64,000 nt of DNA, from the IMG/VR virus record IMGVR_UViG_3300036399_001023; one strand, written 5' to 3'. Below, piece by piece: positions 1-64,000 of this stretch. The stretch's first letter is position 1. The number at the start of each line of letters is the position of its first letter. Origin of the DNA: a virus. Taxonomy: Duplodnaviria; Heunggongvirae; Uroviricota; Caudoviricetes. The notes under the pieces were generated by a model. That model was not told the origin of the DNA. It did not search any database and worked only from the letters and a program-made list of their open reading frames with translations. Both the position numbers and the translations under genes were made by a program.

Positions 1-488
1 TCGACTAAAACACGACAGTTTGGGTGGGCTCCCTGAAGTTGCATTGCCTGGAAGTCAAAGTTTTGTAGCCTACCTGGAGTCTCGAACTTTATGCCCAGCC
101 TACGGGATTCCCCTGGCCCGAACATACTGTCGAATTCGCACTCCATTTTAAGTGCGTAGTCGTGATGGCAGGCCAGGACATAAACCGCCCTCCCCTCGGA
201 AGCAAGGCAATACGCTTCCTTGAGCATTCGAGTAGTGCGACCTGTTTGCTTTAGGTTGTCGAAAGGTGCTGTTGTTGTTGATTTTATCATAGAGGAATCG
301 GGTGCCTGGAGACCGGGATCGAGCGTACAAGCTTGGACAATTTGCTTAAGGTGACATCGAGATAACCGCCCCATTTTCTCATTTTCTCGTCTAATTCTCT
401 CAGTTTCTTCTCTGAACGCGGCATTTCGAGCAGCCAGCGCTTCTGTTTCTCGTTGAAAGGGTTTCAGCCAGTCTGGGCAGTTACTCAT
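1..488 (-). CDS. hypothetical protein, 3' end truncated by window start (ATG at 488..486, GGAG 7 nt upstream; absent from ORF track because no stop occurs in the window)
   Basis: manual translation of minus strand MSNCPDWLKPFQRETEALAARN... runs open to position 1. Confidence 0.4.
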   Translation of the reverse strand, partial: MSNCPDWLKPFQRETEALAARNAAFREETERIRRENEKMGRLSRCHLKQIVQACTLDPGLQAPDSSMIKSTTTAPFDNLKQTGRTTRMLKEAYCLASEGRAVYVLACHHDYALKMECEFDSMFGPGESRRLGIKFETPGRLQNFDFQAMQLQGAHPNCRVLV

Positions 489-737
489 TGCTCCCCTTTC
501 GTAGTAAAGTCAACACTCTCAGTGTTAACCCTGTCAACGTTAATTGCATGAATGTCATCAATTCCAGACTTGGTCACGATCCAGCATCCGTCCCAATGGT
601 CGAATGTGACCCATCGCTTTGTGCCAAGGCACCCGGTCACTCGTAGCCTGTCTCCCCTTTTTTCAGAGTGGTTTTGGCACTATCTGTAGCCAGCTTATAT
701 AGCCTTACGCGTCTAGCTCGCTCCTCTTCAGTGTGGG

Positions 738-1109
738 TCATAATAGAGATCTCATTGAAACTTCGCAAGCCTTCAACCAAAGGGTGTCACGGCCAATCCT
801 GTCGGCGATCGTCTTCAGCTCAGATACATCACAAGGTACCTGTAGCCAAGTTTCCTCTGGGTCTTTGTTTGGTGTGTATCCAAGGGAGAACCGGCTTGCT
901 TTCATACAAAGGTGCCCTTCGTTGTCCATACCGTATTCCTCCCCCGTTACGTCAGTAACGGTGTGTCCCGACAGCAGGACTCTGAGTAGGATTTCTATGG
1001 GTTCCTTTAGGTTTTGTTCAGTTGTCATTAGTTTTGGGTCTGTTTTCGACAAAACTGCAATTAGAGGGGTCAGTGTGGTAGAAAAACGTCCATTCATATT
1101 GATAGTCAC
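738..1109 (-). CDS. hypothetical protein (true start possibly internal Met near 1028)
   Basis: ORF track 123 aa; overlaps upstream gene by 92 nt unless internal start used. Confidence 0.35.
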   Translation of the reverse strand: MTINMNGRFSTTLTPLIAVLSKTDPKLMTTEQNLKEPIEILLRVLLSGHTVTDVTGEEYGMDNEGHLCMKASRFSLGYTPNKDPEETWLQVPCDVSELKTIADRIGRDTLWLKACEVSMRSLL

Positions 1110-1452
1110 ACTCCCAAAGGGGAAGTCCGATGGCCATCACCTCTTCTTCTAAATCATCCCAACTAGGCTTATTTTGCAAGGCAGCAGTAATTGCCCTGTC
1201 GTACTCCTCGTCTTCTACGAAGTGAGTTTTATAGAGATTGACCACAGGGTGGCCTTCAGCGTAGTTAACCATAATGCCCTCCCAACCCTCTTCCTTAAAC
1301 TGATTAAGTTTTTCTCTGAAATCTTCAAGCTGTGTATTCAGTTCCTCTAGAGTATTCCAATACAAATAACGAAAAGGGAGTACGCAATCGAGTTTCTTGT
1401 ACTCCTTGACAGGCTTGAGGTAAGTTAGTTTGGGCTTTGAGGGGTCAGTCAT
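1018..1452 (-). CDS. hypothetical protein
   Basis: ORF track 144 aa, same strand as neighbours, 4-nt overlap with next gene. Confidence 0.45.
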   Translation of the reverse strand: MTDPSKPKLTYLKPVKEYKKLDCVLPFRYLYWNTLEELNTQLEDFREKLNQFKEEGWEGIMVNYAEGHPVVNLYKTHFVEDEEYDRAITAALQNKPSWDDLEEEVMAIGLPLWECDYQYEWTFFYHTDPSNCSFVENRPKTNDN

Positions 1453-1799
1453 GGCAAGTTACCGTAAGTGTATAGGAGCTTGATGGCAAAATTCACCACG
1501 ATGTCGCGAATATCTGTATCTTCAACGTAGGGTGAATAGACGCATCCGTAGTTATTCACGTAGACTAGGTCCGTAGACTCAGCCAGTGCAATGATTTGCT
1601 CAGGGGTAGGGAGTGGTGGGGGACGGTGACTGGTTGACACACCGGCAGCAACCATTTCCTTAACTTCAGCAACAAATTCAAGGCAAGTTACTCTTTCAGG
1701 GCACGTAAAGCAGTCGTTCTCTGCAATTTCGGTGTAGGACTTGGCCCTGCCGGGGCTGTAGCATTCTGGCTTTTTGCGAACTCGATTAATTCTCCTCAA
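1449..1799 (-). CDS. hypothetical protein (Cys-rich N-terminus)
   Basis: ORF track 116 aa; ATGA-type overlap coupling. Confidence 0.45.
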   Translation of the reverse strand: MRRINRVRKKPECYSPGRAKSYTEIAENDCFTCPERVTCLEFVAEVKEMVAAGVSTSHRPPPLPTPEQIIALAESTDLVYVNNYGCVYSPYVEDTDIRDIVVNFAIKLLYTYGNLP

Positions 1800-2347
1800 G
1801 AATCACCTTCGTCAATTTTCGGTAGCCGGGCCATAATCTCCAGGTAGAAAACATGGTACTTTACAGTTCGAGCAATGTCCCCATCGGTGACACCTTTCAG
1901 ACGCCGAACGTCAGTATTGTGCCTCAAGTCACAGAGCTTCACTCTCATGGCGTCTTCGTTTGAGAAAACACGGAACTTGTACTCTTCGTAGGTTTCCCCC
2001 GGTGCTTTCGTTAGGCATCGAATGCCTTCGATAATTCGGGCAGTGAACCCCTGATCACGTAAATCTGCGTAAGTGACCTTGGTGTCTTCAATAATGTCGT
2101 GACCGAGCGCAATGCACTGAAGCTCAACATCGTCGGTCTTCAGGTAATGCATCACCTTGAGCGGGTGCAAAATGTAAGGGTTGCCACCCTTGTCGTACTG
2201 ATCGGCGTGGGAGTTGGTCGCCAGTACCAGCATTTTATTGAGGAGTTGTCCTTTCATGTCTTTCTCGGGAGCGTTTGTCTTGTAACTACTATAGCGTTTT
2301 CTCTTCGAGAAAACAAGGCGGGAAACCGCCCCGGAGCAACCGGTCAC
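1796..2347 (-). CDS. HD-domain phosphohydrolase, (p)ppGpp-hydrolase-like
   Basis: motif HSHADQYDKGGNPYILHPLKV resembles the RelA/SpoT-type HD domain (H..HD..P.I.HPL). Confidence 0.55.
   Translation of the reverse strand: MTGCSGAVSRLVFSKRKRYSSYKTNAPEKDMKGQLLNKMLVLATNSHADQYDKGGNPYILHPLKVMHYLKTDDVELQCIALGHDIIEDTKVTYADLRDQGFTARIIEGIRCLTKAPGETYEEYKFRVFSNEDAMRVKLCDLRHNTDVRRLKGVTDGDIARTVKYHVFYLEIMARLPKIDEGDS
2284..2332 (-). promoter_or_regulatory. intergenic terminator-promoter cassette
   Basis: plus actatagcg..ttttctcttcgagaaaac..aaggcgggaaaccgcc; minus reads GGCGGTTTCCCGCC hairpin + TTG + hairpin + TATAGT. Confidence 0.5.
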
Positions 2348-2703
2348 CCATCGTGCTTCGCTACCTCCCTAGCCCGGTCCCGCATTGAGTATATGCGTCG
2401 GCATTCATCGTCGGTGAGCCCAAGGCCCTTGCTACGAAGGTCACGAGAACAGGTAACTGTGTTCAAAATTCTCGACAAAGCCCAGGTAAAGTCCTCCTCG
2501 GTGTAGTTTGAGCGAGGAGCCCAGTCTGTGGTGTGGCGCCAAGGGTGGGTCTTTCCTGTGTTCCGGTAGTAGGCCACGCTCTCGAAACGAGTATGTAGGT
2601 ACCCGTTCTCGTCTTCTCCCAACAAAACTTCAATGGCACCGTCCGGGTCCATGTCATCGAAGTCGGGTAAATGGGGTGGATAGTTAAAGGTGGTGCCGGT
2701 CAT
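2344..2703 (-). CDS. hypothetical protein
   Basis: ORF track 119 aa. Confidence 0.4.
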   Translation of the reverse strand: MTGTTFNYPPHLPDFDDMDPDGAIEVLLGEDENGYLHTRFESVAYYRNTGKTHPWRHTTDWAPRSNYTEEDFTWALSRILNTVTCSRDLRSKGLGLTDDECRRIYSMRDRAREVAKHDG

Positions 2704-2705
2704 GC

Positions 2706-3248
2706 TTACTCTCCAGGGTTTCTCGTCTCAATGCTCCCACGATTCCCCTGAGACTTGAGTTTCTGTACCCTTGCATTTTCTCGTCGTATAGCCAGTTCAA
2801 GCCCGTCAAGACTTGAAACCTGGGGAATTCCGTATTGGCCACAGAAAATGTCAACGTTGCCCTTGCGGTGGAACCCCTCTGGGCAACACACAACCGTTTT
2901 TCTGACAGCGTAGAAACCGAATCCGGCGACGAAGCCAAGTTCGAGCAAAGAAACAGGACTAATGGTACCCGGTGCCAGATACATGACAACCATGCCAGCC
3001 ATCTCTAGGGCATCAAGCTCCCACTCAACCTGCTCTCGAAACACCGGGTTATCGGCGCTTTGAACCCAAGTTGGGTCCCAATCGTCGCGTCGCGGATTGT
3101 AAATGTCAATGTCAATGTCAGCAAGACTACGTTCGAGGTCAGCTTGCCAGTCGGGTGCAGAGCCCATTTCTATTGAACCTGCAAGAAATACACTGAGCCT
3201 CGACGAGAAAGGGGGTAGCTGTGCCGGTGGTTTGTAAATAGTTGCCAT
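2706..3248 (-). CDS. nucleoside 2-deoxyribosyltransferase-like / DNPH1-like protein
   Basis: SVFLAGSIEMG...DW resembles the DNPH1/Rcl and deoxyribosyltransferase signature (YFCGSIRGG). Confidence 0.35.
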   Translation of the reverse strand: MATIYKPPAQLPPFSSRLSVFLAGSIEMGSAPDWQADLERSLADIDIDIYNPRRDDWDPTWVQSADNPVFREQVEWELDALEMAGMVVMYLAPGTISPVSLLELGFVAGFGFYAVRKTVVCCPEGFHRKGNVDIFCGQYGIPQVSSLDGLELAIRRENARVQKLKSQGNRGSIETRNPGE

Positions 3249-3277
3249 GGTTTCAAGGTTAAGTAGTTGTGATTAAA

Positions 3278-3565
3278 TTACCAGGAAATTAAAATGTGAA
3301 GGGTCCCAACTAGTCTAACCTTGTACCCGTCTTCTTCTTCTAGAACTCTAGCAACTTCCCCTTTAGTGGAGTAATCGCAGTCTCCAAGGTAAACGTTCGT
3401 ATACTTGACACCGTAACCCCTATTAATATCCTCACGTATGGCTTTGTAGCAGTGCTCCAAAAATCTCCTCACGGTTTCAGGGTTAGCTTGTGGGTCCGGG
3501 GGAGTTACAAACCTCTGTGAAGCTTCAGCAGCTGTGATTCGGTTTGAAACTTCAAGGTTTAGCAT
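3278..3565 (-). CDS. hypothetical protein
   Basis: ORF track 95 aa, downstream of cassette 3597..3663. Confidence 0.4.
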   Translation of the reverse strand: MLNLEVSNRITAAEASQRFVTPPDPQANPETVRRFLEHCYKAIREDINRGYGVKYTNVYLGDCDYSTKGEVARVLEEEDGYKVRLVGTLHILISW

Positions 3566-3596
3566 TGTTGTTGGGTACTTGACTCGGGAGTTACAC

Positions 3597-3663
3597 TAAG
3601 TATACCGTTTCTGCTCCGCAGAGACAAGCCGGGAAACCGCCCCAGGGTGAACGGGAAACCGCC
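3597..3663 (-). promoter_or_regulatory. intergenic terminator-promoter cassette (double GGCGGTTTCCCG hairpin)
   Basis: agtataccg-tttctgc.tcc.gcagagac-aagccgggaaaccgcc + acgggaaaccgcc; minus: TTGTCT-17nt-TATACT. Confidence 0.55.
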
Positions 3664-3679
3664 TAAGCAAATGACTCGC

Positions 3680-4198
3680 TTAAGGGGAACCCTCTGAAAG
3701 TGGGGGCAACGGCAATGGTACCGCACCGGGAATAGCCTTAGGCACCCCGATCTTGCGCTCTTTCGGCGGTCCCACTTGCGCGTCTGCGGACAGGCCCCCG
3801 TAAGCCGGTGCTTCCAAGCCTGTTGGACTGAAAGTTGGTCCAGGTGAGGGAGTGTTGGAAAGCTCTGTGAACTCAGGGGGAAGGCTCGGGGGAGCTGAGC
3901 CAGGGGGCGAGAGACTAACCACAAGGTGGTTGAGACAGTCGGTATAAGGGGGCATTGCACCCGTTTCTACTATCTTCTGGGAGAGGCTCGTCCTCTGAGT
4001 GTGAACCCACTCGGACAAAATCTGCGAAATTTTGTCGGCCCAAAAGTCTGCGTTCTCTTCGTCGTTGCCCTCCTGGAGAAATGCACCTTGAATTTGGCTC
4101 CAAAGGGAATTTGACTTTCGTTGGGCCCGTTCGAGCTCAGCGGTTAGGAACGAAATTTGTTCCTTAAGCTTTTCAATTAGTTCTTGGGAGTTTGACAT
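3680..4198 (-). CDS. hypothetical protein, N-terminal coiled coil, Pro-rich C-terminus
   Basis: ORF track 172 aa. Confidence 0.4.
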   Translation of the reverse strand: MSNSQELIEKLKEQISFLTAELERAQRKSNSLWSQIQGAFLQEGNDEENADFWADKISQILSEWVHTQRTSLSQKIVETGAMPPYTDCLNHLVVSLSPPGSAPPSLPPEFTELSNTPSPGPTFSPTGLEAPAYGGLSADAQVGPPKERKIGVPKAIPGAVPLPLPPLSEGSP

Positions 4199-4300
4199 TG
4201 CTTAGTTTCGTTGTTGCGGAGTACGGTATTCAAACTTGGGGTCGTAATAATAATGCTAGTAAGTTGTCGAAAGTGGGTGGACCGCACCGCGAGGGCAAGG

Positions 4301-5053
4301 TTAACATCCCTGGACTTCAGCCAGAAGCTGCCCCAACAGCCGGTCAACCACCGGCCACTGGTCGGAAGTGCGGTACTTGCGCAGGCGGATCACGTGCGAT
4401 ATCTCAGCGGCCAGCGCCTGAGTCCATAAGGGTTCGCCTAGCCGTTGTCTCAAGTGGGCGCACAGAGGCGCAGGGTCACATCCTGGGTGTGATTTGAACA
4501 ACCGGTGATAATCGCTGTGGACAGACTGTAGCAATTTACCTAAGTCGAGAACGTAAGACTGAAACAAATTAGTCTTGAAATTAGGGTCGATCAGAACTAT
4601 TCCCCCGTTATTTTCTACAATGATGTTTTCAAGCGTTAGGTCACCATGCGAGAAGGAGGAAGGTAGTGGAACTATTTCGTCGAGGAAATCGAAAGTTCGA
4701 CGAACTATCTCGCTGTCTGTCAGAGAAACGTGCTCTAAGTGAAGACGCTCTTTGTAAGACCCCCAGTCCGTGTGTCTTGACGCTGGGAGCTTAGACCAAA
4801 TGAAGACCTGGTCTACCAAAGTGTCAATCAAACGTGTAGATTCAATTTGTGTTCCACAAACACCTTCAATAAACTCAATGTCGTAATCTGAGTCCGACAC
4901 ACAGATTGTTTGCGGGAGGCGAACACTTGGTGCCAAGGTATACCGAGAAGCAATGCGAAACCACTCGCACTGCTCACCGGCATCCTTACACTTTTTCCGT
5001 ATGAAATCCCCAGAGAAATCCAGGGTGGCCCCACTACTTCCCTTCACTAACAA
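4301..5053 (-). CDS. APH/choline-kinase-fold phosphotransferase (anomeric sugar kinase or choline kinase-like)
   Basis: HGDLTLENIIVENNGGIVLIDPN matches the Brenner/catalytic-loop pattern of APH/ChoK/AmgK kinases (HGDl.p.Nil...liD). Confidence 0.55.
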   Translation of the reverse strand: MLVKGSSGATLDFSGDFIRKKCKDAGEQCEWFRIASRYTLAPSVRLPQTICVSDSDYDIEFIEGVCGTQIESTRLIDTLVDQVFIWSKLPASRHTDWGSYKERLHLEHVSLTDSEIVRRTFDFLDEIVPLPSSFSHGDLTLENIIVENNGGIVLIDPNFKTNLFQSYVLDLGKLLQSVHSDYHRLFKSHPGCDPAPLCAHLRQRLGEPLWTQALAAEISHVIRLRKYRTSDQWPVVDRLLGQLLAEVQGC

Positions 5054-5747
5054 GCTCCCGAATGCGAGCGCAATCCGCCTCGTAAGTTAAGTCTCCCCAT
5101 ATCACACCCATGGAAGAAAGTGATACTGCTTGACGATTCTCCGCCATGTTTATCATATCCGTAATTTCAACCTCGCCACGGTCGCTCTTGCGAAGGTCAC
5201 CAATGGTGTCAAGGTATCCCGCAGGGAAACGGGCAAAACCACAGAAGTAACGGCCTTCGAGTTGTCCGTGTGGTTTTTCAATCACATAGTTGTCGATTAC
5301 TGTGGCGAGTTGAAGATTTCGTGGATTTAGTGACTTACGAAGATATGAAAACCACACTGAGTTCTCAAGGTCAGAGCCAAGTAAAACTCGTTCGGCATGG
5401 GGGATCGTTCCGTGGTAGTAATTATCCCCAAACAGCACAGTGAATGGGCCGTTGATCACGCCTGCCCACGTAGTGATCGCAGCTCCTGGTCCGTAAGTTT
5501 CCTCACTCTGGAAACGAACGATCGGGTCGCAAATCTTGGAAACTTCATCTAGAACAGGGTGGTAAATGCGAGTCCCGTCGGTCTTAATCGCCGAGCGCGA
5601 GAGCGTCAGATAGATGTTTTCCGCACCGTTTTCAAGAGCGAACTTGGCAGCCAGGTAAGGAAGTGACACCCCGTCAAACTTTTCCTCAAGTTTGTTTCGG
5701 CCAAACCGAGTACTACGACCGGCAGCAAGAATGAGTGCGTTCTTCAT
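5034..5747 (-). CDS. sugar-phosphate / phospho-alcohol nucleotidyltransferase (LicC, MurU, RmlA-like)
   Basis: N-terminal MKNALILAAGRSTRFG is the (L)ILAAG.G.R(L/F) pyrophosphorylase signature; 20-nt overlap with the downstream kinase. Confidence 0.6.
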   Translation of the reverse strand: MKNALILAAGRSTRFGRNKLEEKFDGVSLPYLAAKFALENGAENIYLTLSRSAIKTDGTRIYHPVLDEVSKICDPIVRFQSEETYGPGAAITTWAGVINGPFTVLFGDNYYHGTIPHAERVLLGSDLENSVWFSYLRKSLNPRNLQLATVIDNYVIEKPHGQLEGRYFCGFARFPAGYLDTIGDLRKSDRGEVEITDMINMAENRQAVSLSSMGVIWGDLTYEADCARIRELVSEGK

Positions 5748-6100
5748 TGTTCAATTTCCTTATATTTTGCGGAGAACTGAGCGGGAGTCATTGCTTTGTC
5801 GTCTACATAGTATGCCGCCCAAGGTTTTCCAACCAAGATGGTATCGTAGGGTACATCGAATTTAGTGCAGAACTTTTCGATTTCCTCGATAACTTCTTGT
5901 CTCACACTTTCGATGTCACCGTCTGAACGACCCATTCCCCTCGCTGTATTCAAGATGATCGTCCACCCTGCATCCTTCATTGCTCGCATACCCACAATTA
6001 CTTCCATCTTCGGTAGAGAGTTTTCGTAATCGCGGTTTTCTGTTGTGAGGATGGTGTCGTCAACATCGAAAACGATGGTTTTCTTTGGGTCGGGAATCAT
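5744..6100 (-). CDS. HAD-superfamily phosphatase
   Basis: IVFDVDDTILT (DxDxT motif I) plus downstream Thr/Lys/Asp motifs; ATGA overlap with nucleotidyltransferase. Confidence 0.5.
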   Translation of the reverse strand: MIPDPKKTIVFDVDDTILTTENRDYENSLPKMEVIVGMRAMKDAGWTIILNTARGMGRSDGDIESVRQEVIEEIEKFCTKFDVPYDTILVGKPWAAYYVDDKAMTPAQFSAKYKEIEQ

Positions 6101-6138
6101 TGGTAGCCGGAAGCTGTTCTAAACATAGGGGAGAGGAG

Positions 6139-6166
6139 CTTATAGTAAAGGGCGGAAAACCGCCCT
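6139..6166 (-). promoter_or_regulatory. short cassette variant (hairpin GGGCGGTTTTCCGCCC + TTTACT..TATGTT)
   Basis: cttatagtaaagggcggaaaaccgccc. Confidence 0.4.
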
Positions 6167-6171
6167 GGTGA

Positions 6172-7038
6172 TCAGTTAAGCACTGAGATTGTCTCGTTTG
6201 TGATGGTTTTGAGGCGGATCTCCGAATACCGGGAAAGCCACTCATCCTTTGTTCGACGGCTCTTTGGACTCGCGAGGTCCGGAAACTCAGCACAAAGTTT
6301 CTCTACGGTTTGGTTATTAATCTGAAGCTTTCGCTCCAGGTCTTCGCAGGTTCCGCCACCGCCTGTGTGCTGTTTAGCTTTCACACAGATGTTGTCGAAT
6401 CGCAGTGTCCCGTTTCCATTAACAGTGTGGTACAGAGACAAGAAGTAGTCGTCCTTCATACTGTACTCAGTGATTAGCTCAAAGGCTGGGTCGCCTGCGT
6501 AGAAACCAAATGCGTGGCCCATAATGAACTTGAGCCCCACAGTCACCTTTGGGTGAAGAAAACCCTTGTTGCGAACGGCATAGAAACCGAACAGGCCAAT
6601 ATCGCGCCGCTTGCACATTCGGAATCCTCGATCAATAAGCTCTGATAGCTCCACCACGGTTTTCAGGCGACACGGGTGGTCGAGTGGCTTCTGAGTCCCC
6701 TCAAGGTCTTTTAAGAGCTCAAGTTCCTCAACGGCGCTAACGTCGTCGTCGAACGAAAAAACAGGAGTCCCTTTGTCGTAAAAGTTAGAGATGAAGTGAC
6801 GTTGTTTTGTCAAACCCTTTTCACCAACAACGATATTGTATGTAGGATTTGAACTCTGGTAAATTTCCTTCTCTTCATCGTTTGCCACGAACAAAGTCAC
6901 GTGGGAACAATTAATGTCTGTTTTTTCAAGGTAATTCAGAGTGAGTTTCTTCACTCCGTCGGGCCTCCCGTAAGTTGGGATGGCAATCTGATAGTCCATA
7001 TTTAAGTGTAGTTGATGTGACTGTTGATGGAGCGTCAA
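6172..7038 (-). CDS. GT-A fold glycosyltransferase (GT2-like)
   Basis: YQIAIPTYGRPD near N-terminus and FDDDV (DxD) motif. Confidence 0.45.
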   Translation of the reverse strand: MTLHQQSHQLHLNMDYQIAIPTYGRPDGVKKLTLNYLEKTDINCSHVTLFVANDEEKEIYQSSNPTYNIVVGEKGLTKQRHFISNFYDKGTPVFSFDDDVSAVEELELLKDLEGTQKPLDHPCRLKTVVELSELIDRGFRMCKRRDIGLFGFYAVRNKGFLHPKVTVGLKFIMGHAFGFYAGDPAFELITEYSMKDDYFLSLYHTVNGNGTLRFDNICVKAKQHTGGGGTCEDLERKLQINNQTVEKLCAEFPDLASPKSRRTKDEWLSRYSEIRLKTITNETISVLN

Positions 7039-7087
7039 GAGTAGACGTCTGCTGCGTCCTCTTATCTCCGACTGTGTTATCCGGTGG

Positions 7088-7852
7088 TTAAACTAAGTTG
7101 CAAAAGATAATTTGTCTCCAGCGAGACACCAGCATGTCAGCGTACTGCTGTCGAGTTGGTGGGTTCGATTGCGGGTCGCTATTTTCGTAGAACCCAAGCG
7201 ACCACGCATCGTTAAGTTCAACTAGGCAGTACCGATTCAGGTCAGGCCTCCAGCCGATGTCAATCGTGTAAGCACCAGGCGCAATATTTGCCTCTAGCAC
7301 ACCCATAATCTCTTCAATCAGGCCGAAGTCGGGTTCGGGGTTTCTTACGGGCTTGTCGTCATACCGCGACCACCCCTGAATTTTACCACCCCCAATGAAG
7401 TCGTGAATGTAGAACCGAAATTCCGACTCAAAGGGCACAGCCTGAGAGATCCACACTGAAGTGTTATCAGAAATTAGTCCAGGTATCTTCAGTTCGAGCT
7501 CTCTCTTGATGTCCCCGGTAAACAACTTTATTGCGGTTGGCTTCACAAAGTCTTCCAAGGTTGCTTCACCGTACACTCCTTGTCGAACGGACCTCATAAG
7601 GTACTTTTTCAGTTCTGCATTACACCCGTAGGAAAAGTCCTCAGGTAGCACAATACCTACGTGTTCACTGTAAGCTTGAACAAATTCCACCGATCCCACA
7701 GGAATCAATGTAGCCATGAAACCTTTAGGGTCTAACTTCGACAGATCATAAAACGAGCAATATTGGACAGGGTAACAGGAGAAACTACACGCAACCTTTT
7801 CGATTTGTAGTGGTCCTCCGGACTGGAGTAGGAAAGTAGGATTTTTCATCAC
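7088..7852 (-). CDS. hypothetical protein, possibly ATP-grasp-like
   Basis: C-terminal YCLVELNDAWSLGFY resembles the ATP-grasp E.N Mg-binding motif; weak. Confidence 0.3.
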   Translation of the reverse strand: MMKNPTFLLQSGGPLQIEKVACSFSCYPVQYCSFYDLSKLDPKGFMATLIPVGSVEFVQAYSEHVGIVLPEDFSYGCNAELKKYLMRSVRQGVYGEATLEDFVKPTAIKLFTGDIKRELELKIPGLISDNTSVWISQAVPFESEFRFYIHDFIGGGKIQGWSRYDDKPVRNPEPDFGLIEEIMGVLEANIAPGAYTIDIGWRPDLNRYCLVELNDAWSLGFYENSDPQSNPPTRQQYADMLVSRWRQIIFCNLV

Positions 7853-7861
7853 GGTGGGTAA

Positions 7862-8047
7862 TTAGTTAGGAAACAACGACAGTATATTGGCATTAACCCA
7901 CTGGGCCTCTTCTCTCGACAACTTCAGCCACAGAAGGTCAAGCTCGTCGAGCAAGGCCTCCTCCGCGTCCTCGTTTCCCTCTCCCCTTAACTTCAGGGAC
8001 AAGCTAAGTTTTTCGCAGTAATCTTTAACTTTGTTAGTCATTGACAC
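7862..8047 (-). CDS. small hypothetical protein
   Basis: ORF track 61 aa. Confidence 0.3.
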
Positions 8048-8631
8048 GTAGAGTCAAGATTGGATCGAAGCATATTGCAGAAAATACGACCTTGTTCAAT
8101 AGCATCCTCTACAGCGATGTGAGTATGCTTGTTTTCGAGGGGAAACCACTCTTTCGGGTAGTTCCGTTTGGTGGACTCCCGGTATCCTCTTTTGAGCAAG
8201 GCCATAGCATAGGTCTTACCGTCAAGCGCCGAGAAGCTAAATGGGGACTGTCCAGTGAACCGAATAAGGTACCAATACACGAAAAGAAAGTCAAACCCTG
8301 CAGGAAAACCCACGAACACTGGAGAAACTTTTCGAACATTCGCTTGAGAGAACGAGCTTGCTGTAGCACTGACCCATTGAGAAAAGGCGAGCATGGCTCG
8401 GTCGGCAGGTAAAACCTTCTCTCTGGTTGCTCTGTAGGCCTCCGGGTGAGACTCCCACCACGCTTGGGTAGTGGGGTCCGGGTCGGCTCCGGGGAGGGTC
8501 TCTAGGTTCACAGAGAAGGTGCCCAGGAGTTTTCCGTCAGGGGAAAACGCAGCCGACCCAAGCGAAAGCATGCTGTTAGGTCCGGGGATCGGTCCGTCGG
8601 TCTCAACGTCTGTGCTGAAGTAGATTTCCAT
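8038..8631 (-). CDS. DEDD-family 3'-5' exonuclease-like protein
   Basis: [10 protein letters not shown] Exo-I-like motif near N-terminus. Confidence 0.45.
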
Positions 8632-8652
8632 CTGTGGCTCGTTTGTCTTTGG

Positions 8653-8700
8653 TTATTTTACCGTGTCTACGCTGTAGAAGCAAGGGCGGGAAACCGTCTC
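8653..8700 (-). promoter_or_regulatory. intergenic terminator-promoter cassette
   Basis: ttattttaccg-tgtctacgctgtagaag-caagggcgggaaaccgtctc. Confidence 0.45.
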
Positions 8701-9031
8701 ACCTCTTACCCGGAATGAACAAATTTGAGGCAGGTTCGTCTTCAATGCGAATTGCTTCCTTGGCGGTCAGGTCGTTGGTTCCTTCGATGCGAGTAAACGT
8801 TAGTCCGTACCCTTCACTCTCGGCTTGAGATGCAACGGAGTAGAGCCCCAGCGATCGTACAATAAGGTCACCCTCCGACAAGCCCTCTCGTTGAGCAAGT
8901 GCCCGGAAAGCCTCAGCGAAGCTTACCGGGAGTTCCACCGTAATGGTTGTTGTTGCTTCAATGGGTTCAATACTCTCCGAGGCAACTTGCCGCTCCGCAT
9001 CGCCACCGTTAAGCTGTTTGTTTGTGTCCAT
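8699..9031 (-). CDS. hypothetical protein
   Basis: ORF track 110 aa. Confidence 0.4.
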   Translation of the reverse strand: MDTNKQLNGGDAERQVASESIEPIEATTTITVELPVSFAEAFRALAQREGLSEGDLIVRSLGLYSVASQAESEGYGLTFTRIEGTNDLTAKEAIRIEDEPASNLFIPGKR

Positions 9032-9083
9032 TGTTAGTAATGCTGTGTTTTGTTCGTTAACTGCCGCTTCGGCGGCTTCAGGG

Positions 9084-10571
9084 TTAATTCTCGGTGCCCC
9101 AATAGTTAGTATTTGAGCAACGTTCTAAGCCGTGTTCGGCTTTATACGTCATCCATTCCGGTGATTTCCACATTCCGCTCCAAACACCATTCCAGGTCTT
9201 GTGACCCTTTCCATACTCCTTGTGATTGTCTGCTGCGTATCGCATGAAATCTCGGCGGCACTCCTCACACTCCATATCGTCAAGAGCGGTCATGCGCTCT
9301 CGTGAATAGAAAACGAACGAAACTCGTTCAGCGTCAGGCGTCTTCGGAATCATTGCAGTGTTACCGTGAATCAGTCCCTGATTGTCACCGGCAATAAAGT
9401 CCCCATCACGAAGGTCGAAAGCGCAACGAATTTCAGGGAACACAAGGTAATGGCCGTCATATTCCCCTTGAGTAATTGCAGTAAGAACGGCAATACCACC
9501 TTCGCAGTTATTACCGTCGTAGTGCATCGCACAACGGAAGTTCCAGTTTAACGTAAGGGCAGTGAACACCGTACCGAAGAGGTTATAGTGCGGGTCTTTC
9601 ACGTTACTGAACCGTTCGTGAAGGCGGTCCCACCGAGGGTTTTCCGGAGTGTTTAGGGTCTCTTTGAGTGCGGAACAAGCTGTCTGATAAATATCCGTGT
9701 GGCTTACGAACCCCTCATAGTCTTTTACAGTTGTTGCGGTCAAACGACCGTAAGGGTTACGTGCACCCCTATCAAAAGCACCAATCACGTTGGAATAGCA
9801 CTTGTTTGAACGGTATTGTTTTCCCACATACCTGTCGTCGGCACGTTTCGCCTCAGAAACCTTGTCCTTAGATACACTCCAAGTCTTGGATAGCCACGTC
9901 GGGAACCACTTCGCAAGTTCTCTACCCTTCGCTTCCTTCAGCTCTACCTTTCTTTCTTCGCTCAGCGTTTTCTTGCGAAGTTCCTTCTCGATAGATTCTA
10001 AAGCTTTCTCAATTTCTGGGAAGTCCTTTTTAACATCATTCACTCGGACAGTGAGCTTTGACATGTCGGGGGAGAGAGAAGCAATTTTCAGTGCCTCTTC
10101 CAAGTCAGTGACTTGACCGGCCATCGCCTTCTTGAAGAAGTTTAGAATACCGTTGGTTACCCTTATCTCGAGTTGGGTAGTTAGTTCTCTACCAGCAACT
10201 AGGCCTCGTTGGTCTGAGTACAAGTCTCTTGCTGCCCAGCGGAAGTATTTCCAAGTTTCCGGGCTACCTTTCGAACCATCGCGCAGCTTCGGAAAAAGTG
10301 CCTTACGAAAGGCAACAACTTTCACTCCGCCCACATAAACGTCGCAGTCTTCTTGAATAAGGTTGTCGTAAGAGGTTTCGTCGGCGAAATAGCCAATGTA
10401 GTCTTTCGGGTCACACTCGTATAGCTTGTCGAGGTCGATTCGGCGGGGCTCTTGGCGAGAGCTTAAATCACAGACAACGGCTTCACTTACAGAACAGTTA
10501 TCGTTGCATTTTTCATTTCCGGTTGAAGCGGCTTTAGAACTCTTCGTTAAGTTTTCTGTCACAAATGTCAT
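9084..10571 (-). CDS. TET/JBP-family 2OG/Fe(II) dioxygenase (nucleic-acid base hydroxylase)
   Basis: CAMHYDGNNCEGGIAVLTAITQGEYDG parallels TET [26 protein letters not shown] (HxD iron ligands); LIHGNTAM...ERVSFVFYSRE parallels the TET second His and R.SLVFYQH 2OG-binding Arg. Confidence 0.7.
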   Translation of the reverse strand: MTFVTENLTKSSKAASTGNEKCNDNCSVSEAVVCDLSSRQEPRRIDLDKLYECDPKDYIGYFADETSYDNLIQEDCDVYVGGVKVVAFRKALFPKLRDGSKGSPETWKYFRWAARDLYSDQRGLVAGRELTTQLEIRVTNGILNFFKKAMAGQVTDLEEALKIASLSPDMSKLTVRVNDVKKDFPEIEKALESIEKELRKKTLSEERKVELKEAKGRELAKWFPTWLSKTWSVSKDKVSEAKRADDRYVGKQYRSNKCYSNVIGAFDRGARNPYGRLTATTVKDYEGFVSHTDIYQTACSALKETLNTPENPRWDRLHERFSNVKDPHYNLFGTVFTALTLNWNFRCAMHYDGNNCEGGIAVLTAITQGEYDGHYLVFPEIRCAFDLRDGDFIAGDNQGLIHGNTAMIPKTPDAERVSFVFYSRERMTALDDMECEECRRDFMRYAADNHKEYGKGHKTWNGVWSGMWKSPEWMTYKAEHGLERCSNTNYWGTEN

Positions 10572-10689
10572 CTTTGGTTGATCGGGAGGAATTATTACCC
10601 AACGATGTTAACTGGCTCTTTTTCTTGCGACTAAACAAAAGAGTTGACCCTAGTAAAAGGTGTCACTAATTAACATCAATCACACACTC

Positions 10690-11031
10690 TTAAAGAGTAT
10701 TGGTTGGTGTCTCGGGCAAGGTTGAAATAACGGTTAACAGCAGCTTGTATGAACTTTTCTCCCTGTCCTCGAGGGGCACAAGTTCGTTTAGAGCAAGCAA
10801 GGAAAGCTGCTTGAGTGTTGGGCCAGATGGCGAACCAAACTGTCGTACTAGCTTAGCGGGAAGACTCGGCCCGTAACCTTTTGCACCTGCTTGTTCTTTC
10901 CTGTCAAACTCCTGTGCAATTTCCTTGACTACCCACTCTGCCACCTCTTGCACAAAAAGTTCGGTTTTAGATCGGTCTTCACAGAAGTAACGTTCTCCCC
11001 ATTCGTTCAATTGTTCTTGTTTAGGTCTCAT
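10690..11031 (-). CDS. hypothetical protein
   Basis: ORF track 113 aa. Confidence 0.4.
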   Translation of the reverse strand: MRPKQEQLNEWGERYFCEDRSKTELFVQEVAEWVVKEIAQEFDRKEQAGAKGYGPSLPAKLVRQFGSPSGPTLKQLSLLALNELVPLEDREKSSYKLLLTVISTLPETPTNTL

Positions 11032-11045
11032 AGTACATGTTTTGG

Positions 11046-11074
11046 TTTAAATAAAAAGAGACCCGAAGGTCTCA
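11046..11074 (-). terminator. rho-independent terminator (minus strand)
   Basis: minus strand GAGACC-TTCG-GGTCTC hairpin followed by TTTTTATTT, directly after the stop of 11072..11677. Confidence 0.6.
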
Positions 11075-11677
11075 CTGAAAGTACTCGAATTTTTGTGAGA
11101 ACGCGGCCCTCATCACAGACTGCATGTTTAGGGCAATGTCTAGATCTGTGCTGCAGTGGATTTTGTCGTCCAAAAGCTCAGGTATGACGAATGGTTGACT
11201 CTGTGTAATCTCGTCTTTGTAGAAGTAAATGCGGTGCTTAACACCAGTTCTTTCACAAAGTTCGTTGATTCTCTTTGCCTCCTTCACGAAGTTTTCACCG
11301 TGGCCCTTAATGCCGTCGTCTCGACACTCAAGATCAAGGTACTTGTGAAGCATCTCGTGCAAGAGAATGCTTCTTGTTTTTACAGGGTCACCTGCAATTA
11401 CGCGAGAGAGGCGAATTGTTCCGAACCCACGTCGTGCAGACGTTTTGTATGTGCCAAGAATTCTGCGACCCATGCGACCATCCCACTTTAGGGTGTCGTA
11501 TCGCGACCAAGTTTCTCCGTTTTCGTCTGTCCGAGTCTTACAGGGAAGAACTGGTAAGTCCCCGTTGAAGTAGCGGGCGTTAAATTCTGCGTAAATCTCT
11601 CCAAGATCGTACATCACCGTGGGATCCGGGCAGAACCGGTGAAAGAACGACTCAGAAAGGGTCGATTTTAGTTCCAT
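11072..11677 (-). CDS. SprT-like zinc metalloprotease-like protein
   Basis: ILLHEMLHKYL contains HExxH; start ATG only 6 nt after the cassette -10 box (possible leaderless mRNA). Confidence 0.4.
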   Translation of the reverse strand: MELKSTLSESFFHRFCPDPTVMYDLGEIYAEFNARYFNGDLPVLPCKTRTDENGETWSRYDTLKWDGRMGRRILGTYKTSARRGFGTIRLSRVIAGDPVKTRSILLHEMLHKYLDLECRDDGIKGHGENFVKEAKRINELCERTGVKHRIYFYKDEITQSQPFVIPELLDDKIHCSTDLDIALNMQSVMRAAFSQKFEYFQ

Positions 11678-11680
11678 ACA

Positions 11681-11751
11681 CCTACTATAGCGTCTTACGA
11701 TTGAAAAGGCAAGCGGGGAAACCGTCCTCGAAAGGTTCGGTTAACCGTCGC
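11681..11751 (-). promoter_or_regulatory. intergenic terminator-promoter cassette; -10 TATAGT ends 6 nt before ATG of 11072..11677 (leaderless candidate)
   Basis: cctactatagcg...aaggcaagcggggaaaccgtcc..ggttaaccgtcgc. Confidence 0.5.
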
Positions 11752-11787
11752 TTGCCCGGTGAAAGTGCTGCTAGGGACTAGCAGATC

Positions 11788-12318
11788 TCAGTTAGCTTTG
11801 TAGCTGTACGTGAGCTTTGCTTGGTGCTTACCGTAATTCTGTTTTTTCACAGACCAGGACACGGCTAAGTTCTCCCTGGTCACTTTCTTACCTTCTCGGT
11901 CTTCAAGGGGGAAGTCAAAGACGTCAACAGTGTTTCGCTGAGGATTGACAGCAACGAGCAAGACTGAGTCTGGCTTATCTGCTTCAGATGCGAAGTTGAT
12001 AGGGCTTATCTCAGCAGAGTTCGCACAAGCGACCAGTGCGTTATCGGCTCTACGTGAAATGACGCGAGTGAACACTCGCAGTCTTTTACCGTTGTCCGTA
12101 ACAACGTCCACGTACTTTCCATCCGTTTCGTCAGCAGTTCGGCCCCGAAAGACTTCACGCACGAGGTCTCGCCCCAGCCAGCGGGTGTCGAGTGCTACAT
12201 CCCTCACAGACCCGTCGGGTCGGGGGCTTAGGGTGGGTGCAGTAAGGAATCGCGTAGCACGAAGGAGAATTTGTCCAGCGTGCTGCTTATCAAGGGGCTG
12301 AGCAGTTTGGGTAAGCAT
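11788..12318 (-). CDS. hypothetical protein
   Basis: ORF track 176 aa. Confidence 0.4.
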   Translation of the reverse strand: MLTQTAQPLDKQHAGQILLRATRFLTAPTLSPRPDGSVRDVALDTRWLGRDLVREVFRGRTADETDGKYVDVVTDNGKRLRVFTRVISRRADNALVACANSAEISPINFASEADKPDSVLLVAVNPQRNTVDVFDFPLEDREGKKVTRENLAVSWSVKKQNYGKHQAKLTYSYKAN

Positions 12319-12340
12319 TTTGGTTGTCGGATTGACTCTT

Positions 12341-12412
12341 TAACTATACCGTTTCTATAGGGCAGAATAAAGGGGGTTAACCGCCCTAAGGTAAGGGTTA
12401 ACCGTTCAACCC
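12341..12412 (-). promoter_or_regulatory. intergenic terminator-promoter cassette
   Basis: taactataccg-tttctatagggcagaataa-agggggttaaccgccc + gggttaaccg. Confidence 0.5.
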
Positions 12413-12422
12413 CTTCACCAAG

Positions 12423-12872
12423 TCAGTCGTGGTCAGCTTGGTCTACACTAAATCCGGCACGAGTCGCAACTATGACGTTGTCCGAACCAAACATGATCTT
12501 CATGATCGGCTCCATAACACTTGATGTGAGTAGCTTCGCCAGGGAGTGTGTGGACTCAACGTTCACGCCATCAAACTTAGGGTCCTGGTCCGACCATACC
12601 TCATCCTTCTCACCGTCGTACTCACCCCAGCTCGTCAGGTCGTCAAGATCGTCTCCTTCGGCGTTCGTGAAGTACGGGTCATGCACGCTAAACGTACACG
12701 GATCCCCATCGTTGAAGTACGGGGCGTATTGAGACCACGTTACGGCCTTAATCGCAGGGTTCTTTTCCCAGAACTCAGCAAAGTACTCTTTTAGCCTCTC
12801 CTGAGCGACCTTTTGGAATCTCTCTTGTTGCTCTGTAAACTCTTGAATAAGTAAGTCGAGGGATTGTGACAT
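12423..12872 (-). CDS. hypothetical protein (acidic)
   Basis: ORF track 149 aa. Confidence 0.4.
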   Translation of the reverse strand: MSQSLDLLIQEFTEQQERFQKVAQERLKEYFAEFWEKNPAIKAVTWSQYAPYFNDGDPCTFSVHDPYFTNAEGDDLDDLTSWGEYDGEKDEVWSDQDPKFDGVNVESTHSLAKLLTSSVMEPIMKIMFGSDNVIVATRAGFSVDQADHD

Positions 12873-12875
12873 GGT

Positions 12876-13457
12876 TTAGTCTCCGATTGGAATGAATTTG
12901 GTTTGTTTGTTGGGTGACTTGTTAGTGCCAGACATCCACGGTTGTGCAACCATGTTGTTTAGGTACTTTTCGACCGTGGGAATGAACCCGAGGTCTTGAA
13001 TAATGTGATCTTCGGCGATGTCTCGGGGAGAGTAAGTTATTCCAGCAGAGTTTGTGCGTGTGCGACCGAACATCTGCTCAACGACAAAACACCCGAACGA
13101 CGAGTGAAGCAATGCCCGGTGACGAATGTCTGGAAAGGCAATCTTGCTACTGTCAATAAAGTCGTCGATATCGGCGTAGTCGTCTGGGGAGCCTCCGTAC
13201 TTTCTGGCATGTATCCTCCCGTGTAGAAAAGGTTTCATATCAAATGTGGAAGTTTTAACAAAGTTTTTCGTCAGTCTTTCAAGATCGTGGCTGACTCCAT
13301 GAGGTCTCCCGCTCAAGCCGAACTTTGTAAGTTTCTTTAGAAGTGTCGTACCAAAACTCAGGATCTTTTGCTCGGCACGGTGGCACATTCGTGAAGTTCT
13401 CCTCACGTGGTAAAAGCTTGGACACTTGTCGTATGCATTCCTGAGTAACCTCGTCAA
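12876..13457 (-). CDS. hypothetical protein (start uncertain; listed N-terminus overlaps tmk 3' end)
   Basis: ORF track 193 aa. Confidence 0.3.
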   Translation of the reverse strand: MTRLLRNAYDKCPSFYHVRRTSRMCHRAEQKILSFGTTLLKKLTKFGLSGRPHGVSHDLERLTKNFVKTSTFDMKPFLHGRIHARKYGGSPDDYADIDDFIDSSKIAFPDIRHRALLHSSFGCFVVEQMFGRTRTNSAGITYSPRDIAEDHIIQDLGFIPTVEKYLNNMVAQPWMSGTNKSPNKQTKFIPIGD

Positions 13458-14133
13458 CCGTTTGACACCCGTCGATTGTAACCACGGGGTAACATTTCAG
13501 TCCCAGTTGTTCGTTAGGGGTTTGAAACCCTGTAAGCAAACGGTCGAAAAAAGGTCGTTCTGACCGCTCAAATCTGTCTCGGACAGTCAGCCCGTCGTTT
13601 TCTCGCCTTGAGAGCCGTCTCATAGACTCATCAACGGGAACGTCGAAAAACAGTTCTAAGTCAGGGTACAAGACTCCGCAGGCAAGTTCGTGGGCTTTCT
13701 CTACCGCTTCAGATCCCAAACCTCGTCCCCACCCTTGATAGGCTAAGGTGCTTGCGTAAAATCGGTCGCATAACACCCAGTTGCCCTTTTCTAGCTCCGG
13801 CATTATTACTGTTGCAACGTGCTGAGCCCGGTCGGCCATGAGCAGTAAAAGTTCGGCTTTCGGTGTGATCGCAGCCTTAGGGTCCTTAAGCAAGTCTCGC
13901 ACACCGGGTAAACATCCTGGCTCTCGAGTTGTAACCACCTTAACTCCCCATGGTAGTCGACCGCTGGTAACAAGCCACTCGAAAACAGCCTTAAGCTGAG
14001 TTGTTTTTCCGCAGCCGTCAAGACCTTCAAAGGTTATTAACTGTCCTGTGTAGTTCATAGCGAAATTGTTCGAATATAGTTTTGGTAACGGGTGAAGCGA
14101 CCAACAGACGCTTTCACGTTCAAGCTCCGACAA
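13279..14133 (-). CDS. tmk: thymidylate (dTMP) kinase homolog with about 70 aa C-terminal extension
   Basis: MNYTGQLITFEGLDGCGKTTQ P-loop and DRF/LID-region pattern typical of Tmk; 284 aa vs about 210 aa typical. Confidence 0.65.
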   Translation of the reverse strand: MSELERESVCWSLHPLPKLYSNNFAMNYTGQLITFEGLDGCGKTTQLKAVFEWLVTSGRLPWGVKVVTTREPGCLPGVRDLLKDPKAAITPKAELLLLMADRAQHVATVIMPELEKGNWVLCDRFYASTLAYQGWGRGLGSEAVEKAHELACGVLYPDLELFFDVPVDESMRRLSRRENDGLTVRDRFERSERPFFDRLLTGFQTPNEQLGLKCYPVVTIDGCQTVDEVTQECIRQVSKLLPREENFTNVPPCRAKDPEFWYDTSKETYKVRLERETSWSQPRS

Positions 14134-14230
14134 GCTTCACAGTAGGAGAGAAACTCGTACCACGGGGTTGTGGGATCTAAAGTCTCGAGCTTGGCCTCTG
14201 CCCGTGTCTCAGAAGTACCATGGCCCTTAG

Positions 14231-14665
14231 TCATGTCTCAGCCACGGAGGCGCCCTGAAAAAGTTTGCAAGATCGTCTGGGGATTGGGGGTCCAACTAAA
14301 TGAGAGGAAGGATCCGCAAAGCCGAGGTTCATCCCGTCGATAAGTTCGTCGAGAGACCCCGGCTCAGGCTCCCCCGAGATTGCCCTCCGACGTGCTTTCT
14401 GAAGGATCTCGTAGGCGTGGCGATTGTGGTCTGACCATTTCTGAATAAGGGAAATCTCCTTAAGGGAAATCTCCTCGTGTCTTGAGATACGGTCGGCAAT
14501 ATCTTGTAGCTGGAGTCGTGTGTCAGTGGACAACATTTGACTGAAGGGTTGGGGTACTAACCTGGAAGTTGAGCTCCGCTCAGCGTCTGTGCTCAAAGGT
14601 CGAAAGACGCCAGGGAATGTGCTAAACAGATTTCGTCTAATGCTTGCTTGCATTGTTCGGCGCAA
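14231..14665 (-). CDS. hypothetical protein
   Basis: ORF track 144 aa. Confidence 0.35.
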   Translation of the reverse strand: MRRTMQASIRRNLFSTFPGVFRPLSTDAERSSTSRLVPQPFSQMLSTDTRLQLQDIADRISRHEEISLKEISLIQKWSDHNRHAYEILQKARRRAISGEPEPGSLDELIDGMNLGFADPSSHLVGPPIPRRSCKLFQGASVAET

Positions 14666-15024
14666 TCAACTAGAACTTGAGCGTAGTCAGCCCTACCGAT
14701 GTCGTCCACTCTGTCAATGTCACGTTCGAAAGACGCTTGCTTCTCCTTAAGCAGGTCGTTTATGAGCGACCATGTCTCGCGAGGAAGTGAAACAGAAATA
14801 ACGGAATCAATTTTCATGGTTGTTGTTTGGCGTTGAGGGTGTTGTTTTGGCAGGTGGGAAGCACCACGAAGTTGCTCTACCCTGAACTTTTCAACAAGCT
14901 CCTGTCTCTCTGGCACGACATTAGGTAGGTGGAAGCTCATTTCGGCCATGGTAGCCATTATGTCTCTTCTTTTCCTAGGGGGGTGGTGCGAGTGTGTATG
15001 AATCATTGCATAACCTGAACACAA
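14593..15024 (-). CDS. hypothetical protein
   Basis: ORF track 143 aa. Confidence 0.35.
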   Translation of the reverse strand: MCSGYAMIHTHSHHPPRKRRDIMATMAEMSFHLPNVVPERQELVEKFRVEQLRGASHLPKQHPQRQTTTMKIDSVISVSLPRETWSLINDLLKEKQASFERDIDRVDDIGRADYAQVLVDCAEQCKQALDEICLAHSLASFDL

Positions 15025-15404
15025 GGAATCCCAAGTTCTCTCACAACTTTACAGTTGTCTTGGTTGTCGTCGTACCAAAGCGAAGGACGTCCGAAATCTT
15101 CAATAATTGCGAGAGCTTGCTCGGTCTTAACGTAGTGGTCGGGGCGATCGTCCCCGTCCTCTCTCATGTATAAGGCGTCGAACTTAACACCCACACTTTG
15201 TAGCCAGTTTTCTGAGTTGGCTCGAAGACGATTTGGGCGAGCAGTGGATATCACGATTGAAACCCCGGAGTCAGCCAGCAATGTCGCAAGTTGAACGAGT
15301 GGCAAATTGGCTCGAAGCGTTGCAACATTATCTTCGTAATACCACTCACTCGTGAGTGTCATGTCAATGTCAAACACTACTAAGGGGTTATTTTTAGGTG
15401 TCAC
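15003..15404 (-). CDS. HAD-superfamily phosphatase (paralog of 5744..6100; Pnkp-phosphatase-like)
   Basis: VVFDIDMTLT DxDxT motif; ISTARP; WYDDNQDN C-terminal acidic motif. Confidence 0.5.
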   Translation of the reverse strand: MTPKNNPLVVFDIDMTLTSEWYYEDNVATLRANLPLVQLATLLADSGVSIVISTARPNRLRANSENWLQSVGVKFDALYMREDGDDRPDHYVKTEQALAIIEDFGRPSLWYDDNQDNCKVVRELGIPCVQVMQ

Positions 15405-15670
15405 GACACAAGGGCAATATAAATACTGTCTAGTTTTTGAAGCAATATGTTCATTTTCGCTGCCTCGCTCACAGCCAAATCAAGCTGTCCACGTGTCACA
15501 TAAGTGGCAATTACCTGACTCGCTTGTGCCCTGAAGGTGGAGGAAAAGGCTTCGGCACACTGAGCTAAAACTAGCCAGTCTGAGTTGGGGAGACTCACCG
15601 AACGGTGAATTTCTTCACCTTCACCTTCACCTTGTGTGAAGACCTGTGTAATCGCGGAAGTATGGCTCAT
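15401..15670 (-). CDS. hypothetical protein
   Basis: ORF track 89 aa. Confidence 0.35.
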   Translation of the reverse strand: MSHTSAITQVFTQGEGEGEEIHRSVSLPNSDWLVLAQCAEAFSSTFRAQASQVIATYVTRGQLDLAVSEAAKMNILLQKLDSIYIALVS

Positions 15671-15792
15671 GGGTTAGGATTGGGGTTTTTTGGCCATTTC
15701 AAGCTGAGCCTTGTAGAGTGCCACCCTCTTCTGGGTACCCGTCTTAACGAGGTTCAGATGGTTGAGTGTTCGAGTGGGGTTTGTTGGTTTCA

Positions 15793-16029
15793 TTAGGTAT
15801 GGTGTCGCCTCTTGTGAAGTTGGTTTAGGAAGAGAAAGCCCCCTATCTTAGTGAAAACCTCGATTGGTTGCCACCTTAGGTACGAAGAGGTAAGATACCA
15901 CTTTCCTTCGGCATTTTTGTAAACTTTCCCCACGAGTACATCCGTAGTGGGGCACTTGTAGGTTACGAACGATGGGAAGTTAAACCCAACTCGAAGGGGT
16001 GACTTGTACGGGGCAGGTTTATCGTACAC
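15793..16029 (-). CDS. hypothetical protein
   Basis: ORF track 78 aa. Confidence 0.3.
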   Translation of the reverse strand: MYDKPAPYKSPLRVGFNFPSFVTYKCPTTDVLVGKVYKNAEGKWYLTSSYLRWQPIEVFTKIGGFLFLNQLHKRRHHT

Positions 16030-16348
16030 GGTTGACCTCCTCCCAGTAGTCTGATCGTGGTTTGCTGTTTTTCGTCACAACTCTGACTCGGACCGTAGCT
16101 TTTCGCTTTCTAAGCATTTCAGCCAAGGTGGCCCTGAGTTTAGGGTCCGTGGTGGTATTATAGGCTTGTTCGAGTCGCTCGTAAACTGCGGCCCGGTTCG
16201 GGATCTGCAGGTTTTCCTTGTTCAGTACCTCAGAGCTGAGGTCCAGGGTTCCTAGTTTACCTTGAATTTTGTTCCTTCCGAAGTTCCCCGAGACTCTGCC
16301 GTTCGTTCGAAGTTTCGGCTTAATTTTGCTTAAGTTGCTGTTTTCCAT
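16019..16348 (-). CDS. hypothetical basic protein
   Basis: ORF track 109 aa. Confidence 0.35.
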   Translation of the reverse strand: MENSNLSKIKPKLRTNGRVSGNFGRNKIQGKLGTLDLSSEVLNKENLQIPNRAAVYERLEQAYNTTTDPKLRATLAEMLRKRKATVRVRVVTKNSKPRSDYWEEVNRVR

Positions 16349-16351
16349 GTC

Positions 16352-16789
16352 CTACACATGCTCCACAGAAAGATCGCGAGAAGCTTCGCATGAGTATTGG
16401 AAAGCCAAGTCCATGAGGTAGTCCTCTACTTGCCTGAGCTTTTCAAGAGCCGCTTCCCGTTCCTCGCAGAATAACTCCCATGCTTCCTCATCCCTAGTAC
16501 CGCGAGAGGGGCAGTTCGCTTGGATAAGTTTCTTTCGGGCATCGTGAACAGACGCCCAAACCCCGTTGTACTCAGACGCAAGGGCAGAAGCATTAGTTTC
16601 ACTCTTCTCAGTGGCAGGGGTGCAGGTCATTGCTTTGCTTGCGGGTGGGACTGAGGGGTCAACTTTTGAAGGAGGCAGGCGCGGCGAGCTCTCGCTTGGC
16701 GAAGAGCTTGGGGCTTGGTCCTGCCCTTTCGTTTCCTGCCCTTTTGGCGGGGTCCGAGTTTGGAGCGGACTGAGTCGTTTTCCATACAT
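16352..16789 (-). CDS. hypothetical protein (start uncertain: listed ATG lies 2 nt after the cassette -10 box)
   Basis: ORF track 145 aa. Confidence 0.35.
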   Translation of the reverse strand: MYGKRLSPLQTRTPPKGQETKGQDQAPSSSPSESSPRLPPSKVDPSVPPASKAMTCTPATEKSETNASALASEYNGVWASVHDARKKLIQANCPSRGTRDEEAWELFCEEREAALEKLRQVEDYLMDLAFQYSCEASRDLSVEHV

Positions 16790-16790
16790 T

Positions 16791-16858
16791 TACTATACCG
16801 TTTCTGCGAGGCAGAAACAAAGGGCGAAAACCGCCCCATGAAGGGGGGTTAACCGCCC
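16791..16858 (-). promoter_or_regulatory. intergenic terminator-promoter cassette
   Basis: tactataccg-tttctgcgaggcagaaac-aaagggcgaaaaccgccc + ggttaaccgccc. Confidence 0.5.
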
Positions 16859-16873
16859 ACTCTCCCACAAGGA

Positions 16874-17161
16874 CTAGTTAGGGACTGGATTGTGTATTAG
16901 CCCAAAGACGTTCAGGGTTGTTCCAACTACAATGACAGCTACTACATCCCACTGCTTTTTCTTTACAAAAAAGGGAAGGCTCAGAGTGCTCCCTGTAATC
17001 AGAATTAATAGGCCCACCTTGCGGTCCAAGAAAAGCAAAACAAATTGTCCAACTACCAACGCAATATTTCCAAGGATGCGGAGGTAAGTGAGTCTGGGGC
17101 GGACACGTGGGTATTTCATGGTCCGAAGGTGTGATCGGTAGTTATTCGTCCTACGAAACAA
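16874..17161 (-). CDS. small membrane protein
   Basis: ORF track 95 aa with two hydrophobic segments. Confidence 0.4.
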   Translation of the reverse strand: MFRRTNNYRSHLRTMKYPRVRPRLTYLRILGNIALVVGQFVLLFLDRKVGLLILITGSTLSLPFFVKKKQWDVVAVIVVGTTLNVFGLIHNPVPN

Positions 17162-18035
17162 CCTTGAGTGTTTTTAGAATCTTGCTCAACCGTGCTGGCT
17201 TCAAGTACGACTTGAACTCTAAACCCTCAAAGAGTGCTTCTACACTCTGTTCAGACGGCGGTGAAGATGCGTACCACGACAAATCGGGAACATCGTCCTC
17301 AAGAGTGACCAGGCGAAGGTTACTAAAGAATGTGGACGCAGCGGGAATAACCTTAGGGTGAAATGCTATACGATCAGCAAGGGACAACTCTGAGTTTGTA
17401 CCGCTGGTGTGGCACTCTTGGATTATCTTCGCAGCGGTCTTCGGGCCAACGCCGGAGACACCTGATATGTTATCTGAGGAGTCCCCAGACAAAGCCTTGA
17501 AGAACTTGACGTCTGAGGGGGGAACACCGAAGTGCCCTTTAACACCCTCAATGTCAACCAGCTCCATTTTCTTAGCTGAGTTGAAAAGCAGCACCTTTAC
17601 TCTGTCGTTGACAAGCTGAAGCAAGTCCTTGTCGCAAGTCAAAATGTGAACTTCACTGTATCCAGGAGAGTTACGAGAAATATGAGCTACAACATCGTCC
17701 GCCTCAAAGCCCTGGGCACCCACTGGCGAAAAGCCAAGAGCTGGAAGGACGTCTTCAACCAGGAGGGAAAGGTCGGAGTAGTGCTCAACGCTGGCTTTTT
17801 CTCGATTCGCCTTATAAGTACCAGATTCTTTCTTGCGAAAGTTCCCACCCCTGTCGGTGCAAGGAACTACGCAATCGTACTCGTACTGAGCCATTACGGC
17901 GAATAAGGCGTTGCAAAACCCATAAGTCCCAGTTACCGGTGCTCCATAGCTCGTAACCATTTCACCCATAGCTCGCCAGAGAGCTGAGCGAGAGCGAAAG
18001 AATAGCGCGGATGTGTCTACGAGAAGCAGTTTCAT
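17151..18035 (-). CDS. flap endonuclease / 5'-3' exonuclease (T5 D15, T4 RNase H, Pol I 5'-exo family)
   Basis: N-terminal MKLLLVDTSALFFRS and downstream acidic clusters and helix-hairpin-helix-like GVGPKTAAKI motif. Confidence 0.7.
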   Translation of the reverse strand: MKLLLVDTSALFFRSRSALWRAMGEMVTSYGAPVTGTYGFCNALFAVMAQYEYDCVVPCTDRGGNFRKKESGTYKANREKASVEHYSDLSLLVEDVLPALGFSPVGAQGFEADDVVAHISRNSPGYSEVHILTCDKDLLQLVNDRVKVLLFNSAKKMELVDIEGVKGHFGVPPSDVKFFKALSGDSSDNISGVSGVGPKTAAKIIQECHTSGTNSELSLADRIAFHPKVIPAASTFFSNLRLVTLEDDVPDLSWYASSPPSEQSVEALFEGLEFKSYLKPARLSKILKTLKVVS

Positions 18036-18078
18036 TGTTTTGGTGTCGGAACTTGGCTCTATACTAGTCCCTGTAGGG

Positions 18079-18792
18079 TTACCGTGAGAACTGGTGAAAA
18101 GTATTTCGAGTAACGTTGTAAGCGGTTAGGCGACCCTTTGGCTTGGAGTATGCGCATGTGTCAATATTTACGCGTTGCCCCATCACAATCGGGATATAGT
18201 CCTGTGGGGGCTCTTCGAAGTTGGTGGGAGTATGCCCGTGAACAACTTTCTTCAGTCTCGGGTTCCACCCTTCGAATTCCGGCCCATAGGTCAAGAAAGG
18301 TTGACGAATCCATAGCAGTGCCTCCCCCCTTCCATCGACAATGAGCTTTGCAGGGTCGTGACCGGGGTAGATCCCCGCGTGAATGAAGAGAGTGTCCGCA
18401 ATTGTCATGTATAAGGGCAGCTCCCGAATCCACTCCTTATGCTTTCTTTCCATCTCACCCACCTGGTCATAGTTTCCGCCGTTTTGAACCCACAGCACGT
18501 AGCTACTACCGAATGGGTCTTCCAAAGCATCAAGAAACATCCTCTCGTGGTTCCCCATCAGGGCATAAAAGGCTTGAAGCCCCCAACTTTCCGGATCATC
18601 GAGGAGATTTTTCGTATGCTCCAAAACTTTCAGGTCGCCCCTACCACGATCAATCATGTCACCTAAAAGTATGACGGTGGCTTGAGACCCTTTCACCCAA
18701 TTCAGAAATTGTTCGAAAAGAGTCCAGGTCGCGTGAATGTCCCCCAGAGCAACTACGTCCCCCGGCTGTATTTTGTTGTCGTAAGTTATCAT
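18079..18792 (-). CDS. PPP-family metallophosphoesterase (lambda Ser/Thr phosphatase or Pnkp phosphatase-like)
   Basis: GDIHA, GDMIDRG, GNHE motifs; ATG at 18792 lies 4 nt after the stop of the P-loop kinase (listed longer ORF start at 18879 overlaps the kinase). Confidence 0.65.
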   Translation of the reverse strand: MITYDNKIQPGDVVALGDIHATWTLFEQFLNWVKGSQATVILLGDMIDRGRGDLKVLEHTKNLLDDPESWGLQAFYALMGNHERMFLDALEDPFGSSYVLWVQNGGNYDQVGEMERKHKEWIRELPLYMTIADTLFIHAGIYPGHDPAKLIVDGRGEALLWIRQPFLTYGPEFEGWNPRLKKVVHGHTPTNFEEPPQDYIPIVMGQRVNIDTCAYSKPKGRLTAYNVTRNTFHQFSR

Positions 18793-18796
18793 CTTG

Positions 18797-19261
18797 TCAG
18801 TATATAAAGTCAATACGGTGGAAGGGTTCGTTAGTGATATTCTTGATGGAAGCTTGTAAGGAGGCGTGCATGCGCTCAATCACCTCTTCTGGAACTTTAC
18901 GGTCGCGAGAAGCATTCTGGCGTAGGCAAACGGCGAGGGGCTTTTCAATGACTACCGCAGTAACCTTATCGTAACCGTATGAGTTCAGCATAGCAATTGC
19001 TTCCTTGCGGTAAGCTGCCCTGTAATGTGTTCCGTCCATAATCACGGTGCGACCGACACTCTCCTCCAGAATCTCCAGCATACGGTCGTGAATCTCGGTG
19101 TAGTTTCCCTGAATGTCCGCGTTCCCGTAGAGCTCGGCGCGGATTTCATCGCCGGAAAGTACAACGGCATCTGGGTGAAGCTCTAGTAGCTTAGCCACAT
19201 GGGTTGACTTACCGGAGCCGGGGGCACCGACCATCACGTATGCTTCGAGGTTGTTTTCCAT
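18797..19261 (-). CDS. P-loop kinase, polynucleotide-kinase (Pnk kinase-domain)-like
   Basis: AYVMVGAPGSGKSTHVAKLL resembles the T4 Pnk N-terminus IILTIGCPGSGKSTWA. Confidence 0.5.
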   Translation of the reverse strand: MENNLEAYVMVGAPGSGKSTHVAKLLELHPDAVVLSGDEIRAELYGNADIQGNYTEIHDRMLEILEESVGRTVIMDGTHYRAAYRKEAIAMLNSYGYDKVTAVVIEKPLAVCLRQNASRDRKVPEEVIERMHASLQASIKNITNEPFHRIDFIY

Positions 19262-19266
19262 ACTTG

Positions 19267-19330
19267 TATTATACCGTTATTCCTCGTCAGGGCAAGGCGG
19301 GAAACCGCCCAAGGACAAGCGGTTTACCGG
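19267..19330 (-). promoter_or_regulatory. intergenic terminator-promoter cassette
   Basis: tattataccg...cagggcaaggcgggaaaccgccc..cggtttaccggcc. Confidence 0.5.
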
Positions 19331-19336
19331 CCAACT

Positions 19337-19558
19337 TTAGCTTTTGGTCTCAGACCGGAAAAAGTTATACTCTTCAACCCACTCATGAAGAGGGTCCTCA
19401 TTCACAACGTCCCCACTGTTGTTCACATAGTCTTGAACCACCCAGGCAATCTCTCTAAACTCAAGGTCGTTCCAGGGCCATGACGCACCCACTTTGACGC
19501 CAGGGTAGCTCCTAAGCAGATACCTTAGCTTTTCTTTGAGCCTTTCGGAACTTTTCAT
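19337..19558 (-). CDS. hypothetical protein
   Basis: ORF track 73 aa. Confidence 0.3.
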   Translation of the reverse strand: MKSSERLKEKLRYLLRSYPGVKVGASWPWNDLEFREIAWVVQDYVNNSGDVVNEDPLHEWVEEYNFFRSETKS

Positions 19559-20015
19559 TGTTTCTCAAGAGTGTTGCAAGTTTTAAAGCGTACCTGTTCC
19601 CCTGAAAAGGTGCAGGGTTTTTGCCTTGGTCTAAAACCTTTCTCAGCGCCGTGCTCGAACCACTTCGTTCGTTCTCGTGAAAAGAAACACCAAAGAAGTG
19701 AGAAAGTTGCAATCCGAGAGAAGCTTGGTCGGACCCCAGAACGAGAACCACTTCGCTTGGCTTCCTGTTTTTTAGAGCATCTGACAACCCCGCATAGGGA
19801 TCGATGGCCTTTAGAAATGATACCCTACTCAGGTCAATGCTCGCTTGGCGGCACAGCGTCCGCAGAAGTAAAACTCGAAGGTCCCAGTCGTTATTCTGTC
19901 TCCCTAAGGACACATACACTTTAGCGGTCGAACCAAGGGTGAGCAACTTTTTAACTAGCTCAACATGGCCGGGGTGGCCTATGTTAAACCTCCCGAACGT
20001 TACAGCGGTTTTCAC
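19512..20015 (-). CDS. cytidylyltransferase-family nucleotidyltransferase, NMN adenylyltransferase (NadM)-like
   Basis: TFGRFNIGHPGH (HxGH motif) and SSTALR (ISxTxIR motif); assignment to NMNAT rather than PPAT is contextual. Confidence 0.5.
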   Translation of the reverse strand: MKTAVTFGRFNIGHPGHVELVKKLLTLGSTAKVYVSLGRQNNDWDLRVLLLRTLCRQASIDLSRVSFLKAIDPYAGLSDALKNRKPSEVVLVLGSDQASLGLQLSHFFGVSFHENERSGSSTALRKVLDQGKNPAPFQGNRYALKLATLLRNNEKFRKAQRKAKVSA

Positions 20016-20628
20016 AGTTGTTTTGGGTGTCAGTTGTTTTGGGTGTTTTCGGGACCGGTTGCCCTATCAGTTCGAGCAGGGGGGCTTCAGGGTCGTAGTG
20101 CACGTACCCCTTTCGAGAACCTTGCCACATTCGGCTAGGGTCCATGCTATGCTTGTCCGCCACCCCTTTCCCAGCTAACGCGGCAAGTGCTTTGATAAAG
20201 CCATGAGTTTCTTCGTAGGAAACATTTAGATTCACGTCAACTTTCCACAGGAGCCGGTAGGAGCTTTTTCCAAGGTGTTGGCCGTCAGAAAACGTTCGGT
20301 AAGCGAGCCAAGGCTTGTAGCCTAGCTCAGTGTAAAGCTTGACCATTCTCCCAGGGTTAACCTCACACTTGTCAAAATCCACTCCAATGAGAGTTTGCGT
20401 ATGCCAGCACAAACGCTGATACTGAAGCTCCATAAGGTCGAGTCCTTTGAACAGACAACCGTAAAAGGTACATCCTTTCTCGGTAACTAGCTCAAGGAAG
20501 ACCCCGTCACTGAGCGACTCCCAGGGCCTTTGAATCATGTAGTCCCGAAGCTTTCCGTACTCCTGAATTGTTTCAGGTTTTTGTAGGCGCCCTCGGGGGT
20601 CAATTTGGCAGAGAATACTTTTCGGCAC
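19984..20628 (-). CDS. hypothetical protein, weak AEP primase-polymerase-like motifs
   Basis: LIGVDFDK (hhhDhD) and FSDGQHLG (sG.G.H-like); weak. Confidence 0.3.
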   Translation of the reverse strand: MPKSILCQIDPRGRLQKPETIQEYGKLRDYMIQRPWESLSDGVFLELVTEKGCTFYGCLFKGLDLMELQYQRLCWHTQTLIGVDFDKCEVNPGRMVKLYTELGYKPWLAYRTFSDGQHLGKSSYRLLWKVDVNLNVSYEETHGFIKALAALAGKGVADKHSMDPSRMWQGSRKGYVHYDPEAPLLELIGQPVPKTPKTTDTQNNCENRCNVREV

Positions 20629-20647
20629 CTTTAGCTCGTGAAGTTAG

Positions 20648-20935
20648 TCAGTTGAAGATGAATCTTTCGTTATACTCAGCTTTTATGTCCTGAAACTTTG
20701 CCCTAACCTTCCTTTCTAAATCAACTTCCGGCACTCCGTAGATAATTGCAGGCCAAAATAAGTCCGCAATTCTGCCGTCTCCGCCACCATCCCAGTTGTT
20801 AAAGGAATGTTGTGCAACTTGTTCGACGAAAGAATTAAGTGGGAGAAGTTTTGGCATACTAAACTTTGTTGAGGGGGCTAACGAGAAAGAACCAGCAGCC
20901 GTTGGCCATCCAAGAGTGCGTTTCCCTATCGTCAA
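20648..20935 (-). CDS. hypothetical protein
   Basis: ORF track 95 aa. Confidence 0.35.
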   Translation of the reverse strand: MTIGKRTLGWPTAAGSFSLAPSTKFSMPKLLPLNSFVEQVAQHSFNNWDGGGDGRIADLFWPAIIYGVPEVDLERKVRAKFQDIKAEYNERFIFN

Positions 20936-21464
20936 AAACTAGCGCGTCCCCTGGCCTCATCAATGTCATTTTTCCGCCAGCGTAAAATTCGCCTTCAGAT
21001 ATGAGCTGGCTGCAGTAGGGAGCTTCGTCGTCAGGGGTGTGCCCCCCGAGAAAAACCAGGAGAGACAAACCTGACATCTGGTAGTCTTCGTGCGAACCTA
21101 CGGACCCTTTCCCGTACACAACCGTGGCGCCCTCGCGGCGCATATTGTCAGTCGGGGATGGAAACCTGTATTGCTGTTCTGCACGATTTAGAAGCAAAAG
21201 TGCCTCTTGCAAAGTGGAGCGAAGCCAGTCTGGAACTGACCTAGATCCAACATCCCCCAGAGTCCACAACCGTGGGTCGGACCTACTGGTACCCGCTGCG
21301 TCTTCTGACACCGACCGCAGGAGTTTTTCAATAGTGAAGTTAGGGACGGTAACCTTGCCGTCAATTTTGATGGCACGCTTCATACTCGGAGAACTAAGCT
21401 CGCTTACACCCCCATTATAGCTCTTTTGACTGGGGAAGGCAAGGGTGGAAACCGCCCTTTTCAC
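20859..21464 (-). CDS. 2OG-Fe(II) oxygenase, PhyH-like cupin
   Basis: HEDYQ (HxD) ... MRPGDALVFDDRETHSW (G-D-x-L-x-F...H) pattern. Confidence 0.4.
   Translation of the reverse strand: MKRAVSTLAFPSQKSYNGGVSELSSPSMKRAIKIDGKVTVPNFTIEKLLRSVSEDAAGTSRSDPRLWTLGDVGSRSVPDWLRSTLQEALLLLNRAEQQYRFPSPTDNMRREGATVVYGKGSVGSHEDYQMSGLSLLVFLGGHTPDDEAPYCSQLISEGEFYAGGKMTLMRPGDALVFDDRETHSWMANGCWFFLVSPLNKV
21414..21457 (-). promoter_or_regulatory. intergenic cassette (degenerate)
   Basis: attatagctc...ggaaggcaagggtggaaaccgccc. Confidence 0.4.
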
Positions 21465-21667
21465 AGGGTTTTAAGTATAGCCCGCAGAATCTGAGACTCT
21501 TCTTTCTGTAGCTCTAATCTCCTCCGCCTCAGTTTTAGCTTAGTTCGCCTCATCTCCCTAACTCGACTTTCCAAGGAAAGTGCACGCACCTCTGCTAAAG
21601 AGGATGCTTGCCTCAGAGGCAAAAGCCAGTCAGTCTCGTCTAGGAAGGGGGACATTCGTCCAGGCAC
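21461..21667 (-). CDS. small Arg-rich hypothetical protein
   Basis: ORF track 68 aa. Confidence 0.3.
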   Translation of the reverse strand: MPGRMSPFLDETDWLLPLRQASSLAEVRALSLESRVREMRRTKLKLRRRRLELQKEESQILRAILKTL

Positions 21668-21981
21668 AGACCAACGTCAAGGTTAAGCTCGTCAAGAGCA
21701 CTTTGAACTTCCGACCTTCCTGTGTTCTCGTAGACCACACTTCCCTCACTACCCGAGAAACCCTCAACAAATTCGTCAAGGTCGTCTAAGTCAGCGTACT
21801 TTTCAATTAGGTCAGTGTACCCTGCGTTAAGCACGGACTGAAAGAAGCCGTCGTCGTCAAGTTCATCAATTGCCGCTTTTACGGAGAGGGAGTATACGCG
21901 GAGAACTTCGCTTATTGGTGCGTTGTTAATCACTCGTGAAATCACTTCATTCACGAATTCTGGTTTGTCTTTAATTGTCAT
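21640..21981 (-). CDS. hypothetical protein, paralog (C-terminal EVQSALDELNLDVG motif) of 22355..22519
   Basis: shared peptide motif and 17-nt identical DNA block agagcactttgaacttc. Confidence 0.4.
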   Translation of the reverse strand: MTIKDKPEFVNEVISRVINNAPISEVLRVYSLSVKAAIDELDDDGFFQSVLNAGYTDLIEKYADLDDLDEFVEGFSGSEGSVVYENTGRSEVQSALDELNLDVGLCLDECPPS

Positions 21982-21989
21982 TTTGCATG

Positions 21990-22049
21990 TGTATAACGGT
22001 TTCTTTAGCGCCGTTGAACTTCTATGTGTTCAAAGGGGAAACCGTAAAC
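21990..22049 (-). promoter_or_regulatory. degenerate cassette abutting the 3' end of tRNA-Ser
   Basis: gtataacggtttctttagcgccgttgaac...caaaggggaaaccgtaaacg. Confidence 0.3.
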
Positions 22050-22133
22050 GGAAGAGGGGGGATTTGAACCCCCGGAGGTTTAACCCTCTACAGTGTTCGA
22101 AGCTGCTGCTTTCGGCCGCTCAGCCACTCTTCC
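22050..22133 (-). tRNA. tRNA-Ser (anticodon CGA), type II, no encoded CCA
   Basis: hand-folded: acceptor GGAAGAG/CTCTTCC, D-arm GCT-GAGCGGCCGAA-AGC, anticodon loop TTCGAAC, long variable arm, T-arm GGGGG-TTCAAAT-CCCCC. Confidence 0.6.
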
Positions 22134-22223
22134 TTGTCACCGTGGTGGGCCACTCCTGTGTCGTTCACCGGATATGGCCTGTGGGTGTGTTCTTTAACGA
22201 GTTTTCGAGGACTTGAAACTAAG

Positions 22224-22312
22224 TAGGCGTGTAGGGAGTCGAACCCTAACTAGCCGGTAATCTGCCGGAGAGGACTTTATAATGGTCCCTGTGCACCGTA
22301 CACCACACGCCC
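22224..22312 (-). tRNA. atypical type II tRNA, anticodon uncertain (UAU in a 7-nt loop with C.A closing mismatch, or a 9-nt loop CATTATAAA)
   Basis: acceptor GGGCGTG/CACGCCT (G.U first pair), T-arm TAGGG-TTCGACT-CCCTA, long variable hairpin CCGGCAGATTACCGG. Confidence 0.45.
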
Positions 22313-22354
22313 AGGATAGGGAACCACCGTGTGAGGTGGAACCCAAGGTAAAGC

Positions 22355-22519
22355 TCAGACAGAGGGAGTTTGAACTCCGACCGCCAAGTCAAATTCGTCT
22401 AGAGCACTTTGAACTTCAGTGCTGGTGCTTGCCTCGCTGAGTCTTAGGAGGAGCTTTGCGCCGTCGGGGTTTTCGACGCCAATTCGTGCGGCACGATCAA
22501 CTAGAGAAAGATTTGCCAT
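22355..22519 (-). CDS. small hypothetical protein (MANLSLVDRAAR...), paralog of 21640..21981 C-terminus
   Basis: listed 110-aa ORF trimmed because its 5' part overlaps tRNA-Arg. Confidence 0.35.
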   Translation of the reverse strand: MANLSLVDRAARIGVENPDGAKLLLRLSEASTSTEVQSALDEFDLAVGVQTPSV

Positions 22520-22566
22520 TTTGTATTGTTGCTGTTGTTGTTTAGTGTGGCTGCAAAGGCAACCTA

Positions 22567-22638
22567 CGCCCTGAGAGGGATTCGAACCCACGACCGGTGT
22601 CTTAGAAGGACAGTGCTCTTCCACTGAGCTACCAGGGC
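22567..22638 (-). tRNA. tRNA-Arg (anticodon UCU)
   Basis: hand-folded: acceptor GCCCTGG/TCAGGGC, D-arm GCTC-AGTGGAAGA-GAGC, anticodon loop CTTCTAA, T-loop TTCGAAT. Confidence 0.6.
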
Positions 22639-22699
22639 TTTCACGTTTAGAATAGCGTTTCACAAGGGGAGTAAACCTTATCTGCAAGGCACCCTTGAC

Positions 22700-23056
22700 T
22701 TAAGCCCCCTCTCCCGCGTCATTGGACTCCCCTCTCACCCACTCAACCCAGTAGTCTCGCGGGCACCGCATGTTTGCCATGGTTGTCTTAGCGGGAAGAA
22801 AGCATCCGCACTCGTCACAGGTTGAACTTTTTTCTTCAAAGGATCCGCACACATTGCTCTCACAAATTGAGAGTCGGTCCTTTGCCACTTGGCGAGGGGC
22901 AAACGACGGATCTTCCAGCATTCGTTTAGCTGTGTCAATCAATGATGCGCCGAAACTTCTGCGGCAACATTCTGGCTCTTTATTCGTTTGTTCCAACGTT
23001 GCTCTGCGAAAGGTCTGTACAGTGTAATTTACCCGGATCAGTCCGTAAAGGTGCAC
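22700..23056 (-). CDS. Cys-rich (zinc-ribbon-like) hypothetical protein
   Basis: C.NVC...CDECGC...C pattern. Confidence 0.35.
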   Translation of the reverse strand: MHLYGLIRVNYTVQTFRRATLEQTNKEPECCRRSFGASLIDTAKRMLEDPSFAPRQVAKDRLSICESNVCGSFEEKSSTCDECGCFLPAKTTMANMRCPRDYWVEWVRGESNDAGEGA

Positions 23057-23481
23057 AAGACCGAGAGATGCTTGTACAAAATACTCTCATCGAAAAACCG
23101 GTACTCCGACGAAAACTCTTCTCTCTGCTGAAAGTGTTCGAGCTCTTTTAAGGTGGCCCTAACGACCGGGCAGTCTGAAACGTAATCCTTGTACCAGAAA
23201 GTGTTGAACTTTGGAATGTACTTCCACCTATCTCCGTGCGGAATCCAAACTTTTTCAAATTCTATTTCGAATAGCGAGAACGGGTCGTCCCATTCTTCAG
23301 GATTTACGACGCTTAACTGCTGAACGATATCTTTCGTATCGTCGAGAAACCACTGAAAGTGCGTGCTGTTGGGGGATACTTTCCATGTTAGGTTGACAAT
23401 AAGATAGGGGATGTCGGGAAAGTCCCCTGACTGCACCGAAACCTTCTCGGCCACCCTTAAGCTAGTGATTGCCGTTTTCAT
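23038..23481 (-). CDS. hypothetical protein
   Basis: ORF track 147 aa. Confidence 0.4.
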   Translation of the reverse strand: MKTAITSLRVAEKVSVQSGDFPDIPYLIVNLTWKVSPNSTHFQWFLDDTKDIVQQLSVVNPEEWDDPFSLFEIEFEKVWIPHGDRWKYIPKFNTFWYKDYVSDCPVVRATLKELEHFQQREEFSSEYRFFDESILYKHLSVLCTFTD

Positions 23482-23756
23482 CTTCCTCCGAAATGTTTGA
23501 AACTTCCGGGGTTCCCCTCAAAAGAAGCGTCTCAAAGAATTCGACCACGTCTATGCGATTAGTCGTATCAACTCCCGCCGTGCGACAGAACTCGATCGCT
23601 TCGTACTCAAAGGGGAAGAACGGGTTGGACAAGCCGAAAGATTTAAGTCTCTGCAGGAAACAGTCTCGGATTGCGCCATAAAGGGGTGGGAAATCGGACT
23701 CGTTAAGTTCGACGGTGCGTTCAACTTTCGACGGTGCGTTATACGTGATTTTCATA
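23462..23756 (-). CDS. hypothetical protein (MKITYNAPSK...; listed 212-aa ORF trimmed)
   Basis: ATG at 23756..23754 one nt after the TAG of the upstream paralog gene. Confidence 0.35.
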
Positions 23757-24377
23757 CTACTCAGTGGGGTGTACTGAATGGGAATTACGTTCAATAACTT
23801 GTTCCAGGAAAACAAGTGCTTGTTCGTCAGTGTCGAAGAAGTGGCCTGCTGCATTCGATCCGAGAAGCACCTCTCCCGCTTCTTTAGGTGTGAGAGTAAA
23901 AGCACCAACCCCTCCCATAACCTGCGCGAAGCCCGCCAGACAGTGAGTGGTCCCGCACGTGTGAAAACCTGCTTCGTTCGATGGTTCCTTCCAGAAGGAC
24001 CAATCTTCGTAAGTTGTTCTGTCAGTGTCAAACCAGAGCTTGTGCCACCTCTCCATGTGGAGGTTTTTCCGGTCGCGCTCAACAATCCATAGTGCGACAT
24101 GGAGGAGATTGGCTTCCTGTTGGTCGGGTGTCAACCCTCCCAATTCTTCTACGTTTCTGTACTGGCACTCATCTAAGGCGTCAAGGGCGAGTAGGAAATT
24201 CGCCGGGATATGAGGGAGCGGAGGGAGCCCTTGTGATGTGCACATCCGGTGAGCAACCCGAGTGGCTTCAGCTGGCGTCAGTGCTTCGGTGCAAGTTGCT
24301 GTGGTCATTGTTTCGTTCGAAAATACAATAGTTTGTTTGGAAAAGGTGAACGGTGCGGGGTTTTCCTCGCCCAGCAA
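23757..24377 (-). CDS. hypothetical protein, paralog family A (MTTAT...LPPLPHIP...QQEANLLHVALWIVERD...HCLAGFAQVM)
   Basis: three paralogs in the window: 23757..24377, 44183..44668, 45051..45386. Confidence 0.45.
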   Translation of the reverse strand: MLGEENPAPFTFSKQTIVFSNETMTTATCTEALTPAEATRVAHRMCTSQGLPPLPHIPANFLLALDALDECQYRNVEELGGLTPDQQEANLLHVALWIVERDRKNLHMERWHKLWFDTDRTTYEDWSFWKEPSNEAGFHTCGTTHCLAGFAQVMGGVGAFTLTPKEAGEVLLGSNAAGHFFDTDEQALVFLEQVIERNSHSVHPTE

Positions 24378-24379
24378 AC

Positions 24380-24670
24380 CTAGGGGAAAGGCTTACGCGT
24401 TACAAAGTAAGTTGAGACCCCTTGGTCGTTGCAAATGTGGAGACTTAGGGTCCTCTCGGTTATGTACGGGTCTGCACGAACTGAGTTACTCACCAGCTTG
24501 CACTTTTCGGCTAAAACCTTCGCTTCTTCCCTCTCAATCTCAGCGTTGTGCTCTTCCGCTCTTCGGTAGCTCAAGTTAATTACCGCCACCACTAGAACTG
24601 CTAGCCCTAGCGCAGTGACAATAGTCACTAAGCCAAGGATACCGCCAACATACGGGTTCTCAGTTTTCAT
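24380..24670 (-). CDS. single-pass membrane protein
   Basis: hydrophobic stretch GGILGLVTIVTALGLAVLVVAVI. Confidence 0.4.
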   Translation of the reverse strand: MKTENPYVGGILGLVTIVTALGLAVLVVAVINLSYRRAEEHNAEIEREEAKVLAEKCKLVSNSVRADPYITERTLSLHICNDQGVSTYFVTRKPFP

Positions 24671-24897
24671 ACTTCGTGAAATACCACTTCTGTTAACTCT
24701 AAGGACTGAAAATGATCGCGCAGCGCCGTTAGCGCTTCTTGCTTTGTATTAAAGAAAACGTCCGGGCCTGGGCAACCGTCTACGCCTTCATTAAAGAAGG
24801 TAAGGAACCACCACCATAAGAACTTGTGTTCGCAGTAGAACCGGCTAATCCTTTCACCGTTTTCGGTACGGATTTCTTCTCGAATGCGGTACTTCAT
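24667..24897 (-). CDS. hypothetical protein (start moved to MKYRIREE; listed N-terminus runs through cassette)
   Basis: ORF track 105 aa trimmed. Confidence 0.35.
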   Translation of the reverse strand: MKYRIREEIRTENGERISRFYCEHKFLWWWFLTFFNEGVDGCPGPDVFFNTKQEALTALRDHFQSLELTEVVFHEV

Positions 24898-24934
24898 TGG
24901 GGTTGAGGGTCGGGGGGGATTGAGGGCTAGCCAA

Positions 24935-24982
24935 CTAACTTTAGCGTGTTCACGGCAAGGGAGAGGGGGCGGAAAACCGCCC
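24935..24982 (-). promoter_or_regulatory. intergenic cassette variant
   Basis: ctaactttagcg...ggcaagggagagggggcggaaaaccgccc. Confidence 0.4.
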
Positions 24983-25035
24983 ATTCCCCTTGGTAAGATC
25001 TTGGGAGCGGGACCCTTGGGCCCGGTGCCCTAGGG

Positions 25036-25863
25036 CTAGACAGTAGCCATTTCAAGGGCTACTTCCATGGCCCGCTGGTTGATGGTTGCGCCTTGACCGA
25101 AGTTTGCGTAACCGAAGCGTCCGGTCTCGCTCTTTCGACTACGATTGGAACTAAAGTCCGTAACCGCATTCATGGCATCGTAAAAGGTGCGACCTTCGTT
25201 ACCAGCGCCGTTGTAAAACAAGTCGTTGAGAACGTTGACATTGCGCATTTTGTCCGCTTCTTTCTTGTAAGTCGCCTCAAGGAAGGCACGGAATTGGGTT
25301 GAAGTGCAAGTTTCCGAGGCGATGACTTCAACGCTTTCAGAATACTTCTTCATGGCGCTATTCACAAAGTCAAGCACTGCGGTGCTCTCAAGAATGCGCT
25401 CGTTCACTCCGGAAGAGTGGCGGAATTTTTCTCCGATGTTAGAGTAAGCCATCGAAAAAGTGTTGCCGCAAATTACGCGAGTGGCAACCGGACCGATGGC
25501 CACGGAGGCGTTTCCCGTGTGCCCATTCAGAAGAGTAATGTAGGCGTTGTAGTCCTCGCCAACTACACGAAACTCCTGGTTGATTTTCGCCTGTGCAAAC
25601 ACCTTGGCCCCGTGAGCCAAGTATCCCATGTTTTCCACTACCAGAAGCCCCTCTTCAACCATAGGGTTGATCATCTGGAGAAGCTGGGCATTTTGCACCA
25701 CCTCGTACCCGGTGGAAACATATCCGAGGCGTTCGTCGGTGTCGTCTCGGTGTATCGCTTTGCGGTCTGGGTCCGCAACCCAGACTCCCTGGGAGTTAAG
25801 CGATGCCGTGGGCCTTGGGGAGACGGTCCAGTTAAGGTCGTTGGTGATGGCGAAAGCGGGCAT
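25036..25863 (-). CDS. DUF932-like phage/ICE-associated protein
   Basis: LLNGHTGNASVAIGPVATRVICGNT resembles the DUF932 core. Confidence 0.45.
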   Translation of the reverse strand: MPAFAITNDLNWTVSPRPTASLNSQGVWVADPDRKAIHRDDTDERLGYVSTGYEVVQNAQLLQMINPMVEEGLLVVENMGYLAHGAKVFAQAKINQEFRVVGEDYNAYITLLNGHTGNASVAIGPVATRVICGNTFSMAYSNIGEKFRHSSGVNERILESTAVLDFVNSAMKKYSESVEVIASETCTSTQFRAFLEATYKKEADKMRNVNVLNDLFYNGAGNEGRTFYDAMNAVTDFSSNRSRKSETGRFGYANFGQGATINQRAMEVALEMATV

Positions 25864-25882
25864 GGTTTGTGAGGGGTTGCTT

Positions 25883-25938
25883 GGACTGAAATAACTATAC
25901 CGCTTTCCTGTCGGAAAGGAAAGGGGGGTAAACCGCCC
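25883..25938 (-). promoter_or_regulatory. cassette, subfamily with GGACTGAA leader
   Basis: ggactgaaataactataccg-ctttcctgtcggaaagg-aaaggggggtaaaccgccc. Confidence 0.5.
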
Positions 25939-26227
25939 TTCCTCTGGAGCTAAGACCCGAACCTCAGTCTCTTTCCCACAATTGAGAGCACCGTTGACTA
26001 CATTTCACCGGTCTGAGCGGGTAGCTCATTTTGGTTTTGAACGCATTTCTTTGTACTTCTTCTGCGTTCCTACCTGTAATCACTACTTGGGTCTTGCACA
26101 ATGCCTCGTTGCCAGATAAAGCGGTGCAAAGCGCCAAGATCGCAATTGAAACTCTGTTCATTGTTCGTGTGAAAGTGGAAGCGGTGGGACTCGAACCTGA
26201 AACCGAGCCTTAGACCTCCGAAGTACC

Positions 26228-26770
26228 TTAACTTGCGGGCTTTTCCGGCGAAGAACCAAGTTCCTGCGATGCGGCTAGATATTCTTCGATGGCTGCATGA
26301 AAGTTGGATTCAAATTCAGCTATCGTTTCGCCGTGAAACGAGATAATGTCGTCGATGTCTATGACACGACCAACAATAATCTTGTCTTCAGTATCGAAGA
26401 CCATACTGGCTGTGTAGTCTTTGTAGGCCATGGAATTGATCATGGCTTTCCGCACCCATGTAGAAGAATACGGTTCAGTAAGCATGTACAAACCTTCCTC
26501 AAACTTCCCTGTAGAGAGAATGATTTGGAGGGCTGTTTGAGTTTGTTCGTGAAGTTGCCTGTACTCCTCTTCCTGTGACTCGGTCAATTCTTCTAGGTCT
26601 TCTCCAGTCAGAATTTCGTGTATGTCCCCGATAACCCAACTGTTGCCATACGGTCTTTTCGGGTCTATTTCCGGAGCACCGAATTCACAGTTGCTCCACC
26701 CAACGTGCATTCTTCTCAGCAGTTTCAGGTGGTTTTGAGTTAGGAGAAAGAAGGTCTTGCTGTTAGTCAT
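26228..26770 (-). CDS. hypothetical protein
   Basis: ORF track 180 aa. Confidence 0.4.
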   Translation of the reverse strand: MTNSKTFFLLTQNHLKLLRRMHVGWSNCEFGAPEIDPKRPYGNSWVIGDIHEILTGEDLEELTESQEEEYRQLHEQTQTALQIILSTGKFEEGLYMLTEPYSSTWVRKAMINSMAYKDYTASMVFDTEDKIIVGRVIDIDDIISFHGETIAEFESNFHAAIEEYLAASQELGSSPEKPAS

Positions 26771-26784
26771 AACAAAAATGGGAA

Positions 26785-26896
26785 TGGGACCGGCAGGACT
26801 CGAACCTGCAACCGCGCCTTTAAAAGAGGTAATTTAATTGCTGATGTATCTTTGTCAAGATAACTTTTCGTGCTCTACCAGTTGAGCTACGGTCCC
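26785..26896 (-). ncRNA. tRNA-shaped ncRNA (112 nt) with anticodon arm replaced by about 37-nt structured insert; Y-RNA/YrlA-like candidate or intron-bearing tRNA
   Basis: perfect acceptor GGGACCG/CGGTCCC, D-arm GCTC-AACTGGTA-GAGC, T-arm GCAGG-TTCGAGT-CCTGC; internal hairpin TATCTT-GACA-AAGATA. Confidence 0.5.
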
Positions 26897-26953
26897 GTAT
26901 TTGATCCGAAAACTACCTGGAGCGATATTGAAAGTTTTTTCTTAGCCCTTGAG

Positions 26954-27205
26954 CTACTCTCCAATGTTAGTGGGTTCAAAGGTTAAATTAAACCACTCCC
27001 CGTCAGAGTTACAAAACAAGAGCTTAGAGTCGCTGTCGTCGGGGTAAAGCCAGATCAGCATGTTCTTTAACGATTTGTTTTGGGAGTTTTTGGGTAGGGT
27101 CTTACCTCGCTTCAGTCGATACAATAAGTCATGCCCTATCCCTTTACTCGGCACGTCTAACCGTATCCCCTTGTCACCGTCAAAACCTGCTTCAGTGGGT
27201 GTCAT
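26954..27205 (-). CDS. hypothetical protein
   Basis: ORF track 83 aa. Confidence 0.35.
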   Translation of the reverse strand: MTPTEAGFDGDKGIRLDVPSKGIGHDLLYRLKRGKTLPKNSQNKSLKNMLIWLYPDDSDSKLLFCNSDGEWFNLTFEPTNIGE

Positions 27206-27358
27206 ATCTTTTTGTTCTATCTAAGTTTGCTTGGCAAATTACTTGGATCGAGAATAAAGGTCTTTTACTATCATTATGGAGATAAAGTTTGGGTTTAGCT
27301 AGATAGTTGTTTTTCCCAAGAGAGTTGGGGTAAATCGCTGAACTATCTATGTTTGCCG

Positions 27359-27490
27359 AAGGCAAAGTCGAAGAGGCAAGATTCGAACTTGCGTATGGCG
27401 GTTCCTTTTGCGTATTGGGTAGTTGCTGAATTACCTAAGCTAGGTAATCTTTTTGCATTACCGCTGCCTAACCACTTGGCTACTCTTCGG
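27359..27490 (-). ncRNA. tRNA-shaped ncRNA (132 nt) with about 57 nt inserted between anticodon-stem strands GCGGT/ACCGC; Y-RNA/YrlA-like candidate
   Basis: acceptor CGAAGAG/CTCTTCG, D-arm GCC-AAGTGGTTA-GGC, T-arm GCAAG-TTCGAAT-CTTGC; insert has alternative hairpins around GGTAAT/ATTACC. Confidence 0.5.
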
Positions 27491-27617
27491 TTTTTCGCAC
27501 CGCTTTGCTGGGTGTAGGTTAAGGGGGGCAAGGAGTGGAACCTTGAGCTCCACATCCGTATCATAGGTTGAGAGTGCTAAGGGTAAACGGACTCAAGCAG
27601 AGACCCTCACTCGGGGC

Positions 27618-28013
27618 CTATCGCGGGGCACCACCCATATACTCTCGAAAGGCGTTCATAAAGCACCTTACGTCCTCCTCGTAAGATGTGTCAGGGTCGT
27701 ACCACGAGAAGGGGACTTTTTGCGATATCTTCTTGGAGAAAATAAGGTCATACTTGGCTTCATCGGAGAGCTTAGACTCGTAGATTGAGTTTGCCTCTCT
27801 GTACACTTTGCTTAACTCCTCAAAGCCCTCTACCTCTTCGTTCGACTCCATGGCACCTCCATACCACTCTTCGAGGGACTCCACAATTTCTCCAAGCCTT
27901 GCGGCGTAGGTGTGTTGGTCGTCCCTCAGTAAACTGTCACGAAAAGAGCGCAATTGACTCAGGGGTTTGTTAAACTTCCACATTGCTTTAGGGCTAACGG
28001 AGAAAGGAGGCAT
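27618..28013 (-). CDS. hypothetical protein
   Basis: ORF track 131 aa. Confidence 0.4.
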   Translation of the reverse strand: MPPFSVSPKAMWKFNKPLSQLRSFRDSLLRDDQHTYAARLGEIVESLEEWYGGAMESNEEVEGFEELSKVYREANSIYESKLSDEAKYDLIFSKKISQKVPFSWYDPDTSYEEDVRCFMNAFREYMGGAPR

Positions 28014-28065
28014 CCCCGAGAAGATGCTGTGTTCTGGGGGGTGTTTTCCATACGTGAACTATAGC

Positions 28066-28124
28066 GGTTTTACTGAGCGAAGGAAAGGGTGAAAACCGAA
28101 CCGCTAGGGGCGGTTAACCGCCCT
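28066..28124 (-). promoter_or_regulatory. intergenic terminator-promoter cassette
   Basis: gaactatagcgg...aaagggtgaaaaccgaaccgc..ggcggttaaccgccc. Confidence 0.5.
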
Positions 28125-28386
28125 GGCTCAAATTTGTTACTCGTCGAGTCCCCTTGTACAACTCGATAACTTCACCATCTTCCGACACTCTTACGTCGTA
28201 ATGGCGGTACTCGGTTGGTATTTCGTGTCCAACTAAGGGTGTGAAGTCTCTTAGAAAGTTCTCCCAAGAAATAACATTGTCTAGGCCACGACTTCGTAAG
28301 TTTTCTACAAGACTGTCGTACTCCTCCCGCAAAGAAGAGGAAAAGGGAGCCCACTCGCTATGCGATTCACTTGGTTGACCTTGCAT
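28114..28386 (-). CDS. hypothetical protein
   Basis: ORF track 90 aa. Confidence 0.4.
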   Translation of the reverse strand: MQGQPSESHSEWAPFSSSLREEYDSLVENLRSRGLDNVISWENFLRDFTPLVGHEIPTEYRHYDVRVSEDGEVIELYKGTRRVTNLSQGG

Positions 28387-28555
28387 ACAAATTCGACAGT
28401 AGCAGAAGCAGAATGAGTGACAAAATGGACACAGAGCCTAAGATTACGATTGGGCTAAACACTGAGAGCCATGGCCAGGTTATTTGCCCCGTTAATTTCA
28501 ACCCGAGGAGGAGACCCTGGGCTGTCATTAACGAAACTGCGAGATTCTCAAACAT
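28367..28555 (-). CDS. small membrane protein (tandem paralog 1, ..TGQITWPWLSVFSP..)
   Basis: hydrophobic 62-aa ORF. Confidence 0.35.
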   Translation of the reverse strand: MFENLAVSLMTAQGLLLGLKLTGQITWPWLSVFSPIVILGSVSILSLILLLLLSNLYARSTK

Positions 28556-28558
28556 TAG

Positions 28559-28744
28559 TTATTTCTCATGCGAAAGTAGTTGAAGAATCATCCAAAGGGC
28601 TCCCAACCCAAGTAGAAAGATTGGCACAAGGGTTGGTGAAAGCACTGTGAGCCAGGGCCAGGAAACCTGACCTGTTACCTTCAGAGTTATGAAAACGGTT
28701 TGCAGAACGATGCAGAGGGCACCCGGCAATTTGATCCAGATCAT
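28559..28744 (-). CDS. small membrane protein (tandem paralog 2, ..TGQVSWPWLTVLSP..)
   Basis: hydrophobic 61-aa ORF. Confidence 0.35.
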   Translation of the reverse strand: MIWIKLPGALCIVLQTVFITLKVTGQVSWPWLTVLSPTLVPIFLLGLGALWMILQLLSHEK

Positions 28745-30225
28745 GCTCCTTCAGCAAATACGGCACCGACAGCGTCGTACCTTTCAGTGTAAACAGCGTC
28801 ACGCATAACCCCTACAGGCGTAATTACCCCGCCAGTAAGCACAGCTTTCAGGATTGAAGGGCTGCATCCGGAGACCAGGCAAGTTCCCGTATCATGCATT
28901 TTCATAGGTACGTTGCCGCTAGAGCTAACATTCCAGAAGACAAGTTCCGGCAAGGAATACCCTGCTTGAGCATACTTGATTCGCACCGCCTCAAAGTTTG
29001 TTACCGAGTTGTTTCTGCAGCAGGAGTCAAACTGCATGTCTGAGACAATGATAAGCTTGCGAGGCATTTCCCCTTCAGGAATATGGTTCCTCGTTGCGGT
29101 AGCCAACACAAGATTGAAGACTGCCTGCAGGTCCGTATTCATTCCCCAGGATGCGTTGGAAAGGTTCCTGATGCGTTGAGCAATTGTAGAACCTGTGACC
29201 GTTTGCAGCTCGGGAGTTGCAGAGAATGTGAGGAACCTGTCTTTCCAGATTCCAGTGTTACGCTCAGCGATGTACATCGCCAGCGAGATTGAAACCGCCA
29301 TGGGCATGCCGCCGTTATTTCCCATTGATCCTGAGACGTCGGCAATTACCAGGCCGTTCAGCTGCTCTCCTTCCATGTAGTTGGGTAGAGCCTCCCACAT
29401 TAAGTTTAGAGTCTGATCGCTCCTCTCACCCCCGTAAAGGTACTTGTGCACGATCTCGTAAGGGTAGATCGTACCGGCATTGATTTTTGCCTCACCTTTC
29501 TCTACCGAGTCAAGGTAGGATTGGTAGCGGTCGCCGTCGCGCTTGGCGAAAGCTTTACGATACATGAAGCCTGCCCGAGAAGGCAACTTGCTATAGTCAA
29601 TGCTTTCCCACTCACGGGCACACATTGGCTGCTCAACAATCTTGACTTGTGACCTGAGGGCAGTCAGGGCTTTGCGGTACTGCCTCTCGGTCCAACCCAT
29701 TGCTTCGGCAATTTTTCGGCCAATCCTCTTAGAGTCCTGGCTGGAAGCGTTAATGGAAGGCAGCCACTTTGCCAGAAGTGACACTGACTTTCCAACTTCC
29801 GTATTTAGGTCGGCGTTCAGTTGTGCCTTAATTGCTTCGAGTGCGGTGCCCCAAACTAAGGTACCGTCGAGGGCTACCACATCATCCCAGCGACCGTACT
29901 GTGGAATCAGGCTAACTAGCCTGGCACCAATTGCAGCGTCATTGCGGACGAGTTCTTTAAAAACTTCTCGAAAGATCTTTCGCTCTCCCTGGCCCCCACG
30001 AATGTCGCGTGCCCAAAACAAGATTCGAGTTGCGGTCTCAGGGGCGTCTGCGTAGGCAAGGTTGAACAGTCGAGTTGCTTCGCTGATGTTGTCACGGCAA
30101 GCTGCAATCTTTCCAAAAAGGTCCAGGCACTTAGACTCGGTGGATTTGTATGCCTTTGCACCGTTAGCGGTGATGGTTTGGTTAAACTCGTTTTCGAGTG
30201 CGTTTAAAAAGGATGGCGTTGTCAT
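28741..30225 (-). CDS. rsr: Ro60/Rsr-like protein (TROVE-like N-terminal region + vWA domain)
   Basis: vWA MIDAS motif LVIADVSGSMGNNG and LIIVSDMQFD in C-terminal third; N-terminal FLNALENEF...NGAKAYKST typical of TROVE/DUF2828-type proteins; 494 aa. Confidence 0.5.
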   Translation of the reverse strand: MTTPSFLNALENEFNQTITANGAKAYKSTESKCLDLFGKIAACRDNISEATRLFNLAYADAPETATRILFWARDIRGGQGERKIFREVFKELVRNDAAIGARLVSLIPQYGRWDDVVALDGTLVWGTALEAIKAQLNADLNTEVGKSVSLLAKWLPSINASSQDSKRIGRKIAEAMGWTERQYRKALTALRSQVKIVEQPMCAREWESIDYSKLPSRAGFMYRKAFAKRDGDRYQSYLDSVEKGEAKINAGTIYPYEIVHKYLYGGERSDQTLNLMWEALPNYMEGEQLNGLVIADVSGSMGNNGGMPMAVSISLAMYIAERNTGIWKDRFLTFSATPELQTVTGSTIAQRIRNLSNASWGMNTDLQAVFNLVLATATRNHIPEGEMPRKLIIVSDMQFDSCCRNNSVTNFEAVRIKYAQAGYSLPELVFWNVSSSGNVPMKMHDTGTCLVSGCSPSILKAVLTGGVITPVGVMRDAVYTERYDAVGAVFAEGA

Positions 30226-30384
30226 TTTCTCAAGTTGATTGTTTGTTTGGATACAAATTAAAGCTGTATCAACTTTGCGCTATGGGTAAGGACTCAATGG
30301 TCAAATGGTGGAGGAAATCCTCAAGGGTTGCTGAGCCATCGACACCCAAGCATAGTTAAAACCTAATGCAGTAAATCCTGGGAA

Positions 30385-31035
30385 CTACCAGGAGGCCCGG
30401 TACACGAACCTCCAGCTATAGTCCTCCTCAGGAATTGCGGGGTGGTTGAGGACTTTCTCCAGGACTTTGACTGTGTGTTGTAGGTCGGAGTAGTAGTGCT
30501 CACCGTAGTCTGTCGAGCCGAAGAAGAATCCCCCTTCGGTGGGTAGGATCTCCGCAGGGTTTACTGTGTTTGTTTCCGTAGGGGTGTCCCTACTTTCGAG
30601 GAGTTTTTTGCACCGAGAGAGAAGTTCTACCAAGTCGTCTCGGACAACATCAATGTCTTCGCATTTGTCTTCTCCCTCGGATAGATCCACAAAAAACTTG
30701 TGAATGTGGTTGGCTTTACGCCAGTAAGCAACTTCGACTCGCGTGTAAAGACTGTTGCGCCTAACGGCTGCAAAGTCGGTCATACCCAAAGCTGTTACAA
30801 TCTTGTTATACGTTTCTTTTTCTTCGTCGGACGAATGGTCGTAGTTGCCAAGGTATTTCTCAGCGTAGAGGTAGGAGTCAAGTCCCATGGTTTTGCGAGG
30901 TTGGTTGATCAGGAGTTTGGGTCGGACGGCGGTGCAATCAGCGCAGGTTGTCCGTACCTGCGATCTCTTCTTGAAGACGTTCAATAGCCCCACGAACCAT
31001 ACCTTCCCAGAAGGAAGGGTCAAAGGCAAGGTCAA
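30385..31035 (-). CDS. hypothetical protein
   Basis: ORF track 216 aa. Confidence 0.4.
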   Translation of the reverse strand: MTLPLTLPSGKVWFVGLLNVFKKRSQVRTTCADCTAVRPKLLINQPRKTMGLDSYLYAEKYLGNYDHSSDEEKETYNKIVTALGMTDFAAVRRNSLYTRVEVAYWRKANHIHKFFVDLSEGEDKCEDIDVVRDDLVELLSRCKKLLESRDTPTETNTVNPAEILPTEGGFFFGSTDYGEHYYSDLQHTVKVLEKVLNHPAIPEEDYSWRFVYRASW

Positions 31036-31143
31036 TGCCCCTATCTACCCATTCCTCAATTTTCGTTTCGTGAATGGCGTCGCGTCCGGACTTTGTGAAT
31101 CGGCCACGGGACTCGTTCCAAATCTGGCCAAAGTTGTCGAAGT

Positions 31144-31533
31144 TCATTGTTTTGTTAAGAAGAAGAGTTGCGGTTGTTGGTTTTCCTCGTACCGTGAGTA
31201 GCCAATAAAGTCACCCTCAAAGCCGTCTACCCACGGTGAAATCCATTCAAAGAACTCCTGAATTTCTCCCCGGTAGTTCTTAATGTCGCCTTTTCCTAGG
31301 AGTGCCCACTGCTTTGAGATCGTGTCTCGTTCCAGGAATTTGCAGTGTGTACGAGGAGTGTAGTAGCTGCAGTCACTGAAAAGGCAACCCCATCGGTCTG
31401 GAAGGTCCTTCAGGGCCTCTCTTTCCGAGTCTTCGTCGAGCTTTCCGCACATTGCCTTGAGAACGGTAATGACGTCGTCGGGTGTCGATGCTTTGAGGTC
31501 AACGTTGACGTAAATCTCTGTGTACATTCCCAT
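31144..31533 (-). CDS. hypothetical protein
   Basis: ORF track 129 aa; GAGGA Shine-Dalgarno upstream. Confidence 0.4.
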   Translation of the reverse strand: MGMYTEIYVNVDLKASTPDDVITVLKAMCGKLDEDSEREALKDLPDRWGCLFSDCSYYTPRTHCKFLERDTISKQWALLGKGDIKNYRGEIQEFFEWISPWVDGFEGDFIGYSRYEENQQPQLFFLTKQ

Positions 31534-31585
31534 GTTTTCTTTGCGGTTTCCTCTGGGTTATGGTGCCAGTGCGATGGTTTTGTAA

Positions 31586-31635
31586 GGGTATACTAGCGTG
31601 TTTGCTACGGGGAAGCAAGGGGCGGCTTCCCGCCC
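31586..31635 (-). promoter_or_regulatory. cassette variant (hairpin GGGCGG-GAAG-CCGCCC)
   Basis: gggtatactagcg...gcaaggggcggcttcccgccc. Confidence 0.45.
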
Positions 31636-31652
31636 TTACCCCCGGACCACAC

Positions 31653-32470
31653 TCACTTCGTGTTAAAAACACCCTCGGATAGGGAGAGCACGTTGGCACC
31701 GTTAATCAGAATCTTCTGAATACTGCCGTTTTTCATGGCTTCACGGAGAACCTCAAGACGTTGGTACTCAAGAGACTGCGAAGTCACTGTGGACGCCAGT
31801 GCCTTGTTTTCCTCGGCCTTAAGTTGAGCCGTTTCAGTCTTAACTTGCTGCTCTTTTAGGCCAGATTGGGCGGCAACTACACGATTCACCGACGCCACCA
31901 ATTCGTCTGGTAAGTCAGCTTTGCCTACGATGATGGAGTCGACGGTTATTTTACCGTCAAGGCCGTTCTTTCGAAGAGCTTCGGACAGGTTGGTTTTGAT
32001 TGTGTCTTGAATCTGTTCCAGGCTGCTGTTTACAGCTAGTGCGGGGAACTCATCGACAGACTGATTTACGGCGGATGTAATCAACCTGGAAATGTAGCTG
32101 GACATTAGTTGAAGCTGACCATTTTCGGCAATCCCGTGATTAGTCAGATCGTAGTTGGTGAAGAACTCGTAAAGGGAGTTAGGGTTGATGCTGTATGTTA
32201 CAGTAACATCCATCTCTTTCATGATGGTGTTGTCCTTGGTCTTCGGGCGAAGGTCGTTTGCAGTTACCGTGATCTTTCGGGTGTTGAACACCTTAATGGA
32301 TCCGAACCCGTCGTACTTAATGCCTGGTGTCAGAACCTCGTTTTTTCACTTGGCCGTCGAAACCGACATAGAGCCCGTTTTCACCGGTGTTGATCGTAGT
32401 GAACTGACCAGCGGTGAGGGCGAGAAGGAGAGCACCGGCACCAACGCCGATACCAATTTTTGCGAGTGAC
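31653..32470 (-). CDS. SPFH/band-7 (prohibitin/HflK-like) protein interrupted by a frameshift at a T7/A7 homopolymer (about 32342..32350)
   Basis: upstream frame MSLAKIGIGVGAGALLLALTAG..GLYVGFDGQVKK ends in stop; downstream frame continues ..EVLTPGIKYDGFGSIKVFNTRKITVTA..; together a canonical TM+SPFH N-terminus. Confidence 0.5.
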
Positions 32471-32513
32471 ATAATAGAAGTTTGCGAGTGGGTGTTGTGG
32501 TTAAAAGATGAGT

Positions 32514-32891
32514 CTAGGACTCTTCATTTTCGTCTTCTTGAATTGAACTAACGGCGTCATCGTACCAACACCAGTTATCAACCCCAAATTGATGAAGAGC
32601 GTTGAGTTCGAGTTGCCCTTCAACTAATCTTTCGTATTCGGTTTTTGAAATCGTGACGGTTTCCATAATTAAAAGAGCGAGTGTTAATCCGGAGAAATGC
32701 CGGCGTAAATAAACGCAACTGCGACACAAAGGAGGAGCGCTAGCGGTACAATTTTGAGGAAGAACACCACTGGAAGTCCCCTCAAAAGAAGAATGAGCAG
32801 AAGTAGGGACATGCCAGCAGCGACACCAAGAACTCGCATTAGCATGTGGGGTTACAGGGTGGAGAACTTTTGTAATTGTGTCGCACGGCAA
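32514..32891 (-). CDS. hypothetical protein
   Basis: ORF track 125 aa. Confidence 0.35.
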   Translation of the reverse strand: MPCDTITKVLHPVTPHANASSWCRCWHVPTSAHSSFEGTSSGVLPQNCTASAPPLCRSCVYLRRHFSGLTLALLIMETVTISKTEYERLVEGQLELNALHQFGVDNWCWYDDAVSSIQEDENEES

Positions 32892-33236
32892 CTAAGCAAT
32901 TTTCCAGTCTTCAGCGTCACGGAACTCAAGGGTCTCTGCCCCGTCGTAGTCCGTAACCTTAAACATAACCCCTTCAGGTACCCAGTAAATTGAAAGTTCT
33001 CCCGCGCCGCCGCCATAAAAGTGGGAGTCAGGATAAACGGACTCAACGTACTCTGGAATGGAGTCTCGGCGGTCGTCTTCAACCATGTGCACCAGGGTGG
33101 GGTCGAACAACAGAAAGTTTTCGAGACCGTCGGTACCCTCACCATCACTGGAGTTCCATGTGCTCCAACCAGCGCCAAAGCCTGGGCTATATAAAACGGC
33201 GACTTTGCCGCCTCGAACCACTCTGTCAGCTTTCAT
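32892..33236 (-). CDS. hypothetical protein
   Basis: ORF track 114 aa. Confidence 0.35.
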   Translation of the reverse strand: MKADRVVRGGKVAVLYSPGFGAGWSTWNSSDGEGTDGLENFLLFDPTLVHMVEDDRRDSIPEYVESVYPDSHFYGGGAGELSIYWVPEGVMFKVTDYDGAETLEFRDAEDWKIA

Positions 33237-33450
33237 TTCGGTTAAAGTGTGTTACAAGGAAGGGTTCTTGGTTTTCGTAGGCCTGAGCGAGAGCTTCGCC
33301 CTCAGCTTGAAGGAGCCTTACGAGGTCAAACTGTCCGCGATCAAGGAGGAGATGACATTGCACGGAAAGGTCCCATAGTCGAGTCTGAATTGCATCGCCA
33401 AGGGAAAACGCCTTACCATGTAAGGCAGTGTCGTAGGGGTTGGGGTTCAT
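33226..33450 (-). CDS. hypothetical protein
   Basis: ORF track 74 aa. Confidence 0.3.
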   Translation of the reverse strand: MNPNPYDTALHGKAFSLGDAIQTRLWDLSVQCHLLLDRGQFDLVRLLQAEGEALAQAYENQEPFLVTHFNRNES

Positions 33451-33468
33451 AAGTTAAGGGTTGGGAGA

Positions 33469-34206
33469 CTAAGCAAACTGAACAAGGGTCTGTTCTTCCA
33501 GGTTCCACACACAGAGGCGAGCGTGCGCCGGGTCAAAACTTTTCTGAGTGCTGCCACCCATCTGACCGTCGAGAACCAGGCTCTTCTCGCTCGTGTGAAC
33601 GTGGTGGTAGTGCCCTGCGACACGAACCCAGGTCCGATCGCATTCCTCTTCCCACCAATAGACGCGAGTCTCATCTTGAGGGTACACCGCGCCGGGGCGG
33701 CGAGGGCCAAACAGCATGTAGTCCTTGGCTTTTCTCGTCACCTCGTTCACACGGTACACTCCAGTGTAAGACGGTGGAACAAGAACCCACTTCGGAAACA
33801 TCGCGTGAGCACAACGGTACTCTGTCCCTCTGGAATCTCGCAAGGCAACCCCGTAGGGAAAAGTTTCCAGCCAGGCAGAGACTTCCTCAATAGGGATACC
33901 TGCGTCTGAGAAGTCTTGTACGGTACGCTCAAAGCCCTCTTTAAGAACCACGTTGTTCCCGCGAGCGTAACGCTCCAGCTTGTTTTGATGGTTGCTTCGA
34001 AGCACAATCGCCCCTTCTTCCACGGCTTGCCGAACGGCTTTGTACACACCTGCGCTGTCGCTTGTTTCCATGCGAGAGTCAAAAAGGTCGCCGAGGAAAA
34101 TTGGTGTGCAATTTGCTCCTCGGCAATAATCGAGCGCTTTGAGCAGGGGCTTTCTCTGAGAGTGTAGGTCGCCGATGAAGGCAAAATTGGAAGTAACGTT
34201 ATTCAT
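33469..34206 (-). CDS. calcineurin-like metallophosphoesterase (second copy)
   Basis: FIGDLHS, FLGDLFDS, SNHQ motifs; start ATG 6 nt after the cassette -10 box. Confidence 0.6.
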   Translation of the reverse strand: MNNVTSNFAFIGDLHSQRKPLLKALDYCRGANCTPIFLGDLFDSRMETSDSAGVYKAVRQAVEEGAIVLRSNHQNKLERYARGNNVVLKEGFERTVQDFSDAGIPIEEVSAWLETFPYGVALRDSRGTEYRCAHAMFPKWVLVPPSYTGVYRVNEVTRKAKDYMLFGPRRPGAVYPQDETRVYWWEEECDRTWVRVAGHYHHVHTSEKSLVLDGQMGGSTQKSFDPAHARLCVWNLEEQTLVQFA

Positions 34207-34210
34207 GATA

Positions 34211-34257
34211 TTACTATAGCGTTTTTCCGTCTGAAAGGCAAGGGCGGGAAACCGCCC
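34211..34257 (-). promoter_or_regulatory. intergenic terminator-promoter cassette; minus TTGCCT-17nt-TATAGT, ATG of 33469..34206 6 nt after -10
   Basis: ttactatagcg-tttttccgtctgaaagg-caagggcgggaaaccgccc. Confidence 0.55.
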
Positions 34258-34578
34258 TTAGCCACGTAGAAATCCTTTGTGTTGTGCAGGCTCGCGACGG
34301 GTGGGCCTTTTTCTGGCGACAGCAGGTGCTGAGACAACCGGGGATGGCGCAGGAGACTCTGCAAGAGCAAGGGGTTGGACCGGTGACGGTGGCTCCTCCA
34401 GGGCATTAAGCAGTGCCTTCAGGGCAACGACAAGGTGGGGTCTTAGAGCCTTGGCAGCCTTGCCCGCAAGGCCAAAAAGGAGAACGGACCACGCAATCGT
34501 AGTCAGTGCCGCGTCCACGGCTCTGTTACCAACAACCACGTAGTTGACCCTGCGCAAGGGTTCGAGAAGGTTTTTCAT
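34258..34578 (-). CDS. Ala/Pro-rich hypothetical protein
   Basis: ORF track 106 aa. Confidence 0.3.
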   Translation of the reverse strand: MKNLLEPLRRVNYVVVGNRAVDAALTTIAWSVLLFGLAGKAAKALRPHLVVALKALLNALEEPPSPVQPLALAESPAPSPVVSAPAVARKRPTRREPAQHKGFLRG

Positions 34579-34630
34579 TGTCTTTGAGAAAGGTTTCTAG
34601 GGGTTCGTTGTAGAGGGTGAACTCCCTAAA

Positions 34631-34680
34631 GCTAGTATAGCCCGTTTATCCCAAAAAGCAAAAGGGGGGAAACCGTCTCC
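34631..34680 (-). promoter_or_regulatory. intergenic terminator-promoter cassette
   Basis: gctagtatagcccg...aaaaggggggaaaccgtctcc. Confidence 0.45.
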
Positions 34681-34875
34681 TTTACCTCTGGCTTGGGCTG
34701 TTCGACGTAAAATGTGCCCTTAAGCGAGCCATAATGGCCATGTTCGCCTTAGACAGAGCCATGTCCAAGGTAGCCTTTTCTCCGACCTTGGCTTCGGTGG
34801 TGGACGACCCTCGAAGCCGTAGAGCGGAAAGGCGACGAGCAGCACACGAGGCTATGTTTAACCACTGCAGCGAGG

Positions 34876-35385
34876 TCATCGCACGTACCGTACGAGAGTG
34901 ACGTCCGCAATATCGTGGCAGGACAGGGAGAAACTTTCAAGCATTTTTACTATCGTGTCTTCGTTACCGCCAGCGAGACCGCACCCGATGTATGGGAGTC
35001 CTACCGCAAACTTCCTGTCTAGTGGCGCAGCCATGGCGCCGCTCCTCAAAAAAGTTTGAAAACTTTTGAGAAAGTCTCGGAAAAAGTCATACTCGAAAAT
35101 GTCTTTGCCCCTTCCGTAAGAGTACTGAGTATATGCGTTGACAATGTGAAAAGTATGGTTACCGCTCCCTTGAACCTGTGCCATGGTAAAACGACCGAGT
35201 TTGCCCCGGTCCCCTGCCCGAGTGGAAAGGTCAACGTTCGCTGCTTCAGGGTGCTCACGGCTAATTTGCCCCGCGATGCCTGAAGCCATCTTATTAAAAC
35301 AATTGGCGCCGTGGACAATTATGTCAAACTGACCCTTGCGAGCCATTGACAACAAGTCCCCGTTGGCCCGATGAAGTGTACTCAT
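34876..35385 (-). CDS. macro-domain protein (ADP-ribose binding/processing)
   Basis: FDIIVHGANCFNKMASGIAGQI and GCGLAGG resemble macro-domain motifs (D.IVNAAN...GGGV / G.G..G). Confidence 0.55.
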   Translation of the reverse strand: MSTLHRANGDLLSMARKGQFDIIVHGANCFNKMASGIAGQISREHPEAANVDLSTRAGDRGKLGRFTMAQVQGSGNHTFHIVNAYTQYSYGRGKDIFEYDFFRDFLKSFQTFLRSGAMAAPLDRKFAVGLPYIGCGLAGGNEDTIVKMLESFSLSCHDIADVTLVRYVR

Positions 35386-35621
35386 ACGGTTAATTGGGTT
35401 TCAGACCCAAAAATATAAGGTTGAAAAGTGCTACTAAGGTGGTCGAAAAATTAAAGGAAGCCCACCCTAGTTTATTTTCCCTGTAACGTACGAGACCCAA
35501 AATATGGACACCCACATTATAAACATCCAGATGAGCGCGGAGAGTAGTGGAGACATTTTGACGAGTGATGAGTTAGCCAGAGAGGCTGGGGCAGAGTTTT
35601 GTGTTAATGCGGATACTTAGG

Positions 35622-36050
35622 TTAACTACCAAAGTCCTCATCGTCGTACTCGACGAAAAGGTTAAGTTCCCAGAAGTCAAACTCTTCCTCGATTTTATTT
35701 TTAGCCCTACAGTACTCAGGTTCTGTCATGCAGCCAGGGTTTTGGTAAAGAACCTTAAGTTCTTCGAGTGCACTCTGGAGATTGCGAATGTACTCGAACT
35801 GGTAAGTTCGTCGTTTGTATTGGGCCAGGGTTTCTTGAATCCCGTCAGGATACGTGAAAGTTTCAGTGAGAGGGTCGAACAAGATTTGGTCTTCTGGATT
35901 TATCATTTGGGGGTGGTTGCGTATATGGGGAGTTGAAATGGCACGGTTGAGGGCACTAGGAAACTTTCGAGTGGTCGACGGGGTAAGAAATCCAAATGTA
36001 GTTGTCTGACCCGTCTTTATACCCTCGGGAGCCGTCGCTTGCGAGGTCAA
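35622..36050 (-). CDS. hypothetical protein
   Basis: ORF track 142 aa. Confidence 0.4.
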   Translation of the reverse strand: MTSQATAPEGIKTGQTTTFGFLTPSTTRKFPSALNRAISTPHIRNHPQMINPEDQILFDPLTETFTYPDGIQETLAQYKRRTYQFEYIRNLQSALEELKVLYQNPGCMTEPEYCRAKNKIEEEFDFWELNLFVEYDDEDFGS

Positions 36051-36518
36051 ACTGAACCCACGGTTTACCGGACTCCCTGCAGAAGCCCCCGTTCCAGTCT
36101 CTTCGATCGCTTATATAGCCGAAGGCACCGACGGCTACGCTGAACAGGGCTATGGCAAGTAGTTCCATTTTAAGCTTTGTGCTTTGCGGTTTGAATTGGA
36201 GAATGTCACCAAGGGTGTGTCCCTGGTTTCAATCATTGGGACATTTGCTTCAGGTGTCCCCATCTACCCCATTTGTGGACATCTGTTTGATGCGCCCTGA
36301 AACATATCCCTTTAGAAAGATTAGAAAGGTTGAACGAAGTGAAGTGTCGCTCAAGACCACTGCCGCAATACGCTCCGTTGACGAAGAACGAGCACCTTCA
36401 ACAGACGCGGTGAAAAATGCGGTGTCATCTTTGGTCATTGGCCAAACGGCCAGGAAATCAGTTAAGGCACTATTCCAGTATATCTTGTCGGTTGCCGTTA
36501 ACGGGGGGGAGTTCCATC

Positions 36519-36791
36519 TTAAGGACGTGTGTAGTCGCCGAACGAGTCGTAATTTGCGGTTGCGTTTCGGAATCGCTCCAGGTCCCCAACCCTTTCATCC
36601 AAGTTGGAGAGATCGCGGGAAAGTTGCTCAAATATGGAAATCCGTCCGGCAACAAACCCCTTCAGGAAAATTTCAAAGACGGATCCTAAGCGAATGTCGT
36701 CTTCAGGTGTTTTACACCAGATGGTGCGAAAGGCTTCAATCGCTTCGGGAGTTGTGCCCGTAGGGTATTCGTACGGGGTTGGGGCTGACAT
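36519..36791 (-). CDS. hypothetical protein
   Basis: ORF track 90 aa. Confidence 0.35.
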   Translation of the reverse strand: MSAPTPYEYPTGTTPEAIEAFRTIWCKTPEDDIRLGSVFEIFLKGFVAGRISIFEQLSRDLSNLDERVGDLERFRNATANYDSFGDYTRP

Positions 36792-36820
36792 TTAGGTTTA
36801 GTGCGGGGTGAACTGACTAA

Positions 36821-36890
36821 GTTAGTATAGCGTTTCTGCCGAGCAAAAACAAGCCGGGAAACCGTCCCGAAGCAAAAGGGAAACCGCCCC
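36821..36890 (-). promoter_or_regulatory. intergenic terminator-promoter cassette (double hairpin)
   Basis: gttagtatagcg-tttctgccgagcaaaaac-aagccgggaaaccgtcc..aaaagggaaaccgcccc. Confidence 0.5.
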
Positions 36891-36918
36891 CAACCACTTT
36901 GGCTTTCACGAGGGAACA

Positions 36919-37161
36919 CTACCCCCGGATATCCGGCCTACCGAAATTTGGACGATGAACATACAACGTGAATGCAACACCGAGGAGTCCAAGTACCACA
37001 CTCGTAACGGACAGAAAAGTTACAGGGACATGAACTCCGACAACTATCGCCAAGGACGAAATTAAGCATTGTATAGCAAAGACTGCCGCCATTGCTACGG
37101 TTGGTGTGTTATCACGGTAGTTTCGAATTACTAGATTGCAGTCACGAAAGAACTTACGCAT
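36919..37161 (-). CDS. small membrane protein
   Basis: two hydrophobic segments. Confidence 0.35.
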   Translation of the reverse strand: MRKFFRDCNLVIRNYRDNTPTVAMAAVFAIQCLISSLAIVVGVHVPVTFLSVTSVVLGLLGVAFTLYVHRPNFGRPDIRG

Positions 37162-37341
37162 TAGGAATCATTGTGTATGTTGGGACGATGAATGTATCAT
37201 GTAATGGCAAGGAGTGAGATGCCATAAGACACCAGGAAGTGGTTCACAGGAGTTGCCAAGATCCCTAGGCTTAAGGTGGAGCAGGCTACCAAACAATGAA
37301 AAGTAAATATAAGTGCTAGGGTTAGGGTAGAAGTGCCTTGT

Positions 37342-37593
37342 CTATAGCGGTGAATGTGCCAATTTGCGTAGCGAATTAAAGAGAGAATTTTTTAGATTGG
37401 ATAGACTCTTGAGTATTTGGTCAATCTTTCGCTTGGGGGCGTCTTGGTCTATTTTAACCTCGCTCAGTAACCTCCCTAGATTTTCGTCGTCTAAGATAGC
37501 TTGAGCAGCTTTCTGCTCAGATTCAATTAGTGAAGTCCAAGGGACTTCTAGATTCACTTCAGCCATCACTTCTCCTTCTTTTTCATCGACCAT
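37342..37593 (-). CDS. hypothetical protein in AT-rich island
   Basis: ORF track 83 aa. Confidence 0.25.
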   Translation of the reverse strand: MVDEKEGEVMAEVNLEVPWTSLIESEQKAAQAILDDENLGRLLSEVKIDQDAPKRKIDQILKSLSNLKNSLFNSLRKLAHSPL

Positions 37594-37793
37594 TCATTAC
37601 TGATGGCCTTAAAAGTGAAACCATACTCATTGGATTTGAGGACAATCTCTTCTCGCTTAACCTTGGGGTTCAGAGACGGGCCATCGGCGTAAGCTAGCAG
37701 CTCCTCCAGGGAGCCGAACCGGTCGGTCAGCACCAGGGAAAGGTCCAGGACGGGTGCGTGCTCCAGGGGGGCTTTAGCGTCCCCAGGCACCAA
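37566..37793 (-). CDS. hypothetical protein in AT-rich island
   Basis: ORF track 75 aa. Confidence 0.25.
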   Translation of the reverse strand: MVPGDAKAPLEHAPVLDLSLVLTDRFGSLEELLAYADGPSLNPKVKREEIVLKSNEYGFTFKAISNEWSMKKKEK

Positions 37794-37859
37794 GGGCCGT
37801 CTAGTTTTTAACTAGGCGAAGTCATTCAGGGTAAACCTTAACAAGTCGTTCTGAAACCA

Positions 37860-38993
37860 ATGAGAAATTGCTACACATACAGAGTGGGTTGGTCCCGGTT
37901 CAATAAGTACTACTACGGAGTTAGATTCGCCAAAGGATGTCACCCTGCTGACCTTTGGGTTGCCTATTTCACCAGCTCCCGGCATGTAAAAGCATTTAGA
38001 AAAGTTCACGGGGAGCCAGATATCCTGGAAGTGAGAAAAACTTTTGGAGACGAACCTAAAAAGGCAGCCGAATGGGAACAAACTGTTTTACGAAGACTAA
38101 ACATAGAGTTCAACGAACTATACTTAAACAGAAGCCGAAAGAACGCTTTCGGGGCCAAGGGGGCGCCATGGAATGTGGGTAGAACCAAGGAGAATTGCCC
38201 CGTGACACATTTAACTGCGGAGAAGATTAGCAAGACTAGAAAAGGTTTTAAAGCCTCAGAAGAAACTAAGAAGAAACTGTCTATGGCTGCAAAGGGAAGA
38301 GCCGAAGAAAATTCCTGGAAGCAGCTATTAAAAAGTCCAGCAATTAGAAACAGATTTCACTCCTATAAACATTTCTTAGTTGAGATAGAAAACCTATACG
38401 AGTCTTGTTGGGGTATCGCGGAGGTCATTTCAAAAGCCCTGGGAGTAAACGTCAGAGGCGTTGCTAAAGCCCTAGAGCGCCTAAATCTGACTTCTTTGAA
38501 CGACCAGCAGAGAACTAAAGTGTATAATAAGTACGGGAACAGGTTCTCTAGTTACAGCGACTACTGCATAAGTATCTTGGTTTTACATCTCAAGGGCTAC
38601 ACTCCCAGTCAAATTGGTAGTCAGTTGGATGTGAATGAATGCGGAGTGGGGAACCTTCTTCTCAGGGTTGATTTAACCCCAAACAAGGCCAAAACGGGAC
38701 CGTCAAAGCCCGCTTTTAAGAAGGTACTGATTGCTGATGCTCTTGAAGCTAAAAGCACCACATTCACTCTTGAAGACAATCCCCTCCCGGAGAGTCTTAT
38801 TGTTAAGTTGAGAGAAACCGTCTGCCATACCGAGGATCTCTTCCACACCCATATCCTTTATAGAGAAGCTTCCCAACACAGGGACGTGGCCCAAACCAAA
38901 TTGATCGCAAAAGTTTTTCCTTTCCAGGGGGGTCATGTACCTCCCCATATCCGTAAGGTAGACATCAAAAACAAAGAACTTGAAGTCATTTAG
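37860..38993 (+). mobile_element. free-standing GIY-YIG homing endonuclease gene (only clear plus-strand gene), in AT-richer island 37170..39000
   Basis: N-terminus CYTYRVGWSRFNKYYYGVR (GIY...YIG variant) followed by repeated NUMOD-like R/K-rich modules; its 3' 290 nt overlap the 3' end of the minus-strand ligase gene. Confidence 0.6.
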
Positions 38994-39755
38994 CTTGTAG
39001 ATGTTTTGCTGGATTTTTGGGCCTACAACTTCTCCCTGTACAGCCACATTGTCAAACCCTGCAGTCTTCAGTTTTTCTTCTAGATTGACTTTTCTAGCGA
39101 CGGACCAATAAGTGTTATTATTATCCTCTTTTAGGTCTAAGTTACGGGAGCAAACTCCGAACTCTCCGTTGTTAAGGTACATCGTACAAGATGTACCCTC
39201 TAGTTTCTCCGTAACTTCGTATACAACATTCTTGTATTCCCCCAGTTTGTCGTATAGAGATTGAACTCTCGGCTGATCCGTTTTGGTAATGTAGCTCGGG
39301 AAGTTTCCACGAACTTGTCCGGCAAGGCATGCGGGGACCGGAGCTTCCCACTTTTGAATACCGAGGAGTTCGGTAACATCGTCACCTTCCCTTACAAAGC
39401 GTAAGAAGCCGTCATCACCTTTGACTTGGAAGAATCCTCCGTTCAATGTCTCCACGAACGGTAGCAACAACCCCTGAGAAAGTTGCTTTTTCAGCCGAAT
39501 TGTTCTTAATTTCTCCCCCCTTACCCCCTTATACTCCTTCGGTTCTTTCCCCTTAGACAGAGTAGGATCCAGTACATGGGGCACAAACGAGTCTGGCTCC
39601 AGGTAAACTGCCAAGTCCCCAACCTCATACTTACCTACAGAGTCAACAACCCACCACCCATTAACACGGTAGGCACAGATTCTGTCTGCTTCAGGGATAG
39701 AGCGAACCTCAGCGATTCGCTGGACGGAGGCGAGTTTGCGTTCGATGTTTGCCAT
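38703..39755 (-). CDS. ATP-dependent ligase-family nucleotidyltransferase (RNA-ligase-like)
   Basis: motif I-like EKLEGTS, motif III-like FVFDVY, motif IV EGIVFKS near C-terminus. Confidence 0.5.
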   Translation of the reverse strand: MANIERKLASVQRIAEVRSIPEADRICAYRVNGWWVVDSVGKYEVGDLAVYLEPDSFVPHVLDPTLSKGKEPKEYKGVRGEKLRTIRLKKQLSQGLLLPFVETLNGGFFQVKGDDGFLRFVREGDDVTELLGIQKWEAPVPACLAGQVRGNFPSYITKTDQPRVQSLYDKLGEYKNVVYEVTEKLEGTSCTMYLNNGEFGVCSRNLDLKEDNNNTYWSVARKVNLEEKLKTAGFDNVAVQGEVVGPKIQQNIYKLNDFKFFVFDVYLTDMGRYMTPLERKNFCDQFGLGHVPVLGSFSIKDMGVEEILGMADGFSQLNNKTLREGIVFKSECGAFSFKSISNQYLLKSGL

Positions 39756-40202
39756 TTTGGTTTAGGTTGGTTGTTGAGAAAGTGATAAATTATTTGCGGC
39801 GGAACCTTCCGTTGGTCCGGAAACCAGAGACCCAGGTGTTTTTCCAAAGGTGTAGTACCAAAACCCTACATAGAGAGATACAAGCGAAGAGTCGATGAAC
39901 GAGGGAAGGAGCACCAGAAGCCAGGGCCAGGATATATACCCGGTGAGTTTGAGGGCTAAAAGAGAAGAGTGAAAGGAGTCATGAAGTCAAATGTTGTGAA
40001 GCTTACGCGATTGCTTAGCTAGCTTTTCTCTCTCCTTAGCTAACTTAACGATCAAAGTCATTTGAAGGTTACCTCTGAACTGCGAGAACGTGAAGATTTC
40101 AATTGCAGCGTCGATTAAAAGAGCATAGGGTACTAAAATCCTCATTACCCGACAGTTTAGGTTGGGTTCCTTCACAGGGTTTCTAGTAATTTTGAATTTC
40201 AC

Positions 40203-40637
40203 TTAAGCTCCTCCCACTGGGTCACCGCCTTCGGCTGCCTCTCTGGCGAATAGCTCCACAGCCCTTCTTATGACGTCGGCTTTACTTATACCGTCAGCCT
40301 TTGCAAGAAGGGTCACCACGTCATAAAAGTTTTGCGATACACGCAGCTCAATGGTATGTTGAGCTCCCCCTTCGGTAGGACTTTCAGTTTGTGCAGCGCC
40401 AGTAGATTCCCACTGGGTCACCGCCTTCGGCTTCACCGCCCAATCCGCCGGATCGCACTCGGTAGCAGCCGCAAAGTCAATTTCCATGACGGAGTTCCCA
40501 CGGTTGATGCGGGGCACCCCATAACGTACCTCAGACCCCCTGGGGACAGGGAGATAGTTGTCGTGAACCCATTCCCATAACTCGGGAAGGTCGATCTCGA
40601 TTGTTCCTTCGGATGTGAATGCCATTTTCTGGGACAA
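40203..40637 (-). CDS. hypothetical protein
   Basis: ORF track 144 aa. Confidence 0.4.
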   Translation of the reverse strand: MSQKMAFTSEGTIEIDLPELWEWVHDNYLPVPRGSEVRYGVPRINRGNSVMEIDFAAATECDPADWAVKPKAVTQWESTGAAQTESPTEGGAQHTIELRVSQNFYDVVTLLAKADGISKADVIRRAVELFAREAAEGGDPVGGA

Positions 40638-40667
40638 GGTGGATTGCGGGTTTTTGTCCCGTATAAA

Positions 40668-40733
40668 CCTACTATACCGCTTTCCTGTCGGAAAGGCAAG
40701 GGGGGACCGCCCCAGGGTAACCGGGGACCGCCC
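40668..40733 (-). promoter_or_regulatory. intergenic terminator-promoter cassette (double hairpin)
   Basis: cctactataccg-ctttcctgtcggaaagg-caaggggggaccgcccc..ccggggaccgccc. Confidence 0.5.
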
Positions 40734-41290
40734 TAAGGAAGTACAAAAGGCGAATCGGGATCGTCTGTGAAAGCAGTGAAATAGGTCTCTGTGGCCGGGT
40801 TACCCAGGTTAAGGACGGAAATGTTGTGAAACCTGGCGATGCGAATCGCCTGTGAGGTTCCACCGACGTCCTTGCCGTTTTTTGTCCAGCAGACTACCAC
40901 GTCCGTTGGGCTCTTGCAGTCTCTCCCTAGGACTTGCATCGCGTTCCTAGCCATTAACTTTCGCCCCTTATCAAAGAGCCGAGAGGGTGCGGGATGAAAC
41001 TGCTCCACGCTTTCTTGAGCTAGTTCTCGCCCTGGGCACAAAAGGTAATCAAAGTAGGATACGCCATCGTGGTGCCTTCCATTAAAGCCGTTGTACGGGA
41101 GAAATATCTCCTTTCTCGTAGAGTATTCCTCAAAAGCTGAGTCAGCCCCGTCAGCACCACCAGAGCGCAGTGTGAGTCCTAGACGGTCCATCCTTGCCGA
41201 AATTCGGCCCATAAGTGCCAGGATCGGACCAGGTGTCTCTCGACTCCCAATTCCTGTGTACACTTTCATTGCCCCTTTAGCCTCAGTCAT
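40733..41290 (-). CDS. DprA/SLOG-family Rossmann-fold protein
   Basis: TGIGSRETPGP...LRSGGADGADSAFEE resembles DprA/LOG-superfamily G.GSR..P...SGGA.G.D. Confidence 0.45.
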   Translation of the reverse strand: MTEAKGAMKVYTGIGSRETPGPILALMGRISARMDRLGLTLRSGGADGADSAFEEYSTRKEIFLPYNGFNGRHHDGVSYFDYLLCPGRELAQESVEQFHPAPSRLFDKGRKLMARNAMQVLGRDCKSPTDVVVCWTKNGKDVGGTSQAIRIARFHNISVLNLGNPATETYFTAFTDDPDSPFVLP

Positions 41291-41300
41291 TGTTTCTCAT

Positions 41301-41561
41301 TCAGCTTTTTAGATCAATTTTCATAATGTCGTACTCGTGTTCATCAATAATATCCCACCGACCTGTGCCGGTCCAAGTGAGAGCCGGAGATGAGCCTGTG
41401 TTCATGAAGTACGGAAATAACTCGCCCATCCAACGCCAGGGCATAAAACTACCTGAAGAAGGCGAGATAACACCGGTACGAACTGAGCCATCGCGTAGCA
41501 CAACGGTGACTTCTTTGCCGAGAAACTCTGCAAGATTAAGAATTGGTGACTCAAGAGTCAT
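41301..41561 (-). CDS. hypothetical protein
   Basis: ORF track 86 aa. Confidence 0.35.
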   Translation of the reverse strand: MTLESPILNLAEFLGKEVTVVLRDGSVRTGVISPSSGSFMPWRWMGELFPYFMNTGSSPALTWTGTGRWDIIDEHEYDIMKIDLKS

Positions 41562-41776
41562 GGCAAATACTTCATCACAATGAGTCCTTCCGGTGTAAAC
41601 CGGACCCGCGTGTTTTCTTGATCCAACTCAGTTAGTTCTGGGTGGCTTTGCTCCACCACCAGCTTCCAAAGGAGGCTAGACACTGAGCGCCATCCGTCCC
41701 CTGAGTTCGTGCTGCGTTCAAGCAGCCGTAACATGTTTCTTTGCAGATCTGTGATCGGTGGCTTGGGGTTGGCCAT
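41558..41776 (-). CDS. hypothetical protein
   Basis: ORF track 72 aa. Confidence 0.35.
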   Translation of the reverse strand: MANPKPPITDLQRNMLRLLERSTNSGDGWRSVSSLLWKLVVEQSHPELTELDQENTRVRFTPEGLIVMKYLP

Positions 41777-41833
41777 GGCTTTCCTTCAGTTTAAGGGCGT
41801 GGGTCGGTGACTCGTTGAAGTTGAGTGTGAGTG

Positions 41834-42109
41834 CTACGCACGAGCAATCATACCGAAGCCAGGCTCAAGGAAGCTTTCCAAGTTGCTGTCGGGATGCACC
41901 TTCTCAGCCACAAGTAAAAGAGCCCTGTGGCAGTCTTGCCTGGATCGCCGAGCCCCGAGTTTGTAAGCAGAAAGTGCGTAGGAGTGGGCCAACTGCAGAA
42001 AAGAGTCCCGCAAACCTGCGGGCATTTTCTCAACCTTGCTTCGGGTTTCTTCGGGAAGCCCCAGCCAAAGTGCTTCGAGATCGGCTTCTGCTTGAGGGTG
42101 GAATGCCAT
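41834..42109 (-). CDS. hypothetical protein (N-terminus MAFHPQAEA shared with 42203..42421)
   Basis: ORF track 91 aa. Confidence 0.4.
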   Translation of the reverse strand: MAFHPQAEADLEALWLGLPEETRSKVEKMPAGLRDSFLQLAHSYALSAYKLGARRSRQDCHRALLLVAEKVHPDSNLESFLEPGFGMIARA

Positions 42110-42118
42110 GGTTGCGTG

Positions 42119-42177
42119 CGTGGACTGAAGTAAGTATACCGCTTTCTCTTCGAGAAAGAAAGGGGGTAAACCGCCCC
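42119..42177 (-). promoter_or_regulatory. cassette, GTGGACTGAAGTAA leader subfamily
   Basis: gtggactgaagtaagtataccg-ctttctcttcgagaaag-aaagggggtaaaccgcccc. Confidence 0.55.
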
Positions 42178-42202
42178 AAAGAAAGGGATCGGTGGGTGTG
42201 CC

Positions 42203-42421
42203 TCAGCACGGACTATGCGGGGCAGAGCAGGAGGCAGCAAGATACGCTTCGATCTGCTCACTGTTCCATCTGGGGTCCGGAAACTTTGGCCAGCCGTAGG
42301 CGCAGTGTGTAGCGCCATGCTCAGCGCAATCTCGAAGTGTTTTAGTGTTAGGTGGAATAACGTAGTACTTTTCCCAACAAAGCAGCATTGAGCGTGCTTC
42401 TGCTTGAGGGTCGAAGGTCAT
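42203..42421 (-). CDS. hypothetical protein (N-terminus MTFDPQAEA)
   Basis: ORF track 72 aa. Confidence 0.4.
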   Translation of the reverse strand: MTFDPQAEARSMLLCWEKYYVIPPNTKTLRDCAEHGATHCAYGWPKFPDPRWNSEQIEAYLAASCSAPHSPC

Positions 42422-42431
42422 GGTCGCGTGC

Positions 42432-42487
42432 GTGGACTGAAGTAACTATACCGCTTTCCTGCCGGGAAGGCAAGGGGGGAAACCGCC
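42432..42487 (-). promoter_or_regulatory. cassette, GTGGACTGAAGTAA leader subfamily (near-duplicate of 42119..42177)
   Basis: gtggactgaagtaactataccg-ctttcctgccgggaagg-caaggggggaaaccgcc. Confidence 0.55.
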
Positions 42488-43378
42488 TTAGTCCAGTATC
42501 TCCCTACGAACTGAGGTCTGCAGCTTATTGATTGCGGCGAGTGCGGCAGTGTGATTGTCGCGAGAGGCTTTCATGGGTGTGACTTTCTGTACCCTGACCC
42601 AAATGGCGTCTAGATCGGATAGAACCTCTGCAGCGTTTTTCAGTGCGGGTTTCGTCCTGTACTTCGCAATGTATAGTTTGATAGTATTCGTCACCCTCTT
42701 GTAAAGAGACAACTTTTCTGCTTTGCACTGGTCGAGAGTACCAATGAAAGGGGGAGACTTGGAAAAGTCCATGTCGTCAAACCCGGCGTACTTCCCGTCG
42801 ATCTTTGCAAATCGAATACCGCTGTGGGACGGGATATTGTAGTCTAAGCCATGAGCTTCGCAACAAGCTTTGAAGTCTCGGAGAGAAATCGCATTGCGGT
42901 CTAAGGTGTATAGGTGTGCCTTGGTTGCGCATTGCGGAGAGTTCCACATAGACTGAATGTCTGGGTCGCCGGAGTTGGTACGAACCTCCACCACCTCAAG
43001 TTTGACGGGATCCTTTTCCGTGCGAGACTCGCCGAACACCGGCTTCCACGTTTTGAGAAAACGCTTGTAGGCAAATTCGTCGTCTAGATTCTCAAAGATG
43101 TAGCAGCTTGAGTACCCCTTTTCCGGGGTGCCTTTTGAAGCGAGATCGCTTTTCTGTTCCATGTACGACTCGACTGACAAAGTGCTACCAGTCTCGTTCT
43201 CATAATGCGTAACTGCGGGTTGAAACACGCGAACACTAAGGATGGTCGTAGGGTCCGACACAACGAAAGTGTTTGCCGTTACAGGGATTCCATCTACCTC
43301 AAGGCCACTGTGATGGCTCCTATGAACAAGGTAGCTTCCCTCGTTTACAAGATGAGTGGCTTTCAGAGTGATTGACAT
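42488..43378 (-). CDS. hypothetical protein
   Basis: ORF track 296 aa. Confidence 0.45.
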   Translation of the reverse strand: MSITLKATHLVNEGSYLVHRSHHSGLEVDGIPVTANTFVVSDPTTILSVRVFQPAVTHYENETGSTLSVESYMEQKSDLASKGTPEKGYSSCYIFENLDDEFAYKRFLKTWKPVFGESRTEKDPVKLEVVEVRTNSGDPDIQSMWNSPQCATKAHLYTLDRNAISLRDFKACCEAHGLDYNIPSHSGIRFAKIDGKYAGFDDMDFSKSPPFIGTLDQCKAEKLSLYKRVTNTIKLYIAKYRTKPALKNAAEVLSDLDAIWVRVQKVTPMKASRDNHTAALAAINKLQTSVRREILD

Positions 43379-43425
43379 TTTTCTCAGGTTTCAGGTGTGC
43401 AGTGTCAGGTAAGCTAGTTAGATAT

Positions 43426-43743
43426 TCAGGGTTTGGGGTCCTGATAGGACAAACACCTAACAAGCTCATCGAGCTCGCCATCTGTGAGCACCTCTTCCGT
43501 TTCTTCCTTGTGTGCCGTGTCGCTCTGAAAAAGCTCGGAGTAAAGCTCAAGGTGAGTGGAAAGATCCTCGAGAACTTCTTGCAAAGTTGAGAAGCCAAAC
43601 CAGGTGGACTCGTAGCGTTTGTCGCTGCTGTTTAAGGCCCAGGTCCAGCGGTCCCACCAGTCGCCCTGGTCCCTCTTTAGGGACTTTGAAATTGTTAGAG
43701 AGTAACTGTTGGGGATGCTCTTTTCGAGCTGAGCGAGATTCAT
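43426..43743 (-). CDS. hypothetical protein
   Basis: ORF track 105 aa. Confidence 0.4.
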   Translation of the reverse strand: MNLAQLEKSIPNSYSLTISKSLKRDQGDWWDRWTWALNSSDKRYESTWFGFSTLQEVLEDLSTHLELYSELFQSDTAHKEETEEVLTDGELDELVRCLSYQDPKP

Positions 43744-43757
43744 CTGAGTGCTTTGAA

Positions 43758-43808
43758 CTAGCTTAGTTTACCGCTTCCCTGTCGGAAAGGCAAGGGGGTA
43801 AACCGCCC
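43758..43808 (-). promoter_or_regulatory. intergenic terminator-promoter cassette
   Basis: ctagcttagtttaccg-cttccctgtcggaaagg-caagggggtaaaccgccc. Confidence 0.45.
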
Positions 43809-43941
43809 TGCCCCTACGCTACGGAGAAACGACCGACAAAACCTTGATAAGGGGGTGCCCGTCGATTTCAGGTTGATAGTTCTCACCAGTCTGCGGCAGC
43901 AGGGATCGCTTCTTCGATGGGGAGGTAAATTGTGTCGAATT

Positions 43942-44181
43942 TCATGGGGCGGTCGGGTAAAATAAACCGAATAAATAAAGCACCGAAAGTAGTACGACGA
44001 GGATAAGCCCTAGTGAGACTTGTATTTCAACTGGCGTAACCTCTTCGGGGGAACCCCGCTCTTTGTCCAGCTTACGGATGAGCTTCTCATTCGGGGTTAG
44101 CCTCAGCCCATCCTTCACCTCGACCCACCGAGACCCCCTCGGGTGACGGTGTTTTCGACTGAAGGGGTAGTTTCGTTGCAT
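43942..44181 (-). CDS. small protein with C-terminal TM segment
   Basis: ORF track 79 aa. Confidence 0.35.
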   Translation of the reverse strand: MQRNYPFSRKHRHPRGSRWVEVKDGLRLTPNEKLIRKLDKERGSPEEVTPVEIQVSLGLILVVLLSVLYLFGLFYPTAP

Positions 44182-44182
44182 A

Positions 44183-44668
44183 CTAACCGCGAGCGATCAC
44201 TTCCTTCAAGAAGGCGAGACCGTCTTCGTTGGAGTCATAGAAGTGGAGTCTTGCTTCTGGCCCTAATAGCCTTTCACCCGCAGTTAGAGGGTCAGTTGTG
44301 AAACCTAACTCTCCGCACATTACTTGGGCAAACCCTGCAATACAGTGAACCGAGCCGCAGTTACTTGGGGTTAAACCCCGGTAGGAGCTACGGTCTGCAA
44401 AACCTTCAAACGAGCCCGTGTAGTCAGCTTTCAGGTGGAAAGCATACATATAAAAGTTCCCCAGGTCACGCTCTACAATCCAGAGTGCAACGTGCCGTAA
44501 GTTCGCTCCTTGTTGTTCAGGGGAAAGCGCAATGTCCCAGCTTTCTGGAATGTGCGGGAGAAGCGGAAGGGTCTGTGATTGCCCCCGATTAAACATACAG
44601 TGAGTCAAGGGGGCGGTTTTCCGTGAACTTTCCTGAGTGATCGGACGTGTTTCGGTGGCGGTAGTCAT
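44183..44668 (-). CDS. hypothetical protein, paralog family A (start moved to MTTATETRP...)
   Basis: shares MTTAT start, LPLLPHIP, ANLRHVALWIVERD, HCIAGFAQVM with 23757..24377. Confidence 0.45.
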   Translation of the reverse strand: MTTATETRPITQESSRKTAPLTHCMFNRGQSQTLPLLPHIPESWDIALSPEQQGANLRHVALWIVERDLGNFYMYAFHLKADYTGSFEGFADRSSYRGLTPSNCGSVHCIAGFAQVMCGELGFTTDPLTAGERLLGPEARLHFYDSNEDGLAFLKEVIARG

Positions 44669-44733
44669 TTTGTTTCGGGGTTTGGTGTTTTGAGGCGAGC
44701 GGGGTCTTACGGGTCGTAGTTTACACCCGTAGT

Positions 44734-45036
44734 TTAACGTGGGTGGGTTGTTGCCCTGTAGCAATCACCGTCGTCCTGGAGAGTGATTCCGCACAGAAAG
44801 TCGAAAACTGCGTTCTTTGCCTTGCGAAGAAAGCTGACTCTCTTAGGGAAGTTGTCCCCTGGAGCAGGGACCTCAGCCAGTGCTGCATCCACACGGCGGT
44901 CGAGATCGTCGAGTGTTGGCTCCCAATTCTCAAGTACTAGGTGGCCCGTCTGTGATTTGCACATTGACCGCAGTACTGACAGTGCAATTTGTTGCTTGCG
45001 GCACAGAGACCGCAGGTTTAGGTTTTCGGTTTCCAT
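44734..45036 (-). CDS. hypothetical protein
   Basis: ORF track 100 aa. Confidence 0.3.
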   Translation of the reverse strand: METENLNLRSLCRKQQIALSVLRSMCKSQTGHLVLENWEPTLDDLDRRVDAALAEVPAPGDNFPKRVSFLRKAKNAVFDFLCGITLQDDGDCYRATTHPR

Positions 45037-45050
45037 TCTTGTCTCAGGTA

Positions 45051-45386
45051 CTAGGGGGAGTTACGTGAAATAACTCGGCGAAGGAAGCAAAGTGCGTCGG
45101 CGTTGCTGTCATTGAAATGATATTCGGCCTCTTCACCAAGCAAAAGTCTTCCAACGGCCCACAAGGCCACATGTAGCAGGTTAGCTTCCTGCTGAGCAGG
45201 AGAAAGCTGGTCAGCGGGGAGCCAAGTAACAGGAATGAAAGGTAAGGCGGGAAGGCCAGGGTTGGTATCTAACGCGATTCCCTGAGCGGTCCGAATTGCT
45301 TGTGCCGTAAGAGTCATTTTGTTTGGTAATGTGGCGGGGAAATTGTGCAGGGAGTCAAGCTCGGGTTTGGGGCCGATTGAGGACAA
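45051..45386 (-). CDS. hypothetical protein, short paralog of family A
   Basis: LPALPFIP...QQEANLLHVALWAVGR shared. Confidence 0.4.
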   Translation of the reverse strand: MSSIGPKPELDSLHNFPATLPNKMTLTAQAIRTAQGIALDTNPGLPALPFIPVTWLPADQLSPAQQEANLLHVALWAVGRLLLGEEAEYHFNDSNADALCFLRRVISRNSP

Positions 45387-45459
45387 GAACCAATGAAATC
45401 AGGCCAAGCAACGTGAAGAGAGTGCTGTGAAAGGCGGAGAGGTCGTTCAGGGGAAACAT
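45355..45459 (-). CDS. possible 34-aa hydrophobic micro-protein (MFPLNDLSAFHSTLFTLLGLISLVLVLN...)
   Basis: manual translation directly downstream of cassette 45470..45544. Confidence 0.2.
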   Translation of the reverse strand: MFPLNDLSAFHSTLFTLLGLISLVLVLNRPQTRA

Positions 45460-45469
45460 GGTTGCTCAA

Positions 45470-45544
45470 GTGGACTGAAGTAACTATACCGTTTTCCATT
45501 CGGAAGGGCAAGGGGGTAAACCGCCCCAGGGCAACCGGTTACCC
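45470..45544 (-). promoter_or_regulatory. cassette, GTGGACTGAAGTAA leader subfamily
   Basis: gtggactgaagtaactataccg-ttttccattcggaagg-gcaagggggtaaaccgcccc..ggttaccc. Confidence 0.55.
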
Positions 45545-45547
45545 TTC

Positions 45548-45784
45548 TCAGAGACGCACACGAACAAGAGTGGCAGCCTCAGAGCGAGTGCGAGCTATCT
45601 CGTCGCAGTCGGCCTCACTTAGGCCCGTCATACTCTGCAGCTCATGGTCCTGCACTCCATCCAAAACGGTCACGAGTGCGCGAGCGAAACGTTCGGCTTT
45701 CGCCTCTGCTTCCCCTCGCTTCTCGTTCTCGTGGAATCCAAGGGATCTTATAACCCTAAGAGTCACCGCGTTAGTGGAATCCAT
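45548..45784 (-). CDS. hypothetical protein
   Basis: ORF track 78 aa. Confidence 0.35.
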   Translation of the reverse strand: MDSTNAVTLRVIRSLGFHENEKRGEAEAKAERFARALVTVLDGVQDHELQSMTGLSEADCDEIARTRSEAATLVRVRL

Positions 45785-45804
45785 TGTTTTTTGGAGGAAC
45801 TCAA

Positions 45805-45875
45805 CTCATTTAGTATACCGTTTCTGCCCCGCAGAAACAAGACGGAAAACAGAACGTTTAGGGCGGTTAACCCCC
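45805..45875 (-). promoter_or_regulatory. cassette, CTCATTTAGTATACCG subfamily
   Basis: ctcatttagtataccg-tttctgccccgcagaaac-aagacggaaaac...gggcggttaaccccc. Confidence 0.5.
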
Positions 45876-45914
45876 TGAGACTTTCCCCCTCGCCCTAACA
45901 ACTCGAAAGGTCGC

Positions 45915-46481
45915 TCACCCTGCGAATGGCTTTTCGAGGGCATCCTCCAACTTTTGCAGTCGTAGCTCAATGCTTTGCAACCTGTCCTCCGCCTCCCTTT
46001 CCATTTTTATCCTCTTCTTATGGCGTTGAATCTGCTCAACGCGAATCTCCTCCCGCAGTCTTGTGTTTTCTTCCTTAAGCCTTGCTGTTTGTTCCCTGTA
46101 CTGGGCGGTCTCCTTTTCAATTATTGCTGTTTCCTCACGAATTCGAGCTGTTTCTTCTCTCGTATCTCTCGTCATTTGCTGTAGTCTCGAAATGTTATCT
46201 TCCATCACTCTGCTCAGACTTGTATTAAGGTGTGGCCGTTCTTCTTCCCGTTTAGCGAGGTATGGGTCAAACTGTGCCGTGTGCGGGGCTCCCGTGGCAC
46301 TCAGAAAAACCCTGTGGTGCTTAAGACCGTTCACACAGTGAATCGTTGACTCTCCCGTTTTCCACCAATGTAGTGTGTCTTCAATCCACACGGATAAGCG
46401 AAAGGGTCGCCTTCCGCCACGGGCACTGTCCTCCCAGCCAACTCTTAATACCTTATCAGTAATTGATCTTAGTTTGTTCAT
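45915..46481 (-). CDS. hypothetical protein with C-terminal coiled coil
   Basis: heptad-rich ...ETARIREETAIIEKETAQYREQTARLKEEN... Confidence 0.4.
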   Translation of the reverse strand: MNKLRSITDKVLRVGWEDSARGGRRPFRLSVWIEDTLHWWKTGESTIHCVNGLKHHRVFLSATGAPHTAQFDPYLAKREEERPHLNTSLSRVMEDNISRLQQMTRDTREETARIREETAIIEKETAQYREQTARLKEENTRLREEIRVEQIQRHKKRIKMEREAEDRLQSIELRLQKLEDALEKPFAG

Positions 46482-46502
46482 TTGTTCCAGTAAAGAAGTC
46501 GT

Positions 46503-46934
46503 CTAATCCGTTATTGTGCAAGTCTGCGCATAATAGTCAATTAGAGCAATTGACCTGGCTTGTTTTTCGTCATTCGCCCAACAGTGCGTCGTGCTTATGA
46601 GCTCCCCCTTAGAACTGATGCGGAGTTCACTCGGGGGTGGAATAGCGCCGCAACAAGCGCCCACAGAGTAACACTCTTTAACCTCACCAGACACTACTTT
46701 CACAAACCAGAACTCTTGCCCAGGGGGGTTTTCCGTAAGAGGATCCAAGAAGTACTCTTTGATTTCCGAGTAGGGAAGTTCCTTTTTTAGGTCCTCAGCG
46801 AGTTTCATGGTTGAGAATAAGCCCACTACTTCAGCTTCTTCTGTCCCGTAGAATTCTATAACTGCGTAAATGACTGTCATTTGATTGTTTTTTGAGTAGG
46901 TTGTGCTAGAACTTCTCGTAGCTTCCCGACCCAT
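46503..46934 (-). CDS. hypothetical protein
   Basis: ORF track 143 aa. Confidence 0.4.
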   Translation of the reverse strand: MGREATRSSSTTYSKNNQMTVIYAVIEFYGTEEAEVVGLFSTMKLAEDLKKELPYSEIKEYFLDPLTENPPGQEFWFVKVVSGEVKECYSVGACCGAIPPPSELRISSKGELISTTHCWANDEKQARSIALIDYYAQTCTITD

Positions 46935-47287
46935 TCCCGGTCCGCAGGGTCATCCAAATCAACATAAAGCTCAAAGTAACCTCCGGGAGAAGACGGGTCA
47001 ATCATGTGAAACCATGCCTGCTGTTTTCGGGTTACAAAGTCAGGCTCGATGTCGAGAGACGGGCACAGTCCAAAGGTTAACCACTCAAGTTCAAGTCCGC
47101 CATCGAAGCTTGAGAAGGCACTCGGGTACGAATCGGGAGGAAAGTGCTTCTCAAAAAAGTCAAACACCCAGCTTTCGAACCAATCCAAAAGCTCTTTAGA
47201 AGGGGCTTTGCACTCTCCGTCGAGCCAGCCGTCTTCCAGCACCCTGAGCTTACCTAAATTTTCACGGAATTGGGCTTCGGTTTGCAT
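46877..47287 (-). CDS. hypothetical protein
   Basis: ORF track 136 aa. Confidence 0.35.
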   Translation of the reverse strand: MQTEAQFRENLGKLRVLEDGWLDGECKAPSKELLDWFESWVFDFFEKHFPPDSYPSAFSSFDGGLELEWLTFGLCPSLDIEPDFVTRKQQAWFHMIDPSSPGGYFELYVDLDDPADREWVGKLREVLAQPTQKTIK

Positions 47288-47345
47288 ACTTGGCTTGTTA
47301 GTTGGGCTGGTAGGTTGGGGTTAAAGGCCAGTGAAAACCCTATAA

Positions 47346-47744
47346 TTAAGGGCAAAGTCCTAAGGCTCTTTTCTCCTCCTCAGTCAACTTGGCCAAGGCA
47401 GTTTCCTTAACTACCTTCATTCGTTCGGCATCGCGTAACTTGTGAATGGCCCACCATTCCTGGTAAACAGGGGGAACCGGGTCTAGCTCCAAATCTAGGA
47501 CGTGCACATCAAAAACATCCCTTGTTTTTTCAAGCTCAGTAAAGGCGTAGCATGCAATTTCCATGAGCGCTCCAGGAAGTTCCGCGTCGCTTACGGACAC
47601 ACCGTACAGGCGCAAGTTGTCCTTTGCTTGCTCGGTCGGAAGCAGATAACGAACTGGAGCTAGCACAGGATTCCCGGCACCCTCGCTCTTAGGAGAGCGG
47701 AAGTCGTGGTGAGGCACACCATAAAAAGGGTCTCGGCAGGGCAT
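47346..47744 (-). CDS. hypothetical protein (C-terminal KLTEEEKRALGL motif shared with 52095..52403)
   Basis: ORF track 132 aa. Confidence 0.4.
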   Translation of the reverse strand: MPCRDPFYGVPHHDFRSPKSEGAGNPVLAPVRYLLPTEQAKDNLRLYGVSVSDAELPGALMEIACYAFTELEKTRDVFDVHVLDLELDPVPPVYQEWWAIHKLRDAERMKVVKETALAKLTEEEKRALGLCP

Positions 47745-47781
47745 TTCACTCGGGGTGTGGTTAGGGTTGTAAGAGGTTGGG

Positions 47782-48153
47782 CTACTTGAAGTTTGACTCC
47801 GCAGTTATCTGCTCTACGGCGTCTTGCGCAAGAGCACGGCAGTTGCTTCGGCGATAGAGACCGACCACTGCCCAGTGGGGGAAGCCGTAAGCTCCTCCAG
47901 TATAGCTGTTGTCTCCGGTTTGGAAACCCCAAGAGAAGGAACCGTCATCGTTCAAATCGGCGCCAACCGTTACCAAAATCCCTGGAATGCTGTCTTCTTC
48001 GTAAGCACGATAGTCGTTTTGAATGTCTTTTTTCAGAGATTTCAATAGGGACTCAATTTCGGTCTGAAGAACTTTTTTGGGATTAGACGTCATTTGGATA
48101 ACTTGGGGGGACTCTTTAGGTTGGCGACCGCGCTCGGGACTCCGAGGAGCCAA
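47782..48153 (-). CDS. hypothetical protein
   Basis: ORF track 123 aa. Confidence 0.4.
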   Translation of the reverse strand: MAPRSPERGRQPKESPQVIQMTSNPKKVLQTEIESLLKSLKKDIQNDYRAYEEDSIPGILVTVGADLNDDGSFSWGFQTGDNSYTGGAYGFPHWAVVGLYRRSNCRALAQDAVEQITAESNFK

Positions 48154-48413
48154 GTTAAGCGAAAAGCGCAGCCCCAGCGATCACAAATATACTCAAGGCT
48201 TGACTCGATGCTTGCCAGACTCATGTAGCCATAGGTTTCCTCGCCGCTCCTTCTGTCCGGGTCGTAAGCGAAGTGAAAAGCCCGTAGAGCTTGAATAGCT
48301 CTCTTGTTCCTCTCAATTTTACGTACTACTTTGCCCAGGTCCACGGGGTGCGAGAAGTCGAAAACTTCACGTTGGATGCGCGATTGGAGTCGCTTTTTGA
48401 CTTTCTTTCTCAT
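48090..48413 (-). CDS. hypothetical protein
   Basis: ORF track 107 aa. Confidence 0.35.
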   Translation of the reverse strand: MRKKVKKRLQSRIQREVFDFSHPVDLGKVVRKIERNKRAIQALRAFHFAYDPDRRSGEETYGYMSLASIESSLEYICDRWGCAFRLTWLLGVPSAVANLKSPPKLSK

Positions 48414-48436
48414 AAGGTAAGTTTAGCTCGTTTGAT

Positions 48437-48463
48437 CCACGGAGGCAAGGGGGGAAACCGCCC
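48437..48463 (-). promoter_or_regulatory. short cassette (hairpin only)
   Basis: ccacggaggcaaggggggaaaccgccc. Confidence 0.35.
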
Positions 48464-48472
48464 TATGGGTCC

Positions 48473-48832
48473 TCAGGACCATGCAGAGGGGGCGGAGGAA
48501 AGCTCAAGTAGTCTCTTCACAGTGTCTCCGTGACAACGCTTTGGCGCACAAAAGCAAATTAGCTCCAGGGACTTCACGCTCGGATCTTGAACAATTGCGA
48601 GCAACTCTTGAAACTGCGCAAGTTCGGCACCTTTCTGAAGTAGCCTTGGAGGCAACCACTCTTCGTAACTATCGCAGACGCGGTCTCTCTCGACCTGGCT
48701 AGAGTCCTTCATCGGCAGCGGATTACCAAGGGCAGTTCCACGGTGAATTGCTCGGCGTACAACACCCTCGGGAGGCTTCGTCGCTCGCCCCAAGTGGTAC
48801 TTGTTTACAACTTTGATCTCTGACATTTTCAA
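48473..48832 (-). CDS. hypothetical protein
   Basis: ORF track 119 aa. Confidence 0.4.
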   Translation of the reverse strand: MKMSEIKVVNKYHLGRATKPPEGVVRRAIHRGTALGNPLPMKDSSQVERDRVCDSYEEWLPPRLLQKGAELAQFQELLAIVQDPSVKSLELICFCAPKRCHGDTVKRLLELSSAPSAWS

Positions 48833-48841
48833 TGGAGTTTA

Positions 48842-49480
48842 CTACAAAGGGAGGGACCACTCGCACGTGGATTGAGCTTCAAGCCCTCCCGTTTTCAAAG
48901 GGTTTATGTAGAAAAAGGTTTGCTCCGCACAAGGCACTCCAGAGACTCTTTCTCTGAGTCGCAGGTACCTTGTATACTCATTGTGCTTCTCGTGGAATTT
49001 TCCCAAGGAAGTGAAACTCCCGTCGCTAACTGCAAACACTGCCCCATCTTTGTAGGCTTCCATTAACGCCCAACCGTGCCACAGGTTGGAGAAAGGAAAA
49101 GGACGCCAGTAGTCGCAGCGTGGCTTTAGGTTTCTTAGCAGTTCTTTCGTTGCGTTTTTCACATCGAGTCTCCCTAAGTCTGTCTTAATGCTGTACAAGT
49201 CCAGGTCGTCGTAATCGCTGCGAGGAAACTCATCGAATTGGTTCTTGAGCCCCAGGTAAAGGTCCAACTGAGCTAGAGACAAGAGCTTTCCACGTGAAAG
49301 AGCAAAAACAGCGCCAGCCTCGAACGCCTCCGTCAGCGCCCATCTTTTCCAGAGAAAGTATGGAACCTCGCTGACTTTTCTGTCGCAGCGGCTTTCCAGA
49401 GTAGTCGTGTAGTCTCTTGCAGCCGCAAAGAGGCCAAGACCCCATAAGCTGTTGACTTTGTTGGAAAGTTGCGGGTTCAT
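48842..49480 (-). CDS. hypothetical protein with internal tandem repeat (WALTEAFEAGAVFALSRGKL / WALMEAYKDGAVFAVSDGSF)
   Basis: ORF track 212 aa. Confidence 0.4.
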   Translation of the reverse strand: MNPQLSNKVNSLWGLGLFAAARDYTTTLESRCDRKVSEVPYFLWKRWALTEAFEAGAVFALSRGKLLSLAQLDLYLGLKNQFDEFPRSDYDDLDLYSIKTDLGRLDVKNATKELLRNLKPRCDYWRPFPFSNLWHGWALMEAYKDGAVFAVSDGSFTSLGKFHEKHNEYTRYLRLRERVSGVPCAEQTFFYINPLKTGGLEAQSTCEWSLPL

Positions 49481-49751
49481 CTCGCTTTGGGCAACGGGGG
49501 TTAACTGGTGGTGACTGCTTCGTTTTTTGTGGAAAAAGGGTTGTACTAGTCAACAATTGCTAAGAAAAGCTTGCGTGAAGCGAAGACCAATGCGGTTATC
49601 GGCCACACCCATGCTAACAAAACTGAACTGCCGGATGGGTACTTCCTTTCAATAAGCGCACAGTAGGCTCCACAGCAGGTGCTGGCGTATGCTGCAGTAA
49701 AGAGAAAGAACATTGAGCTGGGGGGAGGGGTGGACAAGGAAAGGGGGGACC

Positions 49752-50123
49752 CTAGTAGCTGTTTTCGAAGCGGATTTTGTGCACCCCCTTTGGAATTTCG
49801 CTCACAATCACTTCATACCCGTGAACACCCTCGACTGGATGAACCTGGCGAAAAGGTACAAACGGTACTTCAACCTCCAAGGTGCTGTCGGGATCGATAC
49901 ACTCTAGTTTGTATGGCCCAAAGTACTCAGCGGTTTCTTCTGGTAGAGAAACTCCTACCTCGCGACAGACCCTCAAGACTTTAAGGTGCTTCTGGTGCTC
50001 GGGGTCCTCGGGACTCCGGTAACCTTTGACGCTGGTTAACATTGACATTTTGGATCGAGAAATGCTTGGAGAGGGTTTGCCCCTGTACGAACCTATTATA
50101 GCGTTGTTTTCCGAAGAAAACAA
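49752..50123 (-). CDS. hypothetical protein
   Basis: ORF track 123 aa. Confidence 0.4.
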   Translation of the reverse strand: MFSSENNAIIGSYRGKPSPSISRSKMSMLTSVKGYRSPEDPEHQKHLKVLRVCREVGVSLPEETAEYFGPYKLECIDPDSTLEVEVPFVPFRQVHPVEGVHGYEVIVSEIPKGVHKIRFENSY

Positions 50124-50159
50124 GGGTGGAAACCGCCGTTTTCCGGGGCGGTTCCCCCC
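50092..50159 (-). promoter_or_regulatory. intergenic terminator-promoter cassette
   Basis: cctattatagcg-ttgttttccgaagaaaac-aagggtggaaaccgcc..ggggcggttcccccc. Confidence 0.5.
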
Positions 50160-50642
50160 TCAACCCCCTGGAATGTACTGAGCTGAAGCGGGAGAAATAA
50201 CCATGAGTCCCTTACACTCTCGATTAGGTGGGCAATATCGCTTTGTCAAGTCTGTGGCGTTTCCCTCATCGTAGTAAGTTATTTTATTACCGTCCTCATC
50301 GAGTAGTTGTTCGACAAAAACGTGGCCATTATGCACGCTCTGAACAAGGTAAACAGAGTGGGTTTGAACGAGTACCTTTCTAAGGTTAGGAAAGCACACC
50401 AGCATTCGATCAGGAATGGCCCTCAGTTCCAGCAAGTTCGCCCATCGTTCGGGGTACTCAAGGTCAAATTCTTCTACGGAAGGGTCAACTTCGCACTTGT
50501 CAAACATCTGCTCAAGAATGGACTTTCCACGGTATTGGAACATATACGAAATTCCGTCTCGGAGATTCGGACGAGTGGCTACTTGAACTGTGAAGTAAAT
50601 TTCTTCACCTTTGGAGTTGACGTAGTGATGGGACTTTGCCAT
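50160..50642 (-). CDS. hypothetical protein
   Basis: ORF track 160 aa. Confidence 0.4.
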   Translation of the reverse strand: MAKSHHYVNSKGEEIYFTVQVATRPNLRDGISYMFQYRGKSILEQMFDKCEVDPSVEEFDLEYPERWANLLELRAIPDRMLVCFPNLRKVLVQTHSVYLVQSVHNGHVFVEQLLDEDGNKITYYDEGNATDLTKRYCPPNRECKGLMVISPASAQYIPGG

Positions 50643-50653
50643 TTTGACTCAGG

Positions 50654-50887
50654 TTAGTCGAAGGGAACGGGAAACAACTCAATCTTTACGGACACGTCGG
50701 CGTGCCCCCTATTCATGGGGCTGTCATAATAGTTAATAACCCAGTGGGCGTCACCCACACGGTAGGTTACTTGCTCTAGTGTCAACGTGCTTCCCTTTGC
50801 CGGAATACTACTTAATTCCAAGTCGTAAAATCTGCACTCGATGGTGCGGTTTTCAAGGTGGGCGTTTGTGAATGTGACTTTGTACAT
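50654..50887 (-). CDS. hypothetical protein (start moved to MYKVTF to avoid 97-nt overlap with ligase)
   Basis: ORF track 122 aa trimmed. Confidence 0.3.
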   Translation of the reverse strand: MYKVTFTNAHLENRTIECRFYDLELSSIPAKGSTLTLEQVTYRVGDAHWVINYYDSPMNRGHADVSVKIELFPVPFD

Positions 50888-50925
50888 TTGTTTCAGATGT
50901 GTGCGCAAGGTGAAAAGTGGGATAG

Positions 50926-52098
50926 TCAGGCAATCCCAAGCAAAACGTCGAGCTTTTTTGGGGTTAAACCTTCGAGCCACTCTGCAAAGGATCCGACTTT
51001 GCCGGATCGAATCGCAAAGCATGCTCCAGAAAGTTCTTTTGACTCGGCAAGTACGGCTTGAGCGAAATCCTTTTGGTTAAGATGGTTGAAACTCGCCATT
51101 AGCCACTCCACCGAAGTTCCCATTTGGTTAATGGTGTGAGAATAAACGTTGAAGCCGTCGCGGTACTCAGGGAAGTGAAGCAGAAACTCTTCCAAGTCGT
51201 CGTTCAGGAAAAGCTCGGAGAAATCCGGATCCCCGTTACCACGCGCACGGTGCAACTGACAGTATAGATCGGACTTTGCTTTCGCACGACCATCACCGTC
51301 AAAGAGAATGAAGCCTTCGTGTTCCGCGCCACGATTGTTGACAACGGCCATCAGACCCTCCATGCTCCCTAGTTCGTAGGACTTGGCAGTCTCGTATCCG
51401 TACCTCAAACCGAACTCCTCCAGCTCAAGCTCCTCGAAGTCTTGGGTACGATCGCGCACAGCCAGCATCGGCAGCTGGGGCTCGGCGTAGTCCACAACGA
51501 TGCGGTTGTCACGGTGGCAAAGCTCAAAGATGTAGCAAAGCTCCACGTCAAGCCACTCTCGAGAATACCCAACTTCGTTAAAAACGTGCCAAAACAGCTC
51601 AGCGAACGAACGACCGGTTGAGCCTACCTCCGACGCTGCTGCAACGCTTCCTGAAGTTGAGACTATCCAATCCCCACGATAACTAAAAAGTTTGCACAAA
51701 CTCCCATCGTATTTTTCAAATACTTGAGTGCGAGACCAGTCCAGTTCGTGGCAGTGGCCTTCGCCAACGTTGAAAAAGCGGTCGAAGGCGTACGCAACCA
51801 GCCGAAAGTACGGGGAGCCCGTGCCATCATCAACAAGTTCGACTACGGCACCACGGCAGGCACGAACGATTGGCAGCGACTTGTCCGCCATTACACTGCC
51901 GTACTTTAAGTTGTAGAGAGCAGGGTAACGCTCGTCGCGAGCAACACGAATGTCGTGCTCGGCAAGTGCTTCAAAAGCAGTCTCGACCCTGTAGTTTAAC
52001 CAGTCGATTAGAAAGTGGCGCAGGTTCAATTCCATTTTGTTAGTATGGTGTTTCAGCCGATAAGTAAAAAAAAAAGGGGGGGCAAACCGCCCTTTCAA
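50926..52098 (-). CDS. Rnl1-family RNA ligase (T4 gp63-like)
   Basis: VFEKYDGSL matches the Rnl1 motif I (KxDG; T4 Rnl1 Lys99 in ..EKEDGSL..); size 390 aa. Confidence 0.55.
   Translation of the reverse strand: MKGRFAPPFFFTYRLKHHTNKMELNLRHFLIDWLNYRVETAFEALAEHDIRVARDERYPALYNLKYGSVMADKSLPIVRACRGAVVELVDDGTGSPYFRLVAYAFDRFFNVGEGHCHELDWSRTQVFEKYDGSLCKLFSYRGDWIVSTSGSVAAASEVGSTGRSFAELFWHVFNEVGYSREWLDVELCYIFELCHRDNRIVVDYAEPQLPMLAVRDRTQDFEELELEEFGLRYGYETAKSYELGSMEGLMAVVNNRGAEHEGFILFDGDGRAKAKSDLYCQLHRARGNGDPDFSELFLNDDLEEFLLHFPEYRDGFNVYSHTINQMGTSVEWLMASFNHLNQKDFAQAVLAESKELSGACFAIRSGKVGSFAEWLEGLTPKKLDVLLGIA
52040..52093 (-). promoter_or_regulatory. cassette variant with strong terminator (minus GGGCGG-TTT-GCCCCCCC + T10)
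   Basis: ttagtatggtg...taagt-a10-g7-caaaccgccc. Confidence 0.5.
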
Positions 52099-52403
52099 GG
52101 GTCAGTCAGGCCAAGGGCTTCTTTCTCTTCTCTTGAGAGCTTCCTAAGGGCTTCCTGGCGAATTTTCTCCTTGCTGGCTTTCGCCTGAACGATGTCGTAG
52201 TCAATCACGTTAACCGGTTTAATCTCCCAGTCTCCTCTCCGGCCCAGTAACCTCTGGACTCCAGGCTGTTCATTAATGTACTTTTCAGCGTGAGGCTGGT
52301 GAAGGAAAGCGAGATCCGGGACCATTGGCCCCCTGCCCTCGGTTTCGTCGGAGTTGCGATACGTTTGCCAGATTTGCATTGGTTTGTCCGGTGATGTGTC
52401 CAT
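52095..52403 (-). CDS. hypothetical protein (start MDTSPDKP; ATG 6 nt after cassette -10, possible leaderless)
   Basis: listed ORF trimmed because its N-terminus runs through cassette 52408..52465. Confidence 0.35.
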   Translation of the reverse strand: MDTSPDKPMQIWQTYRNSDETEGRGPMVPDLAFLHQPHAEKYINEQPGVQRLLGRRGDWEIKPVNVIDYDIVQAKASKEKIRQEALRKLSREEKEALGLTDP

Positions 52404-52407
52404 GAAA

Positions 52408-52465
52408 CAATGATACCGTTTCTGCTCTGCAGAAACAAGCCGGGAAACCGCCCTTAGCGGTTTCG
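52408..52465 (-). promoter_or_regulatory. intergenic terminator-promoter cassette; -10 TATCAT 6 nt before ATG of 52095..52403
   Basis: caatgataccg-tttctgctctgcagaaac-aagccgggaaaccgccc..agcggtttcg. Confidence 0.55.
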
Positions 52466-52477
52466 TTTCCCATTGTC

Positions 52478-53098
52478 TCACTTCGGCTCGGACCTTCGAC
52501 TAGGAAAGTTAGTCCCGAGGTCTCCTTTTATCTCTCCGTTGACGAGTACAACAAGGTGGCCAGTGCCGTGCTCGTCCCAGTCATCGGAGAATTTCTCGTC
52601 GATCGACAGAGTAACCTTGTGCTTGTAGAGAACTTGGCCCAGATCCTTTCTAAACTCGTCCATGTCGAACTTTTCGCCAGGCGTGTACGCAGCGGTCTTA
52701 ACTATTTCGTCTCGAATGAGATTGTCCCAGTCGACGCAGTTGTACGGGAGTTTTGTTGAGGACAGGTCTTCAGGTGTGAAGGAGGTTCGGAGTCTGACTC
52801 TCCACCCTTTTGTCCAAGTACGATCCTCACGGACCCTTACAAGAGTGTAGCAGTAGGAGGATGGCACGTTCGGGTCCGTTGCTTTTGGGTGCATCCAGAT
52901 GTCGGACACAACGTAAAGACCGCTCTTTACGGGACTCCTTCGAAAATGAAGGTAAGGAACTTCAGTGCCCCATGTTCGACCGTCGGGTGAATTTTTAAGT
53001 ATTTTTCCAGGAACAAACACACTGTCCCCTGGCTTCAGCAAAAGTTGTCCTATAACTGATTCCGGGGGAGACTTCATGGGTTGGGGTGCTTTGGTCAC
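52478..53098 (-). CDS. hypothetical protein
   Basis: ORF track 206 aa (GTG start as listed, alternative ATG at 53077). Confidence 0.4.
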   Translation of the reverse strand: MTKAPQPMKSPPESVIGQLLLKPGDSVFVPGKILKNSPDGRTWGTEVPYLHFRRSPVKSGLYVVSDIWMHPKATDPNVPSSYCYTLVRVREDRTWTKGWRVRLRTSFTPEDLSSTKLPYNCVDWDNLIRDEIVKTAAYTPGEKFDMDEFRKDLGQVLYKHKVTLSIDEKFSDDWDEHGTGHLVVLVNGEIKGDLGTNFPSRRSEPK

Positions 53099-53099
53099 G

Positions 53100-53173
53100 A
53101 ACCAATTATACCGTTTCTGCAGAGCAGAAACAAGGGTGTAAACCGCCCTAGGGCAAGGGGGGTTAACCGCCCC
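53100..53173 (-). promoter_or_regulatory. intergenic terminator-promoter cassette (double hairpin)
   Basis: accaattataccg-tttctgcagagcagaaac-aagggtgtaaaccgccc..ggggggttaaccgcccc. Confidence 0.55.
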
Positions 53174-53183
53174 CTCAAGGTAG

Positions 53184-53417
53184 TCAAGTTAGACGCGGGA
53201 TGGCCTTGCGAGGCTTCGATGCAACGATGTAGTAGTCGGGAACATGATCCGCAGGGTTTACGGCGTTCACTGTAGTATACCGCTCGTTGGCCTCCACAAA
53301 AGTCGTGAAGAATTCGGACCAGGACTCGCTTCCCCATTCATGATCAGACTCATGCAAGTCAACAATCCAAACATCTTGAGCTAAGCTTAAACCTTGTTCT
53401 TCGGTGATTCTTGCCAT
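53184..53417 (-). CDS. hypothetical protein
   Basis: ORF track 77 aa. Confidence 0.35.
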   Translation of the reverse strand: MARITEEQGLSLAQDVWIVDLHESDHEWGSESWSEFFTTFVEANERYTTVNAVNPADHVPDYYIVASKPRKAIPRLT

Positions 53418-53458
53418 TTTACACTAGTGGGATGAATGTGAAGTTTAGGGGTAACAGG

Positions 53459-53665
53459 TCAGTTGCGGGTCTTAGCCCTAGAAACATGCTCTCGACGTGC
53501 CAGCTCTTCCTTGATTGCGGCTTTTTGGTGCTCAAACCGCTTAGTTGCGGAACCCTCTTCGTCTTCGTCGTAGGCGAAGCTAGAAAAATTTGCACGATAG
53601 TATGTTAGCAACCGGTGAGTTGGCAATTTGAGAAGGGTTTCGAGTGAGTTGCGATTCGGGTCCAT
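53459..53665 (-). CDS. hypothetical protein
   Basis: ORF track 68 aa. Confidence 0.3.
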   Translation of the reverse strand: MDPNRNSLETLLKLPTHRLLTYYRANFSSFAYDEDEEGSATKRFEHQKAAIKEELARREHVSRAKTRN

Positions 53666-53717
53666 GCGAGTCTCAGGGGGTTGGGTGATTTAGGTTGGGG
53701 TTGGGAGTGCGGGGTAA

Positions 53718-54059
53718 CTAATCATTCTCAAATTCCTTCCTTAACGTTTCGTACCTTTGCCGCCGCACTTCCTTTGCAATAGCTTCTTTTTGCGCCTTTT
53801 GACCAAGAGCCTTCACCCTTTTGTCCCGCTCTTCGTTTGTTTCTGGGCGGTGCTTGTAGAGATCGTACACATCAGACCCAAACCAACAAGTATACTCAAT
53901 ACCCTCCCAACCCTCTTTCTCGAGCTTGTCAAGAGCTCTCTTAATGTCGCTAAACTTCCCACAGAAAGTGGTTTCATTGTTGAGAATACAGGTCTCTTTA
54001 ATCGTGATGTTCTCAGCGAGGTTTGCCATTGGTTCGAGTATCTCTACTAGAGTAATCAT
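53718..54059 (-). CDS. hypothetical protein
   Basis: ORF track 121 aa, start trimmed. Confidence 0.35.
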   Translation of the reverse strand: MITLVEILEPMANLAENITIKETCILNNETTFCGKFSDIKRALDKLEKEGWEGIEYTCWFGSDVYDLYKHRPETNEERDKRVKALGQKAQKEAIAKEVRRQRYETLRKEFEND

Positions 54060-54097
54060 ACCATCTTTGCCGAGCAAAGACAAGGGTGGAAACCGTC
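54051..54097 (-). promoter_or_regulatory. intergenic terminator-promoter cassette
   Basis: agtaatcatacca-tctttgccgagcaaaga-caagggtggaaaccgtcc. Confidence 0.45.
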
Positions 54098-54113
54098 CTC
54101 GGCGCCCATAGTG

Positions 54114-54518
54114 TCAAAGCTTTGGAAAAAGCAGACGATACGTGAGAATGCTATCCGTTATCTTGTCCACGGTGTGGTTAACGGCTGAAAGGGAGTCAAG
54201 CTTTGCGGAAAGCTGTTGAATAGCCTCAATGAGTTGCTGAATTTGCTGCGGGTCTAGCGTGGGGGTTGCCATAGGCTTGTAAGTTTGTCTCTCCGGGTTA
54301 GTGGGAGATGCCCACTGTTGGTACGCTGTTTCTAGATCTTTGACTTTGTTTGGGTTGGCTACAGGGTAATACCCGTGGATATCATAACCTGTGGACTCGA
54401 GCCATTCTGGTGGTATCTCTCTCGGACTTACTCTGCGGTAAAAGTTTCCGTCGTCAAAGATAAAGTCGTCTCTTAAAGGGTTCGAGTCGTGTCTTCTCTG
54501 GTGGGTTAGGAGTTTCAT
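54114..54518 (-). CDS. hypothetical protein
   Basis: ORF track 134 aa. Confidence 0.4.
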   Translation of the reverse strand: MKLLTHQRRHDSNPLRDDFIFDDGNFYRRVSPREIPPEWLESTGYDIHGYYPVANPNKVKDLETAYQQWASPTNPERQTYKPMATPTLDPQQIQQLIEAIQQLSAKLDSLSAVNHTVDKITDSILTYRLLFPKL

Positions 54519-54801
54519 TCGGTGGCTGTGTACCTTGGAGTCTCGTTGAAGGTTTCTCTAGCTATGTTGAACAATTTTGTGTGGGTTTAAGGTAACCGCC
54601 CTTGGATCGCCTTCTGCACTTCAATCGGTCGTTGGCATCAGACAGAGCTCGGGACTTTAGACGATTGTGTTCCTGAGCTCTCTTTGTAGAAATATCCGGT
54701 TAAACGTTCGGCGGCATCAAGGGGGTCGAAACTTAGGATCTTGTCGAAGGTTTCGCTAGTTGGGTTGGGCACTTTCTTGTAGTAGGTTACCAGAGCAAAG
54801 G

Positions 54802-55146
54802 TCAGACCTTCGGTTGTTTCGACGCCCATTCCAAAACTGCGGCTTTCTCCACTGAGGAAAGCTTAGACAAGGCAAGTCCTACAAGTTGCTCTGCTTCTTT
54901 CTCACGAAGACGGTCCCCTTCGGTACGCTTGAGCCATTCTCCGCAGGTTTCGTCAGCCCAAGTGCGGGATCTAGCATCGTACGGGTTCCATTTAAACCCC
55001 TCTTGTTCGGGAGACATCTCTGTGATCTCAGTCACAGTCTTTGTCGGGTCGCTGTCCCCGATCTCAAAGTCTCTGGCCTGTTTTGCGTCTTCGGCCAGCA
55101 CAAAGTCAAATTCGTACCGCTCAACTTTGAAAAGTTTCTGTGCCAT
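54802..55146 (-). CDS. hypothetical protein
   Basis: ORF track 114 aa. Confidence 0.4.
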   Translation of the reverse strand: MAQKLFKVERYEFDFVLAEDAKQARDFEIGDSDPTKTVTEITEMSPEQEGFKWNPYDARSRTWADETCGEWLKRTEGDRLREKEAEQLVGLALSKLSSVEKAAVLEWASKQPKV

Positions 55147-55170
55147 TTGAAGAGTCTTTGGGGGTCACAA

Positions 55171-55242
55171 GTTAAGTATACCGCTTTCCTCTCGGAAAGG
55201 CAAGGCGGGGAAACCGCCCCGGAGCAAACGGTTAACCGCCCC
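55171..55242 (-). promoter_or_regulatory. intergenic terminator-promoter cassette (double hairpin)
   Basis: gttaagtataccg-ctttcctctcggaaagg-caaggcggggaaaccgcccc..acggttaaccgcccc. Confidence 0.55.
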
Positions 55243-55612
55243 AACGCGGAGCCCGAAGCTCTTCGAGTCTTTTGCTTCTCGTGGACCGGGGAATTCGACC
55301 TGGTACAACAAACAGGGACCATCGTCCAGCCCAGATGATTCGTCCCCAGGTATTGACACAGCCCCCTGATGAAGGGTTTGAGTTTACCCACCGAAAGTTC
55401 CCTAGCGCACCTGATCTCGAGTTGACGTGGATAAACCGGCAGTCAACATGTGGAGGTAAGGCTGACTCACTGTGATCGTAGTCGTCAGGACACTCCAGGA
55501 CATCGAAAGAGTCTTTTACCGAGTAGTAAAAGCGAAGCCATGCGGTTCGAAAGTTCATGGTGAAGTCAGGAGTAGTATTCGTCAAGATCAAAGTCCTGAA
55601 GCAACCCGTCAA
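55232..55612 (-). CDS. hypothetical protein
   Basis: ORF track 126 aa. Confidence 0.35.
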   Translation of the reverse strand: MTGCFRTLILTNTTPDFTMNFRTAWLRFYYSVKDSFDVLECPDDYDHSESALPPHVDCRFIHVNSRSGALGNFRWVNSNPSSGGCVNTWGRIIWAGRWSLFVVPGRIPRSTRSKRLEELRAPRWGG

Positions 55613-55829
55613 AAGGTTCTTTGCAGCCGGTGTAAGCGTAAAGCTTATCGTTCATGGCATACCACGAAACACTCAGCAGGTACCAGAAAGTTGCGTGGTG
55701 GCCGTCGTGCCAGAAAAGACCTTCAGTGTCACAATTGAGGGCCCAAAGGGTAGTTTCCTGTGGTACCGAAATCCAATTCTTCCAGTAGTTAAATGTTTTT
55801 ATTGTGAGTTGAAGAGAATTTGGTGTCAT
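55566..55829 (-). CDS. hypothetical protein
   Basis: ORF track 87 aa. Confidence 0.35.
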   Translation of the reverse strand: MTPNSLQLTIKTFNYWKNWISVPQETTLWALNCDTEGLFWHDGHHATFWYLLSVSWYAMNDKLYAYTGCKEPFDGLLQDFDLDEYYS

Positions 55830-55940
55830 TCTGCTTTAGGTCTCCCACTTGCGTCGTAAGGGCTAGACTTATTTGACCGCACTACTGGCGGTGTCGGTAA
55901 AACTGGTTTTCGTGGAGTGTACGGTGATTGATTTCCGTTG

Positions 55941-56420
55941 TTACTGGTCATTTGGGGTCTCGTGTTTACTGGTTCTTGAGGTTGAGCAGATGATTGTAAC
56001 GTTTATCACGCCATTGCCGATATCTTGCGGAGAGTTGTTTGAATCGTCGCAAAAAACTTTCCAGTTTAGTACTGGCACAGACGGTGGTGGGATGTACTTT
56101 ACAATCACGTCTCGTAGAGAGTCCTTGAGGGTTTCCACGTTAGACGCGTCTAAGCATTTACCATTAAAGGGCTCAAAAGCGTCTTTTAGATCGTTGCGAA
56201 CTCCCTCCAAACACTTGCTTGCGTAAATTTCACGTGCGGACCCCTCAGCTTCTTTGAGGCTACCCCAAGGACCCGATTGTTCTTCCTCGTTCAACCAGCA
56301 CCACTCACAGTGGTTGTACGCGTATATTTCTACGTGATTGCAACTCACTTCCTCTCCGGGTAGGGGCGGAAAGTCAATAAAGTAGCTACCACCGGATTTG
56401 TACAGAGGATACTGTGTCAT
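55941..56420 (-). CDS. hypothetical protein
   Basis: ORF track 159 aa. Confidence 0.4.
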   Translation of the reverse strand: MTQYPLYKSGGSYFIDFPPLPGEEVSCNHVEIYAYNHCEWCWLNEEEQSGPWGSLKEAEGSAREIYASKCLEGVRNDLKDAFEPFNGKCLDASNVETLKDSLRDVIVKYIPPPSVPVLNWKVFCDDSNNSPQDIGNGVINVTIICSTSRTSKHETPNDQ

Positions 56421-56443
56421 TTTTGTATGGGTCTTGGCTACTT

Positions 56444-56510
56444 GGTTATTTTACCGCTTTTTCGGAGCATAAACAAGGCGGAGAACCGCCCCAAAGCAAG
56501 CGGTTAACCG
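56444..56510 (-). promoter_or_regulatory. intergenic terminator-promoter cassette
   Basis: ggttattttaccg...aaacaaggcggagaaccgcccc..gcggttaaccg. Confidence 0.45.
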
Positions 56511-56520
56511 AATAGGCGGG

Positions 56521-56709
56521 CTAGTGGCCATCTGCGTCTAAAACTAAGTAAGTCCAACCACCGGCAATTACTGACACCGTTAGAATTTCAGGGGGCCAGC
56601 CCTGTCTCAAGGCACCATAAGCTGATCCGCACGCCACGGCAAAGTACAGGGTGAGTTCAGCCAGCAACTTCACTCCTTTCATCGCCGATTTGACTTTTTT
56701 ATTTGGCAC
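56521..56709 (-). CDS. small membrane protein
   Basis: ORF track 62 aa, hydrophobic. Confidence 0.3.
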   Translation of the reverse strand: MPNKKVKSAMKGVKLLAELTLYFAVACGSAYGALRQGWPPEILTVSVIAGGWTYLVLDADGH

Positions 56710-56712
56710 GGG

Positions 56713-56991
56713 CTAACCCTCTAAAACTATGACTCTCTTCGTTACCATGGGAATTTCGATGTTAACAAGTTCACCCTTAACTTCGTCTCTATACTCGCAT
56801 TTAGTATTCACGAAGGAGTAGTGATCGATGTTACTCTGCCACTTTGTAGTGTAGTTACAATGATTAACTTCCATGTTATCAATGGAAAACTCGTTTTCAA
56901 AGTGATAGCCGTGTTTTCTGCGAGTAGCCAGGATAACTTCGAAGTCGTCAGGGTGCTGGCTTAGGATTTCTTGTAGGCGTTTATTTAACAT
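56713..56991 (-). CDS. hypothetical protein
   Basis: ORF track 92 aa. Confidence 0.35.
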   Translation of the reverse strand: MLNKRLQEILSQHPDDFEVILATRRKHGYHFENEFSIDNMEVNHCNYTTKWQSNIDHYSFVNTKCEYRDEVKGELVNIEIPMVTKRVIVLEG

Positions 56992-56998
56992 GGTTAGC

Positions 56999-57376
56999 TC
57001 AGTCGTAAAGGTCCCAAAGATTTCTATAGGTAATATCTTGAGTTATGGAATCCAGTTTAACCTGCCCATTACCAATAAGGTCTGTAATTCTCTGTAGTTC
57101 TCCGAGTATCTTATGCCCATGAACGGAGTCGTCCGGTGTGGTTTGCTCAGGGTTGCTGTTTTGCTGGGCGGGTAGCGTATAGCTCCCACTCAATGCTTCC
57201 GTAGCCGTCTCTAGGCACCTTTTGCAAGGAATTAAGCGACCCTCGTTCATTTGAGCGTGCGCAGCATGGTCTAAACTCTGAAACACCCAGTCGGAGCTAC
57301 AAAGGGTTCTCCCGCACCAGGACGTTCCCTTCATGTCCTCGTGGGTGTGTCGTATACACTGCCCAGAGTCAGACAT
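56999..57376 (-). CDS. Cys-rich hypothetical protein
   Basis: ORF track 157 aa trimmed to MSDSGQCIRHTHED... Confidence 0.3.
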   Translation of the reverse strand: MSDSGQCIRHTHEDMKGTSWCGRTLCSSDWVFQSLDHAAHAQMNEGRLIPCKRCLETATEALSGSYTLPAQQNSNPEQTTPDDSVHGHKILGELQRITDLIGNGQVKLDSITQDITYRNLWDLYD

Positions 57377-57959
57377 AGACGTACTCACGCCACTCTTCAA
57401 CTTCCGCCGTGCTGATTGTAACGGACATTTTGCTGTAAGGTGCCTTCGGTTTTGAGGCGAGAGTGGTGCCACGTCGAGTGACGCGGGTTTCCATCATCCC
57501 AATCTGAAAGCTATCCCAGCTGAAAGGCAGCGAAGAGACATTCGTGGTTTCCTTTGCAAACACCTTCTTTAGGGCAACCGCCCACTCTTCCGGAGTGCGA
57601 TTGTCCTTGCAATTGTTGCACTCAAGGCAGCTGGTGACAAGGTTTTGCCAAGTGTCCTGCCCTCCTCTTGACTTCGGCATCACATGGTCCAAGGTTAGTT
57701 TCGGACCGGAGTACTCGCAATACTGGCAGGTGTGATTGTCCCGTTTTAGAATCAAGGTGCGAGAGGGCTTCGCCGCTGCCATCTTGGCTTGGGGAACCTT
57801 AACGTACGTCTTTAGGCGAATGGTGCGGCTGGACACGACATGGGCCTTATCCTTCAACACAAGCACTCTAGCTCTACGCCATGAGGTCTGGTTCAAGGGT
57901 TCGTACGTGGCATTTAAAACCAGAATGGTTTTCTTGTATGCGATTGTCTTGTAGTCCAT
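57369..57959 (-). CDS. HNH endonuclease
   Basis: HTCQYCEYSGPKLTLDHVMPKSRGGQDTWQNLVTSCLECNNCK (HNH with zinc Cys pairs). Confidence 0.7.
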   Translation of the reverse strand: MDYKTIAYKKTILVLNATYEPLNQTSWRRARVLVLKDKAHVVSSRTIRLKTYVKVPQAKMAAAKPSRTLILKRDNHTCQYCEYSGPKLTLDHVMPKSRGGQDTWQNLVTSCLECNNCKDNRTPEEWAVALKKVFAKETTNVSSLPFSWDSFQIGMMETRVTRRGTTLASKPKAPYSKMSVTISTAEVEEWREYVYV

Positions 57960-58058
57960 GACCTTGGTGATTTAAGTGTTTCCCCATCGCACGAGGGAAC
58001 GTCAGTTCTTTCAGAATTATACCCCGGAACAGGGGGTGTAAACCCCCTTGTACCAAGC

Positions 58059-59573
58059 CTAAGCTGCGGGGTTGAGAAGTCGAGTACGAATGTTAGGCAG
58101 TGAGTTCACATCCTCCCCGTAAACCACGCTGTTTAAGAACACGGTGCGAAGCTCGCCTCGCCGCTCTTGCTCACGAGTCTGCTGTTGATGAAGAACAAAG
58201 TTCTCCCCATCCTTTTCAACTCGCAGTAGACCCAACGCCGATTTTTTCGTGCCGCGATCTGTAATAGGGTCCTTCATAGTTTCAACGGCGACACCGTTAA
58301 TTTGCCCCCAGGTCGTTTTGTATGCGATACCGAACGTGTCCCGTGTATGGTATTGATAGGTGTAGGACCCGATACCAAACACGATGTTTTCGGACGCCCA
58401 CCCAAGCTGCCTCATGTGCTCTAGGATGGCCCTGGCTCGTGGAAGAGTGATCGAGTCGCCGTAAATTAAGCCAACTCGAGGGTTCAGCACCTTGAAACCC
58501 TTCTCGTTCACAGTCCCACCGAAGACCTCCCAAAGGAGCTCAAGCGAGCCTTTGTACTCTCGGCTACCTGGCTCAGCGTCAGCGTCACCGCAGATAATTT
58601 TCTCAGGGTCACCGCTGTCGGGACGGAAGACGACCTTGGCCAGCCCTAGCCCGTTTGGCTTACGGCTCAGAATAGCTTCTTTCAGTTTGGGTGCAGTAAC
58701 TGTGAGAGTGTCCCAGTAATTCCACGTGTCACTGACTACACTAATAACCCCCGAGGGGTAAACTTTCGAGATAATCCGGCGAATTGTCTCGACTTCGTTT
58801 TCCCTGCCTCCGAGGCAAGTTACACTGTGTTCTGTGGCGGGGACACTCCCACCAATAAACTCTGAACCGCAATCGTAGTAATCCTCCAAATAGTCAATGG
58901 AAAGGATTGTGTCCGTGCCCTTGAAGGAGAAAAGGTGGCCGATTTGGTGCGCAGCGGCATCGTGAATGCCTCCGACTCCGCGAGCGGAGAAGTCGTGCCC
59001 CTGAAAGTCAACAAACTGCGGATTACTCCCTGTGATTTCAGCGTAGTGGTCGAGAAGACGGCGAAACTCGTAGGCGATGGTTGCCACGTTGATGGCCTTC
59101 CACAGCTCAGACGACTTGGCGGTTTCGACATAGTTGGTTAGCCACGGGGCCAGCCACTTGAAGTCATTGTGAGTGTTTTGCGCCGTCAAAAACGGCACTC
59201 CAATGTTAACACGGCTACCCTCGGGCAGTGCCTTCACATGTAGCGGCATGTAGCCCAGGTCGTGAAGCTCAGCAATGTGGTCAGTGCCGACAACACCTTC
59301 TCCGAGCGAGGAGTCCATTCGCCGCTTGTATTTGTCCAACACCTTGGCCTTGGGTTGCTGAAAAAAGGTCTCATTCCAAAGATCCCTCAGCATCCACTTC
59401 ATTGTCCCTTGAATGTTCGCTACAACGATCTTGTGGTCGAAGTCAGCGGGCATGTTCGCCAGACGGTCGGACCTTGCCGTCATGTTGGCGTAGATTACTT
59501 CGGTGCCTTCAGGGTTTTGCGAAGGGTGTCCCGTCTTGTAAAAGTCGGTTGCGTGGGGCGCAAAAATTTTCAT
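58059..59573 (-). CDS. nadV: nicotinamide phosphoribosyltransferase family protein (NadV/NAMPT; alternatively Namat-type ADPR-transferase of NARP1)
   Basis: 504 aa; N-terminus MKIFAPHATDFYKTGH and overall length typical of NAMPT; ATGA overlap with upstream Prs-like gene. Confidence 0.75.
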   Translation of the reverse strand: MKIFAPHATDFYKTGHPSQNPEGTEVIYANMTARSDRLANMPADFDHKIVVANIQGTMKWMLRDLWNETFFQQPKAKVLDKYKRRMDSSLGEGVVGTDHIAELHDLGYMPLHVKALPEGSRVNIGVPFLTAQNTHNDFKWLAPWLTNYVETAKSSELWKAINVATIAYEFRRLLDHYAEITGSNPQFVDFQGHDFSARGVGGIHDAAAHQIGHLFSFKGTDTILSIDYLEDYYDCGSEFIGGSVPATEHSVTCLGGRENEVETIRRIISKVYPSGVISVVSDTWNYWDTLTVTAPKLKEAILSRKPNGLGLAKVVFRPDSGDPEKIICGDADAEPGSREYKGSLELLWEVFGGTVNEKGFKVLNPRVGLIYGDSITLPRARAILEHMRQLGWASENIVFGIGSYTYQYHTRDTFGIAYKTTWGQINGVAVETMKDPITDRGTKKSALGLLRVEKDGENFVLHQQQTREQERRGELRTVFLNSVVYGEDVNSLPNIRTRLLNPAA

Positions 59574-60583
59574 GGTTGGTTGCGTGGGGTGGGGTAGTTT
59601 TCGGTACGAAGGTAGGTCAAGTACGAGGGTAACTCTTGGTAAAAGGCTTTATACGGGAGCAAGTTCGCAACGAAAAAGTTGTCGATTAAGCTCCCAAACA
59701 CCTTAAAACCCTTGGAGAAAATTCCGTGAGTTACATAGAGGTCAATTCGAGACGGGTCGAACTGACGTAGCACCTTGGCGAGTTCGATAAAGGTGCGACC
59801 GCCATCGCAGATGTCGTCCACAATCAGAAGGTTTTTGCCCTTGTAACTGACGTCTTCTGGAACTTCCGTCCTTAGGATTTGCCCGTCTTCAGGGTTGCGA
59901 ACTTTCGTAGCGTACACTACAGAGTGGAGCCCCAGTGTTTGTTGTACGAGGGTTGCTCTTTCGACTGCACCTTTATCCGGAGCAATCACAATTGTCTCAG
60001 CACTAAACTCTTGCCCCCGGTCTTTGAACTTCTGGAGAAACAGTTGGGGTTGTAGGTTGTTGAACTCGCAGCCGATTTCGGTTCGAAAGAGCTCATTTGC
60101 AACGTGGCTGTGCACGTCCCATGTGTACACCCGGTCGCACACTCCCTTAAGATAAGGGGCGAGAGCTTTTACAAAAGTTCTTAGCGAAAACGCTTCCCCT
60201 TCAGCGCACTGGCGGTCTTGGCGGCTATAAGGTAAGTACGGGATGTCCAATTGTAGACTTCGCAGCACAGGAAGGTCTTTGATGGCCGACAGAGTCAGAA
60301 GAAGTTCTGCGAAACTTTCTCCGCTGTGTATGTCTGCGTCTACGATAATGTCAGTCGAATTTGTTGGAGTGTCGTGCAACCGGACCTGCCTTTCACCGGC
60401 ACTGAACGTAAAGGAGGTCTTTGAAATCTTGTACAGGTTTTGTCCGTCGCGATTCGAGTAAACCTCAATCGGCTCTGTTTTCTGATACTCTTTAGTTTCG
60501 GTCACGTGCATTGTTGTTTTACGGTGTGAGCTTACTATAGCTTGTTTAGGGGCGAGGGTAAAGGACGGTTTCCCGCCGCGCAC
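59570..60583 (-). CDS. prs: ribose-phosphate pyrophosphokinase family protein (Prs; alternatively Adps-type ADPR pyrophosphokinase of NARP1)
   Basis: 337 aa; DLYVTHGIFS matches the Prs ribose-5-P binding loop; translationally coupled to NAMPT-like gene. Confidence 0.7.
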   Translation of the reverse strand: MRGGKPSFTLAPKQAIVSSHRKTTMHVTETKEYQKTEPIEVYSNRDGQNLYKISKTSFTFSAGERQVRLHDTPTNSTDIIVDADIHSGESFAELLLTLSAIKDLPVLRSLQLDIPYLPYSRQDRQCAEGEAFSLRTFVKALAPYLKGVCDRVYTWDVHSHVANELFRTEIGCEFNNLQPQLFLQKFKDRGQEFSAETIVIAPDKGAVERATLVQQTLGLHSVVYATKVRNPEDGQILRTEVPEDVSYKGKNLLIVDDICDGGRTFIELAKVLRQFDPSRIDLYVTHGIFSKGFKVFGSLIDNFFVANLLPYKAFYQELPSYLTYLRTENYPTPRNQP

Positions 60584-60592
60584 GGGGTAAAA

Positions 60593-60859
60593 CTAGACCT
60601 TGTACCCACTTCCGCTGCACTCGTACGGTAAGTCCTGCAGTACTCGATAGAAAAGCTCACGGTATGCCTCGAAGGCGACCCTATCCATCCACAACACGGC
60701 GGAGATCTGTATACCGGGGGACTCTGCAAATTCTTTCGCAGTTGAACGAAGGTAGCAGTCTCCAATCGCCCCGTCTCTCTCAAACTTCTCATAGTCTTCG
60801 ATTAGTTGTTGGAGGTTTTGCTTGGTCAGTGTTTGGATTCTGTCTCTAATGGGTATCAT
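60593..60859 (-). CDS. hypothetical protein
   Basis: ORF track 88 aa. Confidence 0.35.
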   Translation of the reverse strand: MIPIRDRIQTLTKQNLQQLIEDYEKFERDGAIGDCYLRSTAKEFAESPGIQISAVLWMDRVAFEAYRELFYRVLQDLPYECSGSGYKV

Positions 60860-60885
60860 TGGGTTTGCTCCGGCGAGTGGGTTAT

Positions 60886-61224
60886 CTAGGGAACGCTAGT
60901 GTGAAAGGGCGGTACATACTGAGCCTCTTCGGATAAGTCGAGACTTTCTTGCGCGAGTTGCTCGTAGGAGAGCAGCTTAATTGAGAGAGCACAATCGAAC
61001 GCTTTCGCCACTTTTACAAGAAGCTCTAGGCTATGGTCGTTTACCTCGGGGTCTTCTAACCTCTCTATAACTCCCACTTTAACTCCAGCCTTATCTGCAA
61101 GTTGTTGTTTTGTCAGACCTCGCTTTTGTCTGTTTATTTTTACTTGCCAGGAAATCGCTTGCTCAATGGATGCTTCCATATAAGCTTCCCGGTACTCTTT
61201 GTCGTCCCACTGCGGGTTTGTCAT
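60886..61224 (-). CDS. HTH (XRE-like) DNA-binding protein
   Basis: GLTKQQLADKAGVKVGVIERLE helix-turn-helix pattern; GAAGGA SD upstream. Confidence 0.4.
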   Translation of the reverse strand: MTNPQWDDKEYREAYMEASIEQAISWQVKINRQKRGLTKQQLADKAGVKVGVIERLEDPEVNDHSLELLVKVAKAFDCALSIKLLSYEQLAQESLDLSEEAQYVPPFHTSVP

Positions 61225-61240
61225 TACGGGTGTCCTTCAG

Positions 61241-61291
61241 CTCATTTAGTATACCGTTTCTGCTTTGCAGAGACAAGCCGGGAAACCGCCC
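61241..61291 (-). promoter_or_regulatory. cassette, CTCATTTAGTATACCG subfamily
   Basis: ctcatttagtataccg-tttctgctttgcagagac-aagccgggaaaccgccc. Confidence 0.55.
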
Positions 61292-61308
61292 AAAAGGTTA
61301 ACGTAGGT

Positions 61309-61650
61309 TTAGTTGGGGGCAGCCCGTAAGGGTTCCTCTGCTGCCGCCCTTAAAATCTCGTCTATTTGCCTGTGCGCCCTAGTGCTCTTCATACCAGAAA
61401 CAGCCTGCGTCATTTCTATAAATGACATTACGTGGTAAATCTGTTCCACCCAAAGAGGTTTATTGACATCGCTATCCTCGCTGTAGTCGTTTACATACAA
61501 TCCCTTCATCTCGTAGTACTGCTTAAGTGACATGCAAGGGTTTACACCCAGCTGCAAATAAACGTAGTTGCAACAAGCTTCTTCAAGGTCTAGTTCTGTC
61601 AACTTAGACCGCTCAAGTCGTTCTTTTATGTCCTGTCGAAAGTTGGTCAT
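61309..61650 (-). CDS. hypothetical protein
   Basis: ORF track 113 aa. Confidence 0.35.
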   Translation of the reverse strand: MTNFRQDIKERLERSKLTELDLEEACCNYVYLQLGVNPCMSLKQYYEMKGLYVNDYSEDSDVNKPLWVEQIYHVMSFIEMTQAVSGMKSTRAHRQIDEILRAAAEEPLRAAPN

Positions 61651-61715
61651 TTTGTGGGGAGGAGAAGTGAAAAAAGGAAAGAGGGGGGTTTCCCCTCCCT
61701 TTTATTAGACGGGGA

Positions 61716-62282
61716 TCAGAACTTGAAACCGAGGCCAACGGTGCCGACAGGTGCGTAGGCCGTCCCCGAAACACCATTCGTTTGAGTGGGGAACTTCACG
61801 TCAGCGAACCCGACGAGGGACGGCGAGAAGGAACGCTCAACACCTGCAACGAAGAGGAACTGGGATCCTTGTCCTACACTTGTCTGGTAGTTGGCTTGTC
61901 CGTTGTTCGTCAACGCCCATTGACCACCTACACCAACGTAAACGTTCGTGTCACTCATATACGAATCAGCAACTTCGCGTCCGGTTAAGGAGAAATCAAC
62001 GGTGCCAAGGACACCAGCGGCAGAGCCAATTTGGCTGTCGGGGCCAGCCGCAAAGTTAAAGAAAGGGCGAACAGAGGCGGATACATTGGATGGTTCGCTC
62101 AGACGGAACCGCGACTGAACCGCGACTCCAGCGACGGTGCGGTTCGAAGTGTACTCAGTACCGTCAACTCCTTGGCGGTTAAGATTCACTCCAACTCCGA
62201 CGTAGTTTCCAACCTCGGACGCCATTACAGGAGTTGACAGGAAGGAGACAACTGCCAATGCGGCAATAAGTTTAAAAGTCAT
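61716..62282 (-). CDS. secreted outer-membrane beta-barrel-like protein (Lom/Ail/OmpX-like), signal peptide, C-terminal Phe
   Basis: start moved to MTFKLIAALAVVSFLSTPVMA (signal peptide); alternating hydrophobic beta-strand pattern; ends GLGFKF. Confidence 0.45.
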   Translation of the reverse strand: MTFKLIAALAVVSFLSTPVMASEVGNYVGVGVNLNRQGVDGTEYTSNRTVAGVAVQSRFRLSEPSNVSASVRPFFNFAAGPDSQIGSAAGVLGTVDFSLTGREVADSYMSDTNVYVGVGGQWALTNNGQANYQTSVGQGSQFLFVAGVERSFSPSLVGFADVKFPTQTNGVSGTAYAPVGTVGLGFKF

Positions 62283-62406
62283 GTTTGTTTTTGTGTGTGT
62301 GTTTTCTGTACAGAACCGGGTTACAATTCCCGGAAAGTAGTTGTAAGGGTGCGAACCTTTGCAAAACTTTGCTAACCCTCTTAGAGTTACAACTACGGTG
62401 GTTGTG

Positions 62407-62652
62407 TTAGTTCTCAGGACTTGTGGAGCCATGGCCAGGGCCATAAGTGCAAAGAGCGACAGGGCTGCCGTTCTCCGTACCTTCGGTCCAGTTTCCCCCG
62501 GATCGAACACAGTCACTCATTCTGTACGGACTTTTACCGAATAGTAAACTCGATGAAATAGAAAGGAGTATGAGAGTGATGGACACGCAAATTACGAGTT
62601 CTAAGATGGTGAAGCCGTTGGGTTCTTTCTGCTTAAGCTGTAACATTTTCAT
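62407..62652 (-). CDS. type IV prepilin / pseudopilin-like protein
   Basis: N-terminal KQKEPNGFTILELVICVSITLILL = G|FT(L/I)(L/I)E prepilin-peptidase motif plus hydrophobic helix. Confidence 0.35.
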   Translation of the reverse strand: MKMLQLKQKEPNGFTILELVICVSITLILLSISSSLLFGKSPYRMSDCVRSGGNWTEGTENGSPVALCTYGPGHGSTSPEN

Positions 62653-62927
62653 GGATTAACCTCAAGAGAGTTACATTCGATGGTGAAAAACGGTGTTGCA
62701 CGGGTAGGCAATATTGTGAGTACAATCCCGAGCACTCTTGCAACATCTGCCACAAACCCCACGTCTACCTCGGAGCCACGCTCAATCTTTCGAAGAAGTT
62801 CTACGGGTATTTGTGCGGCAAACGCAATGTCCTGCTTGGACCATCCCTGAGAAAGCCGTGCTTCGCACAATTGAGTCCCAAATCGTTGAGCGGTGGCTGA
62901 ATCGTAGAAAATCATTGGGAAAGACAA
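62649..62927 (-). CDS. HTH XRE-family transcriptional regulator
   Basis: LSQGWSKQDIAFAAQIPVELLRKIERG. Confidence 0.45.
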   Translation of the reverse strand: MSFPMIFYDSATAQRFGTQLCEARLSQGWSKQDIAFAAQIPVELLRKIERGSEVDVGFVADVARVLGIVLTILPTRATPFFTIECNSLEVNP

Positions 62928-62968
62928 CTAAGGAAAAGGGTGACAACCAGGGTCATCACCCGAAGGGG

Positions 62969-63343
62969 CTAAATGCGAGTGATGCAAACGTTAGCGAGTC
63001 CACTCTCAGTTACTCGAAGACGCTGAGCAGATCCGTGCCCCAGGTCGATGATTCGTCCACCGACATAGGGTCCTCGGTCGTTAATGCGAACGTCGGCAAT
63101 AAGCCCGTTGTCGCGATTAACAACTCGCACCCAAGACCCGAGGGGGAGGTACGGGTGGGCAGCGGTCATGGTTCCGGGTCGGAAAGTCTCTCCGTTGGCA
63201 GTTTTATTTCCGTAGAGGCCTGGACCGTACCAGCTGGCTTGACCACACTGCCTTGCTTGAGCGGGTGCTCCGGAGAGAAGTCCGGCGGCTAGAAAGAATG
63301 AAACGAATCTTGTAAGACGCATGAAAAAAGTAGAGTTCAACAT
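62969..63343 (-). CDS. RlpA-like double-psi beta-barrel protein with signal peptide
   Basis: ASWYGPGLYGNKTANGETF...AAH..LPLGSWVRVVNRDNG....VRINDRGPYVGGRIIDLG matches the RlpA/DPBB core; start trimmed to avoid promoter cassette. Confidence 0.6.
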   Translation of the reverse strand: MLNSTFFMRLTRFVSFFLAAGLLSGAPAQARQCGQASWYGPGLYGNKTANGETFRPGTMTAAHPYLPLGSWVRVVNRDNGLIADVRINDRGPYVGGRIIDLGHGSAQRLRVTESGLANVCITRI

Positions 63344-63430
63344 CCGTGTTTGTTGCATTGCGCAACCACGGCTCAGAGCCCGTTGGCCCAGCGAAGGTGT
63401 ACCTAGCTGAAGCTGTTTCGGGCTGGACCC

Positions 63431-63476
63431 CAGTATAACTCGTAAAGAGCCTAAGGTAAAGTTCGGGAAACCGCCC
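63431..63476 (-). promoter_or_regulatory. cassette variant; minus TTTACC-17nt-TATACT
   Basis: cagtataactcg...aaagttcgggaaaccgccc. Confidence 0.45.
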
Positions 63477-63477
63477 A

Positions 63478-64000
63478 TCAACCTTCCTCCTGGCGCAGCA
63501 TCGCCAAGTTGTTTTCGTAGAAGAGGCGAAGGTTGTCGTAGGTTTTGACCGGCTGATCGTAGTAACTGCTTCCATTGTAAGTTGGAAGGGAAGCCCATTC
63601 TGGTGCGAGTCTTGCGAGTAGAGTTGGGGTAATCTTCCCAGAGTCAGCGAGGTGCAAAGCGTCGCGTCGCTCGATTAAGTACAAGGCTGCCTGGTCTTGG
63701 CTGGCTGGCCCGAAGTCATTGAGACCTAGTTTGATGGACGCCTCTCGCCAAGTGGCGGGCATAAACTGGTAAGCGCCCGCCGCTGCGCTAGCATAACGCA
63801 GCGAGTAACGTACTTGATTTGGATGTCTGTCTAGCGTGGACACCGTTCCACCCCCAAATACAACCCGGTAGCCATCACTATGGCCTTCTTTCCAGGTTCC
63901 TTCAGCGAAGCGAATGGTGTTTAACAGGGCTCTACGCTCAGGTGTGAGCTTGTAAGCGAGAGTCGGCAGAGAATTGATTGGACCGCAGCCTGTGCAAATG
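63478..64000 (-). CDS. lambda R-like lytic transglycosylase (GH104 endolysin), 5' end beyond window
   Basis: manual upstream translation ..LNTIRFAEGTWKEGHSDGYRVVFGGG..HP..AGAYQFMPATWREASIKLGLNDFGPASQDQAALYLIERRDAL..WASLP parallels lambda R LDMLAWSEGT..GYDVIVGG..HP..GAGRYQLLSRWW..LGLKDFSPKSQDAVALQQI; frame stays open to 64000. Confidence 0.65.
   Translation of the reverse strand, partial: ICTGCGPINSLPTLAYKLTPERRALLNTIRFAEGTWKEGHSDGYRVVFGGGTVSTLDRHPNQVRYSLRYASAAAGAYQFMPATWREASIKLGLNDFGPASQDQAALYLIERRDALHLADSGKITPTLLARLAPEWASLPTYNGSSYYDQPVKTYDNLRLFYENNLAMLRQEEG

Follow-up and report, generated by a model that had tools for sequence, protein, structure and literature searches.

Promoter-early stem-loops (PeSLs) have been described in the T4-type phages RB49/phi1, T4/PST and KVP40/nt-1, in which both their promoter and their terminator activities were shown by lacZ fusions (Arbiol et al. 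2010, PMC2839356; Comeau et al. 2014, PMC4122927). The cassettes reported here, from a 64-kb stretch of phage DNA analysed at its full length (the window), share many of their traits. Both are repeated, intergenic elements of about 50-100 bp that combine a sigma70-like -35/N17/-10 promoter with a G-run/C-run stem-loop, are dense among small ORFans and co-oriented with the genes, are at times degraded to half copies, and mark places where close relatives differ by an insertion, a deletion or a replacement. Judged by this likeness, the architecture is that of the PeSLs known from T4-type phages, and the cassette is a known element in varied form. In contrast to PeSLs, it has no AT-rich block, a GC content of about 50%, a second, covarying hairpin (H2) besides H1 in the one cassette, and no Shine-Dalgarno sequence at its 3' end, with several predicted leaderless starts. 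Its hairpin abuts the -35 hexamer, so that the terminator T-tract and the -35 are the same bases. The carrier is an uncultured phage that may or may not be T4-type.

In the morons of lambdoid phages (Hendrix and colleagues), a gene carries a promoter and a terminator of its own on either side. Like the units between cassettes, a moron is transcribed as a self-contained unit and can enter a site between genes while leaving those around it undisturbed, but moron regulatory sequences are not one conserved repeat and give no homology for shuffling. Integron attC sites, promoter-less elements on which an integrase acts when they are folded as single strands, resemble the cassettes in that imperfect inverted repeats bound gene cassettes, which in the attC system are excised as circles. 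No integrase was found here, however, and the best-conserved part of the present cassette is its promoter.

An iterated 90-nt weight matrix recovered 30 full cassettes in the window, every one of them on the minus strand, to which four partial copies (6165-6150, 52092-52067, 58047-58016 and 63476-63432) can be added (Table 1). The sequence GGGCGGTTTCCCGCCC, with up to two mismatches, matched 18 times over both strands of the window, against 0.04 expected from shuffles; 15 of these matches are confined to the minus strand, and the palindromic site at 28108 was counted on both strands. The pattern TTGNNN-N16-18-TAYANT matched 20 times on the minus strand and three times on the plus strand. The more than 30 repeated cassettes claimed in the initial annotation are therefore real, none being expected by chance. 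The copies, of about 50 bases and nearly identical, occupy 6% of the window at a median spacing of 1.7 kb, are strictly intergenic, between stop and start codon and co-oriented with the genes, and start 0-60 nt past the upstream stop codon. All genes of the window lie on one strand, the same (minus) as the cassettes. The units delimited by cassettes hold 1-9 genes (mean 4.0), with one or two genes in 8 of the 30, and the earlier statement that cassettes punctuate nearly all genes or pairs of genes was overstated.

Table 1. Cassettes and partial copies in the 64-kb window, in window coordinates
Feature	Coordinates	Strand	PWM	Remarks
H1 + TTGTTT-N17-TATAGT	2288..2332	-	71.5	H2 TGTTTTCTC/GAGAAAACG
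Second hairpin upstream, TTGTCT-N17-TATACT	3599..3665	-	65.9	relatives' indel junction 3595/3699
TTGCTT-N17-TAAAAT	8655..8699	-	38.5	1.55-kb insertion in L029 at 8631/8702
Upstream hairpin, TTGCCT-N17-TATAGT	11684..11750	-	59.1	ATG 6 nt past -10
TTTATT-N17-TATAGT	12343..12406	-	57.7	upstream CGGTTAACC
Upstream hairpin, TTGTTT-N17-TATAGT	16792..16858	-	69.5	leader GTATGGAAAAC
TTGCCC-N16-TATAAT	19268..19311	-	40.8	predicted leaderless P-loop protein gene
TTGCCT-N17-TATAAT	21414..21458	-	56.4	
Degraded -35 (CCTCTC), TAAAGT	24938..24982	-	37.1	
Chimeric, TTTCCT-N17-TATAGT	25894..25938	-	61.2	relatives: two cassettes + 92-aa ORF
Palindromic upstream hairpin, TTTCCT-N17-TATAGT	28058..28123	-	61.5	hairpin GGGCGGTTAACCGCCC
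Flipped H1, TTGCTT-N17-TAGTAT	31590..31635	-	33.9	H1 GGGCGGGAAGCCGCCCC
Perfect H1, TTGCCT-N17-TATAGT	34213..34257	-	62.2	predicted leaderless metallophosphatase gene
TTGCTT-N16-TATACT	34634..34678	-	36.0	
Upstream hairpin, TTGTTT-N17-TATACT	36824..36890	-	66.9	
Upstream hairpin, TTGCCT-N17-TATAGT	40671..40740	-	54.8	
TTTCTT-N17-TATACT	42133..42177	-	69.4	leader TACTTCAGTCCAC
TTGCCT-N17-TATAGT	42445..42489	-	63.8	leader TACTTCAGTCCAC
TTGCCT-N17-TAAACT	43765..43809	-	62.1	
TTGCCC-N17-TATAGT	45483..45527	-	73.0	leader TACTTCAGTCCAC
Degraded H1, TTGTTT-N17-TATACT	45812..45870	-	52.9	
TTGCCT-N17-TAAACT	48420..48464	-	61.2	ATG 6 nt past -10
TTGTTT-N17-TATAAT	50095..50155	-	58.5	
TTGTTT-N17-TATCAT	52410..52454	-	58.6	ATG 6 nt past -10
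Upstream hairpin, TTGTTT-N17-TATAAT	53105..53173	-	69.5	tandem hairpins reduced to one in L009
TTGTCT-N17-TATGAT	54055..54099	-	46.2	
Upstream hairpin, TTGCCT-N17-TATACT	55175..55242	-	68.3	
TTGTTT-N17-TAAAAT	56448..56512	-	65.8	upstream CGGTTAACCG
Weak, flipped H1, TTTACC-N17-TATAGT	60534..60578	-	12.4	
TTGTCT-N17-TATACT	61248..61292	-	55.4	
Half cassette, H1 only, then TTTACT	6150..6165	-		H1 GGGCGGTTTTCCGCCC
Half cassette, H1 then T10	52067..52092	-		canonical intrinsic terminator
Collapsed, GGGGGTTTACACCCCC + 10 nt + TATAAT	58016..58047	-		without H2
Degenerate, GGGCGGTTTCCCGAAC + TTTACC-N17-TATACT	63432..63476	-		

Full copies run in the order H1, TTGYYT, a 17-nt spacer, C(-15) G(-14) and TATAnT, with the TTGYYT hexamer directly abutting the 3' side of H1. 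Conservation is highest in the promoter part and peaks at the promoter-defining positions: the TTG of the -35 is conserved at 99/97/90%, T1, A2 and T6 of the -10 at 100/100/100%, and the spacer is 17 nt in more than 90% of copies. G(-14) is invariant, and C(-15) and G(-14) together are 90-100% conserved. Position by position, this is the canonical sigma70 pattern, and the TTG/T-run fits the -35-like hexamer, paired with a -10 TATAnT, that had been proposed. The cassettes are predicted to be active as promoters, to use the RNA polymerase of the host, which is probably a cyanobacterium, and to act early.

The likely explanation is that this large, uncultured phage uses a composite regulatory cassette, which would stop and then restart transcription and also provide patches of homology. 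Its basis is the sequence architecture, the conservation pattern, covariation, where the copies lie with respect to genes, and the indels found at them. H1, sometimes doubled, and the T-rich TTGYYT would together terminate (as an intrinsic terminator) or attenuate transcription arriving from the upstream gene, and the same TTGYYT would serve as the -35 of a host sigma70-type promoter, restarting transcription for the next 1-9 small genes. H2 would most likely attenuate a second time or stabilise the RNA of read-through transcripts. With over 100 near-identical, co-directional copies scattered, the cassettes may also act as homology patches, and recombination between two of them would delete, insert or swap modules of cassette plus ORF, leaving the regulation of the neighbours intact.

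H1 (GGGGCGG-TTT-CCCGCC), a G-run/C-run hairpin, folds at a mean of -7.75 kcal/mol, compared with -4.19 for shuffles, and reaches -5 or lower in 85% of copies; the duplication seen earlier is borne out by a second hairpin upstream in about a third of copies. The promoter-less copy at 52092, in which T10 follows H1, has the textbook form of an intrinsic terminator, and bacterial terminators of the ordinary kind with the H1 sequence exist (e.g. locus L092). Folding below shuffles, the position behind stop codons and this T10 copy are consistent with the terminator part of the original claim, and H1 with its T-rich tract is a putative terminator. The tract 3' of H1 is a short one with interruptions (TTGTTTCT or TTGCCTTT), and some transcription may therefore pass it. 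No compensatory changes were found in H1, whose central pair does not form in 18 of 28 copies (fixed register), and conservation is far stronger in the 5' arm (GGCGGTTT) than in the 3' arm, which makes sequence-specific recognition of H1 possible.

Such recognition is central to an unlikely alternative, in which the cassette is a phage-specific promoter and H1, with its invariant GGCGGTTT adjoining the -35, is no terminator and binds a phage activator, sigma appropriator or polymerase. This agrees with the near-invariance of the 5' arm and loop beside a 3' arm that varies without compensation, with the conserved C(-15) and G(-14), and with the palindromic variant GGCGGTTAACCGCC, which would suit a dimeric DNA-binding protein. 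However, the -35/-10 pattern and 17-nt spacing need only a group-1 sigma factor, H1 is always close behind a stop codon, and no candidate factor was found within the window. The two parts are also separable: at 6165 and 52092 H1 stands by itself or is joined to T10, whereas at 45840 and 28086 the promoter has a degraded H1 beside it. Two copies carry H1 as its reverse complement, as would be expected of a hairpin more than of a sequence read on one strand.

H2 is formed by the 5' part of the spacer pairing with the 3' half of the -35, and the spacer TCTCTGCGGAGCAGAAAC, given as an example in the initial annotation, was found at 3607. True 5' and 3' halves fold at -5.55 kcal/mol, compared with -3.58 for chimeric halves (p = 1.5e-9), and stems of at least 7 bp, 46 of them distinct, occur in 38% of copies and 4% of shuffles. 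The arms covary (0.245, against 0.150 in shuffles, of which 0/500 reach 0.245, and 0.09-0.16 in slid controls), with changes on both sides in 7 of 8 pairs, and orthologous copies keep the stems while the loops vary. The imperfect spacer hairpin suggested previously is real, and the pattern indicates that H2 is under structural selection. Since H2 lies upstream of the predicted start site, it would exist as RNA only in read-through transcripts. This location of a covarying hairpin, and the imperfect T-tract behind H1, would suit elements by which polycistronic transcripts are processed or stabilised (such as a site for RNase III/E or a protector of 3' ends) in place of terminators, the promoter part alone being transcriptional. 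That explanation is distinctly unlikely, as terminators typically have the form seen here, a GC-rich hairpin and then a T-rich tract, the T10 copy and the bacterial terminators of the same sequence point to termination, and no known RNA family from Rfam was found at the cassettes.

Relatives of the window are metagenomic phage contigs of 88-98% identity, including an 88-kb contig collinear with it and a 277-kb contig, and their loci carry 154 cassette copies, on one strand only within each locus. Among close relatives, genes have come or gone precisely at cassette positions. Cassettes hold 6 of 20 synteny breakpoints in 6% of the window (p = 9.8e-4), more than chance would give; most breakpoints lie off cassettes, and only about a third of indel events between relatives are at them. 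At 25894-25938 the window has one chimeric cassette where relatives carry two that flank a 92-aa ORF, with the crossover in H1. The extended leaders reported as shared between copies were recovered (GTGGACTGAAGTAA at 42120, 42432 and 45470 and, with one base changed, at 25883, and CTCATTTAGTATACCG at 45805 and 61241), and the spread by recombination read from them is supported by the indel boundaries, the breakpoints and the chimeric copy.

It is very unlikely that the cassettes are integron-like or other site-specific recombination sites, with folded hairpins recognised by a phage recombinase and regulation secondary. Ordinary homologous recombination between 45-105-nt repeats explains the crossovers, no recombinase was found near the cassettes, and neither the breakpoints elsewhere nor the strong conservation of the promoter part fit such sites, even though cassettes bound indels exactly, with a crossover inside H1, and H1 conservation exceeds the needs of pairing. 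A GGGG...CCCC-binding protein has been speculated on by the PeSL authors (PMC2839356). Selfish miniature repeats (MITE- or REP-like) without a regulatory role, which the high copy number and near-identical sequence might suggest, are most improbable, since all copies are co-oriented with genes and confined between stop and start codons, lack terminal inverted repeats and target duplications, and are best conserved where promoters are defined.

The composite reading, a terminator fused to a sigma70-type promoter, is supported computationally element by element. An ATG lies exactly 6 nt 3' of the -10 box at the three starts first reported as leaderless in type (11712, 34241 and 52438), and the same spacing was found at five further sites, with ATG at 16820, 19295, 28086 and 48448 and GTG at 53133. 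As the start codon is 6 nt past the -10 box in at least three genes, their mRNAs are predicted to be leaderless; the prediction is well supported at 34241, 19295 and 48448 and ambiguous at 11712, 52438 and 53133. Shine-Dalgarno-like 4-mers precede 13 of 112 starts, no more commonly than random positions (13%), which bears out the remark that these sequences are often missing and suggests that the genome makes no use of them. The lambda cI mRNA transcribed from PRM is also leaderless, its ATG, as in the cassette genes, being at the predicted transcription start, 7 nt past the -10 hexamer; here, in contrast, such a start recurs via a repeated cassette in a genome apparently without Shine-Dalgarno use. 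Downstream of the cassette at 52410..52454 a further in-frame ATG occurs 8 codons past the first, and the ORF that starts 6 nt past the -10 of the cassette at 19268..19311 has a Walker A motif at residues 12-20.

The best-supported reading of the repeats is that of a putative terminator-promoter cassette, in which a G-run/C-run hairpin (H1) lies directly 5' of a TTGYYT hexamer, followed by a 17-nt spacer with a second hairpin (H2) and a TATAnT hexamer. H1 and the T-rich hexamer would attenuate incoming transcription, the same hexamer would act as the -35 box of a host-type promoter restarting transcription, and the repeated co-oriented copies would supply homology for the modular gain and loss of genes. 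This interpretation, already advanced in the initial annotation, is supported computationally as a whole.

The hairpin word GGGCGGTTTCCCGCCC, with up to two mismatches, matches 18 times in the window against 0.04 expected from dinucleotide-preserving shuffles; 15 of these matches are confined to the minus strand, and one site, a palindrome, was scored on both strands. The loose pattern TTGNNN-N16-18-TAYANT has 20 minus-strand and 3 plus-strand matches, and 17 of the minus-strand matches share the entire cassette. A 90-nt weight matrix iterated from the loose-pattern matches converges on 30 copies on the minus (coding) strand and none on the plus strand, and the same matrix found 154 further copies in the loci of relatives (metagenomic phage contigs in IMG/VR), each locus carrying them on one strand only. 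The 30 full and four partial copies, with matches far above shuffle expectation, bear out the repetition described in the initial annotation, and the sub-family leader strings and example spacer listed there are present at their positions, with 25883 being a one-base variant. The claim that almost every gene or gene pair is punctuated did not hold, as the 30 cassettes set off units of 1-9 genes with a mean of 4.0 (approximately 124 minus-strand ORFs) and only 8 units contain one or two genes. The cassettes have a median spacing of 1.7 kb and lie among approximately 112-124 small ORFs in 64 kb, most of them lacking a family match, and related contigs indicate that this small-ORF, cassette-rich region continues past both ends of the window.

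Coordinates of partial cassettes and accessory genes in the window, and of cassette blocks in the 277-kb relative IMGVR_UViG_3300044625_001067
Feature	Position	Strand
Partial cassette, H1 alone	6165-6150	-
Partial cassette, H1 followed by ten T's	52092-52067	-
Partial cassette, collapsed, without spacer hairpin	58047-58016	-
Partial cassette, degenerate, at the end of the range of the initial annotation	63476-63432	-
NAD salvage pair: NAMPT (504 aa) and ribose-phosphate pyrophosphokinase / PRPP synthetase (337 aa)	58059-60583	-
DNA base hypermodification cluster	2706-10571	-
TET/JBP dioxygenase	9084-10571	-
TET-associated glycosyltransferase	6172-7038	-
R2K-type ATP-grasp protein	7088-7852	-
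Nucleoside 2-deoxyribosyltransferase-like protein	2706-3248	-
Cassette loci L003, L038, L023, L002, L019	2-41 kb of the 277-kb contig	+
Cassette loci L033, L024, L025, L018	56-124 kb of the 277-kb contig	-
Cassette locus L008	148-157 kb of the 277-kb contig	+

The coding-strand consensus comprises an optional second hairpin approximately 22 nt upstream, GGGGCGG-TTT-(C/A)CC(G/C)(C/G)C, TTG(Y)(Y)T, a 17-nt spacer with an A-rich 3' end and C G (G/C), and TA(T)(A)nT. Per-position conservation, computed on 123 distinct copies (window plus relatives), is 99/97/90% for the TTG of the -35 box, with only a pyrimidine bias at its remaining three positions, and T100 A100 T90 A86 N T100 for the -10 box, where the exact values are partly set by the register filter. 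The spacer is 17 nt long in more than 90% of copies, and across the 123 copies G(-14) is invariant and C(-15) is 90% conserved. Such conservation is the pattern left by a group-1 (sigma70-type) sigma factor, together with half of the extended -10 motif, and the predicted sigma70-type promoter of the initial annotation is supported by the TTG/TATAnT conservation and the 17-nt spacing. A T7-like promoter, suggested by the shared TATAG, was rejected because conservation follows a TAnnnT pattern and the variable H2 stem occupies the stretch that would be read by a T7-type polymerase. A MotA-box middle promoter was rejected because the TGCYT motif lies 17 nt rather than approximately 12 nt from the -10 box, and an N4-type hairpin promoter because the -35/-10 signature is canonical.

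H1 (GGGGCGG-TTT-CCCGCC) folds at a mean of -7.75 kcal/mol versus -4.19 for shuffles, reaching -5 kcal/mol or lower in 85% of copies, and is followed by TTGTTTCT (6/8 T) or TTGCCTTT (5/8 T), giving the GC-rich hairpin and U-rich tract of an intrinsic terminator. The two arms hardly vary. With a fixed register, 18 of 28 window copies have a broken central pair, but pairing remains possible if the G-run/C-run register slips. H1 is reverse-complemented, as GGCGGGAAACCGCCC, in the two window copies at 31618 and 60562, a change that fits a hairpin better than a strand-specific sequence signal. Approximately one third of copies carry a second upstream hairpin, often the perfect palindrome GGCGGTTAACCGCC, and the tandem hairpins of the cassette at 53133 are collapsed to one in the related locus L009.

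A simple terminator scan flags the cassettes at 2316, 3627 and 16820. The terminator role of H1 is further supported by the partial copy in which H1 directly precedes T10 and by comparison locus L092, where the same hairpin joined to a T-run serves as an ordinary bacterial terminator. The efficiency of termination is uncertain because the T-tract is interrupted in most copies. H1-only and promoter-only copies occur apart, supporting two separable functions. The folding of H1 relative to shuffles, the T-rich tract and the T10 copy all favour the rho-independent terminator that had been predicted from sequence.

The spacer hairpin H2 had been described as imperfect, and its 6-10-bp stem was found to take in the 3' half of the -35 box, with examples including (TT)GTTTCTGC-nnn-GCAGAAAC(GG), CTTTCC-nnnn-GGAAAG, TGTTTTCTC-GAA-GAGAAAACG and TTGTCTTTGC-nnn-GCAAAGACGG. 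H2 is selected as a structure, according to three tests. The 5' and 3' halves of the same copy fold at -5.55 kcal/mol versus -3.58 for chimeras across copies (p = 1.5e-9); contiguous stems of at least 7 bp occur in 38% of copies versus 4% of shuffled spacers, with 46 different stem sequences; and in the alignment of 28 window copies covariation is 0.245, compared with 0.150 for column shuffles (0/500 reach 0.245) and 0.09-0.16 for slid registers. In the same alignment 7/8 pairs are changed on both sides, and between the window and its relatives, orthologous cassettes retain the stems but differ freely in the loops. A repressor operator at H2 was rejected, since stem sequences differ among copies while pairing persists. 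H2 is the least understood part of the cassette. It can exist as RNA only in read-through transcripts, where it could act as another hairpin for attenuation or stabilisation; at the DNA level it could render the promoter supercoiling-sensitive or serve recombination.

The window genes are all on the minus strand, and in most copies the stop codon of the upstream ORF is 0-60 nt 5' of H1. A 377-aa plus-strand ORF (37860-38993), which lacks a family match and overlaps an RNA ligase gene on the minus strand (38703-39755), is probably spurious. From the -10 box to the downstream start codon the distance is 6-56 nt (21-56 nt in most copies), and the leaders are A- and C-rich and G-poor. The reported shortage of Shine-Dalgarno (SD) sequences is evident in the window, where SD-like 4-mers precede 13 of 112 ORF starts, equal to the 13% rate at random positions. 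Together with the leader composition, this rate fits a host that makes little use of SD sequences. Gene starts in the window repeatedly show the context CAAAATGGCAA.

Eight cassettes have an ATG or GTG exactly 6 nt after the -10 box, placing the first base of the start codon where sigma70 promoters usually start transcription. This spacing is present at all three cassettes for which leaderless mRNAs had been proposed, of which the predicted start at 34241 is well supported by a metallophosphatase motif (GDLH) at residues 12-15 with no other in-frame start, and those at 11712 and 52438 are ambiguous, as is that at 53133, because other in-frame starts exist. Well-supported starts are also predicted at 19295, where Walker A occupies residues 12-20 with its beta-strand before it, and at 48448. 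The cassettes at 19295, 28086 and 16820 share the string GTATGGAAAAC, which contains the ATG 6 nt after the -10 box and opens a real gene only at 19295, suggesting that the cassette was transplanted along with a few codons. The ORF begun by the string at 28086 has 30 codons, and the one at 16820 has 52 codons and is not in frame with the 145-aa ORF; these starts are apparently vestigial leaderless starts, or else small leaderless upstream ORFs.

Alignment of related loci to the window yielded 20 distinct internal synteny breakpoints, of which 6 fall in the 6.1% of the window lying -55 to +75 nt from a cassette (binomial p = 9.8e-4). At 25894-25938, seven related loci contain cassette A, a 92-aa ORF and cassette B, and the window contains a single chimeric cassette whose upstream flank and H1 are those of A and whose promoter is that of B, indicating a crossover inside H1. 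The breakpoint excess and this chimera support the earlier suggestion of spread by recombination. At 3595/3699 relatives have an additional cassette and an ORF of approximately 95 aa or, in one contig, a 1.1-kb insert, and at 8631/8702 one relative has a 1.55-kb insert. Most breakpoints are away from cassettes, which are therefore one contributor to plasticity and not the sole one. It is very improbable that the cassettes are instead the recombination sites of a dedicated hairpin-recognising exchange system, in which a phage protein binding the near-invariant GGCGGTTT arm of H1, or the covarying H2, would excise and insert circles of cassette plus ORF in an integron-like manner, with terminator and promoter built in.

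In the 277-kb relative the cassette strand switches by block, and a block homologous to window 1.6-8.6 kb is inverted and lies approximately 90 kb from a block homologous to window 23-26 kb. This arrangement reflects either misassembly or a large-scale rearrangement, perhaps between inverted cassettes.

The carrier appears to have no close relative, and the cassette no other carrier, among deposited GenBank phages, as megablast with 37 kb of the window and sensitive blastn with one cassette gave no match. The IMG/VR relatives are 88-98% identical to the window and include collinear contigs of 88 kb and 67 kb and the 277-kb contig with cassette blocks in alternating orientation. A scan of bacterial and archaeal genomes with the H1/-35 20-mer gave 48 scattered matches, approximately the chance level, and no full cassette. 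Matches in Clostridiales MAGs were rejected as an unrelated repeat and another match as an ordinary terminator. The Clostridiales repeat (L050, L055, L060, L079 and L089) is at least 70 nt long, contains the 20-mer GGCGGTTTCCCGCCTTGCCT, is present on multiple contigs from two gut assemblies and resembles a mobile-element end.

The Pfam/PHROG scan of 40 window ORFs and 86 related-locus ORFs identified accessory functions only and no T4 core genes. Protein-level affinities point to cyanophages: five ORFs match the T4-like cyanophage B3, namely the DUF2828 protein, 62% identical to that of Synechococcus phage B3, and four further ORFs, and in multi-gene matching Synechococcus phage S-CBWM1 ranks first, ahead of several other cyanophages. 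For the 5'-3' exonuclease the matches are to phage G and Lu11, and for both this protein and RnlA they are only distant and mixed. The contigs of relatives also carry a DUF1517 gene, a neighbour just past the window end. From the cyanophage affinities, the lack of SD sequences and the sigma70-type promoter, we infer that a cyanobacterium is the best guess for the host.

The architecture of the cassette matches that of the promoter-early stem-loop (PeSL) cassettes of T4-type phages, making it an element of a known kind and not categorically new. PeSLs, described in RB49/phi1 (PMC2839356) and in T4/PST and KVP40/nt-1 (PMC4122927), are repeated intergenic cassettes with a sigma70-like early promoter in hyperplastic ORFan regions, sited at indels among close relatives, and their promoter and terminator activities were demonstrated with lacZ fusions (PMC2839356, PMC4122927). 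Mini-circles arising when two cassettes recombine also count among the features of PeSLs. Five of their defining features occur here: a sigma70-like promoter with boxes approximately 17 nt apart; a stable stem-loop, often polyG...polyC, located 5' of, between or over the promoter boxes (H1); an intergenic (stop-to-start) position co-oriented with genes (30/30 copies on the coding strand); many copies in regions of small, mostly unannotated genes; and association with insertions, deletions and replacements among close relatives. Two features are absent. The AT-rich upstream block is missing, and the GC-rich H1 instead ends at -1 relative to TTG, with C(-1) 100% conserved; and whereas the 3' end of a PeSL has an SD sequence and a start codon, window starts lack an SD, some lying 6 nt after the -10 box.

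With the present results, mobile regulatory cassettes of the PeSL type are no longer limited to cultured T4-type coliphages and vibriophages but extend to a large uncultured phage, probably of cyanobacteria, that is known solely from metagenomes. Cyanophage S-PM2 was reported without a high PeSL density (PMC4503421), and if the host inference is right this would be the first dense PeSL case in a cyanophage-like genome. The design is unusually compact, as the terminator T-tract is also the -35 box and a pairing-conserving second hairpin lies within the promoter; the doubled hairpins, the SD-less setting, some predicted leaderless mRNAs and the uncultured carrier are further points of interest. 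More than 150 natural variants form a ready-made mutational series for the effects of in-promoter hairpins on initiation and termination, and could likewise be used to study the shuffling of genes by short repeats within accessory regions of phages. The cassettes would also offer compact, insulated parts for expression, provided that their function is confirmed.

The accessory functions of the window include two RNA ligases, a phosphatase, a 5'-3' exonuclease, a dNMP-kinase-like protein, the DUF2828 protein and three tRNAs, in addition to the NAD salvage pair and the hypermodification genes. NAMPT has its best match in the phage collection (59.7%) in a record named Acinetobacter phage MD-2021a; the genes annotated around that match are chromosomal, and the record is therefore probably a mislabelled bacterial contig. 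Rfam detected only tRNAs in the window, including one of 112 nt (48.5 bits, 26785-26896, minus strand) missed by a default ARAGORN run; with introns allowed, ARAGORN identifies it as a tRNA-Gly(acc) whose anticodon loop contains a 32-nt insert, and it may be an intron-bearing or disrupted phage tRNA. The hypermodification cluster also holds an NTP-transferase-like ORF, and relatives additionally carry an amino-acid:DNA transferase and a second TET/JBP.

Follow-up and report, generated by a model that had tools for sequence, protein, structure and literature searches.

A gene cluster of an uncultured cyanophage, on the minus strand at 4301-10571 of the 64,000-nt stretch analyzed here (the window), probably encodes a post-replicative thymidine hypermodification pathway, in which thymine would be oxidized and glycosylated with an NDP-sugar donor made by the phage itself. 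The open reading frames (ORFs) that an earlier note listed for this region are all present as described, and the cluster is laid out as follows:

9084..10571, minus strand: 5-methylpyrimidine dioxygenase (5mYOX) of the TET/JBP superfamily, long 495-aa form, predicted to convert thymine to 5-hydroxymethyluracil (5hmU) on DNA
8699..9031, minus strand: conserved small ORF that lies between the genes for dioxygenase and exonuclease, its position kept in homologous loci L002-L010
8038..8631, minus strand: Rv2179c-like DEDD 3'-5' exonuclease (Pfam, 1.5e-6)
7088..7852, minus strand: R2K-clade ATP-grasp, predicted peptide/amide ligase (Pfam R2K_3, 3.9e-20; R2K_2, 6.4e-19)
6172..7038, minus strand: TET-associated GT-A glycosyltransferase (GT; TAGT, phrog_842), predicted to transfer a sugar to 5hmU in DNA
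6150..6165, minus strand: GC-rich hairpin GGGCGG-TTTT-CCGCCC, read directly from the sequence
5744..6100, minus strand: small HAD phosphatase, AfhF homolog, predicted to strip the non-anomeric phosphate of a sugar bisphosphate
5034..5747, minus strand: sugar-1-phosphate nucleotidyltransferase (NTase) of the RmlA/ST0452 type, predicted to make the NDP-sugar donor
4301..5053, minus strand: APH-fold small-molecule kinase, predicted to act as an anomeric (C1) sugar-phosphate kinase

The overlapping stop and start codons reported for the last three genes are real: the HAD and NTase genes share ATGA (4 nt), and the NTase and kinase genes overlap by 20 nt with a TTG start, or by 14 nt with a GTG start. 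The dioxygenase, GT, HAD, NTase, and kinase genes form a contiguous series in Synechococcus phage S-CBWM1 (gp8-gp12) and likewise in locus L022, the GT gene directly adjoining the dioxygenase gene in both. With dN/dS values of 0.04-0.28, the module is under purifying selection, which is seen in the exonuclease, R2K ATP-grasp, TAGT, HAD, NTase, and kinase genes. The cyanophage from which the window comes is a relative of S-CBWM1, which is in culture.

The assignment of the protein at 9084..10571 to the TET/JBP family is borne out by its match to Pfam PF12851 (50.7 bits against a curated cut-off of 34.9, E 1.6e-13). Across 48 homologs, H350, D352, H402, and R424 are invariant, corresponding to the HxD...H iron triad and a candidate 2OG-binding arginine, and the fold is a TET-type double-stranded beta-helix that resembles TETs more closely than it does other 2OG oxygenases. 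Characterized phage T-dioxygenases (reference clades C1 and C2) are ~290-300 aa long and either stand-alone or ParB-dependent, whereas the window enzyme is ~200 aa longer, and neither the Pfam survey of the window nor the flanking small ORFs gave a ParBc match, although a very divergent ParB-like activator is possible.

Whether such an enzyme acts on 5-methylcytosine (5mC) or on thymine had been left open, and genomic context now answers probably for thymine. As the earlier note stated, no C5-methyltransferase (C5-MTase) is present in the window, judging from a Pfam survey of 100 ORFs, an HMM of phage C5-MTases, and a motif scan. In the complete genome of the relative S-CBWM1, no C5-MTase was found by annotation, by the HMM, or by the motif scan, which recovered both positive controls; S-CBWM1 encodes ThyX, dCMP deaminase, and dUTPase. 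According to published work, phage 5mYOXs are T-dioxygenases when they lack a C5-MTase, only ~6% of 5mYOX pathways include a C5-MTase, and in the published 5mC pathways it is an immediate neighbor. These observations speak against oxidation of 5mC that a phage methyltransferase with its gene beyond the window, or a host methyltransferase, would supply; the outcome would then be glycosyl-5hmC, as in the clusters of Burke and Pyle. We regard this alternative as unlikely, even though every phage 5mYOX product experimentally found to be glycosylated to date is a cytosine derivative, distant relatives of the window NTase adjoin C5-MTases, the window is part of a genome of perhaps ~277 kb, and an unrecognized or host methyltransferase could provide 5mC.

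Sibling phages provide a further argument against 5mC. In loci L008-L010, a dioxygenase 82% identical to that in the window lies between the same flanking genes, and the slot taken in the window by the GT and the kinase/HAD/NTase trio is instead filled by genes encoding GATase, an amidoligase-like protein, LMWPc, ADDT (3.4e-18), and Ploopntkinase3 (2.3e-11), a cassette whose enzymes act specifically on 5hmdU in DNA. An ADDT/Ploopntkinase3-type thymidine cassette is also present in L018-L021, and the dioxygenases linked to thymidine hypermodification genes in these two sets of loci are 34-82% identical to that in the window. The window cassette contains neither ADDT nor Ploopntkinase3, the linkage to thymidine machinery coming from the sibling loci. 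The GT and the trio occupy a swappable cassette slot, in which the siblings hold an amino-acid-type thymidine cassette. Since both cassettes sit in the same slot behind the same dioxygenase, a shared 5hmU intermediate is most likely the substrate of both.

The GT-A assignment at 6172..7038 is likewise upheld by Pfam TAGT (PF20691, 2.9e-10, 40.9 bits; cut-off 27.5), by the T-even DNA glucosyltransferase family phrog_842 (9e-12), and by a DxD motif (FDDDV). The protein is 60% identical to S-CBWM1 gp9, its dN/dS is 0.07-0.08, and its true start is more likely the ATG at 6999 than the TTG at 7038. The hairpin lies 7 nt past the GT stop codon and is followed by TTT; it is not among the results of the terminator scan, which missed it because the T-tail is short. 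Placed between the GT gene and the donor operon, it may act as an attenuator or in RNA stability.

The position of this hairpin between GT and trio would also suit a role for these four genes outside DNA modification, namely glycosylation of some protein, virion component, or polymer of the host surface by enzymes that merely neighbor the dioxygenase. In T4-like cyanophages, comparable trios occur in regions where LPS-related genes are also found, the kinase/HAD/NTase set of S-CAM1 adjoins a heptose epimerase and tail-fiber genes, and most phage GT-A contigs are distant from base-modification genes. Nevertheless, we consider this role quite improbable: the GT belongs to a TET-associated family and matches DNA glucosyltransferases, three diverged phages keep the five genes in one contiguous run, and the cassette substitutes gene for gene for a DNA hypermodification cassette within the same flanks.

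For the trio, the previously proposed families were all recovered. The HAD phosphatase carries a DxDxT motif and matches TIGR01689 (2.8e-25, below that model's curated cut-off) and PDB 1xpj (5e-21), and its 37% identity to AfhF of phage HY126 (E 5e-19) marks it as an AfhF-type HAD. The NTase family profile matches ST0452 (2ggo, 2.8e-15) over its full length and RmlA (4.6e-11) in the PDB, as well as NCBIfam sugar-1-phosphate NTases (~1e-10); G10, R14, and K19 are invariant, and more distant relatives are also located in phage DNA-modification clusters. The kinase matches Pfam APH (2.8e-5) and has invariant catalytic residues (K20, H136, D138, N143, and D156), and its structure model (pLDDT 94.2) gives APH(2''), fructosamine-3-kinase (FN3K), and maltokinase as best Foldseek matches. 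Its family aligns with the AfhE C-terminal domain (hhalign 89% probability, E 2e-6, 112 columns, which may reflect just a shared APH-like fold), and BLASTP against AfhE gives E 0.003 across the catalytic loop.

The earlier note likened the trio to MupP/AmgK/MurU or LicA/LicC. The general logic, from sugar-omega-phosphate through sugar-1-phosphate to NDP-sugar, holds, but these are not the closest kin: the HAD is homologous to AfhF, the kinase family aligns with the C-terminal domain of AfhE, and the NTase is of the RmlA/ST0452 type, its profile retrieving neither MurU nor LicC from the PDB at E<=0.01. A donor other than a sugar nucleotide, for example CDP-choline made in the LicA/LicC manner or another alcohol or amine in activated form, which would lead to a phospho-alcohol modification, seems very improbable, given that the NTase profile fits sugar-1-phosphate NTases rather than LicC, that AfhF acts on a sugar bisphosphate, that the LicA/LicC route has no need of a phosphatase, and that the transferase belongs to a glycosyltransferase family. 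What points toward it is the kinase, whose profile has choline kinases as its sole sequence-level PDB matches, although weak ones (E 0.014-0.09), and which matches Pfam Choline_kinase at E 0.0066. Returning to a sugar donor, no sugar-phosphate isomerase (API or GmhA) that would indicate which sugar is used was found in the Pfam survey of 100 window ORFs, and arabinofuranose (a pentose), a hexose, and a heptose all fit.

Besides these core components, the cluster contains genes whose part in the pathway is less clear. The small ORF at 8699..9031 has a faint ribbon-helix-helix signal (RHH_1, E 0.05). The exonuclease gene adjoins the dioxygenase gene in L002-L010 and L018-L020 and is absent from S-CBWM1; it is a conserved neighbor of uncertain pathway membership. 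The ATP-grasp-like protein noted earlier proved to belong to R2K_3/R2K_2 (~1e-20); also absent from S-CBWM1, it is found in L008-L010, L018-L020, and L022, where it accompanies the dioxygenase regardless of which downstream cassette follows. As the cassette-swap loci all come from one phage lineage, the adjacency of both genes may be synteny rather than function. Pfam confirmed the domains of the nearby Tmk, DNPH1-like (Nuc_deoxyri_tr2), and HD genes, but not the role in a modified-base economy suggested for them: they would be dispensable in a post-replicative pathway, and the HD protein resembles a SpoT/RelA-type ((p)ppGpp) hydrolase.

The enzyme families of the dioxygenase, the DNA-type GT-A, and the trio support the proposal in the earlier note of a DNA hypermodification module with its own donor synthesis. 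After replication, the 495-aa dioxygenase would convert thymine in phage DNA to 5hmU, and the TAGT would then place a sugar on the hydroxymethyl group to give a base-J-like glycosyl-5hmU. The donor would derive from a host sugar phosphate through the three overlapping downstream genes, in an order modeled on the characterized Afh and heptose pathways: the kinase would add a phosphate at C1 of a sugar-omega-phosphate, the omega-phosphate of the resulting bisphosphate would be removed by the AfhF-like HAD, and the NTase would convert the sugar-1-phosphate to NDP-sugar. The product would probably serve to shield phage DNA against host nucleases. We tentatively extend this to the whole S-CBWM1 lineage, which may make base-J-like glycosyl-5hmU with a self-made sugar nucleotide, the long T-dioxygenase serving as a platform for swapped cassettes and the R2K protein and exonuclease perhaps being accessory. 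If true, this lineage would provide the first demonstration of glycosyl-5hmU in a bacteriophage.

The earlier note knew of no donor-synthesis operon attached to a phage TET/GT pair, a novelty that fails because such a cluster has been reconstituted (contig 53), HAD and APH are recurrent 5mYOX neighbors in the published listing, and the Afh pathway is characterized. In the contig 53 5mYOX cluster, heptose is transferred onto 5hmC, which required the HAD/APH enzyme, NTase, and GT together (Pyle et al., Cell Rep 2024; bioRxiv 10.1101/2023.12.21.572611). Like this subclass III cluster, the window combines a TET/JBP dioxygenase and a DNA GT with HAD, APH-fold kinase, and NTase for the donor, and TIGR01689, matched by the window HAD, is a family in their annotation table. 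In contig 53, however, a C5-MTase is present and cytosine is the modified base, HAD and kinase form a fusion, the NTase is of the cytidylyltransferase type, and the GT is a GT-B, whereas the window cluster has no C5-MTase, probably targets thymine, and has separate HAD and kinase genes, an RmlA/ST0452-type NTase, and a GT-A TAGT.

The Afh pathway of RB69, DLP3, and HY126, whose kinase, HAD (AfhF), and NTase steps are biochemically characterized, makes UDP-arabinofuranose (NAR 2026, PMC13326640) and resembles the window in the sequence of kinase, HAD phosphatase, and NTase supplying a DNA glycosyltransferase. It is, however, pre-replicative and directed to cytosine through a ThyA-like 5-hydroxy-dCMP synthase, instead of a TET enzyme, and AfhE fuses the kinase to a MurU-like NTase, of which the first 14 residues alone align with the window NTase, nothing beyond the GxGxR motif. 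Most Afh loci examined also carry a gene for an arabinose-5-phosphate isomerase, unlike the window, although none lies near the Afh locus of Klebsiella phage HMGUkp2; neither SIS nor Thymidylat_synt is among the Pfam matches of the 100 window ORFs.

In having a TET/JBP enzyme and a GT without a C5-MTase, the window is similar to the post-replicative phage T-dioxygenases, often found beside GTs (O'Toole et al., PNAS 2026, PMC13229309), and to base J of trypanosomes (JBP and JGT), in which a GT-A enzyme related in structure to the phage GT-A DNA glycosyltransferases adds glucose to 5hmU. Base J draws on cellular UDP-glucose, whereas this phage encodes its own donor synthesis. In the route of 5-hmdU DNA kinase and amino-acid:DNA transferase, as outlined in Lee et al. 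(2018), 5hmU is phosphorylated and then substituted with an amino acid or amine; this machinery occupies the same slot behind the same dioxygenase in the sibling phages, while the window cassette would glycosylate instead. The cluster is most likely a well-supported further example of recently described phage anti-restriction systems, not a new kind, and what it adds to the known clusters is the probable thymine target and the amino-acid cassette of its siblings in the same slot.

The window forms a co-directional block of phage genes on the minus strand (GC about 50%), and every ORF named in the earlier note was found there. The features are as follows:

4301-5053, minus strand: kinase, assigned to the APH fold by its structure model; its Pfam support is the weakest of the set
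5034-5747, minus strand: nucleotidyltransferase (NTase), by family profile, with a full-length alignment to the ST0452 dual sugar-1-phosphate nucleotidyltransferase (2.8e-15) and a match to RmlA
5744-6100, minus strand: HAD phosphatase, TIGR01689 (2.8e-25, under that model's curated cut-off) and PDB 1xpj (5e-21)
6172-7038, minus strand: TET-associated glycosyltransferase (TAGT, 2.9e-10)
7088-7852, minus strand: R2K-clade ATP-grasp protein, by domain match
8038-8631, minus strand: Rv2179c-like exonuclease, by domain match
9084-10571, minus strand: Tet_JBP dioxygenase, Pfam score above the cut-off

The TET/JBP identity of the dioxygenase, a long form of 495 aa, was proposed earlier from its ligand pattern and is supported both by the Pfam match and by residues H350, D352, H402, and R424, which are invariant in an alignment of 48 homologs with identity down to 30%. 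We searched the window for a second dioxygenase paralog and found none, although such copies do occur in relatives, either as two tandem long-form paralogs (L018:8507-9952 and 10001-11476; L020:8424-9953 and 10001-11590) or as an additional short one of 331 aa (L008:12691-13686). For the glycosyltransferase, a further match is to the PHROG containing the T-even beta-glucosyl-HMC alpha-glucosyltransferase. The overlaps described earlier for the HAD, NTase, and kinase genes were borne out, at 4 nt (HAD/NTase) and 14-20 nt (NTase/kinase). The kinase family has invariant K20, H136, D138, N143, and D156, and the kinase model (pLDDT 94.2) matches APH(2''), fructosamine-3-kinase, and maltokinase. In comparison with two sibling contigs, dN/dS is 0.04-0.28 for all seven genes, which are therefore functional. 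Seven nt past the stop codon of the glycosyltransferase gene, and thus between it and the donor-synthesis genes, is a minus-strand hairpin (GGGCGG-TTTT-CCGCCC followed by TTT, 6150-6165), possibly with a role in attenuation or in transcript stability.

The closest annotated genome to the window is that of Synechococcus phage S-CBWM1, the sole cultured phage with the complete five-gene module, whose host is Synechococcus sp. CBW1002. Its gp8-gp12 encode the dioxygenase, glycosyltransferase, HAD phosphatase, NTase, and kinase in the same order as in the window and without gaps, at 41-61% protein identity; the HAD phosphatase and NTase are annotated as "capsule biosynthesis phosphatase" and "glucose-1-phosphate thymidylyltransferase," respectively. 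The dioxygenase gene gp8 (MG450654.1 3729-5165) is mis-annotated as "putative SNF2 DNA repair protein," an error also seen in Stenotrophomonas phage DLP6, Caulobacter phage Cr30, and Pelagibacter phage HTVC112P. A tRNA array of 30-plus genes adjoins the module in S-CBWM1, vs. three tRNA genes in the window (Ser-CGA, Ile-TAT, and Arg-TCT; 22049-22638, minus strand). When 50,697 phage genomes were searched by tblastn with the NTase and kinase, S-CBWM1 alone was recovered, apart from an unannotated contig of a faecal phage in which the kinase matched over 39% of its length (E 2e-5). Eleven IMG/VR loci encode dioxygenases 82-99% identical to that of the window, one of them on a 277-kb contig (IMGVR_UViG_3300044625_001067) that is essentially the window's own phage. 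In a further locus (L022), the dioxygenase is followed in series by a TAGT, a small ORF of HAD size, an NTase (60% identical to the window's), and a 248-aa ORF, with an R2K gene a short way upstream.

The most informative result on the target base came from the presence table, in the three sibling loci (L008-L010) whose dioxygenase is 82% identical to the window's. These have both flanks in common with the window: the first consists of a SprT-like protein, the ORF next to the dioxygenase (o10690), dioxygenase, a small ORF (o8699, 8699-9031), exonuclease, and R2K, and the second of a 172-aa ORF homologous to window 3680-4198. In the interval from R2K to the 172-aa ORF, they lack the glycosyltransferase, HAD, NTase, and kinase genes, and instead encode GATase_6, an amidoligase-like protein, LMWPc, an amino-acid:DNA transferase (ADDT, 3.4e-18), and Ploopntkinase3 (2.3e-11). 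The same type of cassette lies behind dioxygenases 49-52% identical to the window's in L018-L020, and, together with a TAGT, behind one of 34% identity in L021. In the work of Lee et al. (2018), both ADDT and the P-loop kinase reportedly act on 5-hydroxymethyl-dU within DNA. Published studies (including O'Toole et al., PNAS 2026, PMC13229309) list the pair among the enzymes of thymidine hypermodification. Since a difference in substrate between dioxygenases 82% identical in sequence is very unlikely, we infer that the window enzyme would convert thymine to 5hmU. The exchange of a glycosylation for an amino-acid cassette behind such similar dioxygenases amounts to a natural experiment, showing how phages diversify DNA chemistry on a single 5hmU intermediate; the selective pressure presumably comes from modification-dependent nucleases.

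The lack of a C5-methyltransferase noted earlier for the window was confirmed in three ways. In 100 further ORFs of the window, a Pfam survey turned up none of the DNA_methylase, ParBc, thymidylate-synthase, and SIS families, and neither an HMM made with two phage C5-methyltransferases called by Pfam (L023 and L024) nor a relaxed motif recovering both of these controls detected such an enzyme in the window, S-CBWM1, or any sibling locus. No DNA methyltransferase is annotated in the complete genome of S-CBWM1, which does encode thyX, dCMP deaminase, and dUTPase. No ParB-like activator was found among the flanking small ORFs. A thymine target in the window is in agreement with O'Toole et al. (PNAS 2026, PMC13229309), who found a C5-methyltransferase in only ~6% of the pathways with 5-methylpyrimidine dioxygenases (5mYOXs) and showed phage 5mYOXs without a neighboring one to be thymine dioxygenases.

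The window also encodes two RNA ligases, one Rnl2-like with a PHA02142 OB domain and one T4 Rnl1-like (38703-39755 and 50926-52098), and the Pfam survey identified a Zeta_toxin/AAA_33 kinase as well as a HAD of the PNKP type. The four would amount to an RNA-repair set, presumably countering host defences that cleave tRNA. RNA or tRNA was therefore considered as the dioxygenase target and rejected, as no tRNA lies closer than 11 kb and the cassettes of the siblings are specific to DNA. Elsewhere, a NAPRTase-family gene (58059-59573) adjoins a PRPP-synthetase-like gene (59570-60583), suggesting a module by which the phage salvages or synthesizes NAD+; in L021, NAMPT/NAPRTase and NUDIX-cytidylyltransferase genes are close to the dioxygenase. 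One ORF matches the T7 gp5.9 RecBCD-inhibitor family (PF25708, 7.8e-15), and a 494-aa protein (28741-30225) combines DUF7788 (8e-51) and DUF2828 (1e-35). A DUF6915 protein (window 12876-13457, domain residues 74-175; L018:4972-5331; L020:5422-5781) shows 92-94% identity between phages in which the remaining common proteins reach only 35-65%, so that its conservation is unusually strong for its small size.

R2K and the exonuclease accompany the dioxygenase regardless of the downstream cassette, and both are missing from S-CBWM1. All loci with the two genes belong to one syntenic lineage, so their adjacency is weak evidence, and it is uncertain whether they are parts of the module. R2K enzymes are predicted in the literature to be protein-directed peptide ligases in phage-host conflict, and the literature searched describes no link between them and TET/JBP. 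The Tmk, DNPH1-like, and HD genes, previously read as a modified-base economy, are unneeded for a post-replicative pathway, and the HD protein is SpoT-hydrolase-like.

The donor-synthesis genes can be compared with two characterized phage systems. In the UDP-arabinofuranose (Afh) pathway of HY126, the kinase domain of the NTase-kinase fusion AfhE converts arabinofuranose-5-phosphate to the 1,5-bisphosphate, the HAD protein AfhF takes off the 5-phosphate, and the AfhE NTase domain forms UDP-arabinofuranose for DNA arabinosylation (NAR 2026, PMC13326640). The phage 5mYOX cluster contig 53 encodes a fused HAD/APH enzyme, a cytidylyltransferase, and a GT-B transferase, all three required, and its reconstituted product is 5hmC with one or two heptoses (Pyle et al., Cell Rep 2024). 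The kinase-phosphatase-NTase logic is therefore twice established for phage DNA glycosylation. The window HAD is 37% identical to AfhF (E 5e-19) and has homologs in 397 phage genomes, mostly T4-like, where they are mis-annotated as "phosphoheptose isomerase." TIGR01689 is the label for this enzyme type in the annotation table of Pyle et al. (Cell Rep 2024). When the literature was searched for the TIGR01689/EcbF/BcbF phosphatase, only unrelated acronyms came up. Over 112 columns, the kinase family aligns with the C-terminal domain of AfhE (hhalign 89%, E 2e-6), a similarity that may reflect a common APH-like fold. No BLASTP match to AfhE was found for the NTase, which does not match it beyond a GxGxR motif, so the notion of a split AfhE may hold for the kinase half alone. 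More distant NTase relatives lie in phage clusters with HAD, glycosyltransferases, epimerases, and a C5-methyltransferase.

As to the sugar, the AfhF homology of the HAD points to a pentose as a candidate, while contig 53 and the trio of cyanophage S-CAM1 with its adjoining heptose epimerase point to a possible heptose; the ST0452/RmlA-like NTase would suit a hexose too. The Pfam survey found no sugar isomerase encoded nearby. The compact route of kinase, HAD, and NTase could be of use in the enzymatic synthesis of unusual NDP-sugars.

The central idea of the earlier note, DNA hypermodification with its own donor synthesis, holds; its novelty does not, being already described in contig 53 and Afh. 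The glycosylated bases so far shown from phage TET-type clusters are all cytosine derivatives, surveys predict thymine as the target of most such clusters, and we found no chemically demonstrated phage glycosyl-5hmU in the literature searched, for which the cultured S-CBWM1 offers a tractable test. Specific to this case are the combination of a probable thymine target with phage-encoded donor synthesis, the 495-aa long-form dioxygenase with no ParB detected in the Pfam survey or flanking small ORFs, the split gene architecture, and the cassette swap between siblings. Compared with Afh and contig 53, the window represents a third architecture, in which the three genes are separate, the NTase is of the RmlA type, and the transferase is a GT-A enzyme.
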